Of a DNA stretch of 64,000 bases, positions 1 to 64,000 are shown piece by piece. How positions within the stretch are numbered: position 1 is the first letter of the stretch; every line of letters starts with the position of its first letter. The notes under the pieces are model-generated. The model worked only from the letters and a program-made list of their open reading frames with translations, did no database searches and was not told the origin of the DNA. This stretch comes from Bacteroidaceae bacterium (GTDB lineage: Bacteria > Bacteroidota > Bacteroidia > Bacteroidales > Bacteroidaceae). Both the position numbers and the translations under genes were made by a program. The stretch lies in contig JAGCNZ010000096.1 in the NCBI GenBank assembly GCA_017645655.1, positions 24,187-88,186 on the forward strand. Direction: 5' to 3'.

Positions 1-34
1 GGCTTCTTCGAGTAAGAAGGGAAAGAAATAGACT

Positions 35-135
35 CCTACGTGAGACGATTCCAAACGACCCACGCCTAAATTCCAAACGACCCACGTGAAGTTTGTCATT
101 TTAACGTGTGAAAATTGTCAACTTCACGTGTGATG
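35..135. repeat. CACGTG-core phased repeat array, locus A1 (may continue left of the window)
   Basis: Cores TACGTG 37-42, CACGCC 61-66, CACGTG 83-88, AACGTG 103-108, CACGTG 125-130. Spacing 24/22/20/22 bp. The string attccaaacgacccacg is duplicated 22 bp apart. Confidence 0.7.
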
Positions 136-139
136 TTAT

Positions 140-1678
140 CTACAACTCCAGGGGAAGACTCTCGTTGCCGTAGCGGTCGAGGGCTGTGATGGCGAGGTGA
201 TAATTGTGGTAATAAGCGCCGAGCAGGCTGTAGGTGTAGCTTGTGTCGTAGGTCACTCTGACAATGTTTCGGGGATTGCTCGTGTCAACCGGCTGCTTCC
301 GGCTGGCATAAATCACAAACCTGCAATCCTCCGTCTCTGTCTTCCACTCGATTTTCTCGTTGATGCCGCCAACTCTTTCCCTCGACACAAGGTGCGGTTT
401 CTCAGGTTTCGAAGTGCTTTGCCAGGTCATGGGGGGCAGCAGGGCAGGGTAGGGATAGAAGGTCTTCTCGAGATAATCGTAGATGCCTTTGGTGTTGTCA
501 GTCAGGAACTGGCTGCGGAAGTAAGCCTGTCCGCCCAGCCCCATCTGGCGGAGGTAACAGAGCTCGCGCTGGATGATGCCCCAATTCCAGTCCTTCTCTT
601 TCGGATGCAGGAAGTAGATGCCGAGCCCGGGGGCAACCGTGCGACCATAGTCGTGCTCCTGCCAATCGACTGCAAACGGGTAGAAGTGGTCGCCCTGGAA
701 GTACATCATCGGCAACAACATGTCCATGATGCCCTCGCGGAGCCAGCCCTGAGCATCCTGATAAACTGCTCCAAGTGCCGACCAGCCCTTTGCCGAATAG
801 CGACTCAGGTCGTTGTATTTGCCTACGGGAGAGCAACTTATGCGCACCCACGGCTTGATGTCTTTCATGGCTTCATAGGCGTCGCGAACCATTCTGGTGA
901 TGTTGCCTTCTCGCCATGACCGCTTGTCCTGCCCTTTTCCATACTTCTTGTAGGTCGCCGCATCAGCAAAACTCTGGGCATTCTCCGGGTAGCGGATGTA
1001 GTCGAAGTGTATGCCATCGACATCGTAACCCTTCACAATCTCTTGGCACAACTTTGTGAGATAGGCGGAAGAACCAGGCAAACCAGGGTCGAGATAGTAT
1101 TGGTCTCCATGCTTTTTCAGCAGTTCGGGATGTGTCTTGAGCAGGCTTCTCTTGCCCATCTTCTTGGCATTCTCTATCTTGAAGGCAGGCACGGTGACAA
1201 TCCAGGCATGGAGTTCCATCCCGCGTTTATGGGTTTCTTCGATGGCGAAGGCAAGGGGGTCGTAGCCTGGGTCGCGGTCGAAAGTGCCAGTCAGGCAGAC
1301 ATCCCATGGCTCTATCTTGCTCGGGTAGATGACCGAGCCGCGAACCCTTGTCTGCAGAACCACGGTATTGATGCGGCAAGCCTGCAGCTGGTCGAGAATC
1401 TCGCAGAGTTCTTCCTTTTGTGCTTCCCTGGTTGCCAGATTTGTTGCCCTCGTCTTCGGCCAGTCAAGGCCCATGATTGTGGTCAGCCAAACCGCTCTGA
1501 CCTCGTGCTTGGGGGAGGGGGGAGAATATAGATAGGGCAGTTCCTCTCCGTCTTCCTTCAAGGGGGAAGTGACAGTTTTCGGAAGGTAGTCGCTTTTCTT
1601 ATGTTGGTTTTGAGCCTCAGTTTCTGTGCAGAAAAGAGCCCCAACGACACTTAATATTATATAAAATGTGTATTTCAC
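140..1678 (-). CDS. Secreted glycosyl-hydrolase-like family 10 (GHL10/UPF0748, YngK-like) protein
   Basis: 512-aa ORF with an N-terminal signal peptide (KYTFYIILSVVGALFCTETEAQ). The motifs YYLDPGLPG and GIHFDYIRYPE are typical of the GHL10 TIM-barrel family. The start codon at 1678 is GTG and no in-frame ATG lies nearby. Confidence 0.7.
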   Translation of the reverse strand: MKYTFYIILSVVGALFCTETEAQNQHKKSDYLPKTVTSPLKEDGEELPYLYSPPSPKHEVRAVWLTTIMGLDWPKTRATNLATREAQKEELCEILDQLQACRINTVVLQTRVRGSVIYPSKIEPWDVCLTGTFDRDPGYDPLAFAIEETHKRGMELHAWIVTVPAFKIENAKKMGKRSLLKTHPELLKKHGDQYYLDPGLPGSSAYLTKLCQEIVKGYDVDGIHFDYIRYPENAQSFADAATYKKYGKGQDKRSWREGNITRMVRDAYEAMKDIKPWVRISCSPVGKYNDLSRYSAKGWSALGAVYQDAQGWLREGIMDMLLPMMYFQGDHFYPFAVDWQEHDYGRTVAPGLGIYFLHPKEKDWNWGIIQRELCYLRQMGLGGQAYFRSQFLTDNTKGIYDYLEKTFYPYPALLPPMTWQSTSKPEKPHLVSRERVGGINEKIEWKTETEDCRFVIYASRKQPVDTSNPRNIVRVTYDTSYTYSLLGAYYHNYHLAITALDRYGNESLPLEL

Positions 1679-1712
1679 GGCACAAAGATAAGGTTTTTTC
1701 GTGGAATTTTTA

Positions 1713-1720
1713 TATCTTTG
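1713..1720 (+). promoter_or_regulatory. Bacteroidota -7 box (TAnnTTTG) upstream of cstA-1
   Basis: TATCTTTG lies 31 nt upstream of the ATG at 1751. Confidence 0.45.
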
Positions 1721-1750
1721 TGGCGATAAATATCGAAAAAGAAGTTCTGC

Positions 1751-3241
1751 ATGTTCACATTTTGTATTGCGTTAGCTCTCTTGGTGCTCGGATACTTCAT
1801 CTACGGCACATTCGTTGAGAAAGTGTTCGGTGTTGACCCGAACCGCAAGACGCCTTGCTACACGAAGCAAGACGGAGCCGACTACATCCCGATGCCAACC
1901 TGGAAAGTTTACACGGTTCAGTTCCTCAACATCGCTGGCACAGGCCCCATCTTCGGAGCCATGATGGGTGTTCTCTATGGTCCTGCCGCCTTCCTTTGGA
2001 TTGTCTTCGGCTGCATTTTGGGCGGTGCCATGCACGACTATATGGCGGGCATGATAAGCATCAGGCGAGACGGAATGGGCTTGCCCGAGATAATTGGCGA
2101 CGAGCTGGGCAGCGTTTGCCGACTGGTGATGCGAGTTGTGACGCTTGTCCTGATGATTTGTGTGGGCGCAAGCTTCGTGCTGATTCCCGCAGGACTGATG
2201 GAGCAGTTGACGCTGAGGCTGTTCGATGTCGCCGATACCTACCTGATTTGGACGGTTCTCATCCTTGTTTTCTACCTCGCCGTGACGGTCTTTTCCATCA
2301 GTAAAGTCATAGGAAACATCTATCCCATATTCGGCGCAGCACTGCTCATCATGGCTGTCCTCATCGGCTTCGGCATCTTTACCCACGAAGGCAACATCCC
2401 CGACTTTGCCGAAGCCTTCAGCGACCATTATCCAGTCAGCTATACGCCTCTTTTCCCTGGACTCTTCATCACGATAGCCTGCGGAGCCGTCAGTGGCTTC
2501 CATGCCACGCAGAGTCCCATGATGGCGCGTTGTATCAAGAACGAGAAATACGGCCTTCGCTGCTTCTACGGCGCTATGGTAACAGAGGGTGTGGTTGCCC
2601 TTATTTGGGCTGCAGCCGCGATGAAGTTCGTCGATATGCTCGATATAGCGGGTGCCACGCCTTATGAGAAACTCTACAATGCCATGACAGCTTGCGGGAC
2701 AGTCAAGATGAACCCAGGCATTTTGGTTGAGCGAATGTGTAACGACTGGTTAGGTAATGCGGGACTTGTGCTCGCCGTGCTTGGCATCGTGGCAGCCCCG
2801 ATGAGTACGGGCGGCAGCGCTTTCCGGGCAGCACGAATGATTATCGCCGACTTCAGCCACTATGACCAGAAGCCTCTTCTGAAGCGTCTCATCCTCACAG
2901 CCCCTTTGTTTGCTGTTGCCATCGCCATGTTGAACGTCAGCAGCTTCAAGGTCTTGTGGCTCTATGTCTCGTGGTTCAACCAAGTTTTGGCGACCTTCAC
3001 CTTCTTCACAATCGCGCATTTCTTGAAACATCGGACAGACGGAAAAGGCATCCTGCCAAGTTCTTCCTGGCTGATAGCCTACTTCCCCGCAGTCTTCATG
3101 TGTGCCGTGAGCGCCTGCTTCATCTTGATAGACAAAGAGAACGGCTTCGGCCTTGACACCACTTGGGGATATTGGATAGGTGGAATCTTTACCGCCATCG
3201 TAGCCCTTTGGTTTGTGATAAAGAACCTAAATCGTAAATAA
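1751..3241 (+). CDS. cstA: Carbon starvation protein A family transporter, paralog 1
   Basis: 496-aa polytopic membrane protein. The N-terminal stretch YIPMPTWKVYTVQFLNIAGTGPIFGAMMGVLYGP...HDYMAGMISIRRDG is characteristic of CstA. Confidence 0.85.
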   Translation: MFTFCIALALLVLGYFIYGTFVEKVFGVDPNRKTPCYTKQDGADYIPMPTWKVYTVQFLNIAGTGPIFGAMMGVLYGPAAFLWIVFGCILGGAMHDYMAGMISIRRDGMGLPEIIGDELGSVCRLVMRVVTLVLMICVGASFVLIPAGLMEQLTLRLFDVADTYLIWTVLILVFYLAVTVFSISKVIGNIYPIFGAALLIMAVLIGFGIFTHEGNIPDFAEAFSDHYPVSYTPLFPGLFITIACGAVSGFHATQSPMMARCIKNEKYGLRCFYGAMVTEGVVALIWAAAAMKFVDMLDIAGATPYEKLYNAMTACGTVKMNPGILVERMCNDWLGNAGLVLAVLGIVAAPMSTGGSAFRAARMIIADFSHYDQKPLLKRLILTAPLFAVAIAMLNVSSFKVLWLYVSWFNQVLATFTFFTIAHFLKHRTDGKGILPSSSWLIAYFPAVFMCAVSACFILIDKENGFGLDTTWGYWIGGIFTAIVALWFVIKNLNRK

Positions 3242-3278
3242 ATAGTAAATAGTAAATCGTCAAATCGTAAATAAATAG

Positions 3279-4718
3279 ATGATAACTTTTAGTGTCTCTC
3301 TTGTTTGCCTGCTCTTAGGCTATTTGATTTACGGCACAATTGTTGAGCGAGTCGTTCGTCCGAGTGCTTCGACACAGATGCCCTGCTACACCAAGCGTGA
3401 TGGTGTCGACTTCATCCCGATGCCAGCATGGCGCGTCTTCCTCATTCAGTTCCTCAACATCGCAGGCACCGGTCCCATCTTCGGAGCCATCATGGGCATT
3501 CTATATGGACCTGCCGCATACCTTTGGATAGTCTTTGGATGCATCTTCGCAGGAGCAGTTCACGACTATCTTTGTGGCATGATATGTATCAGGCAAGGAG
3601 GCGTCTCATTGCCCGAGATAATCGGCAACGAGTTGGGCGACGGCATGCGAATCGTGATGCGCGTCGGAGCCCTTGTACTGCTCGTCCTTGTCGGCGCAGT
3701 CTTCGTTACCACACCTGCCGCCCTGCTCGACAACATGACTCCTGATAGAGGCTGGCTCTTCTCGAGTGGATTCTGGCTGACCGTCATCTTCCTCTACTTC
3801 ATCCTTGCCACCCTCTTGCCCATCGACAAACTCATCGGCCGCGTCTATCCCCTCTTCGGACTCGCATTGCTTGTGATGGCACTCGGCATCTGCTGGGGAA
3901 TTTATACGAAAGAAGGCTGGATGCCCGAGATTACAGATGCACCTTTCATCTCACATCACCCGAAAGGCCTGCCCATCTTCCCATTGCTTTGCATCACCAT
4001 CGCATGCGGAGCAATCAGCGGCTTCCACGGCACCCAGAGCCCTCTCATGGCTCGCTGTCTCACCAGCGAACGCCTCGGACGCCCCGTCTTCTACGGAGCC
4101 ATGATAACCGAGGGAGTCGTGGCGCTCATCTGGGCAGCCGCAGCCATCAAGTTCGCCAGCACGCTCCCCGGAGAAGAAGGAGCCACAGCCTACCAGAAGC
4201 TCGCAGCCCTCGGCAATCCTGCTATCGTGGTGAAGGAGATTAGTGTAGGTTGGATGGGAGCCATCGGAGCTGTTCTTGCCATACTCGGCGTAGTGGCAGC
4301 GCCCATCACGAGTGGCGACACAGCATTCCGCAGCGCCCGACTCATCGCAGCCGACTTCCTCCGCATCAGCCAGAAAAGCATCTGGAAGCGCCTCATGCTC
4401 TGCCTGCCGCTCTTTGTCATCACGACAGGCCTCTTCTTCATCGACTTCGGTGCATTATGGCGCTACTTTGCCTGGACCAACCAAACCCTCGCCTGCATCA
4501 TGCTATGGGCAGCAGCCGTTTGGCTCGCCAAGCAGAAAAAGTTCTATTGGATAGCGTTTCTGCCAGCTCTCTTCATGACGGTCGTGAGCGTCAGCTACAT
4601 CCTCACCAGTCCCGAAGGCTTCCGCCTCTCGCTCCAGATAGGGCTCACAGCCGGCTTCGCCATGATGGTCCTGCTGGCAATAATCTATAGGAAATTCCTT
4701 AATTCTTTAACCAAATAA
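3279..4718 (+). CDS. cstA: Carbon starvation protein A family transporter, paralog 2 (tandem)
   Basis: 479 aa and collinear with the upstream paralog. It shares the FLNIAGTGPIFGA, HDY..GM and CGA(V/I)SGFH(A/G)TQSP(M/L)MARC blocks. Confidence 0.85.
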   Translation: MITFSVSLVCLLLGYLIYGTIVERVVRPSASTQMPCYTKRDGVDFIPMPAWRVFLIQFLNIAGTGPIFGAIMGILYGPAAYLWIVFGCIFAGAVHDYLCGMICIRQGGVSLPEIIGNELGDGMRIVMRVGALVLLVLVGAVFVTTPAALLDNMTPDRGWLFSSGFWLTVIFLYFILATLLPIDKLIGRVYPLFGLALLVMALGICWGIYTKEGWMPEITDAPFISHHPKGLPIFPLLCITIACGAISGFHGTQSPLMARCLTSERLGRPVFYGAMITEGVVALIWAAAAIKFASTLPGEEGATAYQKLAALGNPAIVVKEISVGWMGAIGAVLAILGVVAAPITSGDTAFRSARLIAADFLRISQKSIWKRLMLCLPLFVITTGLFFIDFGALWRYFAWTNQTLACIMLWAAAVWLAKQKKFYWIAFLPALFMTVVSVSYILTSPEGFRLSLQIGLTAGFAMMVLLAIIYRKFLNSLTK

Positions 4719-4730
4719 ATAACAAACATT

Positions 4731-5213
4731 ATGAAAAAAATCATTCTTTCTCTGCTTCTCGCAGTCGTATCAACAGGAGCATTCGCACAGTTCGAAAAAG
4801 GCACAAAGTACGTAGGCGCCAACCTGCAGGGCACAGGCCTGGGCATGGGCTACAGCAAGAGCACCGACTTCTTCATCGGTCTGCAGGCCAATGCAGGCTA
4901 TTTCATTGCCGACAGCTGGATGTTGCTCGGCGAGTTCGGCTGGAACCACCAGAACGGCAACAGCAGCGTAGGGCTCGGCGCAGGTGCCCGCTACTACATG
5001 AAGCAGAACGGACTCTACTTCGCAGGGCTGCTGAAGTACAAGCACATCCCCTCGAACATCAACAACGTCTACCTCAGCCCCGAAGTCGGCTACTGCTTCT
5101 ACCTGAACGACCACATCAGCATCGAACCCGCAGTCTATGTCGACATGTGCCTGAACCACTTCAAGGACTTCACCCAAGTCGGCCTGAAAATAGGATTCGG
5201 ATACTACTTCTAA
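4731..5213 (+). CDS. Small outer-membrane beta-barrel protein (OMP_b-brl/OmpW-like)
   Basis: 160 aa with signal peptide ending AFAQ. It has alternating aromatic/Gly beta-strand patterns and a C-terminal GFGYYF ending in Phe. Confidence 0.6.
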   Translation: MKKIILSLLLAVVSTGAFAQFEKGTKYVGANLQGTGLGMGYSKSTDFFIGLQANAGYFIADSWMLLGEFGWNHQNGNSSVGLGAGARYYMKQNGLYFAGLLKYKHIPSNINNVYLSPEVGYCFYLNDHISIEPAVYVDMCLNHFKDFTQVGLKIGFGYYF

Positions 5214-5232
5214 TTGGTGAAAGAGTGAAAAG

Positions 5233-5267
5233 AAAGAGGCGGGCATTGCTGCTCGCCTCTTTGTTTT
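5233..5267 (+). terminator. Rho-independent terminator after the OMP gene
   Basis: A 9-bp stem (aaagaggcg / cgcctcttt) is followed by ttgtttt. Confidence 0.6.
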
Positions 5268-5391
5268 AATAGTTTAGAGTTGATGGTTTAGTGTTTAGTG
5301 TCAGTTTAATAGTTTAGAGTTTAATAAGAACTTTCAACTATCGACTTCAATACTGTCTCTAAACTCTACACTCTAAACTCTCAACTTTCGT

Positions 5392-6435
5392 CTAGTTATT
5401 CTCCGGCCTCAGTTTTCTTACTGTCTCAGCTGTTCTCCACATCTCCGAGTCGTGCAGGGCTGCCAGTTCTTTCTCGAGGCCTACGCGGTAGTCGGGCTTC
5501 GAGTTGGCATCGATGCTGATCTGCGCTTCGTTGCCGCTCTTTACGCTTGCGTAGAGCTGTTCTACGACAGGCTTGATGGCGTCGTGGAAGCGTGGGAACC
5601 AGTCGAGGGCACCACGCTGTGCTGTAGTGGAGCAGTTGGCGTACATCCAGTCCATTCCCTTCTGGGCGAAGAGAGGCATGAGGCTCTGTGTGAGCTCTTC
5701 GACGGTCTCGTTGAATGCTTCGCTGGGCGTGTGTCCGTTCTCGCGGAGCACTTCGTACTGTGCCAGGAGCAAGCCTTGGATGGCGCCCATCAGGGAGCCG
5801 CGTTCGCCGGTGAGGTCGCTGGTTGCTTCGCGCTGGAAGGTGGTCTCGAAGAGGTAGCCTGAGCCGATGCCGATGCCGAGGGCAAGCGTGCGGTCCAGGG
5901 CGCGACCGGTTGCGTCGTTGTAGACTGCATAGGAGCTGTTCAGGCCGCGACCTTCGAGGAACATGGTGCGCAGGCTTGTGCCGCTCCCTTTCGGTGCTAC
6001 CATGATGACGTCGATGTCCTTGGAGGGCACGCAACCAGTGCGGTCGTTCCATGTGATGGCGAAGCCGTGGGAGAAGTAGAGTGCCTTGCCGGGCGTGAGG
6101 TACTTTTGGAGTGTGGGCCATACGCTCATGACGGCTGCATCGGAAAGCAGACACATTACGATGGTGCCCTTGTCGGCAGCCTCTTCAATGGAGAAGAGTG
6201 TCTCTCCGGGCACCCATCCGTCGGCAATTGCTTTCTCGAATGTCTTGCCCTGGCGCTGACCAACGATGACGTTGAAGCCATTGTCGCGCAGGTTGCAAGC
6301 CTGGCCAGGACCTTGTACGCCGTAACCGATGACGGCGATAGTCTCGTCCTTCAGAATCTCACGAGCTTTCTCCAGAGGGAACTCTTCGCGTGTCATAACT
6401 TCTTCGATGACACCGCCAAAATTCATTTTTGCCAT
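5392..6435 (-). CDS. ilvC: Ketol-acid reductoisomerase
   Basis: 347 aa. Rossmann motif IAVIGYGVQGPGQACNLRDNG plus a KARI C-terminal knotted domain (LMPLFAQKGMDWMYANCSTTAQRGALDW). Confidence 0.95.
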   Translation of the reverse strand: MAKMNFGGVIEEVMTREEFPLEKAREILKDETIAVIGYGVQGPGQACNLRDNGFNVIVGQRQGKTFEKAIADGWVPGETLFSIEEAADKGTIVMCLLSDAAVMSVWPTLQKYLTPGKALYFSHGFAITWNDRTGCVPSKDIDVIMVAPKGSGTSLRTMFLEGRGLNSSYAVYNDATGRALDRTLALGIGIGSGYLFETTFQREATSDLTGERGSLMGAIQGLLLAQYEVLRENGHTPSEAFNETVEELTQSLMPLFAQKGMDWMYANCSTTAQRGALDWFPRFHDAIKPVVEQLYASVKSGNEAQISIDANSKPDYRVGLEKELAALHDSEMWRTAETVRKLRPENN

Positions 6436-6502
6436 AGTCTAGTAGATTTATTGTTGTTGAAATTGTACTTTCTTTTTGTCGTGTTATCCGTTAAATCGCG
6501 TG

Positions 6503-6510
6503 CAAAGATA
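6503..6510 (-). promoter_or_regulatory. -7 box (TATCTTTG on the minus strand) upstream of ilvC
   Basis: The plus strand reads caaagata, 68 nt upstream of the ilvC ATG (6435). Confidence 0.45.
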
Positions 6511-6644
6511 CAACAAAAAATTGAAAGTCCGTTGCTTTTTGCCTAAAAATATAATCCCAAATGCTAGTGTGGAGGAAACAGCCCCTGATTCTCTTGGATA
6601 CTTCTTCAGTATAAAGTTCGGTTCATAGCGGCCGCCGTGAACTT

Positions 6645-6830
6645 TTTTGGCGGGCGCTACGAAATCTTTTGGCGGGCGCTACGAAATCTTTTGGCGGGCG
6701 CTAAAAATACACGAGGCACGTTAAGTCTCCCCACGAGACACGTTGGAATGCCCATCGCAACACGTTATGTTGCCAAACTAAACGTGCTAAGTTTACAAGT
6801 CTGCCGTGTTAAGTTCTTGCTCCTCACGGG
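6645..6830. repeat. Phased 22-bp repeat array, locus A2 (degenerate CACGTT/AACGTG cores plus a perfect 22-bp triplication)
   Basis: ttttggcgggcgctacgaaatc occurs at 6645-6666 and 6667-6688, with a partial copy at 6689-6703. It is followed by CACGTT 6717, CACGTT 6739, CACGTT 6761, AACGTG 6781, GCCGTG 6803 and CACGGG 6825. The CG dinucleotides are spaced 22/22/20/22/22. Confidence 0.7.
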
Positions 6831-7116
6831 CTGGATACTTTCGATGGAACCAGTATAATCCGTAGGACAAGGCAAGGAGACTTACTATGATAATAGCTGA
6901 TTGGGGGATGTTGCCCAGCCCGTCGAAGCTTTCCTCGACGCTGTCGGGCAAGAGGAGCGCGGCGGAGTTGATTGCGACATGAGCCACGATGCCTGGAATC
7001 AGGCTCTTTGTTCGCCAACACAGCCAGCCAAGCATTATGCCATAAAGCGTGCCGAAAACCATTTGGTCGGGGTTCATGTGAATCGCTCCAAAGATGAGTG
7101 CCTGACGACTCATCAC
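6793..7116 (-). pseudogene. N-terminally truncated CPBP (CAAX) intramembrane protease remnant
   Basis: The 107-aa ORF keeps CPBP motif 2 (FGAIH) and motif 3 (HVAIN) but lacks the EExxxR motif 1 and the upstream TM helices. Its 5' end abuts the AT-rich island and its 3' end runs into array A2. Confidence 0.5.
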
Positions 7117-7586
7117 CCACTCATCACCCTTGTATTCTGCTGGTATTCATTGTCTTATATAGGCTCGGTGACGAGTGACGAGTGTTTTTGATTTCAATTT
7201 CAGCATTTTTCTTGGACTTTTCTTTGTAGGTATTGCTTTTTTTTCGTATTTTTGCAGCAGACTCGAATAGCTCGAAAGGGTGGCGGGTCGAAATCTTAGT
7301 GGAAAAAGGACGTTTACGAACGTTATCTTCGGTGTCCAAATCTCGCAAATTTGCATATCACCTAGAAGATGCGCAACCGAAACGTCCACATTGGGTGTAT
7401 TGTACCCTGTTCTTTATTTGAATGGTGTCAATATATCTCGGCGTGGGCTATCTCGAGTTGCTTATCCTAGGTGAGGGCAATGCGAGAGCCTGGACGCGGG
7501 ATAAGCTAAGTAGAGCACCCACGTCTTTCCATTTAACAACATTAACCGCTGAATCTGGTGTGCTATAGGCAGAAGGAACAACGCGT

Positions 7587-7943
7587 ATGGCAGATAAAAT
7601 AGTTGGAGAGCCAGATAGGCCTTTTGTTAAGGGTTCATCTAAACCAAAGGAAGAAGAAGTGCTAGAGACAAAACTTCGCTCAATGATTACTTCCAATCTT
7701 ATATTTAAAGAAGGAAATAACGTTTTGAATGTTGTAGATATTAAACTAAAAGAATATTTAAAGCATAAACGTATAGATGGTCCGCGTGGAGATTATAATT
7801 ATGAGTTTGAAGGGGATGCTGATATTGGCATTAAAGTTCCCAATGGTGTTTCTTATACCCTTCATAGTTTTAGAGGTTACTTCCTGTCGGATGACGAAAA
7901 AGAAATCAACTCGTTGTTTGATGAAATCCAAATAACAAAATAG
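7587..7943 (+). CDS. Hypothetical protein, upstream partner of the HEPN-like ORF
   Basis: 118-aa ORF with an ATG start. Its stop lies 3 nt before the next ATG. I recognise no family. Confidence 0.4.
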   Translation: MADKIVGEPDRPFVKGSSKPKEEEVLETKLRSMITSNLIFKEGNNVLNVVDIKLKEYLKHKRIDGPRGDYNYEFEGDADIGIKVPNGVSYTLHSFRGYFLSDDEKEINSLFDEIQITK

Positions 7944-7946
7944 ATA

Positions 7947-8417
7947 ATGGCAAAAGTTATTAGACCCAAACGTTCGGCAACATGTATCTTTGATGAAAAG
8001 GATGTTTATTCCTTTTATGAAAACATATTGCTTGTTTGCGAAAGCGATAGAGTGGCATATGGTGATGAGAAAATATTGACTGCTGCTGCAAAGAAAATAA
8101 ATGCAAGCACGCCATTTGGCTTCGTTTATAAAAACTATGAGGTTAAGATGCAAAATCCTGTAGACAATGTGTTCTATTTTTCTGCTAATGCTGCCAAACA
8201 AAGTTCAACAAGACATACTATGATTGTAAAGAAATGGTATAAACATTTGAGAAATGCTTTTGCACACAACTACATTCGTTTAGACAATGGAGCATATGTG
8301 TTTGAAGATTTTTATGATGACACGGGCTCTCCGCTGCAACAAGTCTTATATGCAAAAATAGTAAATCTTGATGATTTCAAAAGGTTGATAACAGAAGTTA
8401 AAGCTAATTTAAAATAA
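7947..8417 (+). CDS. Small HEPN-like protein (R-x4-H motif)
   Basis: 156 aa. WYKHLRNAFAHNYI (codons at 8250-8267 give R102 and H107) matches the hRNxxAH signature of Abi2/AbiD-type HEPN domains. The family assignment rests on this motif only. Confidence 0.45.
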   Translation: MAKVIRPKRSATCIFDEKDVYSFYENILLVCESDRVAYGDEKILTAAAKKINASTPFGFVYKNYEVKMQNPVDNVFYFSANAAKQSSTRHTMIVKKWYKHLRNAFAHNYIRLDNGAYVFEDFYDDTGSPLQQVLYAKIVNLDDFKRLITEVKANLK

Positions 8418-8423
8418 GAAGCA

Positions 8424-11400
8424 ATGAAACGATTAAACATTACTTTCTTTCTCACCCTGCTCATGAGCATGATAAGCATAAAATCAAATGCTTATGATTT
8501 TGAAGTTAATGGAATCTACTACAATGTTGTTTCCATTGAGGATTTGACATGCGAAATAGCCCCTCAATCTAGCAATCATAGTTATTATTCTGGGTATTTT
8601 GTTATTCCGAGTAATGTACAATACAATGGAAAAACATTGAAAGTAATAAGAATTGGGGATTCTGCTTTCTCCATCAGTTCGATTACTTCTGTGACCATCC
8701 CAAACAGCGTGACGAGCATCGGCAAGTATGCCTTCTCTGATTGTACTGGCATGACCTCCATCAATATCCCCAACAGTGTGACGAGCATCGGCGAAGCTGC
8801 CTTCATTAATTGTTCCAGCCTGACCTCTGTTAACATACCCAACAGTGTGACAAGCATCGGCGGATTTGCTTTCGAGGATTGCACCGGTCTGACCTCAATT
8901 ACCATCCCGGGCAGTGTGACCAGCATCAATAACAATGCCTTCCGTAATTGCACCAGCCTGACCTCCGTCACCATCCCTAGCAGCGATGTCAGCAGCATCA
9001 TCGGGGCAGAAGCCTTCCGTAATTGCACCAGCCTAACATCTATCAATATCCCAAATGTAACATTGATTGGCGCTAGCGCATTCTACGGTTGTACAGCGCT
9101 CACCACCTTGAATATGTCAAATGTTGAAGACATAGGCGAAGATGCTTTCCGTGGCTGTACGTCTATTCACACATTGACAATACCTTCTTCATGTAAGAAA
9201 ATTAAGCACCGCGCATTCAATGGTTGCATAATTCGCAAACTTGTATTGGAAGACTCAAGTAACACATTAAAGCTAGGCTTAAGTGGCTGGCGTCAAGAAA
9301 ATTATGCTGATGAAATTTATTATAAAGACCTCTTTTCTCATTCACAGGTTGACACTCTTTATTGGGGGAGGTCCATTGACATAAACTTCAGCTATGCTAA
9401 TCCTTTGTATCGGGATTATAATGTGCCGGGTATTTTTGGTAATCAAATAAAAAAAATAGTAGTAGGCAACCAGATAACAGATAATGACATTTATAAAGGT
9501 TATTCATCTTCCTTATTTAATTTTAATGGTAACTCAGAACGTCCTCTATATTATAACATCACATTTGGCAAAGGTATTTCAACAGTTCCAAATATGTCAT
9601 ATGACGATAATTTGGATAGTCTGTTCCTTTTAAACGAGACTCCACCGAATGCAAAAGGGTTTTCTAACAAACAATATCTCCATTGCAATTTATTTGTTCC
9701 AAAAGGCAGCAAAACAGCATACCAATCTGCTGATGTATGGAAGAATTTTTGGAATATCCTAGAGTTTGATCCTTATGCGATTTCTTTTGCCGATGCCAAG
9801 GTAAAAGCTATCTGCGTAGCCCAATGGGACACTGACGGTGATGGTGAGTTGAATGAATCTGAAGCTGCTGCAGTTACGGATTTGGGAACAGCATTTAAAA
9901 GTAAGACATCTATTACCTCTTTCAACGAGTTGAAATATTTTACAGGGTTAACAGTTCTTGGTAATGATGCTTTCTCTGGATGCATAAGTCTTACCTCTAT
10001 TGCAATTCCACCTTCTTTGACGAGAGTTAAAACTGGAGCATTTAAGAATTGCTCCTCACTCGCAAAGATTATTGTGACGGATATTGCTGCATGGTGTGGC
10101 ATTATATATGAAGGAAATAGCTATAGTAATGGAGATTTTCCTCTTAACAAAGCTCAGCATCTTTATAGCGATGAAAACATTGAAATAACAAATGTGGTCA
10201 TCCCTGAAAGTGTGACGAGGATTGAACCTCTTGCTTTCCGCGACGCAAAATACATTACTTCAGTTACGATACCTAATAGCGTAACTTACATTGGACGAGA
10301 AGCATTCAGAGGTATGCATCGTTTGACTTCAATCAATATTCCTTTGGGAATTACATCTGTTGAACCATATGTGCTTCAAGATTGTGAAACATTAGCCTCC
10401 GTCAGCATTCCTGAAAGCGTGACAAGCATCGGTGACAATGCTTTCGCTAAATGCTATGGATTGAAAAATGTATATTGTTACTCGGAAGGCGTCCCCAGTA
10501 CTGGCAGTAATGTTTTCAGCAATACAAACGTTGGGGCTGCAACGCTCCATGTACCTGCTGGTTCTGTAAGTCAATACAGAACAACTTCGCCTTGGAGTGG
10601 CTTTGGTACAATTGAAGCTTTAGAAGGAGTTCTTGCCACAGGTATCTCTCTTAACCAGACAACATTGTCATTCAATGCTCCCAATCAAACAGCGACGTTG
10701 GCGGCAACAATAACACCCTCAAATGCCACGAATAAAAATATTACTTGGACAAGTAGCAATACTGCTGTTGCGACTGTCAGCAATGCTGGTGTTATAACTG
10801 CCATCGCAAATGGAATGGCAACCATTACCGCTAAAACAACAGATGGTACGAACCTCACAGCAACCTGTGAGGTTACAGTTTCAATACCTGTTCTTGCTAC
10901 AGGCATCTCACTTAACCAGACAACATTGTCATTCAATGCTCCCAATCAAACAGCGACACTGACTGCAACAATAACGCCCTCAAATGCCACGAATAAGACT
11001 GTTTCTTGGACAAGCAGCAATACTGCTGTTGCGACTGTCAGCAATGCTGGTGTTGTAACTGCCATCGCAAATGGAACGGCAACCATTACCGCTAAAACAA
11101 CAGATGGCACGAACCTCATAGCAACCTGTACCGTGATCGTCAGCGAGGTAATTCGCATAAACATTGTTACATCCAATGCTGGCTATTCTACATTCTATGA
11201 TTCACATTACGATTATGTTTTGCCCAATGGCCTAACAGCACAAGTAGTTACGAATGTATCCAATAACAAACTCGTATATAAGACTATTGCTAATGGTAAT
11301 ACTTCAGGAATTGTACCAAGAGGTACTGCAGTTATGCTTGTTAGTGACAACAAACGCTATGGTACATTTGCATTAACTTCTACAGCAAGTAGTGCCCCTT

Positions 11401-11768
11401 ATTCTGGTGCGAATCTTTTACATGGCAGTGATGTGGCAACAAGGACTACAGGAAATGGGTATCACTACAAGTTAAGTTATGGTAAGACAGGAACATCATG
11501 GAACGATGTGTTCGGATGGTATTGGGGTGCACAGGATGGTGCCCCGTTCCAGATAGAAAGCAATAAAGCATGGCTTGTTGTTCCTCAGTCCGCAATAACC
11601 CGTGCATCTGCTGGATATACTATAGATGGTGATGCGACAGACATAACAGATATCGAATTAGACGACGAAAAATGTGACATTTATTATGACATGCAGGGAC
11701 GTCGCATAAGTACACCTTCGAACAGAGGAATATATATAAAGAATGGTAAGAAAGTTGTAATCAAATAA
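8424..11768 (+). CDS. BspA-type leucine-rich-repeat surface protein with two Big_2 domains and a T9SS C-terminal sorting domain
   Basis: 1114 aa with a signal peptide. It has two blocks of 23-aa LRR_5 units (IPNSVTSIGxxAFxxCTxLTS), an EF-hand/dockerin-like WDTDGDGELNESE, two Big_2 repeats, and the C-terminus IYYDMQGRRISTPSNRGIYIKNGKKVVIK. Confidence 0.8.
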   Translation: MKRLNITFFLTLLMSMISIKSNAYDFEVNGIYYNVVSIEDLTCEIAPQSSNHSYYSGYFVIPSNVQYNGKTLKVIRIGDSAFSISSITSVTIPNSVTSIGKYAFSDCTGMTSINIPNSVTSIGEAAFINCSSLTSVNIPNSVTSIGGFAFEDCTGLTSITIPGSVTSINNNAFRNCTSLTSVTIPSSDVSSIIGAEAFRNCTSLTSINIPNVTLIGASAFYGCTALTTLNMSNVEDIGEDAFRGCTSIHTLTIPSSCKKIKHRAFNGCIIRKLVLEDSSNTLKLGLSGWRQENYADEIYYKDLFSHSQVDTLYWGRSIDINFSYANPLYRDYNVPGIFGNQIKKIVVGNQITDNDIYKGYSSSLFNFNGNSERPLYYNITFGKGISTVPNMSYDDNLDSLFLLNETPPNAKGFSNKQYLHCNLFVPKGSKTAYQSADVWKNFWNILEFDPYAISFADAKVKAICVAQWDTDGDGELNESEAAAVTDLGTAFKSKTSITSFNELKYFTGLTVLGNDAFSGCISLTSIAIPPSLTRVKTGAFKNCSSLAKIIVTDIAAWCGIIYEGNSYSNGDFPLNKAQHLYSDENIEITNVVIPESVTRIEPLAFRDAKYITSVTIPNSVTYIGREAFRGMHRLTSINIPLGITSVEPYVLQDCETLASVSIPESVTSIGDNAFAKCYGLKNVYCYSEGVPSTGSNVFSNTNVGAATLHVPAGSVSQYRTTSPWSGFGTIEALEGVLATGISLNQTTLSFNAPNQTATLAATITPSNATNKNITWTSSNTAVATVSNAGVITAIANGMATITAKTTDGTNLTATCEVTVSIPVLATGISLNQTTLSFNAPNQTATLTATITPSNATNKTVSWTSSNTAVATVSNAGVVTAIANGTATITAKTTDGTNLIATCTVIVSEVIRINIVTSNAGYSTFYDSHYDYVLPNGLTAQVVTNVSNNKLVYKTIANGNTSGIVPRGTAVMLVSDNKRYGTFALTSTASSAPYSGANLLHGSDVATRTTGNGYHYKLSYGKTGTSWNDVFGWYWGAQDGAPFQIESNKAWLVVPQSAITRASAGYTIDGDATDITDIELDDEKCDIYYDMQGRRISTPSNRGIYIKNGKKVVIK
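8686..9180 (+). repeat. Tandem 69-nt (23-aa) LRR coding repeats
   Basis: At least 7 consecutive units of the form S(V/I)(T/N)IPNSVTSIG..AF..CT.LT. Confidence 0.8.
10629..11151 (+). repeat. Near-identical 261-nt tandem duplication encoding two Big_2 domains
   Basis: gttcttgc(c/t)acagg(t/c)atctc...aaccagacaacattgtcattcaatgctcccaatcaaacagcgac occurs at 10629 and again at 10890. The protein copies are VLATGISLNQTTLSFNAPNQTATL(A/T)ATITPSNATNK... Confidence 0.85.
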
Positions 11769-11782
11769 AGACAGACAGAAAT

Positions 11783-12196
11783 ATGAAAAACATTAAACAA
11801 TACTTAATGGCTGGCATGGCTATACTTATGCTGACAGCATGCCCAAGTGACCCGGAATCGGAAACGCAATCATATACGCAGAACATTGTGTTGCCGTCAA
11901 ATGCATCTGAACAGGAAGTTACGTTAACACAACTGCATTCATCTATTTCAAATGTACAAAACCCTGTTTCTTGGTTAACTGTGGAGATTCAATCCTATTC
12001 CTCAGGATCACCCAAATTCAAACTCCGCTCAGCAAGCAATACAGAGAGGACTGAACGTAAATGTAACGTCATAATCACAGCTTATTCAGGTGACAAGGTT
12101 ACTCTATCCGTAACACAGCAAGGTGTCGCTGAGGGAACAGGGATAGATGACTTGCACGACTCACAGACAGACAAACCTGCATATCGCCGCCAATAA
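11783..12196 (+). CDS. Small lipoprotein, BACON-like domain
   Basis: 137 aa with lipobox LTAC. The pattern EQEVTLTQ...WLTVEIQ...KCNVIITAYSGDKVTLSVTQQG resembles BACON/Ig-like lipoprotein domains. Confidence 0.4.
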   Translation: MKNIKQYLMAGMAILMLTACPSDPESETQSYTQNIVLPSNASEQEVTLTQLHSSISNVQNPVSWLTVEIQSYSSGSPKFKLRSASNTERTERKCNVIITAYSGDKVTLSVTQQGVAEGTGIDDLHDSQTDKPAYRRQ

Positions 12197-12416
12197 AAAT
12201 TATCCGCTATTCTGATGGAACGACAAGGAAGGTCTTGGTTAAGTGAGAGCAGAGTCAAACTCGTTTGAATTCTGCCGAGTGGGAAAGAGTTCGACAAAGT
12301 CAAGGTTTTGATTAAATAAAAGCCTCCTCTCCCAACCTTCCTCCGTCGCAAGCTCCCCAATTGCTCCGCTATCAACGGGCAATTGCCTCCGAGGAGGAAA
12401 GGAGGAGAATAAGAAA

Positions 12417-12450
12417 GGGCATTACCGATTGGTAGTGCCCTCTTCTTTTT
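12417..12450 (+). terminator. Rho-independent terminator closing the island operon
   Basis: Stem gggcattacc / ggtagtgccc (one G-U pair) followed by tcttctttttt. Confidence 0.5.
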
Positions 12451-12585
12451 TCACTCTGCCACCACTATCGGATGGATTTCGAAGAGATTGACGGCACAAC
12501 TGTTGTCAAACAGATTGAATCCTCTTCTTCTGTAGATAACCAAATAATGGGAAAGTATACAGTTCTGAGACTTCCATGATATAAT

Positions 12586-13335
12586 TTATCTCCAGCAGAC
12601 TTTTGCCTGGCAGACGACATCAGATTCATTTTTGCGAACTTCGATATCGGTTTCGTTGTCGTCGATGATTTGCTCGTAGAAGCTGAGCTTGTCGCCCAAG
12701 TAGGACTCTGCCTTGTAGGCTATCTCGAAGCGGCGGATGCTCTGCTGCTCGAAGCGTTGGCGAGGGAAGAGGTCGAGGATGTGCTCTATGTACTTGATGC
12801 TGTTGATGTGTCCGTTGATGTCCACGTCGCTGTAGTACGTGTCGATGGTGCGGACAAGTTGTGGCTCGCGGAAACGGAAGCGGCTATGTCCCTCGATGGG
12901 GCAAAAGCCCTCCTCCTCGGGCACTACATAGTTGAGGATGTCTCCGTCGTAGAGTGTGAGCAGGTCGCAGGGCTTGCGTGTCTCGAGGTCTATCATGGCC
13001 CAGACGCTTCTGGCATATCCGAGGGGCTTTCCTTCGGCATTGAGGATGGAGAAGTTGCGATTAGTAAAGAGTTTCATCACGCTCTCCACCCACGTTCGAA
13101 CCTCGCAATGCTCGTACTGGCGAGGCATCTCCATCATCTCGATACTGAGCCGCGAGAGCACCCAGGTGTGTCGCGTCTCGTTCAGGGCACCGATGCCCCA
13201 GCCGCGCCTCTGCGAGTGATCGCCGGCAGCATTGAGCAAGTGATTGCCAAGTACGCCGAGGAAGATGCGTCCCGTGAAGTCAACATGGAAAGGCTCGACA
13301 TAGAAGGGGTAGCTATCTATTAATTCATAATTCAT
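12586..13335 (-). CDS. Acyl-ACP thioesterase
   Basis: Double hot-dog thioesterase. PFYVEPFHVDFTGR and the second-half DINGHINSIKYIEHILD are typical of the family. The track start at 13344 is TTG; the ATG at 13335 (MNYELIDS) is preferred. Confidence 0.8.
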   Translation of the reverse strand: MNYELIDSYPFYVEPFHVDFTGRIFLGVLGNHLLNAAGDHSQRRGWGIGALNETRHTWVLSRLSIEMMEMPRQYEHCEVRTWVESVMKLFTNRNFSILNAEGKPLGYARSVWAMIDLETRKPCDLLTLYDGDILNYVVPEEEGFCPIEGHSRFRFREPQLVRTIDTYYSDVDINGHINSIKYIEHILDLFPRQRFEQQSIRRFEIAYKAESYLGDKLSFYEQIIDDNETDIEVRKNESDVVCQAKVCWR

Positions 13336-13407
13336 AATTCTCAATTCATAATTATCTTCTTCGCGGAAACTCAGGGCGTTGCCTAATTGTGCATTACGAA
13401 TTATGCA

Positions 13408-14235
13408 TTACGAATTGCCATTGTGTTCTTCCTCTCGCTTTGCGATATAGGCATCAAGGCGCTCTATGCAGGACTTGGTAACCGCAATGCGGCCTGTGCG
13501 GACGAACTGCAGGACGCAACCCAGGGCATCGAGCCTGGTGAAGAGTTCTATCACATCTCTCGTGATGCCAGTGTTCTCGACAATGGTGTAAGTGGGATTC
13601 ACTTCGACGATGCGAGCATCATATTGGCGGACGATGCAGGAAATGTCTTTGTTGGCAAGCACCATCGGTGTGGAAAGCTTCAGCAGAGAAGTCTCGAGAA
13701 TGAATATCTCGTCGTCGATGAAGCAGTTGGCCTGCAGGACATCGACCTTCTTCTCGATTTGCTTGGTCAGCATCTCTGCCATTTCCTGCTTGCAGTAACA
13801 AGTGATGGTGTACTTATGCACGCCAGGTGTGGAAGAGGCACAAACATTGAGGCTCTCGATGTTGACTTGTCTGCGGGTGAAGACGGCGGTTATCTGATTG
13901 AGGATACCTGCGAAGTTCTCGGAATAGACGATGAGCGTGTAGAGTGTCAGGCCATCGTGGCTGAGCAATGCACCTTCGCGACCAGGCACGGCAGGCCGCG
14001 CCACTGCATTACGCTTGAAGGTCTCCTTCTGACCGCCTTCTCGTGCATCTTGAGCAAGAGTTGCCTTGCGCTGGCGAGCCAGGTTCTTCTCAAAGCTGTC
14101 GCGCTCAATGGCAGCAGCAGCATAAACGGCCTCATTGAAGCCCTGCATCTCCTTTGCCTGCTCCAAATCGTCACACTTTCCACATGTATTGCAATCGCCG
14201 CATTCAGCAGCACCTGTTTTCTTCTCTGTCTTCAT
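13408..14235 (-). CDS. ilvN: Acetolactate synthase small (regulatory) subunit with an N-terminal extension of about 95 aa
   Basis: ACT domain YTLIVYSENFAGILNQITAVFTRRQVNIESLNV begins near residue 97. The ATG at 14235 lies 23 nt after the ilvB stop and no in-frame ATG lies near the ACT domain. Confidence 0.8.
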   Translation of the reverse strand: MKTEKKTGAAECGDCNTCGKCDDLEQAKEMQGFNEAVYAAAAIERDSFEKNLARQRKATLAQDAREGGQKETFKRNAVARPAVPGREGALLSHDGLTLYTLIVYSENFAGILNQITAVFTRRQVNIESLNVCASSTPGVHKYTITCYCKQEMAEMLTKQIEKKVDVLQANCFIDDEIFILETSLLKLSTPMVLANKDISCIVRQYDARIVEVNPTYTIVENTGITRDVIELFTRLDALGCVLQFVRTGRIAVTKSCIERLDAYIAKREEEHNGNS

Positions 14236-14258
14236 AACTATGAATTATGCATTATGAA

Positions 14259-15962
14259 TTATGAATTGATTTCCAGCAGCATTTCGTCCACATTGGCTCC
14301 GGGAGGAGTCATGGGGAGCACGTTGTCTTCTTCCTTCACAGCACATTGCAGGAGGTACGGACCTTCGGTGCTGAGCATCTCTTTGATGGCAGCATCGAGG
14401 TCTTTGCGGTCAATCACAGTGCAGCAGGGAATGTTATAGCCCGCGGCAATCTTCTCGTAGTCGGGATTGAGCATTGGGGTGAAGGAGTAGCGTTTGTTGA
14501 AGAACATGTATTGCCACTGGCGGACGTTTCCGAGGAAGTTGTTGTTCAGGAGTATCATCTTCACGGGAATCTGGTTCTCCATGATGGTGCCCAGTTCCTG
14601 AATCGTCATTTGGAAGCCTCCGTCGCCACAGAACATGCAGACCGTCCTGTCGGGAGCACCGTAGCAGGCACCCATAGCTGCAGGTATGCCGAATCCCATA
14701 GTGCCGCAACCGCCGCTGGTAACGACTGAACGAGGCTTCGTGAACTTGAAGTAGCGACAGCCCATCATCTGGTTTTGTCCGACGTCGGTCACAAGGATGG
14801 CTTTATTCTTTGCTGCTTCGCTGACCTTGCGCACCACTTCGCCCATCAAGAGCGGGCCTTCCTTTGGGTTGAGGGCAGCATCGATTACCTTCGTGTATTC
14901 CTTTTCTTCGTAGGGCTTAAAGCCTTCTATCCAAGCTTTGTGAGTAGCCTTTTCCACAAGCTTTGTGACAGCAGGCAGCGTCTGTTTGCAGTTGCCGAGG
15001 ACCGAGAGCGTGGGCTTCACGTTCTTACCAAGCTCAGAGGGATCAATCTCGAAGTGTATGATCTTTGCTTGCTTGGCGTATGTCTTCAGGTTGCCAGTCA
15101 CGCGGTCATCAAAGCGCATGCCAACTGCAATGAGCAAGTCGCACTGATTCGTCATCACATTCGGAGCAAGGTTGCCGTGCATGCCAAGCATTCCCTTATT
15201 GAGCGGATGGTCGGAAGGAGCCGCAGACAGGCCGAGGATAGTTGAGCCAAAAGGTATTTGAGCTTTCTCGCAAAGGTCAAGCAGTTCCTTGTTCGCTCCA
15301 GCGAGTTCTACGCCTTGACCAACAAGCATGAAGGGCTTCACGCTCTCGTTAATCATCTGAGCCGCCTTCTCGATAGCGCCATCTTCAGGTTGCGGATAGG
15401 GATTGTAGCTACGGATGAAGTCGACCTTCTGCGGAGCGTACTCAATCATGGCAGTCTGCGCATTCTTCGCGAAGTCGAGCACCACAGGACCAGGCCTTCC
15501 GCTCTTAGCAATGAAGAAGGCTCGTGCCACTGCCCAGGGGATGTCTTCAGCCCTGCGAATCTGGAAGTTCCACTTCGTGATAGGCTGTGTGACGCCCACC
15601 ACATCGACCTCTTGAAAAGCATCCGTGCCGAGCATTGCTGCCCCCACCTGTCCGCAGATGACGACCATAGGAGTCGAGTCAATCATGGCATCTGCAACGC
15701 CTGTGATTGTGTTCATTGCTCCAGGTCCACTTGTCACGATAGCGCAGCCCACCTTGCCGCTGACGCGGGCATAGCCCTGAGCAGCATGGACAGCAGCTTG
15801 TTCGTGACGGACAAGGATGTGATGCAAGGTCTTCTTGTGGTCGTAAAGTGCATCATAAGTAGGCATGATAGCGCCTCCCGGATAGCCGAAGAGCACATTT
15901 ACACCTTCATGTTCGAGGCTTCGCATCAAAGCCTCTGCACCGCTTATCTTATTAGAATTCAT
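14259..15962 (-). CDS. ilvB: Acetolactate synthase large (catalytic) subunit
   Basis: 567 aa. ThDP motif CGDGGFQMTIQELGT...LLNNNFLGNVRQWQ and N-terminal GYPGGAIMPTYDAL. Confidence 0.95.
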   Translation of the reverse strand: MNSNKISGAEALMRSLEHEGVNVLFGYPGGAIMPTYDALYDHKKTLHHILVRHEQAAVHAAQGYARVSGKVGCAIVTSGPGAMNTITGVADAMIDSTPMVVICGQVGAAMLGTDAFQEVDVVGVTQPITKWNFQIRRAEDIPWAVARAFFIAKSGRPGPVVLDFAKNAQTAMIEYAPQKVDFIRSYNPYPQPEDGAIEKAAQMINESVKPFMLVGQGVELAGANKELLDLCEKAQIPFGSTILGLSAAPSDHPLNKGMLGMHGNLAPNVMTNQCDLLIAVGMRFDDRVTGNLKTYAKQAKIIHFEIDPSELGKNVKPTLSVLGNCKQTLPAVTKLVEKATHKAWIEGFKPYEEKEYTKVIDAALNPKEGPLLMGEVVRKVSEAAKNKAILVTDVGQNQMMGCRYFKFTKPRSVVTSGGCGTMGFGIPAAMGACYGAPDRTVCMFCGDGGFQMTIQELGTIMENQIPVKMILLNNNFLGNVRQWQYMFFNKRYSFTPMLNPDYEKIAAGYNIPCCTVIDRKDLDAAIKEMLSTEGPYLLQCAVKEEDNVLPMTPPGANVDEMLLEINS

Positions 15963-15985
15963 AATTCACAATTCATAAATCATAA

Positions 15986-17794
15986 TTAATCATCAGACAA
16001 AAGCCTGACGCCTCCCTTGTCGGCACTGCTGACGCTTTGGGCGTAGGCACGCAGCGCTTTGCTTACGACCCTGTTGCGACGCAGCGGTTGTTGTGGACGA
16101 GCTGCCAGTTCTTCATTGCTAAGCTTGACATTGATGGAGCGGCTGGGGATGTCAATGACGATGATGTCGCCGTCCTTTATCTTGCCGATGTTGCCTCCGC
16201 TTGCTGCTTCGGGACTGATGTGTCCGATAGAGAGACCGCTTGTGCCGCCAGAGAAGCGTCCGTCGGTGATGAGGGCGCATTCCTTGCCCATGTGCATCGA
16301 CTTGATATATGAGGTGGGGTAGAGCATCTCCTGCATGCCGGGACCGCCTTTGGGACCTTCGTGAGTGATGACTACGCAGTCGCCCTTCTTCACTTTGCCG
16401 CCAAGGATGCCTTCGCAAGCGTCTTCCTGAGAGTCGAAGACCACAGCTGGACCTTCGAAGTGCCAGAGTTCAGGAGCTACGCCAGCCGTCTTGACTACGC
16501 AACCATCCTGAGCGATGTTGCCGAAGAGGACAGCCATTCCGCCATCCTTCATGTAGGCGTGTTCGATGTCACGGATGCAACCGTTCTCGCGGTCGGTATC
16601 GAGGGTTTCGTAATATGTTTCCTGCGAGCCCATTACATTGCTGAACTTGCCTCCAGGAGCACTGCTGTAGATACGCTTTGCTTCAGGATTGATGGTTTCG
16701 CCAGTAATGCTGTATTTCTCAATGTCTTCGCCAAGCGTTGCTCCATTGACGCGCTTGCAAGTGAGGTCGAGCAGGTTGCCTTTTGCGAGTTCGCCAAGGA
16801 TGCCGAGAATGCCGCCAGCGCGATTCTCTTCCTGTATGCTGTACTTTTGCCAGTTCGGCGAGAGCTTGCAGAGGAACGGCACTTTGCGGCTCAGCTCGTC
16901 GATGTCTTTCATCTTGAAATCGACCTCTGCTTCCTGTGCGACTGCAAGCAGGTGGAGCACTGTATTGGTCGAGGCTCCCATCGCTATGTCGAGCGTCATT
17001 GCATTGAGGAAAGCCTGGCGTGTGGCGATGCTGCGGGGGAGAACACTTTCGTCACCTTCTTCGTAGTATGCGAGGGCATTCTTAACGATAATCCTGGCAG
17101 CGTCCTTGAAGAGCTGGATGCGGTTCTTGTGTGTAGCGAGGATGCTTCCGTTGCCAGGGAGAGAGAGTCCGATGGCTTCGGTCAGCGAGTTCATCGAGTT
17201 GGCAGTAAACATGCCGGAGCATGCGCCGCAGCCCGGGCAAGCCATCTGCTCCACCTGTGCCAATTCCTCATCGCTGACAGTCGGGTCTCCGCCCTTCACC
17301 ATAGCAGTGATGAGGTCTGCGTTCTCGCCGTTCAGCTTGTGCGATTCCATGGGTCCGCCGCTCACGAAGATGGCTGGGATGTTCAGTCGCATGGCAGCCA
17401 TCAGCATGCCTGGTGTCACTTTGTCGCAATTCGAGATGCAAACCATTGCATCGGCTTTGTGAGCGTTAACCATGTATTCGACTGAATCGGCGATGATGTC
17501 GCGCGAGGGTAGGGAGTAGAGCATGCCGTCGTGCCCCATGGCGATGCCGTCGTCGATGGCAATGGTGTTGAATTCAGCAGCATAGCAGCCAAGGCTTTCT
17601 ATCTCTTTCTTAACGATTTGTCCTATTTCGTGGAGGTGCGTATGGCCAGGCACAAACTGCGTGAACGAGTTGACGACAGCGATGATTGGCTTGCCGAACT
17701 GTTCCCTCTTCATGCCGTTTGCCACCCACAGAGCGCGGGCTCCGGCCATGCGGCGACCTTCTGTGCAGACCGAGCTTCTCAATTTGTTTTTCAT
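15986..17794 (-). CDS. ilvD: Dihydroxy-acid dehydratase
   Basis: Motifs [30 protein letters not shown] and [24 protein letters not shown]. The start is placed at ATG 17794 (MKNKLRSS) because a -7 box sits at 17830-17837, inside the longer track ORF. Confidence 0.95.
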
Positions 17795-17829
17795 ATAACG
17801 TGTCCTTTCTCGCGTATGCGAATTGCGTG

Positions 17830-17837
17830 CAAAGGTA
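17830..17837 (-). promoter_or_regulatory. -7 box (TACCTTTG on the minus strand) for the ilvD operon
   Basis: The plus strand reads caaaggta, 36 nt upstream of ATG 17794. Confidence 0.5.
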
Positions 17838-17954
17838 GCATAAATCTTTCTTTTTGCCAACAAAACGACACATTATTATATATTATATGCTCGAAAAGAC
17901 GTTGCTGATGCATATTTAGTCGCAAAAGGTATCTGATGTGAGTCAAAACGTCGG

Positions 17955-18044
17955 CAGTGATGTTTTCAATTATCACGTGTAATATTTTTATTTTAACGTG
18001 TAATATTTCCAATTATCACGTGTAATATTTTCAATTATCCCGTG
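17955..18044. repeat. CACGTG-core phased repeat array, locus A3
   Basis: Cores CAGTGA 17955, CACGTG 17974, AACGTG 17995, CACGTG 18017, CCCGTG 18039. Spacing 19/21/22/22. Unit is CACGTGTAATATTT(T/C)CAATTAT. Confidence 0.8.
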
Positions 18045-18074
18045 TGTAGTTTTGTGAGTAAGCGAATTATTTTG

Positions 18075-18082
18075 TAAATTTG
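18075..18082 (+). promoter_or_regulatory. -7 box (TAAATTTG) upstream of the GH59 gene
   Basis: Lies 69 nt upstream of ATG 18151 and immediately downstream of array A3. Confidence 0.45.
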
Positions 18083-18150
18083 CAAAGAAGAACTGATGTG
18101 CAGACTGATTTTCGTTTGCATAGAACGGATAAACGAAAGAACATTCAACC

Positions 18151-20181
18151 ATGAGAAAGATTTTGTTTTCGATTGTAATATCTCTGATTTGCTCTGGCAC
18201 CGTGCCAGCTCAAACGGTGCGACTGAGCGCACAATCTTCAGGCAAGCAGTTCGACGGCATTGGCGTAGTCGACGGAGGTGGAGCGACTTCGGTTCTGCTG
18301 AAAGACTATCCGGAACCTCAGCGCCAACAAATCATCGACATGGTTTACAAGCCCATGTTCGGAGCTTCCATCAGTGCTTTGCTCGTGGAAATACCCGGCG
18401 ACGGGAACTCTACTCAGGGCTCGATGCCTTCGCACAGTCATTTCCGTGGCGATGCAAACTTTGAACGAGGCTACATTTGGTGGGTGATGAAGGCTGCCAA
18501 GAAGAGCAATCCCCAGCTCTCGCTCGATGCCACTTCTTGGAGCGCTCCAGCTTGGGTGGGCAATTTCTGGTCGGAAGATATGGTCGATTATTACATTTCT
18601 TGGTTGCAAGGATTGAGGGAAGTTCACGGACTGGAGCTGGATGCCCTCGGATGTCACAATGAGAAGGGCTACAACTACGACTTTGCCAAGCATTTGCGCC
18701 AAGCCATGAACGAGCGGGGCTTTGCGAACGTGAAACTTCATGGCTTTGGCAATTGGGGCGAAAGCAAGATGGATTTCCTGAAGGAAATGCAGAAGGATTC
18801 AGCTTTGGCTGCTGCCCTCGATGCTGTATGTGCCCACACTTTCAGCGAAATCCCACTCTCGAAAGAGCAACGCGACATATGTGAAGACATGGGCAAACCC
18901 ATTTGGAACTCGGAAGACCACTTCTATCTGCCAGGCTTCGACGCGCTCATCAGTATCGTGAAAGGCTTCAACGAGAACTATATTGTCAGCGGCGCAACGA
19001 AGATTATAAACTGGTACGGCATTGCCGGAGTCTATCCCCTCGAACCATATTCACTCTATCCTGCAATGCTCCTGGCTCGAGAACCCTGGAGCGGCAGCTA
19101 CGAGGTTCGGGAAGCGCTTTGGGGCTATGCTCATTATGGGCAGTTCAGTCAAGTCGGATGGCGTTACGTTGACGATGGTTGCATGAAGTTGAGCGAAGGC
19201 GGCACAATGGTAACATTGCGCAATCCCGATACAGGAGACTTTAGCATTATCCTCGAAACAAAGGGCGCAAAGAGTGAGCAAGAGGTCAAGTTCGAGGTTG
19301 CAAAAGGCCTGAAGAAAGGTAAGCTTTGCCTTTGGTATAGCGATAAGGACAGGCAGTTTGTTCGCCAAGAAGACATCTCGCCAAAAGGAGGGACATTTAG
19401 CCTGAAACTCCATCCCGATGCTGTCTACTCTGTCTCCACTTTGACGGGTCAGCAGAAAGGCTCTTTCACAGGGATTCCCGATTCCCAACCTTTCCCTCTC
19501 CCTTATACGGATGACTTCGAGAACTATCTTCCACCTTCCAGCTACGGCTACCTTCCACATTATACGGCTGACCTGATTGGCTGCTTCGAACTGGTGGAGA
19601 GCCCTGACCATAAAGGACAATGTATCCGACAAACTGTTGGCGAACATACACTCAGCTGGGCTCCCGAATGGCATCACTACACAATTCTCGGCGATTCGGC
19701 TTGGCGAGATTATGAGGTGAGTGCCGATGTCTGGTTGAATCCTGGTGACGAAGCTGCGGTAATGGGTCGCCTTTGTGACGTGGGCTCTGGCTATGGAATA
19801 TGGGCCAAAGGTTATTACTTGAAACTCGACGACCAAGGCAATTGTTCGCTTGTTCTCTCTTGTGGCAAGCGCAACCAAAGAGAACTTGTCGGCGACAAAG
19901 AGCAACAAGCTTTGATACGAGCCCGCAAAGATGTGGAGGTAGGAGGAGAATACACTCTCGTCTCCACAAAAGTAGCAGGCATTTCAGCTTGTAAGTGGTA
20001 CAATCTGAAGTTGCGTTTCGAAAACAAACAACTGACAGGATATGTTGATGGAAAGCAGGTGCTTGCAACTACTTCCGACCATTACCTGAAAGGAATGGCA
20101 GGTCTTATGGCGCCTTTGCAGAAAAGTCGAGTCTGCACTCCTTACTTTGATAACCTGAAAATTACACCTGTACGTCAATAG
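18151..20181 (+). CDS. Glycoside hydrolase family 59 (galactosylceramidase-like beta-galactosidase)
   Basis: 676 aa with a signal peptide. FDGIGVVDGGGATSVLLKDYPEPQRQQIIDMVYKPMFGASISALLVEIPGDGNSTQGSMPSHSH, EPWSGSYEV and QPFPLPYTDDFENY align with my memory of human GALC ([56 protein letters not shown]). Confidence 0.8.
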   Translation: MRKILFSIVISLICSGTVPAQTVRLSAQSSGKQFDGIGVVDGGGATSVLLKDYPEPQRQQIIDMVYKPMFGASISALLVEIPGDGNSTQGSMPSHSHFRGDANFERGYIWWVMKAAKKSNPQLSLDATSWSAPAWVGNFWSEDMVDYYISWLQGLREVHGLELDALGCHNEKGYNYDFAKHLRQAMNERGFANVKLHGFGNWGESKMDFLKEMQKDSALAAALDAVCAHTFSEIPLSKEQRDICEDMGKPIWNSEDHFYLPGFDALISIVKGFNENYIVSGATKIINWYGIAGVYPLEPYSLYPAMLLAREPWSGSYEVREALWGYAHYGQFSQVGWRYVDDGCMKLSEGGTMVTLRNPDTGDFSIILETKGAKSEQEVKFEVAKGLKKGKLCLWYSDKDRQFVRQEDISPKGGTFSLKLHPDAVYSVSTLTGQQKGSFTGIPDSQPFPLPYTDDFENYLPPSSYGYLPHYTADLIGCFELVESPDHKGQCIRQTVGEHTLSWAPEWHHYTILGDSAWRDYEVSADVWLNPGDEAAVMGRLCDVGSGYGIWAKGYYLKLDDQGNCSLVLSCGKRNQRELVGDKEQQALIRARKDVEVGGEYTLVSTKVAGISACKWYNLKLRFENKQLTGYVDGKQVLATTSDHYLKGMAGLMAPLQKSRVCTPYFDNLKITPVRQ

Positions 20182-20193
20182 CCAGAGTCCTAA

Positions 20194-21339
20194 TCATTTG
20201 AAACTCGGCAACTCGTCGCGCGTGACGACGCATTCCTGTTCCAGCGCGTCGTTCCACCACTCAATGTTGGCATTGCCGTGGTCGGTGCTGCCGAAGGCCT
20301 CACCGCTGGTCTTGTTGGTGCGTTCGTAGTCATACCAAGGGATGAGGAAACTCCAGTGTTGTCCGTCGGCCCATAGTTCCGAGACCTTCGGGATGTTTCC
20401 GAACTCGCTGATAGCGTAGAGTTTGCCTGGATAGGCCTCGTGGAAATAGTCGTACCAATAATGCATCTCGCTGAGATTCTTGTTATAGAAGTCGTAGGCC
20501 ACGATGTCAACATACTCGTCGCCGGGATACCAACGCTTCGAGTCGCCCGCGTTGAAGACCCAGATGAGGTTCGTCAAACCGTGGTGGTTCACCATCCTTT
20601 CGTACATCACGCGCCAGAGTTCCACGAAAGCCTCAGGTCCGTCGTTGCCCCACCAGAACCATGCTTTGTGCCAGTCAGTGCCGGGATTCGCTTCTGTCCA
20701 GTTGCCCTGGGCTTCGTGAAGAGGTCGCCAGAGCACTGGGGTTTTAGCACTCTTTGTGGCTTTCAGCCAACCCGCCACCTGGTCGATGCGGTCTATCATC
20801 GTTTTGTATTCCTCGCTGTTGGGCGAGAAGATGAATGATGGTCTGAAGCCTGTTTGCCCGGGGGCCGTGCCAGGCGTGCATGTCCAGTCGGTGCTGTCGT
20901 TCGTGAGCATGTTCCAGTGCCACATGGCCGACACGATGCCGCCTGCTCTGGACCAGTTCTGCCAAATCGTGTTGCTTGCGTAGTTTATCCATCCATTTGC
21001 GGAGGAATAGATATCGTGGATGAAGTCGAAGGTGTTGATGGCAGGGTATTTTCCCGTGTGCTTATACACCCATCTGGCCTCGTTGACGTTGTAGTTCACG
21101 CAGGCATGCGTGCCAGTCAGTATCTTTTGGCCAACGTTCTCTTCAAGATAGGCGAGCAGATTCTGTGCCTCCTGCGAGCGGTTGCTCCACTTTGGGATAG
21201 TCTCGAAACCTACGCTATCTACCGTCTCCACTTCAAAGCACACGGTTCTTCCGTCGGCTTTGTGGACGACCATATTCTGCACTTGTGCCTTCATCGTGAG
21301 GGCTGTTAGGGCAAAGAGGATTGTGATAATGTTCTTCAT
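20194..21339 (-). CDS. Glycoside hydrolase family 26 (beta-mannanase-like)
   Basis: 381 aa with a signal peptide. VLWRPLHEAQGNW...AWFWWG matches the GH26 RPxHE...WFWWG catalytic-region signature. It also has WVFNAGD and YVDIVAYDFY. Confidence 0.75.
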   Translation of the reverse strand: MKNIITILFALTALTMKAQVQNMVVHKADGRTVCFEVETVDSVGFETIPKWSNRSQEAQNLLAYLEENVGQKILTGTHACVNYNVNEARWVYKHTGKYPAINTFDFIHDIYSSANGWINYASNTIWQNWSRAGGIVSAMWHWNMLTNDSTDWTCTPGTAPGQTGFRPSFIFSPNSEEYKTMIDRIDQVAGWLKATKSAKTPVLWRPLHEAQGNWTEANPGTDWHKAWFWWGNDGPEAFVELWRVMYERMVNHHGLTNLIWVFNAGDSKRWYPGDEYVDIVAYDFYNKNLSEMHYWYDYFHEAYPGKLYAISEFGNIPKVSELWADGQHWSFLIPWYDYERTNKTSGEAFGSTDHGNANIEWWNDALEQECVVTRDELPSFK

Positions 21340-21426
21340 AGTAATTTAATAATGTAGGGACGCCGAAGCGTCCCTACTACCTTTATTCATGACGTCGTTA
21401 TGACGAATCTACGTGACATTGGCCGA

Positions 21427-24400
21427 TTAAAGCGACCAGTCTTCTTGCGTCTTGCGAACGTAGGTCTTGTAGCGGCGCTGAGCAGCTGCCTTACATGCGT
21501 CGTAGAGTTCCTGGGCCTCTTCGGGAGCGGCCTTCTTCAGAGAGAGGAAGCGCACCTCGCCCTCGAGGAATTCCTGGAACTTGTCCCAATCGGGCTCCTT
21601 GCTGTCGAGCTGGAAGGGAGTCTTGCCCTCTTCAGCCAGAGCGGGATTGTAGCGCCACAGATGCCAGTAGCCGCATTCAACAGCCTTTGCTTCCTCAGCC
21701 TGGCTCTTGCCCATACCGCCCTTAGCCTTCAGGCCGTGGTTGATACAGGGAGCGTAAGCGATGATGAGCGAAGGTCCGTGCCAAGCTTCAGCCTCGCGGA
21801 AGGCCTTCAGACACTGGCTCTGGTCGGCTCCCATTGCCACCTGAGCAACATAGACATTGCCATAAGTTGCCTGCATCAGGCCGAGGTCCTTCTTGCCCAC
21901 GCGCTTGCCGTTGGCTGCGAACTGGGCAATTGCGCCGATTGGTGTGGCCTTCGAGGCCTGACCGCCTGTATTGGAGTAAACCTCTGTGTCGATAACGAAG
22001 ATGTTGAGGTCTTCGCCAGAACCGATGACGTGGTCGAGACCGCCGTAACCGATGTCGTAAGAGGCACCGTCGCCACCGATAATCCACTGGCTGCGCTTCA
22101 CCAGGTAGTGGTCAAGTTCCTTGAGCTGTGCGCATGTGGGGCAACCAGCCTTCGCACCCTCGGCAATGAGAGGCTTCAGGGCAGCAGCTGCGGCCTTGGA
22201 GGCGTCGGCATCTTCCTTGCCGTCAATCCACTGCTGGGCAGCCTGCTTGAACTCTGCGCTGACCTTCTCGTCGGCAATCAGCTCCTCGAGCAGAGCGGTA
22301 ATGCGCATCTTTATCTTCTTGTTAGCCAAAACCATGCCGAGGCCGTACTCGCAGAAGTCCTCGAAGAGGGAGTTAGACCATGCAGGGCCTTGTCCCTTCG
22401 CATTCTTGGTGTAGGGAGTGGAAGGAATTGAGCCCGAGTAGATTGAGGAGCAACCGGTGGCGTTGGAGGCCATGATGCGGTCGCCGAAGAGCTGGCTCAT
22501 GAGCTTCACATAAGGTGTCTCGCCGCAACCTGAGCAGGCACCGCTGAACTCGAAGAGCGGCTGAGCGAACTGGCTGTTCTTCGGGCTCTGCTTGATATCC
22601 ACGAGGTCTTGCTTCGAGCTGACCTTCTTCACGCAGTATTCCCAGTTCTTTGCTTCCTGAGCAGCTTCGGCGCTTGAATCGTCGTAAGCCACCATCTTGA
22701 GAGCGGGACCTCCGAGCTTGGGATTGCCGGGGCAGACATCGGCACAGTTGCCGCAGCCCAGACAGTCTTTCACGCCGACCTGAATGACGAAGTGCATGCC
22801 CTTCATGGCAGCCGGAGCCTTCATCTCGATGGTCTTTCCCTCGAAGCCCTTCACCTCCTCGTCGTCCATGACGATAGGACGGATGCAAGCATGCGGGCAG
22901 ACGAAGGCGCACTTGTTGCACTGGATGCAGTTGTCGGGGTTCCAGACAGGCACGAAACCTGCCACACCGCGCTTCTCATAAGCTGCTGTGCCCTGTTCCC
23001 AAGCACCGTCCTCATAGCCCTTGTAAGCGCTGACGGGAAGGTCTGCACCATTCTGAGCGTTGATGGGACGGATGAGCTTCGTGATGTATTCGGGCTCGTC
23101 GTAAACGGGAGCTGGGTCGGCTGGCAGGTTGGCCCAAGCGGGGTCAACGGGCAGCACCTTGTACTCGCCGCCGCGGTCAACGGCTGCGAAGTTCATGTTC
23201 ACCACGTCCTCGCCTTTCTTGCCGTAGCTCTTCACGATGGCCTTCTTCATCTGCTCTACTGCGAGCTCTACGGGGATGACCTCCGTGATGCGGAAGAAAG
23301 CGCTCTGCAGGATGGTGTTCGTGCGGTTGCCGAGTCCAATCTCCTGAGCAATCTTAGTGGCGTTGATGTAATAGACGGTGATGTTCTTCTCTGCGAAGTA
23401 CTTCTTTATATTGTTCGGAATGAACTTCACAAGCTCGTCGCCCTCGAAGATGGTGTTCAGGAGGAACTGTCCGTTCGGGCGAAGGCCGCGAATCACGTCG
23501 TACATCTTCAGGTAAGCCTGCACGTGGCAAGCCACGAAGTTGGGCGTCTTAATCTGATAGGTGCTGCGGATTGGCGTGTCGCCGAAGCGCAGGTGCGAGC
23601 AAGTGAAGCCGCCTGACTTCTTCGAGTCGTAGCTGAAGTATGCTTGGCAGTACTTGTTCGTGTTGTCGCCGATAATCTTGACGCTGTTCTTGTTGGCGCC
23701 CACGGTGCCGTCAGCACCAAGGCCGAAGAACTTGGCTTCGAAGATGCCTTCGCCGCCCAGGGCCATCTCTTCCTTGACAGGCAGAGAGGTGTAGGTGAGG
23801 TCGTCCACGATACCGACAGTGAACTGGCGCTTTGGCTCGGGCAACTCAAGGTTCTCATAGACGCTGAGCATCATGGTGGGCGTCACGTCGGCTGAGCCGA
23901 GGCCATAACGTCCGCCTACGATGATGGGAGCGTTGGGCTGGCCGTAGAAAGCGTCGCGAACGTCGAGGTACAGAGGCTCGCCGTTTGCTCCAGGCTCCTT
24001 CGTGCGGTCGAGCACGGCGATGCGCTTCACGCTCTTGGGAACAGCGGCCAGCAGGTGCTTCACGCTGAACGGGCGATAAAGGTGAACGCTCACCATGCCA
24101 TACTTCTTGCCGTTGGCATTAGCGTAGTCGATAGCCTCGCGAGCAGCCTCGCTGGCAGACCCCATCAGAATGATAACCTGCTCTGCGTCCTCAGCACCGT
24201 AGTAGCTAAAGAGTTCGTACTTGCGACCTGTACGCTCGCTAATGGCTGCCATGTATTTCTCGACGATAGCGGGAACTGCATCATAGTAGCGGTTGCAGCT
24301 CTCACGATGAGCGAAGAACGTCTCGGGGTTCTCGGCCATACCCTTTGCCTGAGGATGCTCAGGAGAGAGGGCACGGGCGCGGAACTCGCTAAGAGCTTTC

Positions 24401-24996
24401 TGATTGACAAGGTCGCGAACATCGTCGTCCTCCAAAAGCTCTACCTTTTGATACTCATGGGAAGTGCGGAAGCCGTCGAAGAAATTGATGAAGGGCACGC
24501 GAGCCTCGAGAGCAGCGAGGTGGGCGACGGCACTGAGGTCCATCACTTCCTGCACGCTGCCTTCTGCCAGCATGGCGAAGCCCGTCTGGCGGCAAGCCAT
24601 CACGTCGCTATGGTCACCGAAGATGCACAGAGAGTGAGTGGCAAGTGTACGTGCCGATACGTGGAAGACGCTGGGCAGCAGTTCGCCTGCAATCTTGTAC
24701 ATATTGGGAATCATGAGCAGGAGGCCTTGGCTGGCAGTGAAGGTGCTTGTGAGTGCACCAGCCTGCAGCGAACCGTGTACGGCACCTGCGGCACCACCTT
24801 CGCTCTGCATTTCCTGAACCATTACTGTGTCGCCGAAGAGGTTCTTACGACCTTGAGCGGCCCACTCGTCGACATGCTCCGCCATAGGAGATGAGGGAGT
24901 GATAGGATAGATGGCAGCCACTTCGCTGAACATATAAGCCACATGTCCGGCACAGGTGTTACCATCCCAAGTCACAAATTTCTTTTCTTTTGCCAT
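21427..24996 (-). CDS. nifJ: Pyruvate:ferredoxin (flavodoxin) oxidoreductase
   Basis: 1189 aa. Two 4Fe-4S motifs (CIQCNKCAFVCPHACIRP and CLGCGNCADVCP), TPP motif GGDGASYDIGYGGLDHV, and N-terminal AAIYPITPSSPMAE. Confidence 0.95.
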   Translation of the reverse strand: MAKEKKFVTWDGNTCAGHVAYMFSEVAAIYPITPSSPMAEHVDEWAAQGRKNLFGDTVMVQEMQSEGGAAGAVHGSLQAGALTSTFTASQGLLLMIPNMYKIAGELLPSVFHVSARTLATHSLCIFGDHSDVMACRQTGFAMLAEGSVQEVMDLSAVAHLAALEARVPFINFFDGFRTSHEYQKVELLEDDDVRDLVNQKALSEFRARALSPEHPQAKGMAENPETFFAHRESCNRYYDAVPAIVEKYMAAISERTGRKYELFSYYGAEDAEQVIILMGSASEAAREAIDYANANGKKYGMVSVHLYRPFSVKHLLAAVPKSVKRIAVLDRTKEPGANGEPLYLDVRDAFYGQPNAPIIVGGRYGLGSADVTPTMMLSVYENLELPEPKRQFTVGIVDDLTYTSLPVKEEMALGGEGIFEAKFFGLGADGTVGANKNSVKIIGDNTNKYCQAYFSYDSKKSGGFTCSHLRFGDTPIRSTYQIKTPNFVACHVQAYLKMYDVIRGLRPNGQFLLNTIFEGDELVKFIPNNIKKYFAEKNITVYYINATKIAQEIGLGNRTNTILQSAFFRITEVIPVELAVEQMKKAIVKSYGKKGEDVVNMNFAAVDRGGEYKVLPVDPAWANLPADPAPVYDEPEYITKLIRPINAQNGADLPVSAYKGYEDGAWEQGTAAYEKRGVAGFVPVWNPDNCIQCNKCAFVCPHACIRPIVMDDEEVKGFEGKTIEMKAPAAMKGMHFVIQVGVKDCLGCGNCADVCPGNPKLGGPALKMVAYDDSSAEAAQEAKNWEYCVKKVSSKQDLVDIKQSPKNSQFAQPLFEFSGACSGCGETPYVKLMSQLFGDRIMASNATGCSSIYSGSIPSTPYTKNAKGQGPAWSNSLFEDFCEYGLGMVLANKKIKMRITALLEELIADEKVSAEFKQAAQQWIDGKEDADASKAAAAALKPLIAEGAKAGCPTCAQLKELDHYLVKRSQWIIGGDGASYDIGYGGLDHVIGSGEDLNIFVIDTEVYSNTGGQASKATPIGAIAQFAANGKRVGKKDLGLMQATYGNVYVAQVAMGADQSQCLKAFREAEAWHGPSLIIAYAPCINHGLKAKGGMGKSQAEEAKAVECGYWHLWRYNPALAEEGKTPFQLDSKEPDWDKFQEFLEGEVRFLSLKKAAPEEAQELYDACKAAAQRRYKTYVRKTQEDWSL

Positions 24997-25058
24997 AGTG
25001 TTGTGTTATGTTTCTTTTACCTTATTATTTATCTAATTTGATTCCGCAAGATGGAGTT

Positions 25059-26240
25059 TTAATAAAGGAACCCATACATCCAGAGCGGAATCTCCTGCTC
25101 CAAACCTTCCTTGATGCCGGCGAGGGCATAGAGGACGTCGGTGTTCTTGCGCTTTGGCTGTTCCAGGCAGATGCGGAACCTCATGTTCTTGTCCACGATG
25201 AAGGTGCAGCTGCGGTCGCCTTTTTGCACCTGATGACGGCCCCAAAGAGCGTTCTGGAAGAAAGTCTCCATAATCATCTGCTCGTCGTTGAAGTCGGGCA
25301 TCATGGCGTACATCAGGTTCGTGTTGTGAAGCAGGATGCTTGCGGGCTTCTTCGGGAAGTCCTCGCCTGGGCGATAGAGCATGTTGAGCAGGCGGGCATC
25401 GGTCAGGTACTTGATATAGTTCACTACCGTTGCTCGGCTTGTCTGCAGGTCTTGAGCAAGCTGACTGACGTTTGGAGCGCCATAGTCGCCAGTGGCAAGC
25501 AGGTAGAGCAACTTCTTTATCTTGGTCAGATACTTCAGGTCGATTTGCTTGATGAGCAGGATGTCCACCTCGATCATCATGTTGACGGCCTTCAGGAGGT
25601 TCTCGATGAAGCTTGCCTTCTCGAGGAAGAAGGGGTAATATCCATGATGAAGATAGTCGTTGAAGTAGTCGAGCGGATTGACTTGCTGCAGGACTTCCTC
25701 GGCGATGTGCTCGTGGCGGTTCTGAATTTCGCGAATGGTGTAAGGGCGGAAGTTAGTTCCTGCCCTGAGGTTCAGGTACTCGCGGAAGGAGAAGCCGCGC
25801 AGGTTGTAGCTTGCGCAGATGCCGTTCAGCTCAGGATTCTCCTCTTTCAGCCGCATCACGCTGGAGCCTGCAAAGACTACTTTCAGGTGTGGGCACCGGT
25901 CGTAGATGAGCCTAAGGTCGTGGCTCCAATCCGGGTACTTGAACACCTGGTCGATGAGCAATACCTTACCACCTGCCTGCATAAACTCTTGGGCAAACTG
26001 GAAGAGTGTCTTCCCCTGGAAGTAGAAGTTGTTCATGTTGATGTAGAGACATCTGCGGTCTCTCGGACCGAAGTTCTCTTTGGCATATTGGAGCAGGAAA
26101 GTTGTCCTTCCTACGCCGCGACTGCCTTTGATTCCGATGAGTCGCTTGTGCCAGTCAATTTCATCCATCAAGGCACGTCTGATGGGAGCTTGGGTGCGTT
26201 CCACCAGATACTGATGCATTCTATAGAAAGACTCGAACAT
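25059..26240 (-). CDS. AAA+ ATPase with DUF4143-type C-terminal domain
   Basis: 393 aa. Walker A-like GIKGSRGVGRTT, Walker B-like VLLIDQV, and a winged-helix-like C-terminus. Confidence 0.65.
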   Translation of the reverse strand: MFESFYRMHQYLVERTQAPIRRALMDEIDWHKRLIGIKGSRGVGRTTFLLQYAKENFGPRDRRCLYINMNNFYFQGKTLFQFAQEFMQAGGKVLLIDQVFKYPDWSHDLRLIYDRCPHLKVVFAGSSVMRLKEENPELNGICASYNLRGFSFREYLNLRAGTNFRPYTIREIQNRHEHIAEEVLQQVNPLDYFNDYLHHGYYPFFLEKASFIENLLKAVNMMIEVDILLIKQIDLKYLTKIKKLLYLLATGDYGAPNVSQLAQDLQTSRATVVNYIKYLTDARLLNMLYRPGEDFPKKPASILLHNTNLMYAMMPDFNDEQMIMETFFQNALWGRHQVQKGDRSCTFIVDKNMRFRICLEQPKRKNTDVLYALAGIKEGLEQEIPLWMYGFLY

Positions 26241-26266
26241 AATATATAAATAGATATTTTGCGCTG

Positions 26267-26274
26267 CAAAGATA
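26267..26274 (-). promoter_or_regulatory. -7 box (TATCTTTG on the minus strand) for the AAA ATPase gene
   Basis: The plus strand reads caaagata, 27 nt upstream of ATG 26240. Confidence 0.45.
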
Positions 26275-26299
26275 CAAAAAACTTTGCAAATTGCAAAGT
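26275..26299 (-). terminator. Hairpin plus T-run after mtgA
   Basis: Inverted repeat actttgca-aat-tgcaaagt (26281-26299), followed on the minus strand by TTTTT. Confidence 0.4.
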
Positions 26300-26327
26300 C
26301 TATATAGCAAAAAGTGCATTTTTTGCA

Positions 26328-27011
26328 CTATTTCTTTGGAAATACGTCGATGTGACGCATTTGTGTCATGATAGCTGTTTGCCTTTTGAGCATGTAGGCA
26401 GAGGGTTCTTTGCTGCTGAATTTCAGTGGATTTGGCAGGGTTGCAGCGATGAGGGCGCAGTTCGGGCGTGTCAATGTGATGGCTCGCCGGCCGAAATGTT
26501 GCTGGGCTACTGCTTCGGCGCCATAGATGCCGTTGCCCATTTCGATGGAGTTGAGATAGACTTCCATGATGCGCTGTTTGCCCCAGATTAGTTCGATGAG
26601 GACTGTGAAATAAGCCTCCAGTCCCTTTCGTGCCCAGCTTGCATCGGGCCACAGGAAGACGTTCTTTGCCGTCTGCTGGCTGATGGTGCTGCCGCCGCGA
26701 AAGCGTTTGCCGGTGCGCCGCTCTTTGAGTGTCTTGTTGATTTCGATGAAGTCGAAGCCGTTGTGGTCGAGGAAGCGTTGGTCTTCGCTTGCCATTACGG
26801 CTACGGGCATGTAGATGCTCATGGAGTCGAGGGGCACCCAATGGTGTTTGAGGCGCAGTTTCTCGCCATGATGCACCTGCTGTGCGCAGCGGATGACCAT
26901 AAGTGGCGTGACATAGACGGGGCACCACTTATAGATTAAAACAGCGAGGATTGTGCTCCCAAAGAACAGGAGCACAATCCATCGCATGAGTCGTTGAATC
27001 TTTCGAAGCAT
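26328..27011 (-). CDS. mtgA: Monofunctional biosynthetic peptidoglycan transglycosylase
   Basis: 227 aa with an N-terminal TM helix. GT51 motifs [12 protein letters not shown] and [13 protein letters not shown]. Confidence 0.85.
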
Positions 27012-27052
27012 AGTCTATCCCTTCTTTCTCGAAGGAAGGGCAGTTGACTTTC

Positions 27053-27778
27053 TTACTGGAGAGTGCCTTCAGTTGCAGCGTTGATCATTGCCTCGCTGGC
27101 ATAGAGATAAACCTCTACGCGGCGGCTTGCGTTGCGGTCTTCCTTACCGGCTGCGTCGTAGACGAGATAGGTGGGGTCTTCGCCGAAGCCGTGAGCCTTC
27201 TTAATCTGAGATGCTCTCACGCCGCAGGTGTTTGTCAGGTAGCTGCTGACGGCATTGGCGCGGTTTTGGCTGAGGGTGAGGTTTGTTGCGTCGCTGCCGT
27301 CGCTGCTTGCGAAGCCGTAGATGTCGACGTCGCAGTCAGTGTAGACGTTGAGCACGTTGTTAGCGAACTGACGCAGCGATTGCTGTGCGCTGGCCTGCAG
27401 GTCGCTCTTGCCAACCTTGAAGAGGATGCCGTTGTCGAACGTCACCTTTACGCCTTCCAGTCCGTTCTTGTCGGTGATTGTCTCGACCTGAGCGTTTGCT
27501 ACGGCTTCTGCTGCAGCCTTTGCCTTGTCCATCTTCCTGCCGATGAGTACGCCTGCGGTTGTGCCGCCTGCTACGCCTACGCCAGCACCGATGGCTGCAC
27601 CGAGCTTGGCGCCCTGGGAACCATTGATCAGTGCGCCGATTGCTGCGCCGAGGCCTGCGCCTACTGCGCCGCCGCCTGCGCCGCCAATGAGGCCGCCCTT
27701 GGCAGTATTGTTCATGTTACAGCCAGAGAGTACCAAGGCCATTGCCAAAGCACCCAGTAAAAGTTTCTTTGCTTTCAT
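27053..27778 (-). CDS. OmpA-family lipoprotein with N-terminal glycine-zipper region
   Basis: Lipobox LSGC, a Gly/Ala-rich zipper, and an OmpA_C domain (NLTLSQNRANAVSSYL...RRVEVYL). Confidence 0.8.
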   Translation of the reverse strand: MKAKKLLLGALAMALVLSGCNMNNTAKGGLIGGAGGGAVGAGLGAAIGALINGSQGAKLGAAIGAGVGVAGGTTAGVLIGRKMDKAKAAAEAVANAQVETITDKNGLEGVKVTFDNGILFKVGKSDLQASAQQSLRQFANNVLNVYTDCDVDIYGFASSDGSDATNLTLSQNRANAVSSYLTNTCGVRASQIKKAHGFGEDPTYLVYDAAGKEDRNASRRVEVYLYASEAMINAATEGTLQ

Positions 27779-27837
27779 TTGAGTAAATTTTATAAGTTAA
27801 TACTTTGTTGGGTTATCATTTCGTCCGTTTTCAGTTG

Positions 27838-27845
27838 CAAAGATA
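27838..27845 (-). promoter_or_regulatory. -7 box (TATCTTTG on the minus strand) for the ompA-family gene
   Basis: The plus strand reads caaagata, 60 nt upstream of ATG 27778. Confidence 0.45.
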
Positions 27846-27887
27846 AACATTTTTCGTTAAACAGATGTGTAATCGGCTTTTTTTTTG

Positions 27888-27895
27888 TACTTTTG
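27888..27895 (+). promoter_or_regulatory. -7 box (TACTTTTG), candidate proS promoter
   Basis: Preceded by a T9 run (27878-27886). It lies 208 nt upstream of proS ATG 28103, which would place array A4 in the leader. Confidence 0.35.
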
Positions 27896-27951
27896 CAGCC
27901 AGAATTTAACGAGAGAGACCTTTTTCAAGGGCTTTCTTGTTGAACTATGCA

Positions 27952-28086
27952 CACTGCGTTTGCAATCACGGCACGCTGTGTTTGCAAACATCACACGTGA
28001 TGTTTACAATTATTACACGTTATATTTAAAATATTACACGTGATATTTGAAATCATCCCACGGTGTGTTTTCAGACCTGACACGAT
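27952..28086. repeat. CACGTG-core phased repeat array, locus A4
   Basis: Cores CACGCT 27972, CACGTG 27994, CACGTT 28016, CACGTG 28037, CACGGT 28059, CACGAT 28081. Spacing 22/22/21/22/22. Confidence 0.8.
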
Positions 28087-28102
28087 ATAATAAAAACTGA
28101 AT

Positions 28103-29584
28103 ATGGCAAAAGAATTGGATTTCCTCACGAAACGCAGTGAGGACTACAGCAAATGGTACAACGAATTGGTGGTGAAGGCCGACCTGGCAGAACAGAGCGA
28201 CGTGCGTGGCTGCATGGTCATCAAGCCTTACGGATACGCTATCTGGGAGAAGATGCAACGCACCCTCGACGACATGTTCAAGGAGACGGGGGTGCAGAAC
28301 GCCTATTTCCCGCTGCTTATCCCCAAGAGTTTCCTCTCGAAGGAAGCGGAGCATGTGGAGGGTTTTGCAAAGGAGTGCGCCGTCGTGACGCACTATCGCC
28401 TCAAGACAAACGAGACGCACGATGGTGTGGTGGTCGACCCCGCAGCTCGTCTGGAGGAAGAACTCATCATCCGTCCTACTTCTGAAACCATTATTTGGAA
28501 TACCTTCAAGAACTGGATTCAGTCCTATCGCGATCTGCCTTTGCTGGTCAACCAGTGGTGCAACGTCATGAGGTGGGAGATGCGAACTCGCCTCTTCCTT
28601 CGTACAAGCGAGTTCCTCTGGCAGGAGGGCCACACGGCCCACGCTACTCGCGAAGAGGCCGAAGCGCGCGCTCAGCAGATGCTCAAGGTCTATGCAAAGT
28701 TCGCAGAAGATTATATGGCAGTGCCCGTCGTGCAAGGTGTCAAGAGCGAGACGGAGCGCTTCGCTGGTGCCCTCGATACTTACACAATCGAGGCTATGAT
28801 GCAAGACGGCAAGGCTCTGCAAAGCGGCACCAGTCACTTCCTTGGTCAGAACTTCGGCAAAGCCTTTGAGGTGCAGTTCCTCAACAAGGAGAACAAGCCC
28901 GAATATGCTTGGGCAACGTCGTGGGGCGTCAGCACTCGACTGATGGGTGCTCTCATCATGACACATAGCGACGATAACGGCCTTGTCCTTCCTCCGGCAC
29001 TTGCTCCCATTCAGGTAGTTATCATACCTATTGGTGGCAAGCCCGAGCAAATGGCAGCAGTCGATGCGGCAGTCGCTCCAATCATTGACGAACTTAAGAA
29101 GAAAGGCATCAGTGTCAAGTACGACAACGCCGACAACAAGCGTCCGGGCTTCAAGTTTGCCGACTACGAACTGAAGGGTGTGCCTGTGCGTCTCGTGCTG
29201 GGTGCAAGAGATTTGGAGAACGGCACAGTCGAGGTGATGCGTCGCGACACGCTCGAGAAGGAGACGCGTCCTCTGGAAGGTATCGTTGCGTACGTCGAGA
29301 ATCTGCTTGATGATATCCAGAAGAACATCTTCACAAAGGCTAAGACCTTCCGTGATGCACATATCTACGAGTGCGACAACTATGAGGAGTTCAAGGAACG
29401 CGTCAAGGACGGCGGTTTCTTCCTCTGTCATTGGGACGGCACAGCCGAGACGGAAGCCCGAATCAAGGAAGAGACGCAAGCCACAATCCGCTGCGTCCCC
29501 TTCGGCTTTGAGCAGACGCCAGGTGTGGATATGGTAACCGGTAAACCAAGCAAGGCGCGTGTCCTCATCGCAAGAAGTTACTAA
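28103..29584 (+). CDS. proS: Proline--tRNA ligase (archaeal/eukaryote-like type)
   Basis: 493 aa with class II aaRS motifs ([16 protein letters not shown]; [10 protein letters not shown]), an anticodon-binding domain, and a C-terminal zinc-domain-like tail ending in Y. Confidence 0.95.
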
Positions 29585-30842
29585 AAGAACCCCTCTTCGT
29601 GGCGGATGGTTCGTGACCCTCTTTGCTGCGGAAGAGATTCCCGCGGCAATCGTCACCTATGTTGCCTTGCTGATGCTCCTCCAGATGGGGTTGGCACCGG
29701 CAATGGCAACGCTTTTTTCTGCTCTCCTCTTTGTTCCCTGGGTACTGAAGTCCTTCATGCGTGCATGGGTAAGAAGGGTGGGGAACTTCAAGCAGATGCT
29801 TCATCTCATCGAAGCTTTGCTCTTCGTGAGTCTTATCCTCTTAGCTTTTTCTTTCAGGCGAGGACCGTTTGCAGTGTTCTTCGCTCTGCTGCTTGTCAGC
29901 CTCCTTTGCGCATGGCACGAACTGGCGGCTCGCATGTACTATGAGCGCATGCTGCGACCTGTCTTCCAACGTCTGCTGACTGCTCCCAAACTGGCATGTT
30001 CCCAGGTTTCAGTCATCTTTACTTACGGCGCCCTCATCTTCCTGGTCGGAACGCTGCAAGTATATTTCAGGCAGATGATTCGATACTCGTGGGCGATGGG
30101 TTGCTACGTGGCAGCAGGACTGTTCCTGCTCTTCGCTTTCCATCACCTCATCTGGTTGAGGAGCCCACGCGTCGGCGACAGTGGAGCGAAGCATAGTGTC
30201 GGAGAATCCGTAAAAGCGGAGTTGCGCATCATAGATCGTATCCGTCATCAAGACCATTGGTGGCAACCTGTACTCATCCTGCTCCTGTTGCTCTTGCCGC
30301 AAGGACTCATGTTCCACGCGCGCGTATTATATTTATATATGTCGCGCGCGCAAGGCGGACTGCAATGCACTATGCAGGAGATTGGTTTCGCCCAGGGCAC
30401 TGTAGGCGTCATTGCCTTCAGCATCGGACTCTTCCTCGGACGTAGGTTCATCAGGCACTACAGCCTTGAACGCCTCTTCTGGCCGATGGCATTGAGCATC
30501 GTGCTCTCTCCCTTCGTCTATCTGGGCATGACCTTCTGGCCGCCTCATTCCTTATGGCAACTCTGCCTCTGCACCATGTCCGCCCAGTTCCTGTTCGGTT
30601 TGGGGCTCAGCGTTTGCCGTCTCCCCATCAGCACCATATCGGGTGCTCGCTACCGCAACACCATCAACATGCTGCAGATACCGCTTGTCTCTGCCGCCAT
30701 GCTTGTGCCCATGGCAATGAGTGGCTGGTTGGTAGAGCAGCTGGGCTTCGATGCCTTCTTCTTCATGAATGCTCTCTCTGCCCCGTTCAGCCTGTTGGGC
30801 ATCTTCCTCCTAAAGCGTAGGGAAATTCCTCACACACTTTAG
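29559..30842 (+). CDS. Polytopic membrane protein, MFS/AmpG-like transporter (start uncertain)
   Basis: About 12 predicted TM helices. The track start at 29559 is GTG and overlaps proS by 26 nt. An alternative GTG lies at 29613. Confidence 0.45.
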
Positions 30843-30876
30843 GGAAATACATCCTTCTTCCCTCAGATTATTGCCG

Positions 30877-30884
30877 TACCTTTG
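30877..30884 (+). promoter_or_regulatory. -7 box (TACCTTTG) upstream of the Arg/Glu/Met-repeat protein gene
   Basis: Lies 135 nt upstream of ATG 31019 and is followed by the hairpin gccattgc...gcaatggc. Confidence 0.35.
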
Positions 30885-31018
30885 CCATTGCAATAAGGAA
30901 GCAATGGCGACTACGGGCTTCGGCTCAGCGAAGATTAAGCAAGCTTACCTCCGCGTTCACCTTGCACCGTAGTTGCAACAAAAACCAGATTGTTGAACAC
31001 TCTTAAAAAGCAAAGGTT

Positions 31019-31402
31019 ATGAAAAAGATGATTTACTTCGCCGCATTTGCCATCATGATGGCTATGGGCAACATGAATGCATACGCAAAGGTTGGTGCTA
31101 AGCACAATGAGTATCATATGAACGAGAGAGGCATCGTAGTGGCTCATCATGGAGACCATGGCATGCCCGCCGTTCACAAGATGTCAAAGCACGAACGTCG
31201 TATGATTGAGGAGCGTCGTCGTATGGAAGAGCGCAGAAGAATGGAGGAGGCACGCCGCATTGAAGAGATGCGTCGCATGGAAGCCCGCCGCCGTCACATG
31301 GCTCACCATCATAACGTCGTAGTTGTAAATAACAATGTCGTTGCTGGTGCGGCAGCTGGTGCAGCGGTAGCAGCACTCATCGGAGTCCTCATGAGCCAAT
31401 AG
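31019..31402 (+). CDS. Small exported protein with His-rich segments, (R/E/M)-repeat helix and C-terminal Gly/Ala TM anchor
   Basis: 127 aa. Signal peptide ending NAYA, HHGDHGMPAVH, the repeat ERRMIEERRRMEERRRMEEARRIEEMRRMEARRRHMAHHH, then AGAAAGAAVAALIGVLM. Confidence 0.6.
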   Translation: MKKMIYFAAFAIMMAMGNMNAYAKVGAKHNEYHMNERGIVVAHHGDHGMPAVHKMSKHERRMIEERRRMEERRRMEEARRIEEMRRMEARRRHMAHHHNVVVVNNNVVAGAAAGAAVAALIGVLMSQ

Positions 31403-31426
31403 ACAGAAACAGACAGTCAAAACAAA

Positions 31427-31458
31427 AAGAGGCAGACGAATCAAATCGTCTGCCTCTT
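31427..31458. terminator. Bidirectional rho-independent terminator
   Basis: A 13-bp stem (aagaggcagacga / tcgtctgcctctt) is flanked by an A-run upstream and a T-rich tract downstream. It lies between convergent genes. Confidence 0.65.
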
Positions 31459-31518
31459 TGCTTATGCTATAGCCATAAACTAAATTGTAAATAGCATATG
31501 GCTAAATAGTAAATGGTG

Positions 31519-31686
31519 TTACCATTCCTCGTTCCAAACATTGACGTCCTTGTTTTCCTTAGTTAGGATTTGACCTGGATTGTCGATTTCTTCATCACCG
31601 CCGCCGATGGGCAGTGACTCTGCCATCATTTGAAGAGTGCCAAGCTCAACAATAATGCTCTCTGGTTGATTATATGTCTTTTTCAT
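31519..31686 (-). CDS. Unannotated 55-aa sORF, translationally coupled to the upstream T9SS giant gene
   Basis: I translated it by hand as MKKTYNQPESIIVELGTLQMMAESLPIGGGDEEIDNPGQILTKENKDVNVWNEEW. Its ATG overlaps the upstream TAA as TAATG. It is below the ORF-track length cutoff. Confidence 0.35.
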   Translation of the reverse strand: MKKTYNQPESIIVELGTLQMMAESLPIGGGDEEIDNPGQILTKENKDVNVWNEEW

Positions 31687-34600
31687 TAGAACAAAACTTT
31701 TTTACCGTTAATAATGTTAATGCCTTTCTGTACCTTATTGATGCGCTGACCAGCGAGGTTGTAGATAGCACCGTTAAGGTTATCGTTAACGTTAAGGTCG
31801 CTTATGCCTGTAGCATCATCGTCGAAGCCATAGAACTCCTTAATACCTGCAGTAACAGCGAGGTATGCCTTGCGGGCAGGAATTGTGATGCCTGACTGGA
31901 CTTTGTAGAAGCCTACACCAGATGTCTTGTTTGCTAGGCAATACTGTGTGCCATCGGAAACAATAGCTTCATCAGAATAAGTCAGGTCATTGGCCACGCT
32001 CAGAGTTATGCTGACACTTGTGTTGTTATAGTAGTAGTTGCCTTCTGCTGCCTTGACAACAAATGCGTTGTCGGCAGGAACTTCTGTAACTTCTTCCAAG
32101 TGAAGCGAAGTGCCATTGTTCTGTCCTGCATATACTGTAACGCCTTCAGGAAGTGATGCGATGTTGACAGTCGGCACGAAGGAAGCATAGCCATGCTCGC
32201 CTACACTCAGCTGATAAACCTTAGGCTTGTTGAAGTCAATTGTAGGATATGTGTCAGTGTCACCAAGGGACTGATAGAATGCGATTTCACTTTGGTCACC
32301 ATTCAACAGATAGCAGAGCTCGCCGGAAGCGAGAGTTGCATCAGCGGCTTCTGTAATCTGTCCATTGTCGTGATTCTCTGTTGAGTTGTCAGTTCCACTT
32401 CCTTCGGTATAATAACAATTGGTAAAGTAGCATCCATTATTGCGGCCGAAAGCTTTGGAAGTGTTTTCACCATTCTTAATTGTTCCGCTGTTGTAGCAGT
32501 TGCGGACATTAGACCAACCTCCGCCGAGCCAACCAGACATGGCACCGCCTTCGCGGTTAGATGTAACATCGCCTGTGTTATAGCAATTAAGTAAAATAAT
32601 AGACGCACTACCATTTTGGTTAACGCCAATGATGCCTGCGCCGTTGGCTCCTTTAGCTGTGATGGTAGCCTCGTTACCGCAATACCAGATATCTGTCTTC
32701 TGGGCATTGCTGCTGCCTCCGTTTGTACCTCCAGCGATACCGCCTACATAATCATTTCCTATGACTGTTCCCTTGACGATGACTTTCTCAATGAGCACAC
32801 CGTCTGTTATGACACCGAAGAGGCCTTGGTAGTTGTAACCAGGATTGTTGATGTTAAGTGTAACAGAGTGTCCCTGACCATTGAAGTGGCCAGTGTAGGG
32901 ATGATCTGTAGAGCCAATGGGAGTATATCCATACTGATTTTCTGATGCCATAGTTATGTCTGCAGTCAATTCGGCATTCACAGTTGTTGCTCCCGCATTG
33001 ACTATATTAGAGAAGTCTCTTAGCTGTTCCATATTAGCTATTTGAATCTTGTCATTAACCAAACCGTAATTATAATAGTTAGGTGTATGGTCAGAACCAT
33101 AGAATACTCTCTGGCTTGTGTTGAATGGGAGAGGAGTTGCGTCTGTACCAAGAGTTTGGTACCAATCTGCGCCACCACTCTGGTTTCCGTTCAGTTTGTA
33201 GCAGAGCTCGCCTGAAACAAGTTTTGCATCGTTTGAAGCAACCTTGTGGCAGTTTGTGACAGTAGGATTGTTGCGGGAGAAGTCACCGCTGTTACCGTTC
33301 TGCGTATATTCAACGGGAGCAACGAGACAGTTGATATACTTGTTGTTGTTGCCACTGCCAGCCCAGCCAACGAGACCACCATTACCTTCGGCAGTGCCGG
33401 CATTGATAGAACCAAGAAACGCACAGTTCTTGAGCGTCACCTGAGCTTCCATGTTGGCAAAGAGGCCGCCACAGGTAGCATCACCATTTGAGCCTGTATA
33501 GCTGACGGCTGTCCTTACAACGACATTCTCAATAAGTGTTCCATCGTTATCAGAACGACCGCCGAGACCGCCTACACAATTGTTGCCGGCAGAGGTTGCG
33601 CTACCTTCCACAACAAGGTTTCTGATGGTTGCTGAATTGATGTATGCGAAGAGACCTGTGCGGTCTGTTGTGCCGTTGTTTACGATATCAATGGTAATGG
33701 TATGTCCCTGACCATCAAAAGTTCCACAATATGCTAATGACTGGCTTGTGCCAATGAAGCCTTGCTTGTATGAGGTGTAGTCGATGTTTGCTGTCAGTTT
33801 TGCTTTGGCTTTTGCATTAACCTCTTTCACATAATCAGCGAACCAGTGTAAGTCGTTGGCTGTACCGATTGTATAGTAACCCTCGCCATCGGGTGTGAGA
33901 TATGCCTCGTGTAAAGAATTACAAACAGTGCAATATCCATCAGCAAAATTGTGTGATGGCATTGATGATGGGTCGTTACTATAACCGGATGCTGACGATC
34001 CGTCACAATTAGAACTATTTGCATAGACTTGGCTATGTGTAGAGAATGGTAAAGGAATATTATCAACTGTACCTGTTAGATTTTGGAACCATTTGATATC
34101 GGTTTGTTTGCTATTCAGTTTGAAGCAAAGTTCACCCGAAGCAGCAGTAGTAGATGCTAAGCGAGTTCCTTGGTCACCTTGCTCTGTAAGATTATAGCAG
34201 TTGATGGCAAGAACACTTCCGCTGTTGCGATAAAGCTCTGCATTGCCTTCAAGGGCAGTAGTTATCGTTCCACTATTCCAGCAATTAGTGAAAGTGGTTC
34301 GATCCTGAGTCCATCCTGCAAATGCAGCGCATTGTCCACCCTGACCAGTTATGGTACCAGTGTTGGCGCAATTTGTGGCTGTAATCTTTGTCCTGTCTGT
34401 TGCACATCCAATGAGACCAGCAGCATTGGCATCAGTGTCGCCAGTGGAGGTTATATTTGCCTTATTAATGACATTAGTAAGGGTTACTTCGCCACCATCA
34501 CGAGCGAAACCGGCAATGCCACCGACTTTAGCGACACCTGTGAATGAACTATTCGCACCGATTATAAGATTGTGAATGTTTGCACCATTGGCAACATAAG

Positions 34601-35243
34601 TGAAAAGTCCGACCCGTCCGTATGCACATGTGGCAACAGCATAGTCGATGGTGTGATTGTTACCGTCAAATTCACCTTTGAACTTGAATTTATCAGATGC
34701 CATGCATACAAAGTTTCCATCGAAAGTAAGATCTGTAGTAAGGCGAGCCTTTGCGGTATTTGTGTTTCCTGATGCGATGTATGCAGCAAAATACCAATAG
34801 TCGTTCAAATTTGAGATGAGAAAGTAGTCTCCCTCCTTTGAAGGCTCGGTCAGTTTCTCTGCCTTAATTTTCTTTGTGCTGGTGTTAAAGCTGACCAGAT
34901 ACATGCCTTCTTCGGCAACACGGAACTGTTTATCACCATCATTTGTAGTAGAAAAGTCCTGCCAGTTAGAGGTAAGAGTTTGACCTTCAGAAGTAGCCCA
35001 AATGCCGTTGTTATCAAATTCGTCAGCTCCATTGGGTATTTTGAAGGTATCGCCTTCGCCAGCCGTCAACCTGACAGCTGCAACCCAAGTATCGGTTCCT
35101 GTTTGCGTGGCGCGTACTGTACTTCTTTGCCACTCGCCAGTGTTCCATCCACATTCGGTGGCACTGCCAACGAGATAATACTCATCTGCCCAGCCAGGCA
35201 GTACTGCTGCGGCGAGCAATAGCGTGATTAATAGTTTTTTCAT
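31686..35243 (-). CDS. Large secreted GLUG-motif repeat protein with T9SS C-terminal sorting domain
   Basis: 1185 aa with a signal peptide. It has repeated VGG(I/L)(A/G)G...NCYN.G modules (GLUG-like), ELCYKLN motifs, and the C-terminus GAIYNLAGQRINKVQKGINIINGKKVLF. Confidence 0.7.
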   Translation of the reverse strand: MKKLLITLLLAAAVLPGWADEYYLVGSATECGWNTGEWQRSTVRATQTGTDTWVAAVRLTAGEGDTFKIPNGADEFDNNGIWATSEGQTLTSNWQDFSTTNDGDKQFRVAEEGMYLVSFNTSTKKIKAEKLTEPSKEGDYFLISNLNDYWYFAAYIASGNTNTAKARLTTDLTFDGNFVCMASDKFKFKGEFDGNNHTIDYAVATCAYGRVGLFTYVANGANIHNLIIGANSSFTGVAKVGGIAGFARDGGEVTLTNVINKANITSTGDTDANAAGLIGCATDRTKITATNCANTGTITGQGGQCAAFAGWTQDRTTFTNCWNSGTITTALEGNAELYRNSGSVLAINCYNLTEQGDQGTRLASTTAASGELCFKLNSKQTDIKWFQNLTGTVDNIPLPFSTHSQVYANSSNCDGSSASGYSNDPSSMPSHNFADGYCTVCNSLHEAYLTPDGEGYYTIGTANDLHWFADYVKEVNAKAKAKLTANIDYTSYKQGFIGTSQSLAYCGTFDGQGHTITIDIVNNGTTDRTGLFAYINSATIRNLVVEGSATSAGNNCVGGLGGRSDNDGTLIENVVVRTAVSYTGSNGDATCGGLFANMEAQVTLKNCAFLGSINAGTAEGNGGLVGWAGSGNNNKYINCLVAPVEYTQNGNSGDFSRNNPTVTNCHKVASNDAKLVSGELCYKLNGNQSGGADWYQTLGTDATPLPFNTSQRVFYGSDHTPNYYNYGLVNDKIQIANMEQLRDFSNIVNAGATTVNAELTADITMASENQYGYTPIGSTDHPYTGHFNGQGHSVTLNINNPGYNYQGLFGVITDGVLIEKVIVKGTVIGNDYVGGIAGGTNGGSSNAQKTDIWYCGNEATITAKGANGAGIIGVNQNGSASIILLNCYNTGDVTSNREGGAMSGWLGGGWSNVRNCYNSGTIKNGENTSKAFGRNNGCYFTNCYYTEGSGTDNSTENHDNGQITEAADATLASGELCYLLNGDQSEIAFYQSLGDTDTYPTIDFNKPKVYQLSVGEHGYASFVPTVNIASLPEGVTVYAGQNNGTSLHLEEVTEVPADNAFVVKAAEGNYYYNNTSVSITLSVANDLTYSDEAIVSDGTQYCLANKTSGVGFYKVQSGITIPARKAYLAVTAGIKEFYGFDDDATGISDLNVNDNLNGAIYNLAGQRINKVQKGINIINGKKVLF

Positions 35244-35308
35244 TCTTGTTTTGATATTTAATGGATAAAATTATACTTGTTTTGTTCGCTTATGTGCATA
35301 TTTCGTTA

Positions 35309-35316
35309 CAAAATTA
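35309..35316 (-). promoter_or_regulatory. -7 box (TAATTTTG on the minus strand) for the GLUG/T9SS gene
   Basis: The plus strand reads caaaatta, 66 nt upstream of ATG 35243. Confidence 0.35.
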
Positions 35317-35589
35317 CACATTATTTATAAATAAAGGTATCATATCTTGCTAAAAAAGCATATATGTGTGACCGGTTGGGTAAAATAATATGATTACGGC
35401 CAGCGCTCCTGCAAAATATGGCAAAGACGATGTGTTATGTTACTGGTTCCTGCTGGGGAGGTTGCAAAACTCTGCAGGCGTGTTTCGTTGATTGGTCATG
35501 AATGTTCAATTGAATCATCATGATGATTCAACGAACGCACTGTGCGATGACATGAATCAGACCCTGTGCTGATTGGCATTTCGGCATGG

Positions 35590-35645
35590 AAAAAATAAAA
35601 ACGCCAGACTTCGTCCGACAAATGACTGTGTCGGGTGAAGTCTGG
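35590..35645 (-). terminator. Rho-independent terminator after the aminotransferase gene
   Basis: The minus strand reads ccagacttcacccgaca...tgtcggacgaagtctgg, followed by CGTTTTTATTTTTT. Confidence 0.7.
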
Positions 35646-35706
35646 TGCGGTATGTTATATATATTAATGCAGTATATTATATATATAATAATGTATAGGA
35701 GGCTTG

Positions 35707-36903
35707 CTATTTCAGGCGGGCGAGTGTCTCCTTGATGCGGCGCATGGCTTCTGTGATGTTCTCGTCGCTGGTGGCATAGCTCATGCGGAAGCACTCGGGG
35801 GAACCAAAGGCGTCGCCGCCTACAGTTGCCACGTGTCCCACTTCCAGCAGGTACATGGCGAGGTCGGTGCTGCTGTTGATGACTCTGTCGCCGTCCTTCT
35901 TGCCAAAGAAGCTGCTGCACTTCGGGAAGAGATAGAAGGCTCCCTGAGGATCGTTGACCTCGAGGCCAGGTATCTCTTTTGCGAGGCGAACGATGAGATT
36001 CTTGCGTCTTTCGAAAGCCTGACGCATGTCCTCGACACATTGCTGCGGGCCGGCAAAGGCGGCTTCTGCTGCCTTCTGACTGACGGAGCAAGGTCCGCTG
36101 GTGTATTGTCCCTGCAGCTTGTTGCAACCCTTCACTATCCACTCGGGCGCTGCGATGAAGCCGATGCGCCATCCTGTCATGGCGTAGGCCTTGCTAACGC
36201 CATTGATGACGACCACTCTCTCCTTGATTTCGGGGAACTGAGCCATGCTGGCATGTTCGCCAACGTAGTTGATGTGCTCGTAGATTTCGTCGGCAATGAC
36301 GATGACCTCCTCGTGACGAAGCAGCACGTCCTTCAGCGCCTCGAGTTCCTTCTTGCTATAGACCGAGCCGGTCGGGTTGCTGGGAGAGCAAAGGATGAGT
36401 GCCTTTGTCTTTGGCGTGATAGCGGCTTCGAGCTGTTCAGGCGTAATCTTGAAGTCCTGCTCTATGGTTGCCTCGATGAAGACGGGCGTGCCCTCGGCCA
36501 AGAGCACCATCTGCGGATAGCTGACCCAATAAGGTGCGGGAATGATGACTTCGTCTCCTGCGTTGACAATCGCCATGATGGTGTTGCAGACACTCTGCTT
36601 GGCACCATTGCTGCAAAGGATTTGCGACGGAGCGTACTCCAAGCCGTTCTCGTTCTTCAGCTTGTTGACGATAGCCTTCTTCAGCTCGGGATAACCCGGA
36701 ACAGGGCTGTAGCGGCTGTAGTTTTCCTCAACAGCCTTGATGGCTGCCGCCTTGATGTGGTCGGGCGTATTGAAGTCGGGTTCGCCTACACTCATGTTGA
36801 TGACGTCCACGCCTTGCGCCTTGAGTTCGCTGCTTCGCTGGCTCATGGCAAGCGTTGCACTGGGTGAGAGACGGTTCAGCCTCTCGGAAAGATTCGTTTT
36901 CAT
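35707..36903 (-). CDS. PLP-dependent aminotransferase, class I (aspartate aminotransferase-like)
   Basis: 398 aa. LSPSATLAM...INMSVGEPDF, NPTGSVYS and VINGVSKAYAMTGWRIG (PLP-binding Lys). Confidence 0.85.
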   Translation of the reverse strand: MKTNLSERLNRLSPSATLAMSQRSSELKAQGVDVINMSVGEPDFNTPDHIKAAAIKAVEENYSRYSPVPGYPELKKAIVNKLKNENGLEYAPSQILCSNGAKQSVCNTIMAIVNAGDEVIIPAPYWVSYPQMVLLAEGTPVFIEATIEQDFKITPEQLEAAITPKTKALILCSPSNPTGSVYSKKELEALKDVLLRHEEVIVIADEIYEHINYVGEHASMAQFPEIKERVVVINGVSKAYAMTGWRIGFIAAPEWIVKGCNKLQGQYTSGPCSVSQKAAEAAFAGPQQCVEDMRQAFERRKNLIVRLAKEIPGLEVNDPQGAFYLFPKCSSFFGKKDGDRVINSSTDLAMYLLEVGHVATVGGDAFGSPECFRMSYATSDENITEAMRRIKETLARLK

Positions 36904-37029
36904 GTTGTTATATTTATTTCGTTATGACGTTATTTCGTTATTTCGACTGCTTCGCCGAGACAAGGGCGGTAGCAAATTCTTCATTGACTTCGTCGAGCTA
37001 AAGCTTCTTCACTCTTCACTTTTCATTTC

Positions 37030-38235
37030 TTAGAGTTTGTGCCCCATTCGCGTGCGCTTTGTCTCGAGGTAGCGTCGGTTGTATTCGTTGGGTTCGACCA
37101 CAATGGGGACGTTCTCGACGATGGTGAGGCCGTAGCTTTCCAGGCCGACGCGTTTCACGGGATTGTTGGTGATGAGACGAATCTTGCCGACGCCCATCTC
37201 ACGGAGTATCTGAGCACCGACGCCGTATTCGCGTTCGTCGGGACGGAAGCCGAGGTGTATGTTGGCATCCACCGTGTCGTCGCCCTGCTCCTGCAGCTTG
37301 TAGGCAGCAATCTTGTTCATGAGTCCGATGCCGCGACCCTCCTGGCTGAGATAGACGATGAGGCCTTTGCCTTCCTTCTCAATCATGCGCATCGACTTGT
37401 GGAGCTGCTCGCCGCAATCGCAACGCTGACTGCCGAAGATGTCGCCCGTCATGCAGCTGGAGTGCATGCGGACCAGCACTGGCTCGTCCTCAGTCCATGT
37501 GCCTTTGTAGAGGACCACGTGCTCCAAGCCGTTGCTCTTCTGGCGGAAAGGAATGATGTGGAAGTGCCCGTCGGCCGTCGGCATATCGGCTTCCACGCCA
37601 CGCTCCACGAGAGATTCCTGGCGGAGGCGATAGGCGATGAGGTCGCGGATGCTGATAATCTTGAGACCATGCTCGCGAGCAACCTCCTTGAGCTGCGGCA
37701 TGCGCGCCATCGTGCCGTCCTCGTTGAGGATTTCTATCAAGGCAGCTGCCGGCTGTAGGCCAGAGAGACGGGCGAGGTCGACTGCCGCTTCCGTGTGACC
37801 TGCCCTGCGGAGAACGCCTTTGTCCTGTGCATAGAGAGGATTGATGTGCCCTGGCCGTCCGAAGTCAGACGGTTTGCGATTGGGGTCGGCAAGCGCGCGG
37901 ATGGTGGCCGCCCTGTCGTGTGTGCTGACACCTGTTGTGCAACCTTCCAGCAGGTCCACTGTCACGGTAAACGGTGTGCCGAGCATACTTGTGTTGTCTT
38001 CCACCTGATGGTCCAACTCGAGCTCAGCTGCACGGCTCATCGTGATAGGCGCACAGAGCACGCCTCGGCCGTTGCGCAGCATGAAGTTGACCTTTTCGGG
38101 CGTAATCATCTCGGCAGCCGTGATGAAGTCACCTTCGTTCTCGCGGTCCTCATCATCAACGACGATGACAAACTTCCCTTGCCGGAAGTCCTCGAGACCC
38201 GCTTCGATGGAGCTTAGATTTAATTCATAATCCAT
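37030..38235 (-). CDS. ribBA: Bifunctional 3,4-dihydroxy-2-butanone-4-phosphate synthase / GTP cyclohydrolase II
   Basis: 401 aa. [12 protein letters not shown] (DHBPS) and [20 protein letters not shown] (GCH-II Zn site). Confidence 0.95.
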
Positions 38236-38308
38236 AATTCATAATTCATAGTTGACCTCTTCCATACCTTCACGAGGGAAGGCATCCTGTTTCTCTCCCT
38301 CAGGGGAG

Positions 38309-40216
38309 TTAGAGAGGGGTCTTTTTAAATATTCTTGCGGTTATCAGATTGTTGAGTCGTTCTATGTTTCTCAGGTCGAGTCGCAGCCTGAGTCGGTAGC
38401 GCCAGATGCGCATGTAGACGAGTAGCCCCAGGGGGAAGAGTATGCCGAAAATCATGTTCAGGCGTTTGCTGTCGAACGGTCTGGTGTGTGCGCTCGGGTT
38501 GATTACCGGGTATTCGTTGACGTACATGAGCAGCACGTTGTCGCGCGTGTTGTGCAGTTCTTCCACGAGTTCCTCGAGTCGTTCGCTCAGTTCGGCAGCG
38601 TGCTTGTCCTGTCCGGGGTTGAAGAAGATGTCGAAGTAGTTGGGAATTCGGCGCAGATGCATCGTCTTTCGGCATTCCACGCAATAGAGCGAGAGTTCGG
38701 TCAGGCGGTCGGGTAGGGTGGCGTAGTCAGGGTCGTTGATGATTACTTCCTTCCTGTCGAGCTTGCGACTCGAGCGAAGGCCGAGCAGCTTCATGAAGAA
38801 GTTTTTGTAGCCCTCGATATTGAAGACTACGCTGTCGCGGTTTGCTTTGTGAGTGAGGAAGATGCCCGTGGCGAGCAGCACTGCCGAGCTGAGCCAGGCG
38901 CCGCTTTCTATCGTCCAGACACTCACTTTTGCATTGTTCTCGCCTGCTTGGTTGACGATGTAGTAGAAGATGAATATGATGACGCTGACCACGACTGGGA
39001 CGCCGAGTCCGCCTTTTCGGATGATGGCTCCGAGCGGTGCTCCGACGAAGAAGAACAGCAGGCAGGCCAGGCTGAGGGTGAACTTCTTGTACCACTCGAT
39101 GCGGTGCTTGCGGATGTTCAGGTTGCGGTCTCCGGTCTCGAGTGCTCGGAACTCACATTCGGCCTGCATTGTCTCAGCCTTGCTTCTTGCGTTTCGCCAG
39201 GCTTTGATGCGTTGGTCGTCGCGCATGGCGATGTAGAGCGAGTCGAAGGGCGGCATATCCTGCGCCTGTGCTACGACGGCGAGCGAGTCCTTCGTGCCCT
39301 CGGGCAGGCTCTTCTTCATGTACCATCGCAGCATGTTATCATACACCATGTGGCGTGCGCTGTCAGCCTTGTGCCGGAGGGAATCCACGCTGTGGCTGAT
39401 TTCGCCGAGGTTCTTGGTCTGCGCGTTGTGCGAGAATAGGTCGGCGTCCATCAGGTTGAAGTTGCCGTCGAAGGGGATGATGTCCTCTTCCATGACGAAC
39501 GACTCTCGCATGTATGGCACGTTTGCCCTGAGCATGGAGCTTTGCTGGGCGTCCATGTTGCGGAATCGCTCGCCTCCCCATAGCGAGAGTTTGAGGTGCA
39601 TCTTGTCGGCGGTGCTTTGCAATCTGGCACTGTCGGCCAGCACGATTTGCGTGTCGTTGTAGCCGCCGGTGTTGGTGTAGATCATCACGCCGTAGAGCAT
39701 TCCCGTCTCTCGGTCCTTGTGCTCGACGTAGAGATTGTAGCCTGGGATTTCGCTGTAGAAGATTCCTTCTGGTATTTCCAGCTCGGGGCTCTTCTGCTTC
39801 ATGCTCCATGCGAGTCGCGACAGTTCTCGTGTGGCATACGGGCTCACCCTGTTCTGGAAGACGAAGCTGGCGCCGCTGATGAGCGCTGCGACGAAGATGA
39901 GCGGTGCGAGGATGCGGACGAGTGGGATGCCGGCCGACTTCATGCTGAGCAACTCGAAGTGCTCGCCCAGGTTGCCGAACGAGATGAGACTGGCCAGCAG
40001 GACTGCCAGGGGCATCGACCTGGGGATGACCATCAGGCTGCTATACCAGAAGAACTTGGCCAGCAGGTCTATCGTGAGGCCCTTGCCGATGAGGTTGTTC
40101 ATCCACATCCACAGGAATTGCAGCACGAAGATGAAAAGGCAAATGAAGAACGTTCCTGCAAAAAGCAGCAGGAACTCCTTGATGATGTAGATGTCAAGTT
40201 TCTTGATAATCTTCAT
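38309..40216 (-). CDS. LptF/LptG (YjgP/YjgQ) family permease with a C-terminal extension of about 165 aa
   Basis: 635 aa. N-terminal LDIYIIKEFLLLFAGTFFICLFIFVLQ, a periplasmic beta-jellyroll region, C-terminal TM helices, and an extra tail. Confidence 0.7.
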   Translation of the reverse strand: MKIIKKLDIYIIKEFLLLFAGTFFICLFIFVLQFLWMWMNNLIGKGLTIDLLAKFFWYSSLMVIPRSMPLAVLLASLISFGNLGEHFELLSMKSAGIPLVRILAPLIFVAALISGASFVFQNRVSPYATRELSRLAWSMKQKSPELEIPEGIFYSEIPGYNLYVEHKDRETGMLYGVMIYTNTGGYNDTQIVLADSARLQSTADKMHLKLSLWGGERFRNMDAQQSSMLRANVPYMRESFVMEEDIIPFDGNFNLMDADLFSHNAQTKNLGEISHSVDSLRHKADSARHMVYDNMLRWYMKKSLPEGTKDSLAVVAQAQDMPPFDSLYIAMRDDQRIKAWRNARSKAETMQAECEFRALETGDRNLNIRKHRIEWYKKFTLSLACLLFFFVGAPLGAIIRKGGLGVPVVVSVIIFIFYYIVNQAGENNAKVSVWTIESGAWLSSAVLLATGIFLTHKANRDSVVFNIEGYKNFFMKLLGLRSSRKLDRKEVIINDPDYATLPDRLTELSLYCVECRKTMHLRRIPNYFDIFFNPGQDKHAAELSERLEELVEELHNTRDNVLLMYVNEYPVINPSAHTRPFDSKRLNMIFGILFPLGLLVYMRIWRYRLRLRLDLRNIERLNNLITARIFKKTPL

Positions 40217-40239
40217 TTCCGTGTGCGCACTTCGGTGCG

Positions 40240-40247
40240 CAAAGGTA
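40240..40247 (-). promoter_or_regulatory. -7 box (TACCTTTG on the minus strand) for the lptF/G-like gene
   Basis: The plus strand reads caaaggta, 24 nt upstream of ATG 40216. Confidence 0.5.
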
Positions 40248-40311
40248 CGAAAAATTTTGCTTCCGGCAAGACAAAGTGATGTTAATTAACCTTATATTTG
40301 CATACACTGGC

Positions 40312-40446
40312 AGCGTGCTCGCAAAACACGGCACGTTATGTCCGCAAACATCACGTGTTATGTTTGCAATTATCACGTGTAATATTTCAAATATCACGTG
40401 TTAAAATTGCAATTATCCCACGTTATGTTTTTCGGCGTCGCACGCT
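40312..40446. repeat. CACGTG-core phased repeat array, locus A5
   Basis: Cores AGCGTG 40312, CACGTT 40332, CACGTG 40352, CACGTG 40374, CACGTG 40395, CACGTT 40419, CACGCT 40441. Spacing 20/20/22/21/24/22. Confidence 0.8.
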
Positions 40447-40486
40447 ACGATTTCTTCGCCGCTGGCAAAACTTCACGTCAGGGTAC

Positions 40487-40516
40487 AAAAAAAAGGCACA
40501 TCGCTGTGCCTTTTTT
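40487..40516 (-). terminator. Rho-independent (bidirectional-looking) terminator downstream of fba
   Basis: aaaaaaaaggcaca-tcgc-tgtgcctttttt. On the minus strand the stem is followed by a T8 run. Confidence 0.7.
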
Positions 40517-40542
40517 GATTAATCTCTACAACCGAGCTTGTT

Positions 40543-40623
40543 GTTGCTTCGCTTGATGGAAATCTTGACTTCGTCGAGAATCTCCTGTTGCTTCGCTCGA
40601 TGGAAATCTTGACTTCGTCGAGA
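40543..40623. repeat. Two tandem copies of a 37-nt sequence (44-nt period) in the fba 3' region
   Basis: gttgcttcgc(t/c)tgatggaaatcttgacttcgtcgaga occurs at 40543-40579 and 40587-40623, with one mismatch. Confidence 0.8.
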
Positions 40624-40624
40624 T

Positions 40625-41623
40625 TTAGAGCTTGTTGTTACTGCCAAGCACTTCCACAATCTTGTGGATGTACATCTTCTTCATGTTCTCGCGAGCGGGC
40701 TTCAAGTACTGGCGAGGATCGAAATCACCCGGCTTCTCGTCGAAGTGCTTGCGGATGGCAGCGGTCATGGCAAGGCGGCTGTCGCTGTCGATGTTGATCT
40801 TGCAGACTGCACTCTTGCTTGCCTCGCGAAGTTGCTCTTCGGGAATGCCTACTGCGTCGGGCAGCTTGCCGCCGTGAGCATTGATGGTGTCCACCTCGTC
40901 CTGAGGAACGGAGCTTGAGCCGTGCAGCACGATGGGGAATCCAGGCAGACGCTTCTCAATCTCGTGGAGAATGTCGAATGCCAATGGAGGAGGCACGAGC
41001 TTGCCTGTCTTCGGGTCGCGTGTGCACTGCTCGGGAGTGAACTTGTATGCACCGTGGCTTGTGCCGATAGAGATAGCCAGGCTGTCGCAACCGCTGCGGG
41101 TGATGAAATCAACAACTTCCTCGGGCTTTGTGTAGTGAGACACTTCGCTTGCAACTTCGTCCTCGACGCCTGCCAGTACACCCAGCTCTGCCTCTACGGT
41201 AACGTCGTGTGCGTGAGCATACTCTACCACCTGCTTGGTGATGCGGATGTTCTCCTCGTAGGGGAGAGAGCTTCCGTCGAACATCACGCTGGAGAAACCA
41301 TTGTCGATGCAGTCCTTGCAAAGCTCGAAGCTGTCGCCGTGGTCGAGGTGGAGAACAATCTGAGGCTTCTCACAACCGAGTTCCTTAGCGTACTCGACTG
41401 CACCCTGTGCCATGTAGCGCAGGATAGTGCCGTTAGCGTAGTTGCGTGCGCCTTTGCTGACCTGCATGATGACAGGAGACTTTGTCTCTACTGCAGCCTG
41501 CACGATAGCTTGCATCTGCTCGAGTGTGTTGAAGTTGAATGCGGGGATGGCATAGCCGCCAGCCACTGCCTTAGCGAACATCTCGCGAGTGTTCACCAGA
41601 CCGAGTTCTTTGTAACTTGTCAT
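40625..41623 (-). CDS. fba: Class II fructose-1,6-bisphosphate aldolase
   Basis: 332 aa. IPAFNFNTLEQ, VLHLDHGDS and PIVLHGSSSVP. Confidence 0.95.
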   Translation of the reverse strand: MTSYKELGLVNTREMFAKAVAGGYAIPAFNFNTLEQMQAIVQAAVETKSPVIMQVSKGARNYANGTILRYMAQGAVEYAKELGCEKPQIVLHLDHGDSFELCKDCIDNGFSSVMFDGSSLPYEENIRITKQVVEYAHAHDVTVEAELGVLAGVEDEVASEVSHYTKPEEVVDFITRSGCDSLAISIGTSHGAYKFTPEQCTRDPKTGKLVPPPLAFDILHEIEKRLPGFPIVLHGSSSVPQDEVDTINAHGGKLPDAVGIPEEQLREASKSAVCKINIDSDSRLAMTAAIRKHFDEKPGDFDPRQYLKPARENMKKMYIHKIVEVLGSNNKL

Positions 41624-41677
41624 GATAATTTACAATTTAACTATTTACTATTTACAAATTGTTTGTTTTTGCGGGTG

Positions 41678-41685
41678 CAAAGGTA
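41678..41685 (-). promoter_or_regulatory. -7 box (TACCTTTG on the minus strand) for fba
   Basis: The plus strand reads caaaggta, 55 nt upstream of ATG 41623. Confidence 0.5.
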
Positions 41686-41859
41686 CAAAATAATGTTCAA
41701 AGTATAAAGTTTAGAGCCTAAAGTTTTGCTCTTTGCTGCACTTTTGCAATGTCTGCTTTGCAAGCCTAGGCCCTTCTTCCCTCTCACATCTTCGTGGATG
41801 CTTTGGCACCACGGCGCGCTTTTATGCGCGGAGCCCTCTTACATCTTCCGTCTTCCCCC

Positions 41860-42906
41860 TTACTTCATCTCCTTCACGATGTACGTCACCGTAGGCAAGT
41901 GGTCGCTGTAGCCGTTGAGCCATACGCCGCCGCTGGTCGTACGCTTCGGCGTGCCCTTGTACTTGCCGTCCTGCTGGATGAGGTAGTCGCGCTTGAAGAT
42001 ATGGTAGTTGTAGAGCGTCAGCTCCTTATATTCCTTTGTATCCTTCAGGTCGAGCATGTTGCGCGAGCAGACGATTTGGTCGAAGAGGTTCCATCCGCCC
42101 TGATACGACAGCGTGCCCTGTCCCTTTTTTCTGAGGATGTCCCACCACGGATTATAGAAGTCTCCCTCTTCCACATCTTTCATCTTGCGTCGTGCACCAA
42201 GGTACTTGGCCATCGACGTGTTGTCCGGGTCGTCATTCATATCGCCCATCACCATGATGTGCTGTGAGGGGTCGGCCATCCGGATGCTGTCTGTCAGCGC
42301 TCGTACCTGCTTGCCGCCCCAGTCGCGGAAGATACCTTCAGCACCTCGGCTCGGCCAGTGACAGACCACGACGGTCAGGTTGTCGCCAGCCAACTTGCCC
42401 TGCACGCAGAGGAACGGTCGGGTGGCATGCGACGTATCGCCGTTCTCATATTCATATAATTTATGGAAAGCCTTTGTCACTTGGAAAGCCTTAGGGTTGT
42501 AAAGGAGTGCGCAGTCCACACCTCTCTTGTCCGGTCCCTCGAAATGTATGTACTTGTAACCGCGCTGTTGCATGTTGGGCTGAGCGATAAGGTCGTCGAG
42601 CGCCTTGTCGTTCTCCACCTCGCTCACTCCGATAATGCTCGCTCCGTATGGCAACTTGTCCGTGCCCAAGTCACAAAGCGCACGGGCCATATTGGCAAGC
42701 TTGTTCGTGTACTTGTTCTCGTCCCAATGATACGAACCGTCGGGCAGGAAATCATAGTCGTTCTTTCCTGCATCGTGGCAAGTGTCGAAGAGGTTCTCCA
42801 AATTGTAGAAAGCAACGGCATGAACCATGAGCTTGCGGTTCTGCGCGCTGGTGTAGGCAGCGGACAAGAGTAGTGCTGCAACAATGGCAATGGATGTATG
42901 TTTCAT
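41860..42906 (-). CDS. Secreted endonuclease/exonuclease/phosphatase (EEP) family protein
   Basis: 348 aa with signal peptide ending TSAQ. AFYNLENLFD at the mature N-terminus, VVCHWPSRG, MGDMNDDP and GYSDHLPV are EEP catalytic motifs. Confidence 0.8.
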   Translation of the reverse strand: MKHTSIAIVAALLLSAAYTSAQNRKLMVHAVAFYNLENLFDTCHDAGKNDYDFLPDGSYHWDENKYTNKLANMARALCDLGTDKLPYGASIIGVSEVENDKALDDLIAQPNMQQRGYKYIHFEGPDKRGVDCALLYNPKAFQVTKAFHKLYEYENGDTSHATRPFLCVQGKLAGDNLTVVVCHWPSRGAEGIFRDWGGKQVRALTDSIRMADPSQHIMVMGDMNDDPDNTSMAKYLGARRKMKDVEEGDFYNPWWDILRKKGQGTLSYQGGWNLFDQIVCSRNMLDLKDTKEYKELTLYNYHIFKRDYLIQQDGKYKGTPKRTTSGGVWLNGYSDHLPTVTYIVKEMK

Positions 42907-42950
42907 GTTTTTTTGTGTTTTATCGAGTCAGCTTTCATTACTTCTCATTG

Positions 42951-42958
42951 CAAAGTTA
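42951..42958 (-). promoter_or_regulatory. -7 box (TAACTTTG on the minus strand) for the EEP gene
   Basis: The plus strand reads caaagtta, 45 nt upstream of ATG 42906. Confidence 0.45.
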
Positions 42959-43032
42959 ATGCTTTTTTGTGTAGAAAATGCAATTAACAAAAAAAATATG
43001 ACCTTACTTGCCGCAGATAGCATAATTTTTTA

Positions 43033-43040
43033 TAAGTTTG
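43033..43040 (+). promoter_or_regulatory. -7 box (TAAGTTTG) for the TonB-dependent receptor operon
   Basis: Lies 35 nt upstream of ATG 43075. Confidence 0.45.
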
Positions 43041-43074
43041 TGCCATAATAAACAAATTATAACACAAAATATAC

Positions 43075-45642
43075 ATGAAAATGAAACATCTGCTAATGGC
43101 GCTGACCCTTGTGGCGGCACCTCAAGTTCATGCACAGCCAGAAACGGCTGGCCTGGACACGCTGAGCACTGTGGAGCAAGAGTTGCAAACGGACGACAGC
43201 AACTTCACCTTTACCGAGTCGCAGCTCGGCGAGAACGACGACATGACGTCCGACGTCATTCGAATCAATTCCGCTACCAACGTCTATACAAGTCAGATTG
43301 GATGGACGTGGAGCGGCATCTGGTTCAAGTACCGTGCACTCGACAATGCCTACAACGACATCTACATGAATGGCGTGCAAGTCAACAATCCCGAGAACGG
43401 TAGATTCTCTTATTCAACAATCGGCGGCATGAATGACGCTGTCCGTAATAAAGACGATGTAAGTCCGTTCGAGACAAACAACTATTCGTTCAGCGGGTTG
43501 GGTGGAAGCAGCAACTACAACCTCAGAGCCAGCCAGATGCCGGCAGGGCATAAGGTGACTCTTTCGGGCGCCAACCGCAACTACACCCTGCGCGGCATGT
43601 ACAGCTACGGCACTGGCCTGAGCAAGGAAGGCTGGGCTTTCTTCGGAACAGTCGGCTATCGTTGGGCAAACATGCAGACGGCTGCCGTAAAGGGAACCTT
43701 CTACAACAGCCTCTCCTTCTTTATGGCTGTGCAGAAGATCATCAACGAGAAGCATTCGCTGAATCTCGCCGCTTGGGGCAACCCCACGGAAAGGGCTACG
43801 GCAGGTGCAAGCACAGACGAAGCAAACTGGCTCGCCAACGACTATCTCTACAATCCCTACTGGGGATATCAGGACGGCAAGAAGCGCGCGAGCCGCATTG
43901 TCAACAACTTCGAACCTAGCTTCCTCCTCACTTGGGACTATAACCTCAAGGAAGGCATGAAGCTCACCACCAGCGCTTTCTTGAAGTTCGCCGAGTATAA
44001 GAGCACCAAGCTTAATTATAGCGGCACCAATCCTCATCCCGACTACTGGAAGCGCTTCCCCTCTTACTATTATTATGTGTGGGACGACGACCCCAATAAA
44101 GAGCGCAGCTACGACGTTGATGCATTCTGGTCGAACTATAACTATTGGAAAGACGAGAGCTACAGACAGATTAACTTCGATGAGCTCTACTTTGCCAATA
44201 CGCAACTGAACAAGACTGGCGCTGATGCCATCTATTGGATAGAAGCACGCCACAACAATCATTTGATGACCAACTTGGCAAGCACTTACGAGTGGAACAT
44301 CAAACCCGGCGCAAAGTTCAGTGCAGGTGTCCAGTTGCTCAGCAACCGCGGCTCGCACTATAAGACTATCGACGACCTCCTGGGCGGTCAGTACTTCCAC
44401 AACACAAATACCTATCTTGTCGGCGACTATCAGGCGACTTCTACTGAGGCGATGTACGATGTGAATCATGGCTATCAGAGACTCATCGAGGGTGACCGCT
44501 ATGGTTACGACTACGACATATGGAATCAGGACGTCAAGTTGTGGACAGGTTTCAGCATGGATCGCGACATCGTCCACAGCTTCATCACCGGTAAGATTGG
44601 CGGAAGAAGAATGTGGCGCGAAGGTTTCATGCGCAACGGCCTCTTCCAGGATAACAGCTATGGTAAGAGCGAGAAGGCTCATTTCCTTGACGGCGGCTTG
44701 AAGATGGGAACGACAATCAACCTCGGCCGGGGGCATGCAATCAGTGCCGGCCTTGGTTATGAATACAAGGCTCCAGGGGCATCTGTTGCTTTCATGTGTC
44801 CCGAGATGAACAACGACTTTGTTCAAGACCTCGAGAACGAGAAGGTGCTTAGTGCTGAACTGGGTTATGCCATCAGCAACAAATGGTTCCGCCTGAACGT
44901 GAGCGGCTACTATTATCATATCAACGACGCTAACGAGTGGCAGCAGTTCTATAACGACGACAGCAATAGCTTCTCGTATAATAGCCTGACGGGAGTCAAG
45001 AAGGAATACTACGGCGTCGAGCTCGGCTTGAAGTTCAGGATAACCAGCAGCCTCGACCTCCTTGCTTTGGGTACCTATAGCGAAGCCAAATATATTGATG
45101 ACACGCAAGTCTATTGGATGAGCAGCACAACTGGCGAAATTAATCAGGAACTTTGCCACAACAAGGGAATGCGCCAAAGCGGCACGCCTCTGGCAGCTGC
45201 CAGCCTCGGCCTGAACTACCGCATCAAGCGTTGGTACCTCAACCTGACTGGTAACTATTACGACCGCATTTATCTCTCTTACAGCACGAACATGCGTTAT
45301 GAAAGGAACCTGAAGAATGCCGGACGCTATCATGGAGGCGAATACGATGTTCCTGCTCAGGCAAAAGGCAACGGAGGCTTTATGCTGGACGCAAGTATCG
45401 GTCGCCAGTTCAATGTGGCACATCATCCGCTTAGCGTCAACCTTCAGCTTTGCAACCTGACCAATCGCCGCAAGATTACCACAGGCGGTTACGAACAGAG
45501 CCGTAGTAACTACAGCGTTACAGAAACCGAAACAGGAAGCGCTGATCCTGTTACTATGCGTACTTACAACTTCGAGAAGAATGCCAAGAAGTTCTATGCT
45601 CTCGGCTTCAACTTCCTGCTCAACCTAAATTACAGGTTCTAA
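43075..45642 (+). CDS. TonB-dependent receptor-like outer-membrane beta-barrel (not SusC-type)
   Basis: 855 aa with signal peptide ending VHAQ. It has a plug-like KYRALDNAYNDIYMNGVQVNNPENG, a long beta-barrel, and a C-terminal LLNLNYRF ending in aromatic Phe. Confidence 0.7.
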   Translation: MKMKHLLMALTLVAAPQVHAQPETAGLDTLSTVEQELQTDDSNFTFTESQLGENDDMTSDVIRINSATNVYTSQIGWTWSGIWFKYRALDNAYNDIYMNGVQVNNPENGRFSYSTIGGMNDAVRNKDDVSPFETNNYSFSGLGGSSNYNLRASQMPAGHKVTLSGANRNYTLRGMYSYGTGLSKEGWAFFGTVGYRWANMQTAAVKGTFYNSLSFFMAVQKIINEKHSLNLAAWGNPTERATAGASTDEANWLANDYLYNPYWGYQDGKKRASRIVNNFEPSFLLTWDYNLKEGMKLTTSAFLKFAEYKSTKLNYSGTNPHPDYWKRFPSYYYYVWDDDPNKERSYDVDAFWSNYNYWKDESYRQINFDELYFANTQLNKTGADAIYWIEARHNNHLMTNLASTYEWNIKPGAKFSAGVQLLSNRGSHYKTIDDLLGGQYFHNTNTYLVGDYQATSTEAMYDVNHGYQRLIEGDRYGYDYDIWNQDVKLWTGFSMDRDIVHSFITGKIGGRRMWREGFMRNGLFQDNSYGKSEKAHFLDGGLKMGTTINLGRGHAISAGLGYEYKAPGASVAFMCPEMNNDFVQDLENEKVLSAELGYAISNKWFRLNVSGYYYHINDANEWQQFYNDDSNSFSYNSLTGVKKEYYGVELGLKFRITSSLDLLALGTYSEAKYIDDTQVYWMSSTTGEINQELCHNKGMRQSGTPLAAASLGLNYRIKRWYLNLTGNYYDRIYLSYSTNMRYERNLKNAGRYHGGEYDVPAQAKGNGGFMLDASIGRQFNVAHHPLSVNLQLCNLTNRRKITTGGYEQSRSNYSVTETETGSADPVTMRTYNFEKNAKKFYALGFNFLLNLNYRF

Positions 45643-45713
45643 TTGGGAGACACAAAACGACAATTGTTCAAGGCAAAGATTCTTATACATTATATATTAT
45701 ATATTTGAAAGCA

Positions 45714-46586
45714 ATGAAAAAACAAACATTCATCATAGCTCTTCTGGCAGGAGCGTTCGCTGTGACTTCTTGTCAGGACAGGGACTGGGAGGTTCCCGAG
45801 AGCCTCTCCACGCAGCCACCATACGGCAACAACAGTCTGGTGGCAGGCACCACAACGACTATTGCAGAGTTGCAGAATAGGTACGCAACAACCATAAAGA
45901 ATAGTAGTTATGAGCTCATCACCGATGACTTGTGGCTGCGTTGTGTCGTGACTGGCAACGATACTGGTGACAATATCTACAAGCAGATTTCTGTTCAAGA
46001 CGAGACTGCAGGCATCATCATTGGCATCAACGCTTCCGACCAGGGAGCTCTCATGCCCGTCGGTCAGAAGCTCCTCATCAACCTTAAGAACCTCTGCATA
46101 GGCGGATATGGAGAGATGGCGCAGCTTGGCACAAAATACTACAACAGCAATTACAGCGAATACCAGATAGGACGTATGGAGGTACCTTTCTGGCAAGAAC
46201 ACGTCCGACTCATCATGGATGGCACACCTGAGGCACAGGCCTTCGCTTCAATCAAGGTGGACACCATCGACTTCGATGCCAGCAAGACGATGGCCCAGCA
46301 GTGCGGCAGGGTGGTGCGCCTGAGTGGCGTGACCATCAGCAGAGACGGAACTCCTACCGTTGCACCAGACGATGGCTCGGTGAGTCTTGTCAGCAACTGC
46401 GTGAACCGTACCATCTCCGGAGGCAATGCAGGCAGCAAGTGCGTGCTTCGTACCAGCACGTATGCCGCCTTCAAGGGTGTGACGATTCCCACCACGCCGG
46501 TGGACATCTATGGCATCGCCACATACTATCGCGGGACATGGCAGATTCTTGCCCGTACGCAAACTGATTTGACTTGGACAAAATAA
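45714..46586 (+). CDS. Lipoprotein with OB-fold-like domain (resembles DUF5689)
   Basis: Lipobox AVTSC. TIAELQNRY...LRCVVTGNDTGDNIYKQISVQDETAGIIIGIN. The track start at 45705 is TTG; ATG 45714 is preferred. Confidence 0.5.
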   Translation: MKKQTFIIALLAGAFAVTSCQDRDWEVPESLSTQPPYGNNSLVAGTTTTIAELQNRYATTIKNSSYELITDDLWLRCVVTGNDTGDNIYKQISVQDETAGIIIGINASDQGALMPVGQKLLINLKNLCIGGYGEMAQLGTKYYNSNYSEYQIGRMEVPFWQEHVRLIMDGTPEAQAFASIKVDTIDFDASKTMAQQCGRVVRLSGVTISRDGTPTVAPDDGSVSLVSNCVNRTISGGNAGSKCVLRTSTYAAFKGVTIPTTPVDIYGIATYYRGTWQILARTQTDLTWTK

Positions 46587-46615
46587 AGAAAACAAACAAT
46601 AACACACATATCATT

Positions 46616-48328
46616 ATGAAAAAGACTTTCAAAACATTCGCACTCGTGTTGCTGACTGCTTTTGCTTTCAGCAGCTGTGTTGACGTACCGGCTCCTTACA
46701 ATCTGCCAGACAAGACTAGCAATACAGATGGAGACGGCGGTGGCTCTTCGTCCAGCGAGGGCACTCCTATCACATGTGCACAGGCTGTCGAGCTTACAAA
46801 CGCATTGGCAGATGGCGCAACATCTTCTGAGACTTATACCATCACTGGTTACATCACCGAAGTTGTTGGCGATGTTAGCCGCAATCAGCAGACCTTCTGG
46901 ATGGCCGACACCAAGAGTGGCGGCAGAGTCTTCGAGGCATATTGGGCAAACCTCCCTGAAGGTGTGACAGCCTTCACGGCAGGCACGAAGGTTAAGATTA
47001 CAGGTAAGCTGATGAAGTACGTGAATGCAAACAACGGCAACGTGATTGCCGAGATGAAGAACGCTATTGTTACAATCCTGGAAGACGATGGCAGTGGCAG
47101 TGGTGATACTCCTGCCGAGGGCACTGCAGTCACATGTGCTCAGGCTGCCGAATTGACAAATGCCCTTCCCGATGGCGGTACTTCAAGCGAGACTTATACC
47201 GTCACAGGTTACATCACTGAGGTTATTGGAAACGTTAGTCGCAACCAGCAGACCTTCTGGATGGCTGATACGCAGAATGGTGGCAGAGTCTTCGAGGCGT
47301 ATTATGCTAACCTTCCCGAAGGCGTAAGCGAGTTTGCAGTCGGCACAAAGGTAAAGATTACAGGCCAATTGATGAAGTACGTGAACAATAGTGGTCAGGT
47401 AACTCCTGAGATAAAGAACCCGACTGTCGTGATTCTTGAGCAGGGTGGTGGCGAGACACCTCCTCCTGCAGTGGATGGCATAGCAGTTACTTGCGCTGAG
47501 GCTGTTGAACTTACCAACGCACTTGCCGATGGCGGCACATCAGCTGACGCTTATACCGTCACAGGTTACATCACCGAAGTTGTTGGCAATGTCAGCCGCA
47601 ACCAACAGACCTTCTGGATGGCCGACACACAGGATGGTGGCAGAGTCTTCGAGGCTTATTATGCAAACCTGCCTGCAGGCGTCAGCGCATTCGCCGTTGG
47701 CATGAAGGTGAAGCTTACCGGTCAGCTGTTGAAGTATGTGAACAACACGAGCGGTCAGGTAACGCCGGAGATAAAGAATGGCGACGTCGTTGTTCTTGAG
47801 CAAGGTGGTGGCGATACGCCAGAGCCTCCGACTCCCGGTCCTGGCGGCGAGACTGTGTCAGATCTCGTGAACGGCGACTTCGAGAGTTGGGTAAGCGATG
47901 CAGAGCCTACGGGTTGGAAGTCGGCAAGCACCGCAAGCAATGCTACGCTGAGCAAGAGCACAGATGCTCGCAACGGCAGCTTCGCATGTATGATAGCTGC
48001 TCCGGGTTCTGCAAACAAGCGTCTCGCTACGCAGGAGATAACGCTCGAGGCTGGCTCGTACACCTTCTCGTTCTACGCAAGGTCGACCAGCGCGAGTCCC
48101 TGCCAGACGCGTGGTGGCTATGTGCCCATCAAGGATGACGGCACAGTAGATACATACAGGTATGGAGACTACACCGACATCAACAACAATGGTTGGACGC
48201 TTGTATCGTACGACTTCACGCTCGACGCTCCGACGACTCTTTGCCTGCTCGTCATGAATCCTAAAAACAGCAACTACTCGACCTCTCAGGACATCCTGGT
48301 CGACGATGCTACGCTGGTAAAGAACTAA
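46616..48328 (+). CDS. Lipoprotein with three tandem OB-fold-like domains of about 119 aa and a C-terminal CBM4/9-like jelly-roll
   Basis: Lipobox FSSC. The block (I/V)TCAQA.ELTNAL.DG.TS..(T/A)YT(I/V)TGYITEV(V/I)G(D/N)VSRNQQTFWMAD...GGRVFEAY.ANLP occurs three times. The tail begins DLVNGDFESW. ATG 46616 is preferred over TTG 46574. Confidence 0.6.
   Translation: MKKTFKTFALVLLTAFAFSSCVDVPAPYNLPDKTSNTDGDGGGSSSSEGTPITCAQAVELTNALADGATSSETYTITGYITEVVGDVSRNQQTFWMADTKSGGRVFEAYWANLPEGVTAFTAGTKVKITGKLMKYVNANNGNVIAEMKNAIVTILEDDGSGSGDTPAEGTAVTCAQAAELTNALPDGGTSSETYTVTGYITEVIGNVSRNQQTFWMADTQNGGRVFEAYYANLPEGVSEFAVGTKVKITGQLMKYVNNSGQVTPEIKNPTVVILEQGGGETPPPAVDGIAVTCAEAVELTNALADGGTSADAYTVTGYITEVVGNVSRNQQTFWMADTQDGGRVFEAYYANLPAGVSAFAVGMKVKLTGQLLKYVNNTSGQVTPEIKNGDVVVLEQGGGDTPEPPTPGPGGETVSDLVNGDFESWVSDAEPTGWKSASTASNATLSKSTDARNGSFACMIAAPGSANKRLATQEITLEAGSYTFSFYARSTSASPCQTRGGYVPIKDDGTVDTYRYGDYTDINNNGWTLVSYDFTLDAPTTLCLLVMNPKNSNYSTSQDILVDDATLVKN
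46757..47830 (+). repeat. Three tandem coding repeats (periods 360 and 357 nt)
   Basis: Repeat starts are read at 46757 (EGTPITC), 47117 (EGTAVTC) and 47474 (DGIAVTC). Confidence 0.85.
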
Positions 48329-48348
48329 CTTAATTGGTAAATAAAAGA

Positions 48349-49257
48349 ATGAAAAAGTTCGCTTTCATATCATTCCTCTTCCTTAGTCTGTGTCCGTCGC
48401 TTCGGGCTCAGCAATATGCCACGATACTCTATCGTCAGAGCGAAATGCCACGGGCAGTTGCTGTCACTGAGATAGATTCTGTCGTGGTGCGCGATGTGGC
48501 TGAGGTAGATGCTACGTATTTCGATACGCCCAAGGACACCGTCTATGTGGCACAAGTTCGCGAGTCGCATTGGAAAGGCAAGAAGGTGGCTTTCCTGGGC
48601 GACAGCATCACGCAGTATGCTGAGTATGTCAATGCCTATGCCAGCCTGACAGGCTGCGAGGCATTGAACTACGGCATCTCTGCCACGCACATGGCATCGA
48701 GGAACAATAGCGACACGAATGCTTTCGACAAGCGATACAACAAGATGCCGACACAGAGCAGGGTCGATATGGTCGTGGTCTTCGGAGGCACGAACGACTT
48801 CGGGCATACCAATACTGCTGAGTTCGGAGAGTTCTCCGACGGGCCGAAGGTGGGTAAGTACTCCTTCTATGCCGGCTTGCATCGCCTTTTCAAAGGTCTG
48901 CAAAACCGTTACTCGAACATCCCCGTCGTCATTATGCTGCCTCTTCATCACGGCACGGAGATTGACTGCCCGGAGTATGTGATTAACGGCACGACCATCA
49001 CTGAGGGTACTAATCCCACGACGGGCAAGACTTTCCGTGAGTATGTGAATGCCATCCGCGAGGTAGCCGCCTACTATTCCTTCATTGTGCTTGATGCTTA
49101 CAGCTACAGCAACCTCAGTCCCATGACTGAGATTGGCAGCGGCAGCAGTGGCTTCTTCCAGGACGGATTGCACCTCAATCAGGCTGGCGGCATGCGCTTG
49201 GCACGATGGATGTACCCGCAGCTGGAGGCTGTATACGAAATGTTCTACGACTTCTAA
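48349..49257 (+). CDS. SGNH/GDSL-type hydrolase
   Basis: Signal peptide. Block I FLGDSIT, block III FGGTNDF, block V DGLHLNQAG. ATG 48349 is preferred over TTG 48334. Confidence 0.7.
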   Translation: MKKFAFISFLFLSLCPSLRAQQYATILYRQSEMPRAVAVTEIDSVVVRDVAEVDATYFDTPKDTVYVAQVRESHWKGKKVAFLGDSITQYAEYVNAYASLTGCEALNYGISATHMASRNNSDTNAFDKRYNKMPTQSRVDMVVVFGGTNDFGHTNTAEFGEFSDGPKVGKYSFYAGLHRLFKGLQNRYSNIPVVIMLPLHHGTEIDCPEYVINGTTITEGTNPTTGKTFREYVNAIREVAAYYSFIVLDAYSYSNLSPMTEIGSGSSGFFQDGLHLNQAGGMRLARWMYPQLEAVYEMFYDF

Positions 49258-50151
49258 ATGCGAAAACTTCTCACATCTTCCCTTTTCCTCTTGACGTCCA
49301 TCCTCTACGCGTACGATGTAGAGGTGGACGGCATTTGCTATAACCTCCTTGGTACGAGCATGGCGTATGTCACCTACAGAGGTGGCGACATGTTCGAGCC
49401 GAATGGTTATTCCGGGGATGTCGTTGTGCCGTCACATATTGTCCACAACGGTTTCACCTACCGCATTTTTAATGTCGGCCCCAGTGCATTTGCCGATTGC
49501 GAGGGGCTGACGTCTGTCCAGCTGCCTTCTACGGTGCGAGGCGTCAGTGGAAGTGCGTTCCTTGGGTGTACCAACCTTCGTCAAGTCGCATTGCCGAGCG
49601 ACCTGCTTGGCTTGGGAGGCAGCGTTTTTGCGGGTTGCACGTCTCTGCAAGAGGTGTCTCTGCCGCGCCGTCTGGATGAAGTTGACACGCTGATGCTCTA
49701 TTGCTGCGCATCCCTGACATCGGTTGTCTTGCCCCATCGCGTCCGCAGAGTCTGCCAAGGGTCGCTTGTGCATCTGCCCTCGATGAGGCATCTCTACGTC
49801 TTTGCCTCCACGCCGCCTACGGCAGATCAGGGTGCCTTCACGCTGAAAGACCAGCAGCATTGCACCCTTCACGTCCCGCGAGAAGCCCTGCAGCAATACA
49901 AGCAATCGCCCATCTGGCGTGAGTTCTATCGCATCGTGGTGCTGGGCGACGCGGATTATGCTGCGCATGATTATCAGCGTGGCGACATCAACGATGATGG
50001 CAATGTGGACGCCGAGGACCTTGCTTTGCTGCGTCGCATCGTTGTCAGCCTGCCCGACGATTCAGCCGTACGTTGGGCAGCCGACATCAACGGCGATGGC
50101 AAAATCAATTCAGTTGATTACGTTTTGTTGTCGAAGAGCATTGGCGAGTGA
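49258..50151 (+). CDS. BspA-type LRR protein with C-terminal dockerin-like module
   Basis: 297 aa with a signal peptide. LRR_5 units (SAFADCEGLTSVQLPSTV...), and two EF-hand-like dockerin repeats DINDDGNVDAEDLALLRRIV and DINGDGKINSVDYVLLSKSI. Confidence 0.75.
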   Translation: MRKLLTSSLFLLTSILYAYDVEVDGICYNLLGTSMAYVTYRGGDMFEPNGYSGDVVVPSHIVHNGFTYRIFNVGPSAFADCEGLTSVQLPSTVRGVSGSAFLGCTNLRQVALPSDLLGLGGSVFAGCTSLQEVSLPRRLDEVDTLMLYCCASLTSVVLPHRVRRVCQGSLVHLPSMRHLYVFASTPPTADQGAFTLKDQQHCTLHVPREALQQYKQSPIWREFYRIVVLGDADYAAHDYQRGDINDDGNVDAEDLALLRRIVVSLPDDSAVRWAADINGDGKINSVDYVLLSKSIGE

Positions 50152-50336
50152 GTTGCCGCACGGCAACATACGAGTTTTCCAGGGCTGATTGCTCTTTGCT
50201 CCCTCGGAGCGAATCTCGTTGCCCAGGGACTGATATTCGGTTCACCCCATAGGTGGACCTTTTTGTCCTGTTTGCATTTTGTAACAAAAAGCATTCTTTT
50301 GCTTTCTTTTTGCTGTTTTTGCACACAACGTAACGT

Positions 50337-50480
50337 GCCGAAAAATGCGTCGAAACAGGGCAGATTTTCTGTTGCGGCGTGCTGTGTCGGAAAATATGGC
50401 ACGTTATATTTGAAATATTACACGTGATGTTTGAATTTTCACTACGCTGCGATTGCGGAAACGACACGCCAAAAAGTGTG
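50337..50480. repeat. CACGTG-core phased repeat array, locus A6 (degenerate edges)
   Basis: Cores AACGTG 50342, GGCGTG 50386, CACGTT 50410, CACGTG 50431, CACTACG 50450, CACGCC 50475. The CG dinucleotides are spaced 44/24/21/22/22. Confidence 0.7.
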
Positions 50481-50752
50481 CAAAAACGAGCAAAAATGAC
50501 TGGTTTTGCCAGGTGGAGATGGCAATTTGTCCATTGAAGATTGAAAGTCGAAGATGTGATGCGGCTGGTAACAGCCTGATACAGAATCGATTCTAAAACA
50601 CTTTCGTTCTAAGCGCTTCTTTTTATAAAAAGGTACAAAAGTGCCTCCGAGGGGATTTTAGGCGATTCTGGCGAGTCGGTCAAAAATGTGTGTGTAAGCA
50701 AAATGGTGAAAAAAGAAGCAAAGTGTCAGAAGCGTCATAATGAATCTTGGCG

Positions 50753-50792
50753 CGCGAAAAGCGGCAGGTTTGCATTGGAGCAAGCCTGCCGC
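50753..50792 (-). terminator. Hairpin plus T-run after the CotH/T9SS gene
   Basis: The minus strand reads GCGGCAGGC-ttgctccaatgcaa-ACCTGCCGC, followed by TTTTCG. Confidence 0.45.
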
Positions 50793-50853
50793 TATGTCGT
50801 TCTATGCGTGGCGTCACATTTTGTGTCGTCTCATCTCGCTCGCCCTCAGGGCG

Positions 50854-53800
50854 TTACTTTACCTTGACAAAGCGCTTTTGTCCACCCACAATGTAGATTC
50901 CCGTCTTTGTGATACGGTCGATGCGGGTGCCGCTGAGGGTGTAGATGGGCGCTTCCTCCAGGTCCTCGAGCCTTGTGGCAATGCCATCAGCATCGTCGAA
51001 GACGCTGACCGTGGCAGTTCCCTTCTTGTTGGAACCGTCGGTAGCCTTGGCGGTGATGATGGTCGTGCCGGAGGACAGGGCAGTGATAATGCCTTCGTCA
51101 ACCGTTGCTACCTCCTCGTTCGAGCTCGTCCAGGTGAGTGTCTTGACGGTTGCCGCCTCGGGCAGGATGCTGACGAGCAGCGTCGTATCGTTGCCTGCCA
51201 GCATGTCGATGACGTTCGGGCTCAGCTCGATGGAGGTGACGTATGTCTTGGCGAGGGTGACGTCGTATTCCACATCGCTTGCCCTCGTGCATATGCCATC
51301 TGCAGTAGCGAAGCACTGATTGCGTATTTGGTAGGTTCCTCCAGCGAAGTTATCTGCTCCGGCCAGGGTGAAGGTGAGGGCAGTGCCCGTCGTGGCACCG
51401 AGGTTCTCGTTGCCTGGAGCGTAGACGATGATGTGTGCTCCGTTAAGCATCGGGAGGCAGATGGTGTTGTGAGCAGCCGTGTTGACTCTCGTGTTGAAGT
51501 CGAGACTGCCTTGCTGTATCGATAGGCCTTGCGAGAGGATGATGTCAGCTTCGTAGGCTGTCGCGGCTCGGCTCGTGTTCAGCCATACCGTCACCTTGCG
51601 TGTGCCGCTGGCTTTGACGGATGCATTGCTTGAATAGAGCGTTGCCTCGAGTTCCTGGGTGCCGAGCGGCACCTCGTTGAGGATGCGACGTACCGTGACG
51701 ACGTCTGCCACGTCGATGCGGCTGTCGAGGTTGGCATCGGCATTGATGACTTCGAATCCCGCAGGCTCGTCTCCCGTCAGGTACGCCGCTATCCATTCGG
51801 CATCCGTCTCGTCGAGCACTCCATTGCTGTTCACGTCGCCAGCCAGGTTGCTCACGTTGTAGTAAACGCCCGCATCGTTCTTAAGTACCACGAGGTGCGT
51901 GGCATCGAAGGTCGGATAAGCATCCTCGCCAAGCGTCTGATACCAGATGGGCTCCAGGGTTATGCCGTTGTTGAGCATATAGCAGAGTTTGCCGCTTGTC
52001 ACGTCGTCGCTGGTGATGCGGTTCACCTGCGTGGTCGACGTGCTGTAGCAATTCACGGCGCTGGCTCCTCCTCTGTAGAAGTCGTTGCGGTAGTTATAGC
52101 CTTCCACGGTGCCGATGTTGTAGCAGTTCTGTAGCGTCGCGTTTGTTCCCATCCATCCACAGATGGCTGCGCTCTCGCTGCTGCCGCTGACGTTGCCAGT
52201 GTTGTAGCAGTTGTAGAAGAAGAATGTGCTGACTGCACCCTTGTTGCAGCCGATGATGCCGCCCGCATTGTAACCGCTTGCCGTCACGTTAGCCTCGTTG
52301 CCCACGCGCGAGAAGGTCACGTTGCCTGCCGTCGTGGAACCGCCTGCCAGCCCGACATAATTGTTTCCCTCGATGGAGCAGGTGCTGTCGAGAATCAGGT
52401 TGCTGATGGACGCGCCTCCACCCACAGCGCCGAAGAGGCCAGTGTAGTCTCCTCCTGTGACATGTAGGTTGCTGATGCGATGCCCTTGTCCGTCGAAGAG
52501 ACCACGGAAGGGCCTCGAACTGGTGCCAATCGGCGTGAACTGATCATTGTAGTCAGCCATGTCGATGTCGTTCTCAAGATATGCGTTGCTGTACTGCGCA
52601 CCTTCCGCAACGGCCTCGGCAAGCTCGATTATCTGCTCGGGCGATGTGATGAAGTATGTGGAGTCGGTGTAAAGCGTGCCCGGGTTATAGCCGAGGTAAT
52701 TGTCAATCCAGTTCAGTCGGGTAGGGATGTAGCTGCGTAGCACATCCACTTCCGCCTCGAAAGAACCGAGCGCGGAAACGTTCTGGTGAACACGTTGATT
52801 GAGGATTGGCCATCGAATGAAGTTGAGGTTAGCGGACGCTTCTATCTCCGTTGCCATGCTGTCGACGTAGTCCACGAGCGTCTTCTCATCAAGAGAGCCT
52901 TCCTTTCTATTGTCCCTCCACAACTGATTGAGCATTTGGTCTGCAGCACCGTCGCTGAGGACGCGGTTGACAAACGAACGCATGTCGCCCGCACAACTGC
53001 CGCCACGGAATGCCCAGTCGCTGCGTCCGTTGACTGGATAGATGCGTTCGTCGTTGTCGAATGCCAGGTCGAAGTCCCAGCAGGGAGATACATGGAACTG
53101 ATCCTCCAGGCGCTCCTTATACATGTACGTGCTCCAGTAGGTGTCCATGTTGCCCGAGAACTCGCCAACGATGAAGTGCTTGAGGAACGACTCCACGTCG
53201 AGATACTTGCGGAAACCGTTTTCCGGGTCGGTATAGTTGCTTGCAAAGAGAGCTGACTCCATCAGGTTGAAGTGCCCCTTGATGTAGTTGTGCTGCTCTG
53301 TCGTGATGTCGTCGTCGCCCGGGTGCTTGATGGTTACCGGGTTGCCCCGGTTGCTGCTGAACCAACTCGTCTCCTGGCTGGCGTATGCATCAACCTCGAC
53401 AAGATAGCCACCGGTCAGCATCGGCTCTTCGATGTCGTCGGGCGTCATCTCTGTGATAGGCACACGATGCGGGTCCACGGAAATCTGGTCGCAGAGCTGG
53501 TAGCAACCCTTGTATTCGCCATTCATGATGACGTCCACGGGTTGTGCCCACGGCGTGTATGGCAATCCCAGACGCTTGCTCACCTCGAAGGCAAGGCAGT
53601 TACGCATGAGAGTCTTGTCGCCGTAGTTGTTGATGAGCGTCCACTTCTTGGCTTTCGCCGGACTCTCCATTGCCGAACCTCTAAGCATGTGATGGCTCTT
53701 GCCGTCGGCAAACTTAATGCGCCACGGCTTCTTCGGGAAACCCCAGGATGCGTTGCCTCTGCCTCGAGCTGTGATGGGATACTCCTGGATGCGGGTGCCA

Positions 53801-54417
53801 CCGTCGTAGGTAATCGTGATGTTCGACGGTATCTCATTGACCTTGTCTTGAGGATCACTGCCCGTGGAGGTGTGTATGCTGACCGTCGGCAGGTTGGTTA
53901 TTTGGTACCATTGGGTATCGTCGCCCTCGCCCTCGTATCCATAGAATTCGAGTTCAGCGATGTTGCAGCGTGCGTCGTTCGGTCCGACGTAACGCACATA
54001 TCGGAAGCCTCGCGAGACAGGCACGTCGGCATAATCCATCTTTCTGGCTGTGCCGGTGTTGGGTATGAGATAAAGCGGGACAGCATCAAGGAAATCGGGA
54101 CTGTTGCTGCCTTCGAAGACAGCAAGTTGAACTCGTCCAGTCTGGCTGGTGCGAGGGCTCCAACCTACAGAGGTGATGACATGAGGCGTGCCCAGGTCGA
54201 GTCCTACCCACGTGTTTGAGCGTCCCATGGAGGCATAGAAAGTGTCATAGTCACCGTCGAAAGCATCGGCAGGTGTATTGACTGTCGTGCTCGATTGGCT
54301 GGTGTTGTAGTCTATGTTTGGCGAGCCGATAGGGGTGCCGCTTAGTTTCGTGGAAGTTTGTGCGAAACTTTGCATCACTGCAAATAGCAGAAGTGATATG
54401 GTATTTAGTCTTTTCAT
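50854..54417 (-). CDS. Multidomain secreted protein: F5/8 type C (discoidin), CotH kinase-like, GLUG repeats, dockerin-like, Big_2 and T9SS C-terminal domain
   Basis: CotH motifs (ARGRGNASWGFPKKPWRIKF; LINNYGDKTLMRNCLAFEVSKRLGL; GEYKGCYQLCDQI; CWDFDLAFDND). GLUG/NCYN.G modules. GDVNSNGVLDETDAEWIAAYL and DANLDSRIDVADVVTVRRIL. Big_2 (LTWTSSNEEVATV). C-terminus PIYTLSGTRIDRITKTGIYIVGGQKRFVKVK. ATG 54417 is preferred because 54435 is TTG and only 5 nt from the -7 box. Confidence 0.8.
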   Translation of the reverse strand: MKRLNTISLLLFAVMQSFAQTSTKLSGTPIGSPNIDYNTSQSSTTVNTPADAFDGDYDTFYASMGRSNTWVGLDLGTPHVITSVGWSPRTSQTGRVQLAVFEGSNSPDFLDAVPLYLIPNTGTARKMDYADVPVSRGFRYVRYVGPNDARCNIAELEFYGYEGEGDDTQWYQITNLPTVSIHTSTGSDPQDKVNEIPSNITITYDGGTRIQEYPITARGRGNASWGFPKKPWRIKFADGKSHHMLRGSAMESPAKAKKWTLINNYGDKTLMRNCLAFEVSKRLGLPYTPWAQPVDVIMNGEYKGCYQLCDQISVDPHRVPITEMTPDDIEEPMLTGGYLVEVDAYASQETSWFSSNRGNPVTIKHPGDDDITTEQHNYIKGHFNLMESALFASNYTDPENGFRKYLDVESFLKHFIVGEFSGNMDTYWSTYMYKERLEDQFHVSPCWDFDLAFDNDERIYPVNGRSDWAFRGGSCAGDMRSFVNRVLSDGAADQMLNQLWRDNRKEGSLDEKTLVDYVDSMATEIEASANLNFIRWPILNQRVHQNVSALGSFEAEVDVLRSYIPTRLNWIDNYLGYNPGTLYTDSTYFITSPEQIIELAEAVAEGAQYSNAYLENDIDMADYNDQFTPIGTSSRPFRGLFDGQGHRISNLHVTGGDYTGLFGAVGGGASISNLILDSTCSIEGNNYVGLAGGSTTAGNVTFSRVGNEANVTASGYNAGGIIGCNKGAVSTFFFYNCYNTGNVSGSSESAAICGWMGTNATLQNCYNIGTVEGYNYRNDFYRGGASAVNCYSTSTTQVNRITSDDVTSGKLCYMLNNGITLEPIWYQTLGEDAYPTFDATHLVVLKNDAGVYYNVSNLAGDVNSNGVLDETDAEWIAAYLTGDEPAGFEVINADANLDSRIDVADVVTVRRILNEVPLGTQELEATLYSSNASVKASGTRKVTVWLNTSRAATAYEADIILSQGLSIQQGSLDFNTRVNTAAHNTICLPMLNGAHIIVYAPGNENLGATTGTALTFTLAGADNFAGGTYQIRNQCFATADGICTRASDVEYDVTLAKTYVTSIELSPNVIDMLAGNDTTLLVSILPEAATVKTLTWTSSNEEVATVDEGIITALSSGTTIITAKATDGSNKKGTATVSVFDDADGIATRLEDLEEAPIYTLSGTRIDRITKTGIYIVGGQKRFVKVK

Positions 54418-54439
54418 TTCGTTGTTTTTGTTCAACCTG

Positions 54440-54447
54440 CAAAGGTA
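54440..54447 (-). promoter_or_regulatory. -7 box (TACCTTTG on the minus strand) for the CotH/T9SS gene
   Basis: The plus strand reads caaaggta, 23 nt upstream of ATG 54417. Confidence 0.5.
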
Positions 54448-54552
54448 TGTTTATTTGCTTAATTTTGCAAGTAAAATGCCTATATTTAATTATATAATGT
54501 ATGGAAATGCAAATAAATTGCAATAAAAAGGCAGAAACAAAGCAGAAATGTT

Positions 54553-54560
54553 TAACTTTG
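54553..54560 (+). promoter_or_regulatory. -7 box (TAACTTTG) for the 54584-57682 operon
   Basis: Lies 24 nt upstream of ATG 54584. Confidence 0.5.
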
Positions 54561-54583
54561 CAACGTGAAATATATGATTAAAG

Positions 54584-55936
54584 ATGAGTAGGCTTATTCG
54601 AATTGCCCTGTTGTGCTTCCTGCCGCTATATGCTTTGACGGCTCACTGCCAGGGCGACATGACGCGCGAAGTGTCAGCTGACACCGTGATGTGGCCCGTG
54701 CCGCAACTCGACCCGAGCTGGATGCTGGAGTATTTGCCTCACAACAACGCCAACCACAATGTCTATGTCTATAAGGACAAGCTTTACGACGACCTCTTTA
54801 CTCGCACCAAGGGATGGAACGGCGGCGATGGTGTACAGACGACGGCATTGCCTGGAGGCAACGTCTTCTGGAGCTTCAACGATAGCTTCTATGGTGTCGC
54901 GACGGGTAAGCCAACCAGGATTCGCAAGTCGTGCAACTTCCCTCGCAACAGCATCATGGTGCAAACGCCGGGCGACGACGGATTGCCGGGCACGAAGACG
55001 AGCAACTTCAAATGGCTTGCCGACTGGGTGCAGCGCTCGAGCGCTTCGTCGAGTGGCTACTACCATGCCCGCACACACCTCCGTCACCCGAAAGGTGAGA
55101 AGACGGAGGCGCAGATCAGGAGTGGCGAGACTGACCAGACATACCTCTATTGGGCAGGAGACGGTACGGTGGTGGACGGCCAATTGCAAGTCCTATGGGC
55201 AGGTGTCTATAATGGTTCCGAGAACCTCATGCAGAGCGACAACAGGGCTCTGGCTATCTACTCGCTTGAGGGCACGCCGGGTAGCTCGACATATCTCCAG
55301 TTGTTGAGTGTCGACCATGACTTCTTCGCGCAGGACCCGATTGGATACGGGCAGACGCTCTGGGAAGACGAGGACGGTCACACCTACCTCTATGCCTGCA
55401 ATCAGTTCAAGAAGAACCCTGAGGACGTGCTGAACACATCTTCGCCGGTTGTTGCCCGCTCCGCCACGCACGACCTTCGCTCTGCTTGGGAATACTATGT
55501 TGCCGATGCCAACGGAACCTTCCACTGGCAGAGCACTTATCCGACAAGTGCGGAGGTGAACCGCTCGGCCATCACCTCGCGCAGCGTTTCGACTGCCTGG
55601 GTCTTCAAGGACGGCGATTGGTACTACATGACTGCACAGGGCTATGTCTTTTCCAAACAGCTTTACATCATGCGAAGCCGCTACCCATGGGGACCTTTCG
55701 AGGAGTGCCATCAGCTCTGGACTATGCCGTGGGTGCTCGACAAGACGGGCGTAAGGACGTACGGCAAGTTCTATATGCCGCACCTCCATCAGTCGCTGTC
55801 ACGTCAGGGTGAGCTCGTCTTTTCCACCAATACTGACTGCGAGAACTGGAACGACAACTTCAATTCGAACGGCTCGGCCGACTTCTACCGGCCTTACTTC
55901 TTCCGCATCTACAACTGGAAGGCCATTTTCGAGTGA
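54584..55936 (+). CDS. Secreted DUF4185/DUF5005-like beta-propeller protein (putative glycoside hydrolase)
   Basis: 450 aa with a signal peptide. TKGWNGGDGVQTTALPGGNVFWSFNDSFYG resembles the DUF4185 N-terminal signature. The assignment is from memory of that motif. Confidence 0.45.
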   Translation: MSRLIRIALLCFLPLYALTAHCQGDMTREVSADTVMWPVPQLDPSWMLEYLPHNNANHNVYVYKDKLYDDLFTRTKGWNGGDGVQTTALPGGNVFWSFNDSFYGVATGKPTRIRKSCNFPRNSIMVQTPGDDGLPGTKTSNFKWLADWVQRSSASSSGYYHARTHLRHPKGEKTEAQIRSGETDQTYLYWAGDGTVVDGQLQVLWAGVYNGSENLMQSDNRALAIYSLEGTPGSSTYLQLLSVDHDFFAQDPIGYGQTLWEDEDGHTYLYACNQFKKNPEDVLNTSSPVVARSATHDLRSAWEYYVADANGTFHWQSTYPTSAEVNRSAITSRSVSTAWVFKDGDWYYMTAQGYVFSKQLYIMRSRYPWGPFEECHQLWTMPWVLDKTGVRTYGKFYMPHLHQSLSRQGELVFSTNTDCENWNDNFNSNGSADFYRPYFFRIYNWKAIFE

Positions 55937-55970
55937 ATGGCGACCGACGTCTGGTAAATGTAAATTGAGT

Positions 55971-56801
55971 ATGAACATGTCAAGATTTCTTCGTCACAAT
56001 ACCTTAAGCATCTGCACTCTGCTGGCTGCATTCTGTTGCGTGTTGAGTTCCTGCTACAAACTCATCTCCACCTTTGCCCCGGAGGAAGTGGCGCCAGGGC
56101 AGACGTTCGAGGTTAGCTTCACTGTCGTCGATGATGGTTCTGACACGCAGAACTTTGTGACGGACTGGAGCTATGCAGGCATCAGGGTGCCCAATGGCTG
56201 GACGGTGACCGTGCCAGCGGGAGCGCACAGGCAGTTCGCGGAGGATTGGGTCTACTATCAGGACGGCTCTCAGGTCAATAGTTCTCATGACATGGAGCCT
56301 TGCGCGAAGCTTACCCAGTTCTATAATTCCGCCTGTCCCAGGTCGGGTTATACGTGGTCGGGCTTCAAAAGCGTGACCAAGATACCGAAGAACATCTCTG
56401 CCTGCTGGCGGAACGGATGTGACAGCATCCGCATCACGTTCCTCATCACTGTGCCCGAGGACGCCAATCCTGGCCGCTATCACATCGACTTCATGGGGGG
56501 CGACGAAGAGGACGACGCAGGTATCGACAAGTACAGCAACCTTTCGTCTGCCAAGGATTCGCGTCTTTTCCACGTCGGCACCGCCAGCGGCTCCTACGTA
56601 GACAACCGCAATGCAGCCCTTGCTCGCACAGTCGTCGTGACCGACGCGACAGGCCTGAAGGATGTTCGGAATATGGAATTGTCTGACGCAAAGCAACTTA
56701 AAGATGGCAGAGGTCGCATTTATGACCTCTCCGGCCGGCGTGTCTCGGCAAGACAGGAAGGCATAGTCATCGAAAACGGTAAAAAGAAATACAAGCAATG
56801 A
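55971..56801 (+). CDS. Hypothetical surface protein with lipobox-type signal and T9SS C-terminal sorting domain
   Basis: MNMSRFLRHNTLSICTLLAAFCCVLSSC. The C-terminus GRIYDLSGRRVSARQEGIVIENGKKKYKQ. ATG 55971 was chosen; the longer track ORF overlaps the previous gene. Confidence 0.5.
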   Translation: MNMSRFLRHNTLSICTLLAAFCCVLSSCYKLISTFAPEEVAPGQTFEVSFTVVDDGSDTQNFVTDWSYAGIRVPNGWTVTVPAGAHRQFAEDWVYYQDGSQVNSSHDMEPCAKLTQFYNSACPRSGYTWSGFKSVTKIPKNISACWRNGCDSIRITFLITVPEDANPGRYHIDFMGGDEEDDAGIDKYSNLSSAKDSRLFHVGTASGSYVDNRNAALARTVVVTDATGLKDVRNMELSDAKQLKDGRGRIYDLSGRRVSARQEGIVIENGKKKYKQ

Positions 56802-57682
56802 AAGCGTTTCTCGTCATGCTCCTATGCCTGCCTGCTTACTCGCAAAGCATGGTGGTAAACACCACTTCGGGCAGTTCGACACCCTATCCGATACGTCAGG
56901 TGGAGCCCCTCACCTTTACCGACGAAACCGTAGAACCCGTTCCGCCATCGGCCAAGATACAGATGAAGCGCAGCATCGTCTTCCTCGGCCACAGCATTTG
57001 GCGCAACGATAACTACTTCGTGAGGTACCAGAACTCGGGTACTTTCGTGACCCCCTTCACTGGCACCTTCAAGGGGAGAGGCTATCAGACGCTGCTCCAG
57101 GAGGTCTTCGACTTTCCCGCCGTCTATTCGCCAGGCCCGGATGGAGGCTATAGTGGCTATTCCCTGGGCGGCACCAGCGCTACCGACGACAAGAGCATCG
57201 CCGTAGTAGCCCAGCAGTCGGACAACGGCTGGCCGAGCATCCAGAACGCCATCTGGACGATAGACTTCATTACAAACGACTTCAAGCGGAACGTTCCCCT
57301 CGGCACTTACGCAGACTACAAGAGCGCGACAGGCCCGTCAACATTCTACGGAGCGGTGCGTCAGTTGTACGACAAGATTAAGGAACTTTCCGGAAGCGAC
57401 GTCATCATCGTCTTCAGCAACGCCACTAAGCGCAACAACTCGAACTATACCAGCACCAGCCAGAACACTGTTGGGTGCACGCTTGCCGACTATGAATTGG
57501 CCTTGCTGACCTGCGCCGCGGCAAACACTAACTGGTATTTCGTGGACCAGAACCGTCTTTCGGGCATCACCGACGAGAACCTCCCCGCCGTGACAGCCGA
57601 TGGTCTTCACCTCAACAACCTCGGCTACAAGATGGCCGTCCAACCCTGGATAGCCGTCCTGCGAACGCTGTCCGATAAATGA
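56798..57682 (+). CDS. SGNH/GDSL-type hydrolase
   Basis: Its ATG overlaps the previous stop as ATGA. It has a signal peptide, FLGHSIW, TNDF and DGLHLNNLGY. Confidence 0.65.
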   Translation: MKAFLVMLLCLPAYSQSMVVNTTSGSSTPYPIRQVEPLTFTDETVEPVPPSAKIQMKRSIVFLGHSIWRNDNYFVRYQNSGTFVTPFTGTFKGRGYQTLLQEVFDFPAVYSPGPDGGYSGYSLGGTSATDDKSIAVVAQQSDNGWPSIQNAIWTIDFITNDFKRNVPLGTYADYKSATGPSTFYGAVRQLYDKIKELSGSDVIIVFSNATKRNNSNYTSTSQNTVGCTLADYELALLTCAAANTNWYFVDQNRLSGITDENLPAVTADGLHLNNLGYKMAVQPWIAVLRTLSDK

Positions 57683-57705
57683 TGTCGAGGCTGAGTTATA
57701 GACAC

Positions 57706-57798
57706 AACGTGCCATGATGCCAAACGTCACGTGGGTAAAATGAAATTATCACGTGTAATATTTCAAATATCACGTGGGTAAAATTGAATTATCACGTG
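57706..57798. repeat. CACGTG-core phased repeat array, locus A7 (inverted relative to A8 and A9)
   Basis: Cores AACGTG 57706, then CACGTG at 57728, 57750, 57771 and 57793. Spacing 22/22/21/22. Confidence 0.85.
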
Positions 57799-57978
57799 GG
57801 CTCTTTTCAGGCCTCACTGCAAGTGTCAGTCGTGATGCCGTTCTGTTAACTACTAATAAACGGCGGGCTTAAACTAAATAAATATGTTAAAAGGTGGTGC
57901 TTGGCGCTGCCTTTTTTTGTTTTTCTCTTGTCGGGGTTGCATAAAGTCCGTTCCTTTGCAGATGAAAAAGCGAATGTT

Positions 57979-58365
57979 ATGAACGAGAAGAAGACTATGA
58001 AACCGCTCACACGCGCTGAGATGGAGGTGATGAACGTACTTTGGGATGCCGATCATGCCCTTACGGTTAATGAGATTGTGGATGCCTATTCCGAGCCCAA
58101 GCCTGCCTACACGACTGTTGCAACCTTCCTGAAAATCCTGGAGGCGAAGGGCTACGTGGAGCACAAGCGCAGGGAGGAGACGGGGCGTACCTTTTACTTT
58201 TCGCCCATGCTCTCGCGCGAGAAATACATCGCCCATGTGGTGAACGATGTGAAAGACACGCTTTTCGGCAGTTCGACTAAGAGTTTCTGCTCTTTCCTCA
58301 TACAGAATGAGGAGCTTTCGGACGAGGAATTGCAGGAGATACTCTCTTTGATTCACAATTCTTAA
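57979..58365 (+). CDS. blaI: BlaI/MecI/CopY family transcriptional repressor
   Basis: Winged-helix MKPLTRAEMEVMNVLW...TVNEIV...YTTVATFLKILEAKGYV. ATG 57979 is preferred over TTG 57901. Confidence 0.8.
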   Translation: MNEKKTMKPLTRAEMEVMNVLWDADHALTVNEIVDAYSEPKPAYTTVATFLKILEAKGYVEHKRREETGRTFYFSPMLSREKYIAHVVNDVKDTLFGSSTKSFCSFLIQNEELSDEELQEILSLIHNS

Positions 58366-58385
58366 TCCGCAAATAACAGTTAACC

Positions 58386-60065
58386 ATGTTGGCTTACATT
58401 ATAAAATCTGCGTTGCTGCTGGCAATCCTTTACGGGAGTTTTGCCCTGTTGTTGAGTCGTGAGACGTTCCATCGCTTCAACAGAATCGCTCTGCTTGGCG
58501 TGCTTGTGGCTTCGTTGGTGCTGCCTTTTATTCAGCTGACGATACAGAAGCCGGAGTTCCTCAGCTATGATGAAGTCCCCATGCAGGACGCTTTTGTCCG
58601 GTCGGACATACTTTACGAAGAGGAATATGACGTTCCCCAACTCGCAGAACTACCAGAGAGGGTAAGCACGTCGGAACAAGATTGTCCTTTCGCTCCTCCT
58701 TTGGAGGGGATGGTGGAGGCAGTCTATCTTCTCGGCGTCTTTGCTTCCCTCGCCATCTTCTTCGTGCAGCTCTTCCGTCTTTGGCAAGAGACGAGGGGCG
58801 GCGTGCATGCGAAAGACGAGCTGGGCAACACGGTTGTCATTCGTGGAGGCAACTTCGCGCCTTACAGTTTCCTACATTATATAATAATAAATGCTTCGGA
58901 CTACGAGCACCTGCGGCAGCCCATCTTGGCTCACGAGCAAGCTCACATCCGTCTCGGACACACGTATGACCTGCTTCTCTTGGAACTCGTGAAGGCCGTC
59001 CAATGGTTCAATCCCTTCGTCTATCTCTTGGGGCGCGACCTGAAAGCCGTGCATGAATACGAGGCCGACGACGCTGTACTTTCCTTTGGCATCGATGCAA
59101 AGACATATCAACTCTTACTCGTGACGAAAGCTGTGGGCAGCCGACTGCAGACGGTCTGCAATAGTCTCAGTCACCATTCACTTAAGAAAAGAATCAAGAT
59201 GATGCACAAAAACAATTCCAACCGCTGGCTGATGGGCAAAGCACTCATCCTGCCGGCTCTCATGGCGCTGGCCTTAGTTGCATGGGCCAAACCAATATCC
59301 GCTGATTCCCCAAAGGAGAGAACTGCCGAGACTATTACTGAAGTAAGCGACCAAGTACAGGACGACAAGCCCGTCACAGTAGCTGTGCCTGGAATGGGAC
59401 TTGTTACGACCGATGAGGTACAAGGCATCTCGAAGAAGAAAATGCTGAACGCCTTTATCCCAAAGGATAATGCAAAAGACTTTATCAAGAAGCACGGGCC
59501 GGCAATTACAGTCTCGTGGCTGAAAGGCACCTGGGTAGTGAAAGGCGACAACTCCTTCGTAGAAGAGCATCCCGATTGCGGCTATCCAATGGCGTTTCAT
59601 ACGAATTTCTATAAAGTCATGCTCGACGGCAAGGAACTCGACATCAACAATCTGCCGGATCTGCCTGCTTCGGCGCTGAAGAAGGTGGAGATGCACTTCA
59701 AGGAAGGCAGTGGAACGGTCAACCTCATCACGAAGCCCGTGCAGATTCCTGCTGGCGTGAAGGGCAACATCAACCCCGAGCTGACCATCCTCTTGACTGG
59801 AACACCTCCGAAGGACAGTGGCGCAAAGACAACTATCTGGGAAAGGCGGGGCAACTTCGATGGCTTCAGCTGGAAGAACTACACTATCTGCTCGTGGAAA
59901 TGGGACGTCGACGACATCAGCGTTCACCTGAAGGAAGTCGCCATCCGCAAGGACCACAGCGTTCGTATCAACGTCTGCAAGGGCGTTCCGCAAGGCCACA
60001 TCGACCGCATCAAAGGCATTATGAACGAATGCAGCGTGACGAACTACAGGTTTGTCAGGCAGTAG
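58386..60065 (+). CDS. blaR1: BlaR1/MecR1-like M56 peptidase-domain membrane sensor with an unassigned C-terminal domain
   Basis: 559 aa with N-terminal TM helices. Zinc motif LAHEQAHIRLGH, followed by EYEADD. The C-terminal residues from about 290 to 559 show no motif I recognise. Confidence 0.8.
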   Translation: MLAYIIKSALLLAILYGSFALLLSRETFHRFNRIALLGVLVASLVLPFIQLTIQKPEFLSYDEVPMQDAFVRSDILYEEEYDVPQLAELPERVSTSEQDCPFAPPLEGMVEAVYLLGVFASLAIFFVQLFRLWQETRGGVHAKDELGNTVVIRGGNFAPYSFLHYIIINASDYEHLRQPILAHEQAHIRLGHTYDLLLLELVKAVQWFNPFVYLLGRDLKAVHEYEADDAVLSFGIDAKTYQLLLVTKAVGSRLQTVCNSLSHHSLKKRIKMMHKNNSNRWLMGKALILPALMALALVAWAKPISADSPKERTAETITEVSDQVQDDKPVTVAVPGMGLVTTDEVQGISKKKMLNAFIPKDNAKDFIKKHGPAITVSWLKGTWVVKGDNSFVEEHPDCGYPMAFHTNFYKVMLDGKELDINNLPDLPASALKKVEMHFKEGSGTVNLITKPVQIPAGVKGNINPELTILLTGTPPKDSGAKTTIWERRGNFDGFSWKNYTICSWKWDVDDISVHLKEVAIRKDHSVRINVCKGVPQGHIDRIKGIMNECSVTNYRFVRQ

Positions 60066-60078
60066 TCCGAAAACTATC

Positions 60079-60191
60079 CACGTGATGATTGAAATTTACC
60101 CACGTGATAAATTCATTTTACCCACGTGATATTTCAAATATTCCACGTAATAATTTCATTTTACCCACGTGACGTTTTACGTCGCGACGTG
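60079..60191. repeat. CACGTG-core phased repeat array, locus A8
   Basis: Cores CACGTG 60079, 60101 and 60123, CACGTA 60144, CACGTG 60166, then TACGTC 60178 and GACGTG 60186. Spacing 22/22/21/22. Confidence 0.85.
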
Positions 60192-60302
60192 CCTGCTGAG
60201 AATCTGCGACTTATTTAGTTTTTGGTTTATACAGTTAGTAAAGCGAGACTCAAAAGGCTTCGCCGGCTCCGATGCGCTGTGACGGTGCATCGGAACCTGC
60301 CG

Positions 60303-61604
60303 TTATTCAGAGGCCTTGCTTGCCCGGAAACCAATGCTCTCCACGGCCTGAAGGATGTCGCTCTCGCTTGCGGAGCCTGAGATGCTTGCCGTCCCGTCGT
60401 GAAGCGAAACCTCTACATGCTCCACGCCCTCAACTGCGGCAATCGCCTTCTCTACGTTCGCTGCACAGTGATTGCAGTTCATCCCCTCTACATTATATAT
60501 TATGCCAGTCGTCAGCCCTGCCTCGTGATGATGCTGATGGCGCCTCCAGGGCCAGAGAGCGCGGGCCATGAGAACGAGCAGCAAAGCCGTGCAGAGGTAG
60601 GAGAACATGCCGATGCCCGCTTCGTGGCAGGCAGCATAGTGCGCCACGGGAGCCGTGAACCATTCGCGGGGCAGCAGATAGTCGATGCCGAAACCGAAGA
60701 GGACTGCTCCCGTGATGATGGAAATCAGGTAGATAAGCATCGAGCGTTTGCCCAAGACCTTGCCCACGACCAGTATGCTGGCAGCGTTGCTTGCCGGTCC
60801 TGCCATCAGGAGAACGAGGGCGGCACCTGGTGTGAGACCCTTCAGCATCAGCGCCAAGGCAATGGGAATGCTGCCTGTGGCACAAAGATACATGGGAATG
60901 CTGAAGAGCAGCACGAAGAGAATGCTGAAGAGCGTATTGCCGTGGAAAATGGTGAACCACGAGTCGGGCACCGCTGCCGTGATGATGCCAGCCACGATAA
61001 GGCCGATTGCGAGCCACTTGCCGATGTCCTCCATCATCTCGTCAAAAGCATAGGAGAGAGCCGAAAGAAGCCTCACCCCAAACCCTCTCCGGGTAGAGGG
61101 ACTTTCTGCATAAGCATTCGCGCATCGTTCGTCCTTGCATAGAGTCGAGTTTCCCTCAAGAACAGTTGCATTCCTGCTGACTTTCTCCCCTCTCCCAGAG
61201 GGGGTGGGGGTAAAGCAATTGCAGAGAGCTCCGCCGAACACGGCAGTCAGCAGAGCTACGACGGGACGGATGATGGCAAAAGGCAACCCCATAAGGCTGT
61301 AGGTGGCAAAGATGCTGTCTACGCCCGTCTGCGGCGTGGCGATGAGGAACGAAATGGTGGCACCCTTGCTGGCACCTTCCTTGCGAATGCCCATCGCTGT
61401 CGGTATGACGCCGCAAGAGCAGAGGGGGAGGGGAACGCCAAACAGCGCGGCAAGCACTACGCTCTTGAGCGAAGGCTCGCCCAGGTACTTTGTATAGACC
61501 TTGCCGGGTATGAACTCATGCATCAGGCCTGCCAACAAAAAGCCCAGCAACAGGTAGGGCGACATTTCGCAAAGTAAAGTCCATATTTCTGATAAGATAT
61601 TCAT
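60303..61604 (-). CDS. Permease (ArsP/DUF318, SO_0444-like putative metal transporter) fused to a C-terminal HMA metal-binding domain
   Basis: 433 aa. VPLPLCSCGVIP in TM2, 8-10 TM helices, and a C-terminal IIYNVEGMNCNHCAANVEKAI (GMxCxxC ferredoxin-like HMA). Confidence 0.75.
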   Translation of the reverse strand: MNILSEIWTLLCEMSPYLLLGFLLAGLMHEFIPGKVYTKYLGEPSLKSVVLAALFGVPLPLCSCGVIPTAMGIRKEGASKGATISFLIATPQTGVDSIFATYSLMGLPFAIIRPVVALLTAVFGGALCNCFTPTPSGRGEKVSRNATVLEGNSTLCKDERCANAYAESPSTRRGFGVRLLSALSYAFDEMMEDIGKWLAIGLIVAGIITAAVPDSWFTIFHGNTLFSILFVLLFSIPMYLCATGSIPIALALMLKGLTPGAALVLLMAGPASNAASILVVGKVLGKRSMLIYLISIITGAVLFGFGIDYLLPREWFTAPVAHYAACHEAGIGMFSYLCTALLLVLMARALWPWRRHQHHHEAGLTTGIIYNVEGMNCNHCAANVEKAIAAVEGVEHVEVSLHDGTASISGSASESDILQAVESIGFRASKASE

Positions 61605-61624
61605 TGCTCTTTATAAATTTCCTG

Positions 61625-61632
61625 CAAATTTA
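61625..61632 (-). promoter_or_regulatory. -7 box (TAAATTTG on the minus strand) for the permease-HMA gene
   Basis: The plus strand reads caaattta, 21 nt upstream of ATG 61604. Confidence 0.5.
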
Positions 61633-61677
61633 CGAAGAAATTGTGAAAAATGAATTGTGAATAATGAATTATATTAG

Positions 61678-61685
61678 TACCTTTG
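61678..61685 (+). promoter_or_regulatory. -7 box (TACCTTTG) for mtnN
   Basis: Lies 24 nt upstream of ATG 61709, and inside the longer track ORF that starts at 61664. Confidence 0.5.
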
Positions 61686-61708
61686 CACCAAAATCATCAT
61701 TTATAGGT

Positions 61709-62398
61709 ATGCAAAAGACAATAGGAGTGCTTACGGCGATGAGCGTGGAGTATCGCCAAGTGGCTGCCATGCTGCAAGAAACGGAAACTATTCAAAGCGG
61801 ACCACAAGAGTTCCTTGTAGGCAAGTTAGGAGAGAGCAGGGTTGTGCTCCTGCAATGCGGCATCGGCAAAACGAATGCGGCGAGCGGCGTGACGAATCTC
61901 ATCATGACGTTCCATCCCGATTGCATCATCTCGACCGGCGTGGCTGGCGGCATCGATGCGCAGCTCGACGTGATGGACGTGGTCATAGGCCGGGAAGTGT
62001 GCTATCACGACGTATATTGCGGCGACGATTGCGACCCGGGACAAGTGCAGGGATTGCCAAGACTCTTCAGCGGCGACCCACGCCTCGTGGAGATTGCAAC
62101 CACTCTCGAGACCGATGTCCACATCGTGCCCGGACTCATCTGCACAGGCGACCAGTTCATTACGAACCGCGACGAGTTGGACGTCATCAAAGGGAAGTAT
62201 CCCCAAGGCCTTGCGGTCGACATGGAGAGTGGCGCCATTGCGCAGGTCTGCCTCCTGTGGAGCGTGCCCTTCCTCAGCTTCCGCATCATCAGCGACACGC
62301 CGGGCGTGAATGCTCACTTCAGCCAGTATCTCAACTTCTGGGACACGATGGCCGACAAGAGTTTCACTGTCACAAAGGAGTTCCTAAGCCGAATATAG
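61709..62398 (+). CDS. mtnN: 5'-methylthioadenosine/S-adenosylhomocysteine nucleosidase
   Basis: IGVLTAMSVE, CGIGKTNAA, STGVAGG and LAVDMESGAIAQV are PNP_UDP_1/Pfs motifs. Confidence 0.85.
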   Translation: MQKTIGVLTAMSVEYRQVAAMLQETETIQSGPQEFLVGKLGESRVVLLQCGIGKTNAASGVTNLIMTFHPDCIISTGVAGGIDAQLDVMDVVIGREVCYHDVYCGDDCDPGQVQGLPRLFSGDPRLVEIATTLETDVHIVPGLICTGDQFITNRDELDVIKGKYPQGLAVDMESGAIAQVCLLWSVPFLSFRIISDTPGVNAHFSQYLNFWDTMADKSFTVTKEFLSRI

Positions 62399-62436
62399 TC
62401 CTTCTCCACTGCGTGACGCAGATTAAACTTATCTGA

Positions 62437-63360
62437 ATGAGCGGCGAACTGCTTTCCCTCCTTGTTGCTGTGATGTGGACCTTCACGGCACTCTTTGCTG
62501 AGGTCGCAAGCAGACGAATGGGCACGCTTGTGCTCAACGTGTGGCGCATGCTAATCACCATCCTGCTGCTCGGCCTTGTGCTCTGGCTGACGTGTGGCAA
62601 GCCTTGGCCTCAATATGCCAGTCCCGAGGTGTGGAAATGGTTCCTGGCAAGCGGTTTCATGGGCTTCGTCTTTGGCGACTACTGCCTCTTCAATGCCTAC
62701 ATCGTGATGGGAAGCCGTTTTGGGCAGCTCTTCATGACGCTTGCCAGTCCGTTTGCCGCCATAGCAGCATGGCTTATGATGGGCGAAACGATGAGTCTGC
62801 TGGCATTGCTCGGCATGATTGTCACGCTGAGTGGCATTGGCATCTCCATCATGGGTAAAGACGACACGGGCAGCCGACACCTGAAACTCCCTCGGAAGGG
62901 ACTCCTGCTGGGCATCGGTGCGGGTATGGGACAGGGCGTTGGACTCGTCCTGAGCAAGCAAGGGCTGATGCATTATGCGGCAGAGATTCCTGCCGAGGCA
63001 ACGGATGTCGCAGCCATGATGCCCTTTGCTGGAACTCAGATACGAGCCGTGATGGGACTGGTTGGCTTCGGCGCAACGCTCCTGTTCTTGCGGAAATGGC
63101 GCAACATGCTTCGTTTCTTCACTGACCTGCGAGGCGCTGCCGCAGCAATGGGAGCCATCCTCTTAGGTCCTTTCTTCGGTGTCAGCCTCAGCCTGATGGC
63201 AGTAGGGATGACGAATGCTGGCGTTGCACAGACCCTGATGTCGCTCACCCCGATTCTCATCTTGTGGCCCTCGCGACTGATGTTCGGCACGAAGGTCAGC
63301 ATGCAGGAGGTGGTAGGAGCCGTCATTGCCGTTGCCGGAGCATCACTTTTCTTCATGTAG
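62437..63360 (+). CDS. DMT superfamily (EamA-like) transporter
   Basis: 307 aa with 10 predicted TM helices in two EamA-like halves. Confidence 0.7.
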   Translation: MSGELLSLLVAVMWTFTALFAEVASRRMGTLVLNVWRMLITILLLGLVLWLTCGKPWPQYASPEVWKWFLASGFMGFVFGDYCLFNAYIVMGSRFGQLFMTLASPFAAIAAWLMMGETMSLLALLGMIVTLSGIGISIMGKDDTGSRHLKLPRKGLLLGIGAGMGQGVGLVLSKQGLMHYAAEIPAEATDVAAMMPFAGTQIRAVMGLVGFGATLLFLRKWRNMLRFFTDLRGAAAAMGAILLGPFFGVSLSLMAVGMTNAGVAQTLMSLTPILILWPSRLMFGTKVSMQEVVGAVIAVAGASLFFM

Positions 63361-63426
63361 AGTGACGAATAAGAACTTTTTGCTAATTTTCTTATCCTCT
63401 TATTTTCTTATTCCCTTAATTTGTTG

Positions 63427-63434
63427 TATCTTTG
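63427..63434 (+). promoter_or_regulatory. -7 box (TATCTTTG) for tRNA-Ser
   Basis: Lies 18 nt upstream of the mature tRNA 5' end. Confidence 0.55.
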
Positions 63435-63451
63435 CACCCGCAATTTGAAAA

Positions 63452-63538
63452 GGAGAGATGCCAGAGTGGTCGAATGGACCGCACTCGAAATGCGGCGTAC
63501 TCTTACGGGTACCCTGGGTTCGAATCCCAGTCTCTCCG
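63452..63538 (+). tRNA. tRNA-Ser (anticodon CGA), class II with long variable arm
   Basis: Acceptor GGAGAGA/TCTCTCC plus discriminator G. Anticodon stem CCGCA/TGCGG with loop CTCGAAA. Long variable arm. T-arm CTGGG-TTCGAAT-CCCAG. No encoded CCA. Confidence 0.9.
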
Positions 63539-63543
63539 CACGG

Positions 63544-63575
63544 AAGGCAACCGAGTTGGTTGCCTTCTTGCTTTG
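63544..63575 (+). terminator. Rho-independent terminator after tRNA-Ser
   Basis: Stem aaggcaacc / ggttgcctt, followed by cttgctttg. Confidence 0.55.
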
Positions 63576-63598
63576 TGCCTGAATACTTCACACTCTAC

Positions 63599-63710
63599 AG
63601 CGTGTTTGCAAACGCGGCACGTGATGTTTGAAATTCTCCCACGTGATAAATTGATTTTACCCACGTGATATTTGAAATATTACACGTGATAATTTGATTT
63701 TACCCACGTG
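63599..63710. repeat. CACGTG-core phased repeat array, locus A9
   Basis: Cores AGCGTG 63599, then CACGTG at 63618, 63640, 63662, 63683 and 63705. Spacing 19/22/22/21/22. Confidence 0.85.
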
Positions 63711-63736
63711 ATGTTTCTTCCCCTCGCGAGCGACGT

Positions 63737-64000
63737 CTATAAAAATGCTTGCAGGATAGTCTTCAGGTGACCTTCCTGGTTGATGTCGAGCCAAGCCCCC
63801 TGCAGTCCTTCTCGCTTGGCTGCCTCGACATTCAGGCTCGCGTCGTCGATGAAGAAACACTTTTCCGCAGAGTGTCCAATCCGCTGGGTTGCAAGATGAT
63901 AAATGGCTGGGTCTGGCTTTGCCAAATGAACTTCATGCGAAACAAAGACGTGGTCGAAGAGGTCGGCGCAAGTGTATCCTTCCTCCATGAAGAAGCGCCG
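63737..64000 (-). CDS. HAD-superfamily hydrolase (subfamily IA-like), 5'-truncated by the window edge
   Basis: VSHEVHLAKPDPAIY (motif III Lys) and CFFIDDASLNVEAAKREG (motif IV DD). The frame stays open to position 64000. Confidence 0.6.
   Translation of the reverse strand, partial: RRFFMEEGYTCADLFDHVFVSHEVHLAKPDPAIYHLATQRIGHSAEKCFFIDDASLNVEAAKREGLQGAWLDINQEGHLKTILQAFL

Follow-up and report, generated by a model that had tools for sequence, protein, structure and literature searches.

Iteron and centromere arrays, such as the 22-bp iterons of R6K and pPS10, the 43-bp sopC repeats of F and the 20-bp ParR repeats of pSK41, consist of 3-7 tandem sites about two helical turns apart, often palindromic, to which dimers bind cooperatively. 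Each replicon has one or a few such arrays, located beside the gene of the binding protein. The parS site, TGTTNCACGTGAAACA, has CACGTG at its centre. BrickBuilt of Porphyromonas gingivalis is a minisatellite/MITE of tandem 23-nt bricks that is always intergenic, with 19 copies in each genome and as many as 22.8 bricks (Klein et al. 2015, PMC4596501). Among the REP superfamilies is clustered dRS3, and the dRS3 of Neisseria is the CGTC-1 REP family (PMC3733652). Bacteroidetes own a RAYT subclass, 2.6, whose REPs are ‘atypical’ and lack GTAG (PMC6006769).

The window considered here is a stretch of 64,000 nucleotides from a gut or rumen Bacteroidales genome. An earlier note had described nine non-coding loci in it (A1-A9) as phased arrays of 21-22-bp units built on CACGTG, and knew of no described family that matched them. 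This last claim held in Rfam, phage, plasmid and literature searches; no Rfam family matched, even at E up to 10, and the phage and plasmid collections contained no similar record. We put at roughly 0.55 the probability that the nine loci are copies of a genome-specific, undescribed family of non-coding intergenic repeats, similar in kind to REP/BIME, dRS3/NIME and BrickBuilt elements.

Architecture and family membership of the arrays

The phased arrays were confirmed as a whole, far beyond chance. CACGTG-N16-CACGTG, with at most one mismatch, has 14 matches in the window against 0.16 expected, and none of 100 shuffles gave 14 or more. Chains of at least three cores 21-23 bp apart number seven, against 0.14 per shuffled window, and 23 of the 27 exact CACGTG sites of the window lie inside arrays. 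Tandem Repeats Finder returned a period of 22 or 21 bp at every one of the nine loci (Table 1). The unit is a 22-bp, imperfectly palindromic brick with an A/T-rich spacer, present 4-7 times per copy. Its phased cores are real, but they are better written (A/G)CGTG than CACGTG. ACG carries 1.4-1.7 bits of information against 0.1-1.1 bits in the spacer, in an alignment that we anchored on ACG. Conservation is highest at the centre of the arrays and falls off outward.

In A4-A9 the bricks are arranged round a single dyad, the 21-bp step over ATATTTNAAATAT. The 22-22-21-22 spacing signature is exact in A7, A8 and A9 and fits A4 if one- and two-base core variants are allowed. The earlier note had stated that the 21-bp step always spans ATATTT(C/G)AAATAT; this is true of A4-A9, with C, G or A at the centre, and the element has its dyad centre at this step. 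“Always” is too strong, since the step of A3 spans ATATTTTTATTTT instead and A1 and A2 are without a step of this kind.

Table 1. Coordinates, build and surroundings of the nine arrays (positions in the window; super-periods from Tandem Repeats Finder)
Array	Span	Strand	Units and cores	Dyad centre	Surroundings
A1	35..140	+	degenerate, ~5 units; cores near 38, 62, 84, 104, 126		ends 5 bp from stop codon of GHL10 gene (140-1678, minus strand)
A2	6645..6830	+	old, degenerate; ACGT(T/G) cores 6717/6739/6761/6781/6803 within 6711-6830		
A3	17950..18050	-	4-5 units; cores 17974/17995/18017/18039		between divergent ilvD and GH59 gene
A4	27950..28090	+	6-7 units	28028	in leader of the essential gene proS, between its conserved -7 box GTACTTTTGCA and start codon
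A5	40310..40450	-	6-7 units	40388	between lptF/G promoter region and fba terminator
A6	50365..50470	+	short copy, 2 good cores, degenerate flanks	50412	between convergent genes
A7	57700..57813	-	5 cores (22-22-21-22): 57706/57728/57750/57771/57793	57764	3' UTR of SGNH/GDSL hydrolase gene, upstream of its own intrinsic terminator (57889-57915)
A8	60075..60195	+	5 cores (22-22-21-22): 60079/60101/60123/60144/60166; 43-bp super-period	60135	starts ~10 bp past blaR1-like stop codon, between convergent genes
A9	63597..63720	+	5-6 cores (22-22-21-22): 63618/63640/63662/63683/63705; 43-bp super-period	63674	directly past tRNA-Ser(CGA) terminator

The nine loci had been presented as sharing one build. 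Eight of them, A1 and A3-A9, belong by homology to a single repeat family: with a profile of A4-A9, A3 is recovered at E 5e-8 and A1 (at 52-140) at E 4e-4, and no further copies turn up in the window. A2, which the profile missed, is a degenerate array in the shared 22-bp register. In its first part (6645-6703) a divergent, G+C-rich unit, TTTTGGCGGGCGCTACGAAATC, is repeated perfectly 2.7 times, in one 22-bp register with the degenerate ACGT-core units; with this perfect duplication the array recently gained a unit at its edge. Similarity between copies declines with the chromosomal distance between them (Spearman -0.555, permutation p 0.0008), with A7/A8/A9 and A3/A4/A5 as clusters and A9 most similar to A8 and A7. 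This fall of similarity with distance points to local copying or short-range gene conversion.

The overall dyad of A4-A9, with about three cores per arm, recalls a classical MITE in which two ends, each with about three 22-bp transposase-binding sites (cf. Tn7, Mu), were fused back to back. Presence/absence polymorphism (see below) is consistent with such an element. So are related composite palindromes, with 3+3 CACGTG cores, of which ‘Porphyromonas’ UMGS genomes contain several copies. This origin is nevertheless very improbable. Conservation that is highest centrally and decays outward is the reverse of a MITE, and the arms vary in length. No conserved termini, terminal inverted repeats or target-site duplications were definable at the arrays, and strict transposition is therefore unsupported. 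No transposase gene recurs beside the arrays, nor do BrickBuilt/IS5-type terminal repeats occur there.

Genomic position, folding and promoter-like sequences

All nine loci are intergenic, although only 10.2% of the window is; arrays occupy about half of its gaps longer than 230 bp. The earlier note had located them at transcription-unit boundaries and had placed them correctly with respect to stop codons and the tRNA, but nothing beyond intergenic placement could be substantiated. The six loci classifiable from ORF-based gene calls comprise two divergent, two co-directional and two convergent gene pairs, with no preference for any junction type among them. Neither cargo nor a recurrent neighbour gene was found at the arrays, and their orientation relative to flanking transcription is mixed. 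A boundary or roadblock element, also suggested earlier, is weakened by the lack of junction bias and by the location of A4 in the proS leader and of A7 before its own gene’s terminator.

These locations of A4 and A7 would suit an element acting at the RNA level, as stacked hairpins that stabilise mRNA or attenuate or terminate transcription, or as small RNA genes. E. coli REP elements have such an RNA-level effect. Folding is better than in shuffled controls for A5 (z -4.4/-5.5), where the entire element forms one long imperfect hairpin, for A8 (about -2.9) and for A9 (-2.6). However, A7 folds like its shuffles (z -0.4), and both strands of the arrays fold about equally, as any palindromic DNA would. 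It is the sequence ACGTG that is conserved, not just pairing, and A9 and A5 lie beyond terminators. Given also the mixed orientation and the lack of an Rfam family, we consider an RNA element distinctly unlikely.

The complete Bacteroidetes promoter, TTTG-N17-23-TAnnTTTG, was found in no array. Isolated -7-like boxes (TAnnTTTG) occur three times in 1.06 kb of arrays, in A3, A5 and A6, about four times as densely as elsewhere in the window, but none has a -33 TTTG at promoter spacing. The suggestion that the arrays act as weak promoters is thus not supported, and we give almost no credence to the arrays being promoters or products of chance or assembly error: independent assemblies of several samples reproduce them identically, and their phasing is far above chance.

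Turnover among relatives and wider distribution

The comparison of orthologous intergenic regions that the earlier note had proposed showed presence/absence polymorphism between sister lineages. A4 is absent from five relatives (L123-L125, L128 and L129) in which the promoter and start codon are conserved. L123 carries an array between its AAA_14 and transglycosylase genes, a gap that is free of arrays in the window. Neither comparison of filled and empty sites is clean, since additional non-array DNA goes with each polymorphism. In strain L003, A4 is longer by one 22-bp unit at its left edge, and an array differs by one unit between L130 and L131. At the A3 site, the sister lineage has an orthologous array of different flavour (L123:1800-1910, profile E 7e-6), and at the A5 site a 22-bp array of another flavour (L123:17962-18075); array flavours at orthologous sites differ between lineages whose flanks are still alignable. 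Sites downstream of blaR1 orthologues hold other flavours, or else lack an array and show a conserved hairpin. Among strains of the same species A7-A9 are identical and A6 differs by a single base in one strain, so turnover is not fast at the strain level.

Across 325 kb from relatives, chosen without regard to repeats, tandem-repeat periods have their peak at 22 bp (27 arrays), and RCGTG occurs in 20 of 43 arrays against 2.5 expected; outside the window, it occurs in 12 of 32. Phased CACGTG arrays with a 22-bp period are widespread in Bacteroidales MAGs. In a genome-collection scan with CACGTG as the sole hexamer, 52 of the 54 Bacteroidales arrays among the matches listed have a 22-bp period, and only six of the 54 fall within an open frame of 200 codons or more, compared with 77% for random positions. 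The CACGTG arrays of other phyla among the matches listed mostly have a 21-bp period. The 22-bp period is found even in arrays with unrelated units, something that common descent does not account for. Phage contigs contain sets of 3-5 palindromic CACGTG sites spaced 21-22 bp, which seem to resemble operator or iteron sets, and 3-4 phased TGTCACGTGACA sites.

Core and period are conserved while spacers have diverged, both within the window (in the old copies A1 and A2) and across relatives. Their retention while spacers drift implies a putative sequence-specific protein, probably dimeric, that would read the cores. Cooperative binding of dimers on one DNA face, as put forward in the earlier note, is a plausible prediction. 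The likeliest reader would be an enzyme responsible for copying or converting the arrays, much as RAYT acts on REPINs; a host protein with a role in the cell would account equally well for the conserved core and phase.

It is rather unlikely that the arrays form a lattice of phased sites selected on the host for a conserved Bacteroidales dimeric DNA-binding protein (nucleoid-associated, acting at gyrase/topoisomerase sites, ParB/Noc-like or iteron-binding), and just as doubtful that one RCGTG core is read every two helical turns in a cooperative assembly. Such selection would agree with the conserved core and period, with the preponderance of 22 bp in the Bacteroidales arrays listed over the 21 bp usual elsewhere, with the recurrence of arrays at orthologous intergenic sites of the sister lineage and, if they are indeed operator- or iteron-like, with the phage site sets. 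The 22-bp iterons and tandem centromere repeats are likewise bound as phased cooperative sites. However, no protein was identified, arrays are dispensable at individual sites and show no consistent placement with regard to promoters, terminators or gene orientation, and flavour turnover outpaces that of the flanks, unlike in conserved operators. Similarity by distance suits copying or conversion better than site-by-site selection, and the cores drift round the helix, because 22 bp slightly exceeds two helical turns.

A REP-like repeat family is the best supported kind, because the loci are homologous, dispersed and intergenic, vary in unit number, are present or absent, and are lineage-flavoured. 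The REP/MITE-like family of short bricks considered in the earlier note is thus retained as REP-like, though neither as a classical MITE nor as a tagged REP. Like minisatellites, the arrays grow and shrink by complete 22-bp units, in the manner of slippage or unequal exchange, and they are gained and lost from intergenic DNA across short evolutionary distances, with neighbouring copies probably spread and homogenised by local copying or short-range gene conversion. Effects on neighbouring genes, through hairpins in leaders and 3' UTRs or DNA bending, would be by-products and not the reason for the arrays.

Comparison with described repeat systems

With iterons, centromeres and parS the arrays share 3-7 tandem phased sites and, in the case of parS, the CACGTG centre. 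They differ in their frequency, about one array in 7 kb of chromosome, and in lying among housekeeping genes without a gene associated with them; the flanks of their cores do not match parS. The dRS3 units of Neisseria are not joined head to tail but interspersed with longer RS segments; they bear a CGTC tag and are unrelated in sequence to the arrays. Both have palindromic units of about 20 bp in large intergenic clusters, with no dedicated transposase known (PMC3733652).

REP, BIME and REPIN elements of E. coli and Pseudomonas are likewise short imperfect palindromes, often clustered (PMC3733652, PMC6006769), confined to intergenic DNA in hundreds of copies per genome, with species-specific sequences that co-evolve in a lineage and possible hairpins in DNA or RNA. 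The arrays differ in that no GT[AG]G or CGTC tag was found once per unit, in that the conserved sequence lies at the palindrome centre of the 22-bp unit and not at a hairpin foot, and in that units are strictly head-to-tail in phase. A motif search of ~1.7 Mb, covering only a small part of any single genome, found no HUH-Y1 ORF or RAYT gene, and no mobilising or converting enzyme came to light. The subclass-2.6 REP of Bacteroides xylanisolvens, GTTCCAGCGGATTTATAATCCGCTG, is unrelated in sequence to the arrays.

Compared with BrickBuilt, the arrays are without leader, tail or the BrickBuilt terminal repeat; they comprise 4-7 units each, their ACGTG core is palindromic, a dyad marks their centre, and their density is that given above. 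The likeness lies in the order Bacteroidales, common to both, in the abutting head-to-tail bricks (23 nt in BrickBuilt, 22 here), in imperfect repeats with conserved and variable positions, and in many dispersed intergenic copies whose brick number varies by locus and strain.

Phasing and anatomy of the arrays

At the nine loci of the window, A1 to A9 from left to right, direct reading gives an ACGTG-type core each 22 bp, in units arranged head-to-tail. Pairs of the form CACGTG-N16-CACGTG with at most one mismatch occur 14 times in the window against 0.16 expected, a count reached in none of the shuffles, and runs of at least three cores spaced 21-23 bp apart are found seven times versus 0.14 per shuffled window. 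Exact CACGTG is concentrated in the arrays (23/27 sites in the window). Tandem Repeats Finder (TRF) gave a period of 22/21 bp at 9/9 loci, with a super-period of 43 bp in A8 and A9. With phasing so far above the shuffles and the period present throughout, the nine arrays described in the earlier note were borne out with minor corrections. The 22-22-21-22 spacing reported there is exact in A7, A8 and A9, but A4 follows it only when one- and two-base core variants are permitted. Avoidance of CACGTG as a restriction site was considered and rejected; outside the arrays there are 4 copies versus 7.1 expected, a difference that is not significant in 64 kb.

A sequence profile of A4-A9 recovered A3 (E 5e-8) and A1 (E 4e-4), and over the window it missed A2 and found no further copies. 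The profile and the phasing thus place eight loci in a single family of homologous copies. A2, which is either old or divergent, shares the 22-bp register, and the duplication at its left edge, with a G+C-rich unit, is evidently recent.

Every unit is an imperfect palindrome, and A4 to A9 each have one element-wide dyad, which lies in the middle of ATATTTNAAATAT and corresponds to the 21-bp step. Conservation falls outward along the arms stacked on this dyad, and arm length varies; the arms of A4-A9 share no terminal sequence, nor are their flanks common to copies. A 2-nt offset between the two arms gives the elements a polarity, with five copies oriented one way and three the opposite. In a stack of 47 units ACG(T)(G) carried 1.2-1.7 bits versus 0.1-1.1 bits in the spacer, the core value being inflated by anchoring of the stack on ACG. 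A5 in its entirety forms a single long imperfect hairpin (z -4.4 and -5.5); folding of the other copies is weaker than that of A5 and the two strands fold alike, and it is improbable that the arrays are RNA hairpin elements.

The suggestion that the arrays could act as weak promoters did not hold. Arrays of sigma-AB promoters were rejected on a consensus scan, in which six matches to TTTG-N17-23-TAnnTTTG (the -33 TTTG plus the -7 box) lay in the window and none in the arrays, which thus contain no complete Bacteroidetes promoter. Given also the excess of phased cores over shuffled windows, promoters or an artefact are a very remote explanation. Operators of BlaI/CopY type were considered as well, as A7 and A8 are inverted around blaI-blaR1 and the core TTACAcgTGATA makes up half of a TACAnnTGTA cop box; the idea was dropped because no such box lies close to blaI or to the arrays and because in relatives the two sides differ in flavour (unit sequence variant) or are empty.

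Genomic setting and variation between strains

The neighbours of the arrays are ordinary chromosomal genes, namely ilvC, ilvD, proS, lptF/G, fba and an OmpA-family gene, together with a blaI/blaR1-like pair, an ArsP permease and tRNA-Ser, and identical flanking genes are present in metagenome assemblies. Of named proteins, those of 'MAG: Bacteroidaceae bacterium' are the nearest to the encoded ones. All nine arrays lie in the intergenic 10.2% of the window, which confirms an intergenic bias. An array is present in roughly half of the window's gaps above 230 bp, and arrays number about one per 7 kb, in the window as in relatives. A metagenome scaffold has an N-run exactly at A4, with the same 22-bp unit on both sides, and arrays appear to interrupt or mislead the assembly and scaffolding of short reads.

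The earlier note also proposed a boundary or roadblock element bound by protein. At the six loci classifiable from ORF-based gene calls, divergent, convergent and co-directional junctions are equally frequent (2/2/2), so that no preferred junction type is seen. A7 is located after a stop codon and before the terminator of the same gene, and A9 beyond the tRNA terminator. The proS -7 box GTACTTTTGCA is kept in relatives, and A4, being downstream of it, is thus within the leader of an essential gene. These positions and the lack of junction bias argue against an obligatory role as roadblock or terminator, and the boundary or roadblock proposal is not supported.

Whole units are gained and lost between strains. 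A4 has exactly one additional 22-bp unit in strain L003 (L-numbers denote loci of strains, relatives and other organisms), and downstream of blaR1 L130 has three units versus two in L131; such changes in the number of head-to-tail units are those of a VNTR. Entire arrays are also present or absent. A4 is missing from five relatives (L123-L125, L128 and L129), including L123 and L124 although their ProRS is 98% identical, and the reverse case is an array of the sister lineage L123, between AAA_14 and transglycosylase genes, whose site in the window is empty. Both filled/empty pairs include extra non-homologous DNA, so that junctions and a target-site duplication cannot be defined. At 22 metagenomic loci downstream of blaR1, arrays of differing flavours (TTTTCCCACGCGTGGGAAATTA, ACGT-core units or CACTAGT units) or none were found, depending on lineage. 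The array-free blaR1 sites contain a conserved hairpin, GGAATTCCGNCGGTTCCGGTGCGCTGGGAAGTGCGCCGGATTCTGCCGTTATA, which could be a terminator or some other structured element under conservation. The L123 sites that correspond by orthology to A3 and A5 are filled by arrays with alignable flanks and different units (GGCACGTGACGATTGCCAACGT and AGTTAAATGCAAACGTGGCACT), and L123:1809-1901 is still detected by the family profile (E 7e-6). In the same-species strains L152-L155, A7-A9 are identical and A6 differs by one base in one strain; a clean insertion polymorphism was sought in these strains and none was found.

Presence/absence polymorphism at A4, at the L123 site and at the blaR1 sites is a feature shared with MITEs; terminal inverted repeats at defined ends were sought in the dyad-stacked arms and are lacking, and a MITE with back-to-back ends is accordingly quite improbable. 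Arrays of the window are less similar the farther apart they lie on the chromosome (Spearman -0.555, permutation p 0.0008), and two similarity clusters, A7/A8/A9 and A3/A4/A5, are distinguished.

Other repeats were also observed in the window. The tandem duplication after fba shows no sequence relationship to the ACGTG arrays; it starts with GAGCTTGTTGTTGC, a near-copy of the fba 3' end. The AATTCAT heptamers occupy very short spacers at the starts of minus-strand genes (an operon ending in ilvD and a ribA/B-like gene), and look like a second dispersed repeat motif sited at translation-start regions. Opposed heptamer runs resemble heptads found in L123 and flanking composite elements of 'Porphyromonas' UMGS genomes. 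Two of three coding tandem repeats fall within a BspA-type LRR / Big_2 surface protein. Dockerin domains, unusual for Bacteroidota, occur in adjacent genes.

Location of array dyads and other repeat features (window positions unless an L-numbered locus is given)
Feature	Location	Character
Dyad of A4	28028	beside proS
Dyad of A5	40388	between lptF/G and fba
Dyad of A6	50412	
Dyad of A7	57764	near blaI-blaR1
Dyad of A8	60135	near blaI-blaR1
Dyad of A9	63674	after tRNA-Ser
A2, left part	6645-6703	perfect 2.7-copy duplication
Tandem duplication	40540-40625	43-44 bp; directly downstream of fba stop; TRF sub-period 22 bp
AATTCAT tandems (minus strand ATGAATT)	13321-13353, 14239-14267, 15956-15987, 38221-38250	4-5 copies each
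Opposed heptamer runs	5286-5386	GTTTAGT/GTTTAGA ... CTCTAAA; between convergent genes
GTTTAGA/CTCTAAT-like heptads	L123:9903-9937	
Coding tandem repeat	8696-8977	69 bp x 4.1; in surface protein
Coding tandem repeat	10629-11129	261 bp x 1.9; in surface protein
Coding tandem repeat	46756-47814	360 bp x 3.0
Surface protein gene	8424-11768	BspA-type LRR / Big_2
Array in sister lineage	L123:8275-8351	
Scaffold gap at A4	L004:1945-2395	N-run
Array-free blaR1 sites	L133, L137-L140, L142, L144-L146, L149-L151	hairpin in first ~100 bp
Intergenic arrays, unrelated units	L125:11730-11858; L126:8548, 9713, 14465, 19230; L128:15027-15314; L145:11487-11647; L117:4513-4749	period 20-22 bp
Phage palindrome sets	L158, L172, L179-L181; L163, L170, L175	3-4 palindromes, 21-22-bp spacing
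Composite element	L007:7146-7303, L014:1281-1438, L075:5315-5472, also L110, L009, L027, L120, L174	one copy in viral contig
Other-phyla array	L015:7471-7560	Streptomyces sp.
Other-phyla arrays	L022, L026, L093, L103, L108, L114, L122	Amycolatopsis
Other-phyla arrays	L020, L028, L043, L049, L089	Thermoanaerobaculia

The 22-bp period beyond the window

When one genome per species was scanned for CACGTG triplets spaced 21-22 bp apart, at least 118 loci were obtained, and about half of those listed belong to gut or rumen Bacteroidales MAGs. These comprise Prevotellaceae, RUG 'Bacteroidales', RGIG 'Bacteroidaceae', UMGS 'Porphyromonas', Alloprevotella, Phocaeicola and Tannerella. Among the matches listed, the period is 22 bp in 52/54 Bacteroidales loci and 21 bp in 46/64 loci of other phyla. 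Long open frames cover 6/54 of the listed Bacteroidales arrays versus 77% of random positions; the Bacteroidales CACGTG arrays are non-coding. That the arrays are a binding lattice of a host protein, or an iteron-type array, is consistent with the conserved core and phase, but no gene recurs beside the 54 Bacteroidales arrays among the matches listed, and a host lattice is considered unlikely.

Since the CACGTG scan is core-biased by design, a second sample was taken, consisting of 325 kb of relatives chosen via protein homology and not via repeats. Tandem-repeat periods in this sample peak sharply at 22 bp (27 arrays, with 9 at 21 bp). The core (A/G)CGTG (RCGTG) is present in 20/43 arrays versus 2.5 expected from shuffled units, and in 12/32 arrays outside the window; the non-RCGTG arrays have unrelated units. 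The period, retained in arrays with unrelated units, is therefore more general than the core. Examples among intergenic arrays of relatives are CCTAGGAAAG dimers, TAATCCCTAGGCCTTCCGAAA, GAGGTTGTACAAGTATAAGCCC and GCATCTCGACAAACCGAGACGG (10.8 copies), and a period of ~22 bp seems to be a general trait of Bacteroidales minisatellites of any sequence. A 6-bp palindromic core in every 22-bp array was rejected, as only ~11/45 non-CACGTG arrays have one, equal to chance.

The whole of IMG/VR yielded only 30 stretches with three phased CACGTG cores, none of the window's flavour, and the family is therefore not phage-borne. Related phage contigs carry sets of (C)TGTCACGTGACA-type palindromes that look like operator or origin iteron sets. 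'Porphyromonas' UMGS/MGYG genomes contain several copies of a palindromic composite element of ~200 bp, with three CACGTG cores per arm at 22 bp, 21-bp TTCCTCCGAAGTTTCATTTGA repeats in the centre and CTCTAAT heptads outside. Among the matches listed, other phyla have their own multi-copy 21-bp CACGTG-core arrays, and at the Streptomyces locus three to four parS-like GTTTCACGTGAAAC palindromes follow one another every 22 bp.

Interpretation and relation to known systems

Among the readings offered in the earlier note, REP/MITE-like bricks are the best fit, with homologous copies, gain and loss of units, presence/absence between relatives and lineage flavours. The arrays probably represent an undescribed superfamily of palindromic 22-bp bricks in tandem, akin to REP/BIME and BrickBuilt (probability about 0.55), confined to intergenic DNA and decaying in similarity with distance. 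Short-range gene conversion or local copying would homogenise and seed the arrays. The conserved core and period may be recognised by a dimeric sequence-specific protein, for which a copying or conversion enzyme would be the most economical candidate, by analogy with RAYT-REPIN. A cooperative-binding geometry would be a reasonable reading of the putative sites.

A broader and rather unlikely possibility is that the arrays act in cis for a system not yet recognised and common to the order Bacteroidales, in which a conserved dimeric protein would recognise a single (A/G)CGTG core per 22 bp and cover hundreds of intergenic lattices per chromosome. These lattices might anchor the nucleoid or its topology, or the system might be a domesticated copy/conversion machine, comparable to RAYT-REPIN but run by another enzyme. 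Co-evolution of sites and protein would then give lineage-specific flavours, and the 22-bp period of unrelated arrays, along with the 23-nt BrickBuilt, would be the footprint of one mechanism.

Gut and rumen communities are dominated by Bacteroidales, whose intergenic repeats are almost undescribed, BrickBuilt being the sole worked example from this order found in the literature. The arrays fill about half of the longer intergenic regions here, lie within leaders and 3' UTRs of housekeeping genes and vary by whole units between strains, and are relevant to MAG assembly, VNTR strain typing, spurious small-ORF annotation and the reading of transcript boundaries. The conserved ACGTG core and fixed period point to a putative sequence-specific protein, which, if found, would be either a novel enzyme of repeat propagation or a novel factor in the chromosome organisation of Bacteroidales.

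The earlier statement that no described family matches the arrays was upheld in the collections and literature searched. Rfam at gathering scores returned tRNA-Ser alone for the whole window, and with the limit relaxed to E 10 for 57600-63800 nothing overlapped A7-A9; plasmid and phage records gave no match to A9 (BLASTN, sensitive mode), and no account of 22-bp or CACGTG repeats was found in the literature on Prevotella and Bacteroides. BrickBuilt of P. gingivalis, with 23-nt tandem bricks, leader and tail segments and IS5-type ends (PMC4596501), is nearest in build and host order. The arrays differ from it in their 22/21-bp period, in lacking IS5-type terminal repeats and in having flanks not common to copies; sequences like its terminal repeat (GAGACCTTTGCA, up to two mismatches) occur 10 times versus 6.6 expected, and 0 lie beside arrays. 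REP/BIME and dRS3/NIME are nearest in lifestyle, but their terminal tags are missing from the arrays (PMC3733652). Imperfect palindromes, many copies and intergenic confinement are shared with REPs, but a REP tag (GT[AG]G or CGTC) once per unit is not seen in the arrays: GT[AG]G/C[TC]AC occurs 22 times in ~51 units at no fixed position (19.7 versus 13.6 per kb in the window), and CGTC/GACG six times, under the window density. Bacteroidetes have their own RAYT subclass with atypical REPs, the published example of which is unrelated to the arrays (PMC6006769), and no ORF with HUH and Y motifs (RAYT HUH-Y1, PF01797) was found in the window and ~1.7 Mb of loci (genome fragments). Iteron and centromere arrays are nearest in geometry. 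They are single-locus systems linked to the gene of their binding protein. Given these differences from BrickBuilt, REP/dRS3 and iterons, the arrays are regarded as new kin of a known kind, belonging to no named family.

Follow-up and report, generated by a model that had tools for sequence, protein, structure and literature searches.

The six-gene cluster at 41860-50151 of a rumen Prevotellaceae is probably a Prevotellaceae member of the published ddb-type DNA-utilization system of Bacteroidota. Its architecture is not new and was published between 2021 and 2025. The ddbABCDEF locus of Bacteroides thetaiotaomicron encodes the barrel DdbC and the DUF5689 lipoprotein DdbD beside the periplasmic nuclease DdbB, and both DNA depletion and nuclease activity were shown there (Sharan et al., PNAS 2025, PMC12478041). 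In Riemerella anatipestifer a barrel (RA0C_RS04915) and a DUF5689 protein (RA0C_RS04920) are each essential for natural transformation (PMC8459023); RA0C_RS04920 shares its domain with DdbD (PMC12478041, PMC8459023). An earlier note on this DNA had read the cluster as a locus for capture and uptake of nucleic acids. This reading is supported by the published homologous systems and by comparative genomics, i.e. conservation of the core, nuclease neighbours and the OB families.

Gene order and signals of the locus

The window, i.e. the whole stretch of DNA that was analysed, spans 64 kb. The cluster within it encodes an EEP enzyme, an 855-aa barrel, a DUF5689 lipoprotein, a lipoprotein with three repeats and a CBM4_9 domain, an SGNH hydrolase and an LRR/dockerin protein:

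41860..42906, minus strand: EEP-family nuclease candidate (Exo_endo_phos_3) with type-I signal peptide; full-length match to PF19580, E = 4e-92
42907..43074: divergent intergenic region with two Bacteroidota-type -7 boxes TAnnTTTG
42951-42958, minus strand: TAnnTTTG box, a motif match only
43033-43040, plus strand: TAnnTTTG box, a motif match only
43075..45642, plus strand: DdbC-like outer-membrane barrel of TonB-dependent-transporter fold, 855 aa; by Foldseek on the AlphaFold model
45705..46586, plus strand: DdbD-like DUF5689 lipoprotein; PF18942, 181 bits, E = 3e-53; lipobox VTSC
46616..48328, plus strand: lipoprotein with three tandem OB-fold units and a C-terminal CBM4_9-like beta-sandwich; by Pfam, repeats and model
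about aa 49-166, 169-285 and 288-404 of this lipoprotein, plus strand: OB units; DNA array 46756-47814
about aa 417-570 of the same protein (47864-48325), plus strand: CBM4_9-like beta-sandwich; by Pfam CBM_4_9 and fold match
48349..49257, plus strand: SGNH/GDSL hydrolase with type-I signal peptide; PF13472 Lipase_GDSL_2, E = 4e-16
49258..50151, plus strand: protein with BspA-type LRR and dockerin type I; PF13306 LRR_5, E = 5e-18; PF00404 Dockerin_1, E = 1.5e-12
50239..50268, plus strand: terminator-like hairpin with T-run, 88 nt 3' of the last gene

An ORF check bore out all six reading frames of the earlier note with their coordinates, and the Pfam matches agree with its DUF5689-like lipoprotein and with its SGNH hydrolase followed by an LRR/dockerin-like protein. 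The gaps of 62, 29, 20 and 0 nt that it gave between stops and starts are right with its own starts. If the DUF5689 gene starts at ATG 45714, the start of the gene callers and the likely one, the gap to the barrel gene is 71 nt; the callers place the start of the barrel at 43081 (853 aa). Both promoter boxes, at 42951 on the minus and 43033 on the plus strand, are present as motif matches, of which the 64-kb window holds 45 vs 25.6 expected. Terminator-like sites are as frequent in the region as chance predicts, and only the position of the hairpin at 50239..50268 is suggestive; it is a plausible end of the operon that the plus-strand genes appear to form. No RNA run was found to cover the locus. 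No Rfam family matched in the locus. CotH/DUF5005 genes are its neighbours, with DUF5005 and a second GDSL enzyme encoded downstream.

Related loci were taken as the best 80 of one scan of genome contigs, among which there were only Prevotellaceae. Within this set the order of EEP, barrel, DUF5689 and OB-repeat lipoprotein is kept across the genomes of about 80 species. The DUF5689 gene lies directly 3' of the barrel gene in 80/80 related loci, and the pair is kept in this arrangement in 7/7 distant contexts. The OB-repeat protein directly follows the DUF5689 gene in 81 of about 86 loci, and in about 78 of the 80 the EEP and barrel genes are transcribed divergently. Conservation as a neighbourhood, the lack of which the earlier note had named as a refutation, holds for the four-gene core in about 80 species and fails for the SGNH and LRR/dockerin genes, which are confined to the closest clade: all loci with SGNH have a barrel that shares 77% identity or more with that of the window, and LRR/dockerin orthologues at the same position were found only in the closest clade. 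By this distribution both genes are clade-specific additions outside the conserved system, the LRR/dockerin gene being a recent one.

The barrel and its DUF5689 partner

The barrel gave no Pfam or NCBIfam match whatever, including Plug, TonB_dep_Rec and SusC/RagA, nor did it match in a PDB sequence search. Its assignment comes from the AlphaFold model (pTM 0.72, with low pLDDT for residues 1-143). The top 50 Foldseek matches in the PDB were all TonB-dependent transporters, with a best E of 3e-22 and TM-scores of up to 0.70 when normalised by target length. The model places the protein in the class of 22-stranded TonB-dependent transporters, the strand number being that of the class and not a rigorous count. 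Together with the lack of a SusD-like gene in the locus by Pfam and NCBIfam, this agrees with the earlier description of a TonB-dependent-receptor-like barrel without SusD partner.

One search gave 2897 homologues and another 1960 representative clusters at 50% identity, and NCBI labels the relatives 'TonB-dependent receptor'; the named matches all came from MAGs or Prevotella. Relatives with Pfam CarboxypepD_reg and/or Plug share 31-32% identity with the barrel along its entire length, and a profile of its family reaches CarboxypepD_reg barrels adjoining DUF5689 genes with E of about 1e-160. These CarboxypepD_reg- or Plug-bearing relatives share their NCBI naming with RA0C_RS04915 of R. anatipestifer. 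Residues of about 45-150 align to the Pfam Plug region of the relatives P0265 (E = 8e-9) and P0250 (E = 1e-4). A near-invariant motif, FTFTESQLGE, lies at aa 44-53 of the 855-aa ORF (42-51 of the 853-aa form); its E53 is kept in 90% or more of the sequences, and the motif is no more than a TonB-box candidate.

The DUF5689 lipoprotein had no match in the PDB sequence search and a weak one, below cut-off, to the NCBIfam M949_1556 lipoprotein family of Riemerella (E = 6e-22). By analogy with DdbD it is presumed to be the substrate-binding partner of the barrel.

Membership in ddb was defined by a DdbC homologue found by BLASTP with E <= 1e-15, >50% identity and >75% coverage to a Bt1, Bt2, Pv1 or Pv2 query, the queries being WP_008762511.1, WP_055220680.1, WP_005843284.1 and WP_117829583.1 (PMC12478041). 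The likeness of the present locus rests on family properties and gene order and not on identity to these four sequences; from the family properties and the DUF5689 partner we infer homology of the barrel to DdbC. As in ddb, a DUF5689 lipoprotein comes directly after a TonB-dependent-type barrel, the position of DdbB beside the barrel is taken by a predicted nuclease with type-I signal peptide, an additional lipoprotein of unassigned function lies downstream (the position of DdbE), and the PUL-like organisation lacks SusD and glycoside hydrolases. Unlike in ddb, the barrel has no N-terminal CarboxypepD_reg extension by Pfam, the downstream lipoprotein consists of three OB folds and a CBM4_9-like domain, SGNH and LRR/dockerin genes are appended, and the EEP gene is divergent instead of co-directional. 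Furthermore, the lipoprotein EEP nucleases DdbA and DdbF, which are surface enzymes with type-II signal peptides in subtype Bt1 (PMC12478041), have no counterpart in the window. Subtype Pv2 was accepted although it has no secreted nuclease either (PMC12478041), and the locus of the window resembles it in this respect.

The Riemerella locus likewise combines an outer-membrane barrel and a DUF5689 lipoprotein with a DdbB-like nuclease neighbour and no surface nuclease. It differs in the CarboxypepD_reg of its barrel and in an extra DUF5017 in its DUF5689 protein, a domain that Pfam did not find in the proteins of the window; no OB-repeat lipoprotein is reported for Riemerella, and its function in transformation is shown. 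With SusC/SusD PULs the locus shares a TonB-dependent barrel gene upstream of genes for surface lipoproteins, a hydrolase assigned to the periplasm and a compact operon. Yet the window's locus has neither a SusD-like protein nor the SusC/RagA signature (Pfam, NCBIfam), it has no carbohydrate-active enzymes, and its associated hydrolases are nucleases.

Nucleases beside the barrel and DUF5689 genes

Members of the EEP superfamily also include phosphatases and sphingomyelinases, which tells against a firm reading as nuclease. The EEP enzyme of the window had no match in the PDB sequence search and a weak one to the NCBIfam ExeM/NucH family (E = 1.3e-8, 34 bits vs a family cut-off of 300). Like these extracellular nucleases, the locus combines an EEP catalytic domain with OB-type nucleic-acid-binding modules; unlike in ExeM/NucH, the two are separate proteins with different predicted compartments. 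N35, E37, H183, D222, N224, D276, D335 and H336 are invariant in 86 homologues. With its catalytic residues intact, the protein is a candidate for the signal-peptide-bearing nuclease in the locus that belongs to the ddb criteria. The claim that it is secreted beyond the periplasm was not borne out: it has a type-I signal peptide and neither lipobox nor T9SS tail, a signal type typical of the family, where 75 of 86 homologues lack a lipobox. Most likely, the enzyme is periplasmic and DdbB-like. In one genome (a single sequence on one contig) the N-terminus of the barrel, which is its periplasmic side, carries a fused EEP domain, and a DUF5689 gene is next.

More distant relatives have the barrel-DUF5689 pair next to nucleases from three families that are not related to one another. 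An Endonuclease_NS lipoprotein follows the OB gene in 48 of 62 more distant Prevotellaceae loci, Endonuclease_1 occurs as well in a total of 29 loci, including four from distant contexts, and in 5/7 distant contexts the pair has Endonuclease_NS, Endonuclease_1, EEP and/or DeoC beside it, DeoC in one. The locus of the window has no lipoprotein nuclease, and the 64-kb window holds no homologue of Endonuclease_NS or Endonuclease_1. The slot where most relatives have the surface Endonuclease_NS lipoprotein is occupied by the SGNH and LRR/dockerin genes.

This set of nucleases bears on the purpose of uptake. The locus could serve the outer-membrane step of natural transformation as in R. anatipestifer; long DNA, bound by the OB and DUF5689 lipoproteins and pulled through the barrel, would then go to import by ComEC and recombination instead of nutrition. 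Besides the essential role of the homologous genes in that organism, the Riemerella locus, like that of the window, is limited to a DdbB-like nuclease and has none at the surface (PMC12478041), and the clade of the window lacks the Endonuclease_NS lipoprotein of most relatives. On the other hand, gut Bacteroidales with ddb gave inconsistent results for DNA uptake and their locus is catabolic (PMC12478041). Most Prevotellaceae relatives have a non-specific endonuclease at the surface beside the core, and this enzyme would cut up DNA on its way in; there were no competence genes among the ORFs scanned in the window. We regard transformation as the main purpose as unlikely; the data at hand do not separate it from nutrient scavenging. 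A still more speculative and quite improbable view is that this clade of uncultured rumen Prevotellaceae lost the surface Endonuclease_NS, gained SGNH and BspA-LRR/dockerin proteins in the same slot and kept a variable OB array, and so turned from breaking DNA up as food to binding it with high avidity and taking in long molecules, i.e. to a pilus-independent, TonB-driven natural transformation that is possibly dockerin-tethered.

The OB-repeat lipoprotein and the proposed route of DNA

The three tandem repeats and the CBM4/9-like domain described in the earlier note were both recovered. The repeat array has a period of 360 with 3.0 copies at 46756-47814, the encoded units are 70-84% identical to one another at the protein level, and metagenome contigs placed on the array indicated assembly breaks only. 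The CBM_4_9 match is above the Pfam cut-off (30.4 bits vs 25.9), while the OB-fold matches are weak, the window's own repeats scoring 19.4 bits against the OB profiles PF01336/PF13742, below the threshold of 27. Among diverse repeat units 17 of 30 match PF01336 at E <= 0.01, and the orthologue in L035 exceeds the Pfam cut-offs for both tRNA_anti-codon (60 bits in three stretches) and CBM_4_9 (41.6 bits). In the AlphaFold model, with a pLDDT of about 80 per domain, the repeat units are all-beta with one N-terminal helix; the C-terminal beta-sandwich matches CBM4/16/22 and dominated the Foldseek results of the whole protein. Searches of PDB sequences with the repeat profile gave only marginal matches to SSB (single-stranded-DNA-binding protein; E = 0.02-0.03). 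Taken together, the sequence comparisons support OB folds of the nucleic-acid-binding type. Related loci that were examined have 1 to 4 units, and the lipoprotein is a conserved fourth component of the system and a candidate surface DNA receptor.

The relation of the repeats to the DUF5689 domain that the earlier note had assumed was rejected at the level of sequence, with an hhalign probability of about 1% for the shallow and the more diverse profile alike. In distant loci DUF6359 fills the slot of the OB repeats; matches between the two were weak, came from a tiny search set and are a hint only.

The CBM-like domain and the SGNH hydrolase raise the question of an atypical glycan-utilisation locus, where an oligosaccharide enters through the barrel, the OB-like repeats bind carbohydrate together with the CBM4_9-like domain, and SGNH removes ester groups from the substrate. 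The significant Pfam match, the fold match, the SGNH gene within the operon and the neighbouring CotH, DUF5005 and GDSL genes fit this view. However, the core lacks SusD and any glycoside hydrolase, lyase or carbohydrate esterase, and the partners recurring across lineages are nucleases, with DeoC in one context. Because the CBM-like domain also occurs in orthologues whose next gene is Endonuclease_NS, and SGNH is missing outside the closest clade, a glycan PUL was rejected as the main explanation and we consider it very improbable; a tie between SGNH and the DNA system is hypothetical.

Proteins with BspA-type LRRs are adhesins, and the LRR/dockerin protein has a weak NCBIfam match to HupY/LrrG. 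The B. thetaiotaomicron ddb locus BT3560-3563 (strain VPI-5482) affects biofilm through its DNase, and BT3563 acts in bile-dependent biofilm (PMC8851478). That the locus of the window mainly shapes eDNA in biofilms or on feed particles, with the LRR/dockerin protein in attachment and import as a secondary function, is nevertheless highly unlikely given the lack of a surface DNase, the type-I signal peptide of the sole nuclease and the recent, clade-specific gain of the LRR/dockerin gene.

For the preferred reading, a ddb-type system, the following route may be proposed. The DUF5689 and OB-repeat lipoproteins, presumably at the cell surface, would capture extracellular DNA and possibly RNA. The DdbD-like DUF5689 protein would cap the DdbC-like barrel as SusD caps SusC, and the barrel would move DNA or its fragments into the periplasm on TonB energy. 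There the EEP nuclease would cut the DNA for onward salvage of nucleotides and bases. Without a surface nuclease of its own, the clade of the window would depend on fragments released by other rumen enzymes or import longer DNA. The surface and periplasmic locations, DNA binding by the window's proteins, the cargo of the barrel and the physiological purpose are deduced, and a requirement for transformation and TonB is carried over from the R. anatipestifer homologues, where a tonBA mutation blocks transformation without a defect in iron uptake (PMC8383284).

The system itself is already published and its finding here is not the discovery of a new one. What the locus adds is range: the recently described system for using and taking up DNA, known from Bacteroides and Phocaeicola of the human gut, extends to Prevotellaceae of rumen and gut, and about 500 species-level genomes carry the barrel subfamily. 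The lipoprotein of tandem OB folds and a CBM-like domain is a concrete candidate for a surface DNA receptor. Finally, the clade in which other genes replace the surface nuclease provides a natural contrast for asking whether such systems serve nutrition or transformation.

Layout of the locus and its neighbours

An ORF check confirmed the six genes of the locus where the earlier note had placed them.

Genes of the locus
41860-42906 (-), EEP enzyme (Pfam Exo_endo_phos_3, E = 4e-92)
43075-45642 (+), 855-aa TonB-dependent-transporter-like protein (barrel)
45705-46586 (+), DUF5689 lipoprotein (Pfam DUF5689, E = 3e-53)
46616-48328 (+), OB-repeat lipoprotein (Pfam CBM_4_9 above the cut-off; tRNA_anti-codon, an OB fold, and DUF4131 sub-threshold)
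48349-49257 (+), GDSL/SGNH hydrolase (Pfam)
49258-50151 (+), BspA-type LRR and dockerin type I protein (Pfam)

The gaps between the plus-strand genes (62, 29, 20 and 0 nt) and the TAnnTTTG boxes at 42951(-) and 43033(+) were likewise as first described. A terminator-like hairpin was located at 50239-50259, 88 nt 3' of the last gene, and we infer that the plus-strand genes form an operon. Between the barrel and DUF5689 genes lies another TAnnTTTG box, TATATTTG, at 45700-45707(+), which overlaps the TTG taken as the DUF5689 start in the earlier note; gene callers place this start at the ATG at 45714. The box could be an internal promoter or a chance occurrence.

The convergent LRR/dockerin and CotH genes are separated by 700 nt (50152-50853) that contain terminator-like hairpins and, at 50405(+), a TAnnTTTG box; no convincing coding ORF and no Rfam match were detected there. 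The CotH gene, 50854-54435(-), encodes 1193 aa with F5/8 type C, CotH kinase-like, dockerin type I and Big_2 domains (Pfam), and its C-terminus looks like a T9SS sorting tail, having weakly matched (tblastn) the tail of a nuclease of the T9SS type. A CotH homologue is found on the opposite strand in several close relatives. Dockerin modules are probably unusual for Bacteroidota; here both the CotH gene and the adjacent LRR gene carry them. Just past the CotH gene, 54584-57682(+) encodes a DUF5005 protein (E = 1e-141) and a second GDSL/SGNH hydrolase, and also holds an unannotated ORF. This hydrolase and the one in the operon are only distant relatives (25% identity over 149 aa). Functionally, the operon's SGNH and LRR/dockerin genes may belong to this neighbour cluster and not to a DNA system. 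Three long ORFs elsewhere in the window, 31686-35243(-) with 1185 aa, 28034-29656(-) with 540 aa and 29559-30842(+) with 427 aa, had no Pfam match at E <= 1e-5.

Barrel, EEP enzyme and OB-repeat lipoprotein

The barrel matched no Pfam or NCBIfam family even at E <= 10, and its homologues carry the NCBI name 'TonB-dependent receptor'. When its AlphaFold2 model (pLDDT 69.7, pTM 0.72) was compared with solved structures, TonB-dependent transporters were the only matches (best E = 3e-22). The N-terminus was modelled at low confidence and Pfam Plug was not matched, yet residues from about 45 to 150 can be aligned with those regions of relatives that do match Plug. One near-invariant motif, FTFTESQLGE, is a candidate for the TonB box. 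A profile search with the barrel family yielded 1960 cluster representatives at 50% identity. About 75 additional N-terminal residues are present in most of the 150 best; this extension matched CarboxypepD_reg in the relatives scanned, some of which also matched Plug. In one genome an Exo_endo_phos_3 domain is fused to the barrel N-terminus, followed by DUF5689. As a single sequence on one contig, this fusion carries little weight.

The catalytic residues of the EEP enzyme were invariant across 86 homologues. Its Pfam domain covers residues 30-345 of 348, so that there is no space for a T9SS tail, and a lipobox was absent in 75 of the 86 homologues. Both features argue that the enzyme, which has a type-I signal peptide, is most likely periplasmic and not, as the earlier note had assumed, secreted.

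The three repeats of the OB-repeat lipoprotein form a tandem array (360 nt, 3.0 copies, 46756-47814), the copies being 70-84% identical to one another at the protein level. PF01336 was matched by 17 of 30 diverse repeat units, one orthologue scored 60 bits where 27 is the cut-off, and precomputed PF01336 or PF13742 matches exist for many homologues. DUF4131, the other sub-threshold match, we take to be the ComEC N-terminal domain. Every repeat unit was modelled with confidence as an all-beta domain that has a single N-terminal helix. Judged by sequence profile, the repeats belong to the nucleic-acid-binding type of OB fold; a proposed kinship with the DUF5689 domain was not borne out, as no sequence relation between the two was detectable. 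Copy number was 2-4 among the 120 closest homologues. Metagenome assemblies (runs X1, X4, X7 and X9) break within the array and one low-depth contig in X7 omits 378 nt of it, which may reflect strains with another copy number or assembly error. The C-terminal domain is a CBM4/16/22-like beta-sandwich.

Conservation and nuclease association

One genome per species was scanned; 496 encode a barrel relative. The best 80 of these loci were analysed, with barrels 53-86% identical, and all come from uncultured rumen or gut Prevotellaceae MAGs; the window's contig and its nearest relatives derive from bovine and other gut metagenomes. With the window proteins as tblastn queries, the gene order EEP(-), barrel(+), DUF5689(+), repeat lipoprotein(+) was recovered in essentially all loci of sufficient length. 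In 81 of about 86 loci, a profile search of three rounds placed a protein with 1-4 repeat copies directly after DUF5689. In nearly all of the 80 loci (L003-L082) a fructose-bisphosphate aldolase gene, 40625-41623(-) in the window, adjoins the EEP gene at 80-99% identity, so the locus holds a stable chromosomal position and does not lie on a mobile element. The neighbourhood proposed in the earlier note is conserved as regards the four-gene core, but the SGNH and LRR/dockerin genes occupy the site only in the closest clade (barrel at least 77% identical; L003-L020).

Of the 62 Prevotellaceae loci that are more distant, 48 encode a DNA/RNA non-specific endonuclease lipoprotein (PF01223, E = 1e-40 to 1e-46) in the gene that follows the repeat protein. 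The C-terminal sandwich also occurs in orthologues next to this nuclease and is therefore regarded as part of a nucleic-acid system, not as a marker of a glycan locus. An Endonuclease_1 gene is also present in 29 loci (25 Prevotellaceae, 4 distant contexts). No homologue of Endonuclease_NS or Endonuclease_1 was found in L001-L020 or the 64-kb window. The endonuclease lipoproteins inspected have acidic residues after the lipobox, and four of them (CGDD, CSSDD, CNDD, CNKDD) conform to the export signal C(x/xx)(D/E)(D/E) described in the literature; in the lipoproteins of the locus acidic residues likewise follow the lipid-anchor cysteine (CQDRD, CVDVP), though without a strict fit.

In all seven distant gene contexts sampled, the DUF5689 gene lies directly 3' of the barrel. 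Nucleases (Exo_endo_phos_3, Endonuclease_1 or Endonuclease_NS) stand beside the pair in five, one of which also has DeoC (deoxyribose-phosphate aldolase); the other two have no secreted nuclease there. DUF6359 usually occupies the OB-repeat slot in distant loci; in L087, L089, L092, L093 and L094 it is either fused to DUF5689 or encoded by a gene of its own. Weak matches of the repeat profile to two DUF6359 proteins hint at DUF6359 being a diverged version of this OB module.

Likeness to known DNA-uptake systems

Bacteroides thetaiotaomicron needs the ddbABCDEF locus to deplete exogenous DNA, and the production of uracil and xanthine in mice depends on it as well (Sharan et al., PNAS 2025, PMC12478041). 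The nucleases are DdbA, DdbB and DdbF, of which DdbB has a type-I signal peptide and is assigned to the periplasm. DdbC is a TonB-dependent transporter, which DdbD, a DUF5689 protein, is predicted to cap; DdbD is also predicted to be similar to the HIN domain with which p202 binds DNA. For the lipoprotein DdbE no function is known. DdbC-anchored loci fall into the subtypes Bt1, Bt2, Pv1 and Pv2, of which Pv2 lacks a secreted nuclease (PMC12478041). In Riemerella anatipestifer RA0C_RS04915 and RA0C_RS04920, homologous to DdbC and DdbD and adjoining a ddbB-like gene, are each essential for natural transformation (PMC8459023), and a tonBA mutant lost transformation with no iron-uptake defect (PMC8383284). 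Component by component, the window core corresponds to the ddb system: the barrel with its TonB-dependent-transporter fold would take the place of DdbC, the DUF5689 lipoprotein directly downstream that of DdbD, the EEP enzyme beside the barrel that of DdbB, and the further downstream lipoprotein the position of DdbE.

With activities carried over from published work on these homologues, the OB array and DUF5689 would capture DNA, perhaps RNA, at the cell surface, DUF5689 would pass it to the barrel for TonB-energised import, and the EEP nuclease would cleave it in the periplasm. Gene content, fold classes, conservation and the nuclease association come from the present analysis; locations, binding and transported species are inferred. 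The nucleic-acid capture and uptake proposed in the earlier note is upheld by published homologous systems, core conservation, nuclease association and OB repeats.

The main rival is natural transformation: as in Riemerella, the surface nuclease is missing in the window's clade. An unusual glycan substrate, the alternative raised in the earlier note, is unlikely: the core has neither SusD nor a carbohydrate-active enzyme, and the SGNH hydrolase is clade-specific. Matrix remodelling or adhesion is also unlikely in a nuclease-poor variant, even though the VPI-5482 locus BT3560-3563, with synteny reported in Prevotella, encodes the DNase BT3563 required for bile-dependent biofilm (PMC8851478).

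Nucleic-acid uptake of this kind has been in the literature since 2021-2025, and the window adds a Prevotellaceae member. Three features distinguish it: the barrel lacks the N-terminal extension, an OB-array lipoprotein is conserved and, in this clade, SGNH and LRR/dockerin genes replace the surface nuclease.

Follow-up and report, generated by a model that had tools for sequence, protein, structure and literature searches.

The question raised by this locus is whether a blaI-blaR1-like operon enclosed by near-identical short arrays in inverted orientation is a mobile cassette with those arrays as its ends, or a resident operon lying between two members of a dispersed repeat family. The window analysed is a 64,000-nucleotide stretch of a Bacteroidaceae bacterium contig (JAGCNZ010000096.1, positions 24,187 to 88,186; assembly GCA_017645655.1), and the initial annotation had proposed that three nearly identical 78-bp copies, here A7, A8 and A9, could mark a composite-element-like mobilisable cassette. 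The gene identities given there were borne out by Pfam, which returned Penicillinase_R for the blaI-like gene (57979-58365, + strand), Peptidase_M56 only for the blaR1-like gene (58386-60065, + strand), and ArsP_1 plus HMA, PNP_UDP_1 and EamA for the genes between A8 and A9; the tRNA-Ser there was confirmed by ARAGORN and Rfam. The M56 protein of the pair had no recognisable beta-lactam sensor domain. The bracketed operon (57979..60065, +) is separate from the repeat and is preceded by a conserved blaI leader (57838..57978, +) that carries TGTTAACTACTAATAAA... and has a promoter-like TTTGCAG as well as a T-run hairpin resembling a terminator. A scan of the window for the BlaI/CopY box TACAnnTGTA found it neither in the arrays nor upstream of blaI, the sole match being at 20163, inside GH59.

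The three 78-bp strings (the reverse complement of 57723-57800, 60099-60176 and 63638-63715) read exactly as quoted in the initial annotation, and its estimate of about 5-7 differences agreed with our counts of 6 (A7rc/A8), 5 (A7rc/A9) and 6 (A8/A9) of 78. Local-alignment scores were 69-81 among the three in their proposed orientations, 26-31 in the wrong orientation, and at most 59 for any other pair of arrays; on these scores A7, A8 and A9 are indeed more similar to one another than the other arrays are, with A7 inverted and A8 and A9 direct. The spacings of 2.3 kb (A7-A8) and 3.46 kb (A8-A9) were likewise correct. The description "nearly identical" amounts to ~93% identity. Because that value is far under the 99.97% seen between strains, the suggestion of recent copying holds for a common origin of the three arrays but not for very recent copying. 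The homology slightly exceeds 78 bp, reaching ~90-100 bp, with an extra upstream unit in A8 and A9 that is degenerate in A7 and with ACGTGAYGTTT downstream of the shared segment, and past this extended homology the flanks are unrelated. In all three the units run b-a-b with a higher-order period of 43 bp, and the three are mutual nearest relatives; the descent of A7, A8 and A9 from one origin is supported. Their longest exact runs are 42 bp (A7/A9), 28 bp (A7/A8) and 20 bp (A8/A9). At one position A9 has G in both of its b units where A7 and A8 have C in both, showing homogenisation within arrays. The same arrays were present at 99.97-100% identity in independent metagenome contigs from at least four samples, and they are not an artefact.

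As mapped here, A7 (57718..57800, - strand) comprises 4-5 units of 21/22 bp in the order b-a-b, with degenerate GC-richer edge units extending to ~57700. Its location is the 3' region of a GDSL-lipase gene, with 38 bp separating it from the conserved blaI leader to its right, and its end is 179 bp upstream of the blaI ATG. With its degenerate edge units A8 (+) covers 60066..60223 (~158 bp; core 60077-60181), and the distance from the blaR1 stop to the A8 start is 13 bp. A9 (63600..63720, +) has 5-6 units and lies between the terminator hairpin of tRNA-Ser and a HAD hydrolase gene, whose 3' end faces it.

These arrays are members of a family in which contiguous 21/22-bp units are repeated in short tandem arrays. 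Each unit has an (A)CACGTG core and, after it, an AT-rich stretch; units are often palindromic (e.g., ATRTTTSAAAYAT), and GC-richer degenerate units stand at the array edges. CACGTG clusters with 21/22-bp spacing occurred at eight sites in the window, and a PWM scan found nine multi-unit clusters, all nine of them intergenic, although intergenic DNA makes up ~10% of the window. Arrays were carried by 9 of the 27 gaps of ≥60 bp (about one third; 26 gaps listed in the scan plus the leading edge of the window), so that the family has at least nine multi-unit copies here, in every orientation context of the flanking genes, divergent promoters included. Array length was 3-7 units, alternating in the 43-bp higher-order pattern; copy-number and subtype figures refer to the ~78 kb of this genome that we read. 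A1 (81..137, +), a divergent subtype with the unit ACGTGAAGTTTGTCA..., is 3' of the GHL10 gene; A2 (17964..18046, -) is between the divergent ilvD and GH59 genes; and A3 (27945..28096, +) separates the conserved proS promoter (TACTTTTG) from the proS ATG. A4 (40335..40434, -), between fba and lptF/G, has a 33-bp exact tract in common with A7 (direct) and A9 (inverted), and the exact 21-mer ACGTGATATTTGAAATATTAC is common to A4, A7 and A9. A5 (50375..50460, +) shares a 23-bp exact inverted tract with A7. In a composite array (6626..6778, -), ACGTG-type units pass in 22-bp register into three AGCGCCCGCCAAAAGATTTCGT units, which TRF scored as 100% matches; this array is 81% identical to one in relative L022 in another gene context. 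When units were compared with 300 shuffles, several types had palindromic arms (10, 8 and 8 bp) reached by 0/300; arms were 10 bp in the c unit and 6 bp in the a unit, and about half of the unit types were non-palindromic, including the b unit specific to A7-A9, which did no better than shuffles. A description of every unit as a hairpin whose CGTG loop is constant and whose arms covary was true for L013, L008, L022 and the c units of the window, and was rejected as it fails for about half of the unit types, the A7-A9 b unit among them. A CRISPR array was also rejected because the contiguous units have no spacers.

What decides the status of the operon is its position in relatives, for which our comparison set held relatives of five kinds with BlaR1 74-83% identical. 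The unit conserved across them is blaI-blaR1 plus the leader (57838-60068), whose true left limit is the blaI leader. In all examined relatives except L013 this unit was linked to the ArsP/HMA permease, mtnN and tRNA-Ser, with arrays or not, and L010 and L024 had the same genes with the flanking arrays absent. The A8 site was empty in L010, L011 and L022; in L010 and L011 the whole ~158-bp A8 stretch was missing from the orthologous junction of blaR1 stop and terminator, so that A8 is an insertion into an otherwise contiguous junction, with only a trivial TAG duplication there. Similarly, tRNA-Ser was not followed by an array (the A9 site) in L008, L010, L011 and L023, and A3 was missing at the orthologous site in L010 and L024. 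Individual arrays are thus insertions particular to a lineage, the corresponding sites in relatives being empty.

The proposed cassette, a composite mobilisable blaI-blaR1 element with A7 and A8 as its inverted ends and A9 as a third, is largely refuted by this comparison, and we regard it as extremely unlikely. It does draw on the 72/78 identity of the inverted A7 and A8, on their closeness (38 bp and 10 bp) to the limits of the conserved unit, and on the left boundary of that unit being a synteny breakpoint in every relative. Against these stand the ancestral linkage of the operon to ArsP and mtnN, found array-free in L010 and L024, and the insertion of A8 into an otherwise contiguous junction. 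The synteny of blaI-blaR1 in relatives, a comparison suggested in the initial annotation, did not show the operon to be present, absent or relocated exactly at the arrays, as it keeps its place in the backbone of most relatives whether or not arrays are there; in the window, many unrelated genes in other gaps are flanked by the same arrays. These results correspond to what the initial annotation itself had named as refuting its proposal. Target-site duplications outside the arrays were likewise looked for, and none was convincing, the trivial TAG at A8 being the only one. Hallmarks of mobility were not found either: the arrays are non-coding, Pfam found no transposase or recombinase genes in the partial HAD gene or in 39 of the 43 ORFs called in the window (the scan covered ORFs on either side of 45.7-54.4 kb; for three ORFs within that interval, precomputed Pfam lists in L001 show none), and no TIR was found outside the repeat, the homology of A7, A8 and A9 ending in degenerate units without shared flanks. 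The blaI-blaR1 pair is a stably placed chromosomal operon, not cargo, and annotating it as a mobile or composite element would be wrong.

How the arrays themselves change was apparent in the close relatives L008 and L023, whose flanks are 95-97% identical: edge units were kept, and inner units numbered 4 versus 3 and 4 versus 2 and differed in sequence. Orthologous arrays in close relatives therefore keep their edges while inner units change in number and sequence, the concerted evolution typical of minisatellites. Across 202 kb of contigs from the clade, 31 of 71 tandem arrays had a period of 21, 22, 43 or 44, as against no period-22 arrays in 81 kb of unrelated contigs. The units of relatives are partly homologous to those in the window (16 of 22 positions shared between the L011 unit and the window unit in our own comparison), and the CACGTG/ACGTG core recurs in the window, L008, L010, L013 and L022. 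In L013 the 22-bp array is embedded in an element of ~170 bp whose leader and tail are shared and whose ends resemble TIRs.

Our preferred explanation, to which we give a probability of roughly 0.65, is that the arrays are a dispersed, lineage-specific, non-coding minisatellite family occupying about one third of the intergenic gaps in this rumen Bacteroidales chromosome, and that the bracketing of blaI-blaR1 is incidental; the arrays are an ordinary dispersed repeat, not the ends of a mobile cassette. Arrays would grow and shrink through replication slippage or unequal exchange, and would seed or overwrite each other through short-patch ectopic recombination or gene conversion. Such spread would be most efficient between neighbouring arrays, which could account for the b-a-b arrangement of three adjacent arrays (three of about 12, on which local spread of this subtype rests). 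In some relatives MITE-like transposition in trans may also have spread arrays. The bracketing of the operon would then be a by-product of array density, with odds of about (1/3)^2 for both sides of any operon, together with local spread. No donor/recipient array pair, TSD or transposase was found in the DNA examined.

As dispersed homology tracts of 20-42 bp, the arrays may also occasionally mediate inversions and indels, of which the inversion beside blaI is a likely example. Compared with L011 and L022, the window has an inverted 6.8-kb four-gene block (CotH, DUF5005, NPCBM-like and GDSL; 50891..57680), bounded by A5 at its left junction and by A7. In all three species arrays are present at both block junctions; the alignments of the A5 and A7 junctions with L011 and L022 are too ambiguous to place breakpoints confidently inside arrays. 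About 4 of 6-7 synteny breakpoints were associated with arrays against a baseline near 1/3, which is suggestive, and a role of the arrays as recombination substrates is plausible. The initial annotation had inferred such a role for A7-A9; the inverted and direct identity tracts it relied on are present, but inversion or excision of blaI-blaR1 was seen in none of six same-strain contigs, the inverted version being absent from all six. We also weighed whether a site-specific recombinase flips the operon or the 6.8-kb block within populations, as in a programmed phase-variable region. Inverted arrays do flank both segments, the block is opposite in the window and in L011/L022, and two short same-strain contigs end in or beside arrays (L003 at 57751 and 63748, L004 at 57665 and 60127). 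Such contig breaks, however, are predicted at repeats by assembly alone, every same-strain contig long enough to tell had one orientation, the orientation of the block is fixed between species and not polymorphic in the data, and no recombinase gene was found among the ORFs scanned in the 64 kb, so we judge programmed inversion very unlikely. The contig ends illustrate that arrays can break short-read assemblies, and the arrays mark gene-order differences among related rumen Bacteroidales, which makes them relevant to MAG scaffolding and pangenome work.

Two readings give the arrays a function, and we consider each of them unlikely. In one, the arrays would be phased sites for a lineage-specific DNA-binding protein (nucleoid-associated, a global regulator or partition-like), with each 22-bp unit presenting one helix face and unit sequences being species-specific because sites and protein co-evolve. 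The strict 21/22-bp period of about two helical turns over unit types and species fits this, as do the CACGTG/ACGTG core recurring in the window and four relatives, the strongly palindromic unit types and the exact 21-mer of A4, A7 and A9, but about half of the unit types, including the A7-A9 b unit, are non-palindromic, and orthologous sites in relatives do without arrays while the gene layout is unchanged. Moreover, inner units are homogenised within an array and not conserved between orthologues, the flanking genes (ilv, proS, fba, lptFG, glycoside hydrolases, blaI-blaR1) show no functional theme, and, as noted, the canonical BlaI/CopY box was not in the arrays or upstream of blaI. In the other, the arrays would act as RNA or single strands in the manner of REP/BIME elements, forming UTR hairpins that terminate transcription or protect mRNA ends. 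A8 does lie in the blaR1 3' UTR upstream of a conserved terminator hairpin, A7 in the GDSL 3' region and A3 in the proS 5' UTR, and A8(+) and A4(-) folded far better than shuffles (z = -4.7 and -3.2); A7(+) and A2, in contrast, were no better than shuffles (both z = -0.4), array orientation is inconsistent relative to flanking transcription, with some arrays between divergent promoters, Rfam at gathering thresholds had no match to arrays (tRNA-Ser alone matched), and the GTAG/CGTC tags of the REP super-families (PMC3733652) are missing from the units.

A more ambitious proposal, with comparably low odds in our estimate, is that the 22-bp arrays are a clade-wide, actively maintained system of rumen Bacteroidaceae and not passive junk. 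A putative enzyme or binding protein acting in trans would recognise the units and copy them from one intergenic site to another, and would cause inversions and gene insertions to recur near loci such as blaI-blaR1. The features behind it are the fixed two-turn period, the recurrent (A)CGTG core with variable, often complementary arms, the joining of several unit types in register inside a single array, the rapid turnover of inner units and the location at synteny breakpoints. A trans-acting factor is not required by present evidence; if a dedicated one proves real, the arrays would parallel, within Bacteroidales, the REP/RAYT system and would offer a handle on genome rearrangement in rumen Bacteroidales.

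The closest described element by architecture is BrickBuilt of Porphyromonas gingivalis (PMC4596501, Klein et al. 2015), a species-specific minisatellite/MITE that is intergenic and has a unit of 23 nt. The likenesses are a host likewise in Bacteroidales, direct repeats that follow head to tail without spacers and each span about two turns of the helix (23 nt in BrickBuilt, 21/22 here), imperfect units whose copy number varies among loci, many dispersed and always intergenic copies in all gene-orientation contexts, and a sequence limited to one species or its nearest neighbour. The arrays in the window differ in having neither a non-repeat leader and tail nor TIRs, a BrickBuilt-like leader, tail and TIR-like ends being found only in relative L013; in having 3-7 units, compared with up to 23 in BrickBuilt; and in alternating units in a 43-bp higher-order pattern. 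A search for the IS5-type BrickBuilt TIR GAGACCTTTGCA had 64 matches at ≤3 mismatches versus 63.5 expected, none of them paired at array ends. REP/BIME and related GTAG/CGTC palindromic repeats are 20-40 bp, species-specific and intergenic, and recombination and rearrangement are known to concentrate at them (PMC3733652, Di Nocera et al. 2013); they resemble the arrays in being short, partly palindromic intergenic units that are often tandem or clustered and occur in UTRs (PMC3733652). In contrast, the units in the window have no GTAG or CGTC tag in register, are strictly head-to-tail with a fixed period, and include the many non-palindromic types described above; neither the 64-kb window nor the Pfam lists for ~200 kb of relatives' contigs showed a RAYT/Y1 transposase gene. 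Invertons likewise have inverted repeats flanking a segment, as with A7/A8 (72/78, 28-bp exact) and A7/A9 (42-bp exact), but the six same-strain contigs show one orientation only and the scanned proteins had no recombinase Pfam match. The BOX elements of Streptococcus pneumoniae have the structure boxA-(boxB)n-boxC, with distinct A and C end modules. They are similarly modular intergenic repeats with variable internal tandem modules and more conserved ends, but differ in phylum, unit size and sequence, and the ends of the arrays in the window are degenerate units only.

The family appears to be lineage-specific on the strength of sequence searches, since the core 20-mer (AAATATTACACGTGATAWTT), present six times in the window's arrays by our own count, found only single, chance-level matches with no array in GTDB genomes (three) and JGI metagenomes (eight), and no match in IMG/VR viral contigs; these scans yielded no further copies of the family. 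A blastn search of A9 against plasmids and phages also had no match, and in the literature we found nothing on CACGTG repeats in Prevotella or on 22-bp repeats in Bacteroidetes.

Two further observations concern the units themselves. In our own reading they could be taken for tandem Bacteroidetes promoters, with a -7-like GAtnTTTG matching at 5/6 positions, but the units of relatives have no such motif and the 22-bp period does not match the -33/-7 spacing of these promoters, and we rejected this reading. That the period stays at 22 bp and the ACGTG core keeps recurring among species whose units otherwise differ could instead reflect selection by a DNA-binding factor, which would count against our preferred explanation.

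On re-reading, the three 78-bp strings quoted in the initial annotation (A7, the reverse complement of 57723-57800; A8, 60099-60176; A9, 63638-63715) stood as given, and its estimate of about 5-7 differences per 78 positions was borne out by pairwise counts of 6 mismatches for A7/A8, 5 for A7/A9 and 6 for A8/A9. Local-alignment scores among the three were 69-81 with A7 inverted and A8 and A9 direct, compared to 26-31 in the opposite orientations and at most 59 for all other pairs of arrays, so A7-A9 are mutually closest, as had been claimed, and their orientations are well defined. A three-way alignment including flanks extended the homology to ~90-100 bp, with one extra unit upstream of the 78-bp core (intact in A8 and A9, degenerate in A7) and ACGTGAYGTTT downstream of it, beyond which the flanks were unrelated. 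Four or more independent rumen metagenome samples yielded contigs with the same arrays at 99.97-100% identity, so they are not assembly artefacts. A common origin of A7-A9 holds up; the suggestion that the copying was recent does not fare as well, as ~93% identity between copies versus 99.97% between strains indicates that it was not very recent.

The arrays are built head-to-tail from units of 21 and 22 bp anchored on ACGTG, and A7-A9 share the unit order b-a-b (b, ACGTGATAAWTYSATTTTACCC; a, ACGTGATATTTSAAATATTMC), which gives the 43-bp higher-order period found by TRF, while at the array edges the units are degenerate and richer in GC (type GGCACGYTGTGTTTGCAAAC). Units c (10-bp arms) and a (6-bp arms) are palindromic and b is not. 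Both b units of A9 have a G at a position that is C in each b unit of A7 and A8, a minor hint that units are homogenised inside single arrays.

The initial annotation had also raised the possibility that the blaI-blaR1 operon (blaIR, 57979-60065), bracketed by A7 and A8, is a composite-element-like mobilisable cassette. BlaR1 orthologues at 74-83% identity led us to seven further contig sets from five kinds of relative (L008/L009, L010 and the identical L024, L011/L012, L013, L022 and L023; L010 is an NCBI MAG labelled Bacteroidaceae bacterium). By blastn all relatives contained a single conserved unit, 57838-60068, running to the blaR1 stop. Its first part was a leader of high conservation (TGTTAACTACTAATAAA...ATATGTTAAAAGG), after which came a hairpin resembling a terminator and a TTTGCAG that is promoter-like. 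Linkage of blaIR to ArsP/HMA, mtnN and tRNA-Ser was kept in L008, L010, L011, L022 and L023. The operon of L010/L024 had no arrays on either side. In L010 and L011, and by eye in L022, the blaR1 stop codon directly abuts a conserved terminator-like hairpin at the ArsP junction, where the window has ~158 additional bp (60066-60223) wholly made of units in 22-bp register; since this stretch is missing from those three junctions, A8 is a lineage-specific insertion in the blaR1 3' UTR. No array followed tRNA-Ser, the A9 site, in L008, L010, L011 or L023, and A3 was missing from the OmpA/proS gap of L010/L024. The target-site duplications that the initial annotation had proposed to look for amounted to nothing beyond a trivial TAG. 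With the same genes array-free in L010/L024 and the A8 and A9 sites empty in several relatives, blaIR is not the cargo of a composite element; this is the kind of outcome that the initial annotation had itself named as speaking against its proposal.

The blaI leader (57838-57978; TGTTAACTACTAATAAA...AACTAAATAAATATGTTAAAAGG, then a hairpin and T run) was conserved in every relative beyond the level of coding DNA, and each time its first base marked the synteny boundary; candidate identities are a small RNA, an insulating terminator or the actual operator region. The sole match of the protein annotated as BlaR1 (58386-60065) was to Peptidase_M56 (residues 177-273); we detected no penicillin-binding sensor domain in it, so any beta-lactam-sensing role is only putative.

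The proposal that the arrays serve as recombination substrates held up. Exact tracts were shared by A7/A9 (inverted, 42 bp), A4/A7 (direct) and A4/A9 (inverted; both 33 bp), A7/A8 (inverted, 28 bp), A5/A7 (inverted, 23 bp) and A8/A9 (direct, 20 bp), lengths that we take to be at or just above the minimum for efficient RecA-dependent recombination in E. coli. Inversion of blaIR itself was not seen, as all six same-strain contigs carrying blaIR agreed with the window. Two of the short ones had all four of their ends within or adjoining A7, A8 or A9 (57751 and 63748 for L003, 57665 and 60127 for L004), which repeats alone would produce, as would strain-level variation at the arrays. A four-gene block, 50891-57680 (CotH, DUF5005, NPCBM-like and GDSL), was inverted relative to L011 (2568-9293) and L022 (2234-9088), with flanks in the same orientation. 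As CotH likewise faces blaI in L008 and L023, the window arrangement is derived. Arrays lay at both ends of the block in the window (A5 and A7), and homologous arrays did so in L011 and L022. The segment with EamA and tRNA-Ser (62436-63569) was inverted in L023 (18587-19718), the blaR1/ArsP junction held 0-3 extra genes depending on the relative, and L008 (12151-15187) and L023 (12087-12701), whose genomes are 95-97% identical, differed by a 3-kb GH43/FG-GAP indel with its right end within a 22-bp array (TTTCCTTCAGCAAGCATCAGCT). Of the 6-7 breakpoints, ~4 had an array, compared with a baseline of ~1/3, which is suggestive, not significant. The inverted block with its flanking arrays is indirect evidence that rearrangement via arrays occurs, with inversion breakpoints that cannot be placed confidently inside them.

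The blaR1/ArsP junction (60066-60302; also in L008, L010, L022 and L023) is a gene-insertion hot spot with 0, 1 or 3 genes, these being, by relative, a 274-aa hypothetical protein, a 972-aa protein (L023), DUF2207-LemA-hypothetical, or GH43, FG-GAP and a 986-aa protein. The tRNA alone was inverted in L008, L011 and L022, and EamA was missing from L010, L011 and L022.

CACGTG at 21/22-bp spacing formed eight clusters in the window, and a position-weight scan gave nine multi-unit clusters, every one intergenic: ~81-137, 6626-6778 (one hit, its array status coming from reading the sequence), 17964-18046, 27945-28096, 40335-40434, 50375-50460, 57718-57800, 60077-60181 and 63616-63720. These occupy 9 of ~27 gaps of at least 60 bp, in a window that is only ~10% intergenic, and their contexts are divergent (ilvD/GH59, OmpA/proS), tandem (fba/lptFG, GDSL/blaI) and convergent (blaR1/ArsP, tRNA-Ser/HAD). 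By gene content (ilv genes, PFOR, proS, ribBA, lptFG, fba) the window is ordinary core chromosome, and no transposase or recombinase was found in it among the proteins scanned with Pfam (39 of 43 called ORFs and the partial HAD gene). A further 14 kb of the same genome (L025 and L001) had two more small arrays, neither of them b-a-b. In the composite array at 6626-6778, ACGTG-type units run in register into AGCGCCCGCCAAAAGATTTCGT units (100% matches by TRF), and this array has 81% identity to one in L022 (19275-19472) that sits between different genes. Within 27905-28080, A3 lies in the 5' UTR of the essential gene proS, between a conserved promoter box (TACTTTTG) and the start codon.

A core 20-mer, which we counted manually 6 times in the window's arrays, had isolated chance matches only in 185,579 GTDB species genomes and JGI metagenomes, and IMG/VR, PLSDB and INPHARED had no match to array sequence; in the data at hand the sequence family is confined to this species. 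The closest described element is BrickBuilt of P. gingivalis, with 19 intergenic, species-specific copies of 23-nt tandem repeats that are furnished with IS5-like TIRs as well as a leader and a tail (PMC4596501). The window's arrays share its repeat architecture and distribution but lack the leader/tail and TIRs. They also resemble REP/BIME clusters, although REP super-families carry GTAG/CGTC tags (PMC3733652) and the arrays have no such tags, nor is a RAYT gene visible. We filed them as a dispersed intergenic minisatellite or REP-like repeat outside both named families.

Relatives had intergenic 22-bp tandem arrays as well, built of other units: AGCAACGTGTTGCCAGCCATCC and ACACACTAGTAAACTGCAGTCC in L008, AAGTACGTGTACTTATCCCCAT in L013, GACGCGTGAAGTTTCCAAAGTT in L010, AACACTATACGATTGCAAACAT in L011 (16/22 positions matching the window's c unit by manual comparison) and AACTAGGCGTGGCTAATTGGCA, AGTACTACCGTGCGAGTACTGG and ATTTTTCAGCGCCCGCTGAAAG in L022. 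Among 71 tandem arrays in 202 kb of the clade (TRF score of at least 50), 31 had a period of 21, 22, 43 or 44, while TRF found no period-22 arrays in 81 kb of unrelated contigs. Different unit types joined in register at 6626-6778 in the window, 19275-19471 in L022 and 11756-11988 in L008. Orthologous arrays of L008 and L023 kept their edge units, with flanks 95-97% identical, and differed in number (4 vs 3 and 4 vs 2) and sequence of inner units, three of which were mutually identical in L023; such stable edges and fast, homogenised cores are what minisatellites classically show. The array of L013 is inside a ~170-bp element (9800-9990 and 14020-14170) whose copies share a leader and a hairpin in the tail (CTTCCCWAAGAGGGAAG) and have ends resembling TIRs (ATGATAATCCG/CGGATTATCAT); one copy is inserted between blaI and blaR1. 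Some lineages may therefore have mobility of a MITE-like kind.

The arrays might instead be protein-binding sites, a minority view favoured by the unvarying period and the recurrence of an ACGTG core. We found no consistent sign of a cellular role: folding was strong in A8 on the plus strand (z = -4.7) and A4 on the minus strand (z = -3.2) and at shuffle level in A7 and A2, array orientation did not follow flanking transcription or the GC skew, which was uniformly positive, Rfam gave no array match at gathering thresholds, and no cop-box/BlaI operator was present. That the 22-bp repeats are an actively maintained clade-wide system, with a dedicated trans-acting factor shaping genome rearrangement, strikes us as improbable.

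Heptamer microsatellites, (AATTCAT)n or the complement (ATGAATT)n, are a second repeat class (window 13321-13353, 14239-14267, 15956-15987, 38221-38250 and 61639-61672; L008 9860-10000), and period 7/14 arrays are the second commonest in the clade (21/71). They occupy short intergene spacers up to start codons, giving runs of out-of-frame ATGs. Long coding repeats were seen at 46756-47814 (360 bp x3), 10629-11129 (261 bp x1.9) and 8696-8977 (69 bp x4), and LRR_5 and CotH proteins of this Bacteroidales genome bear Dockerin_1 domains (48349-54417 and 8424-11768).
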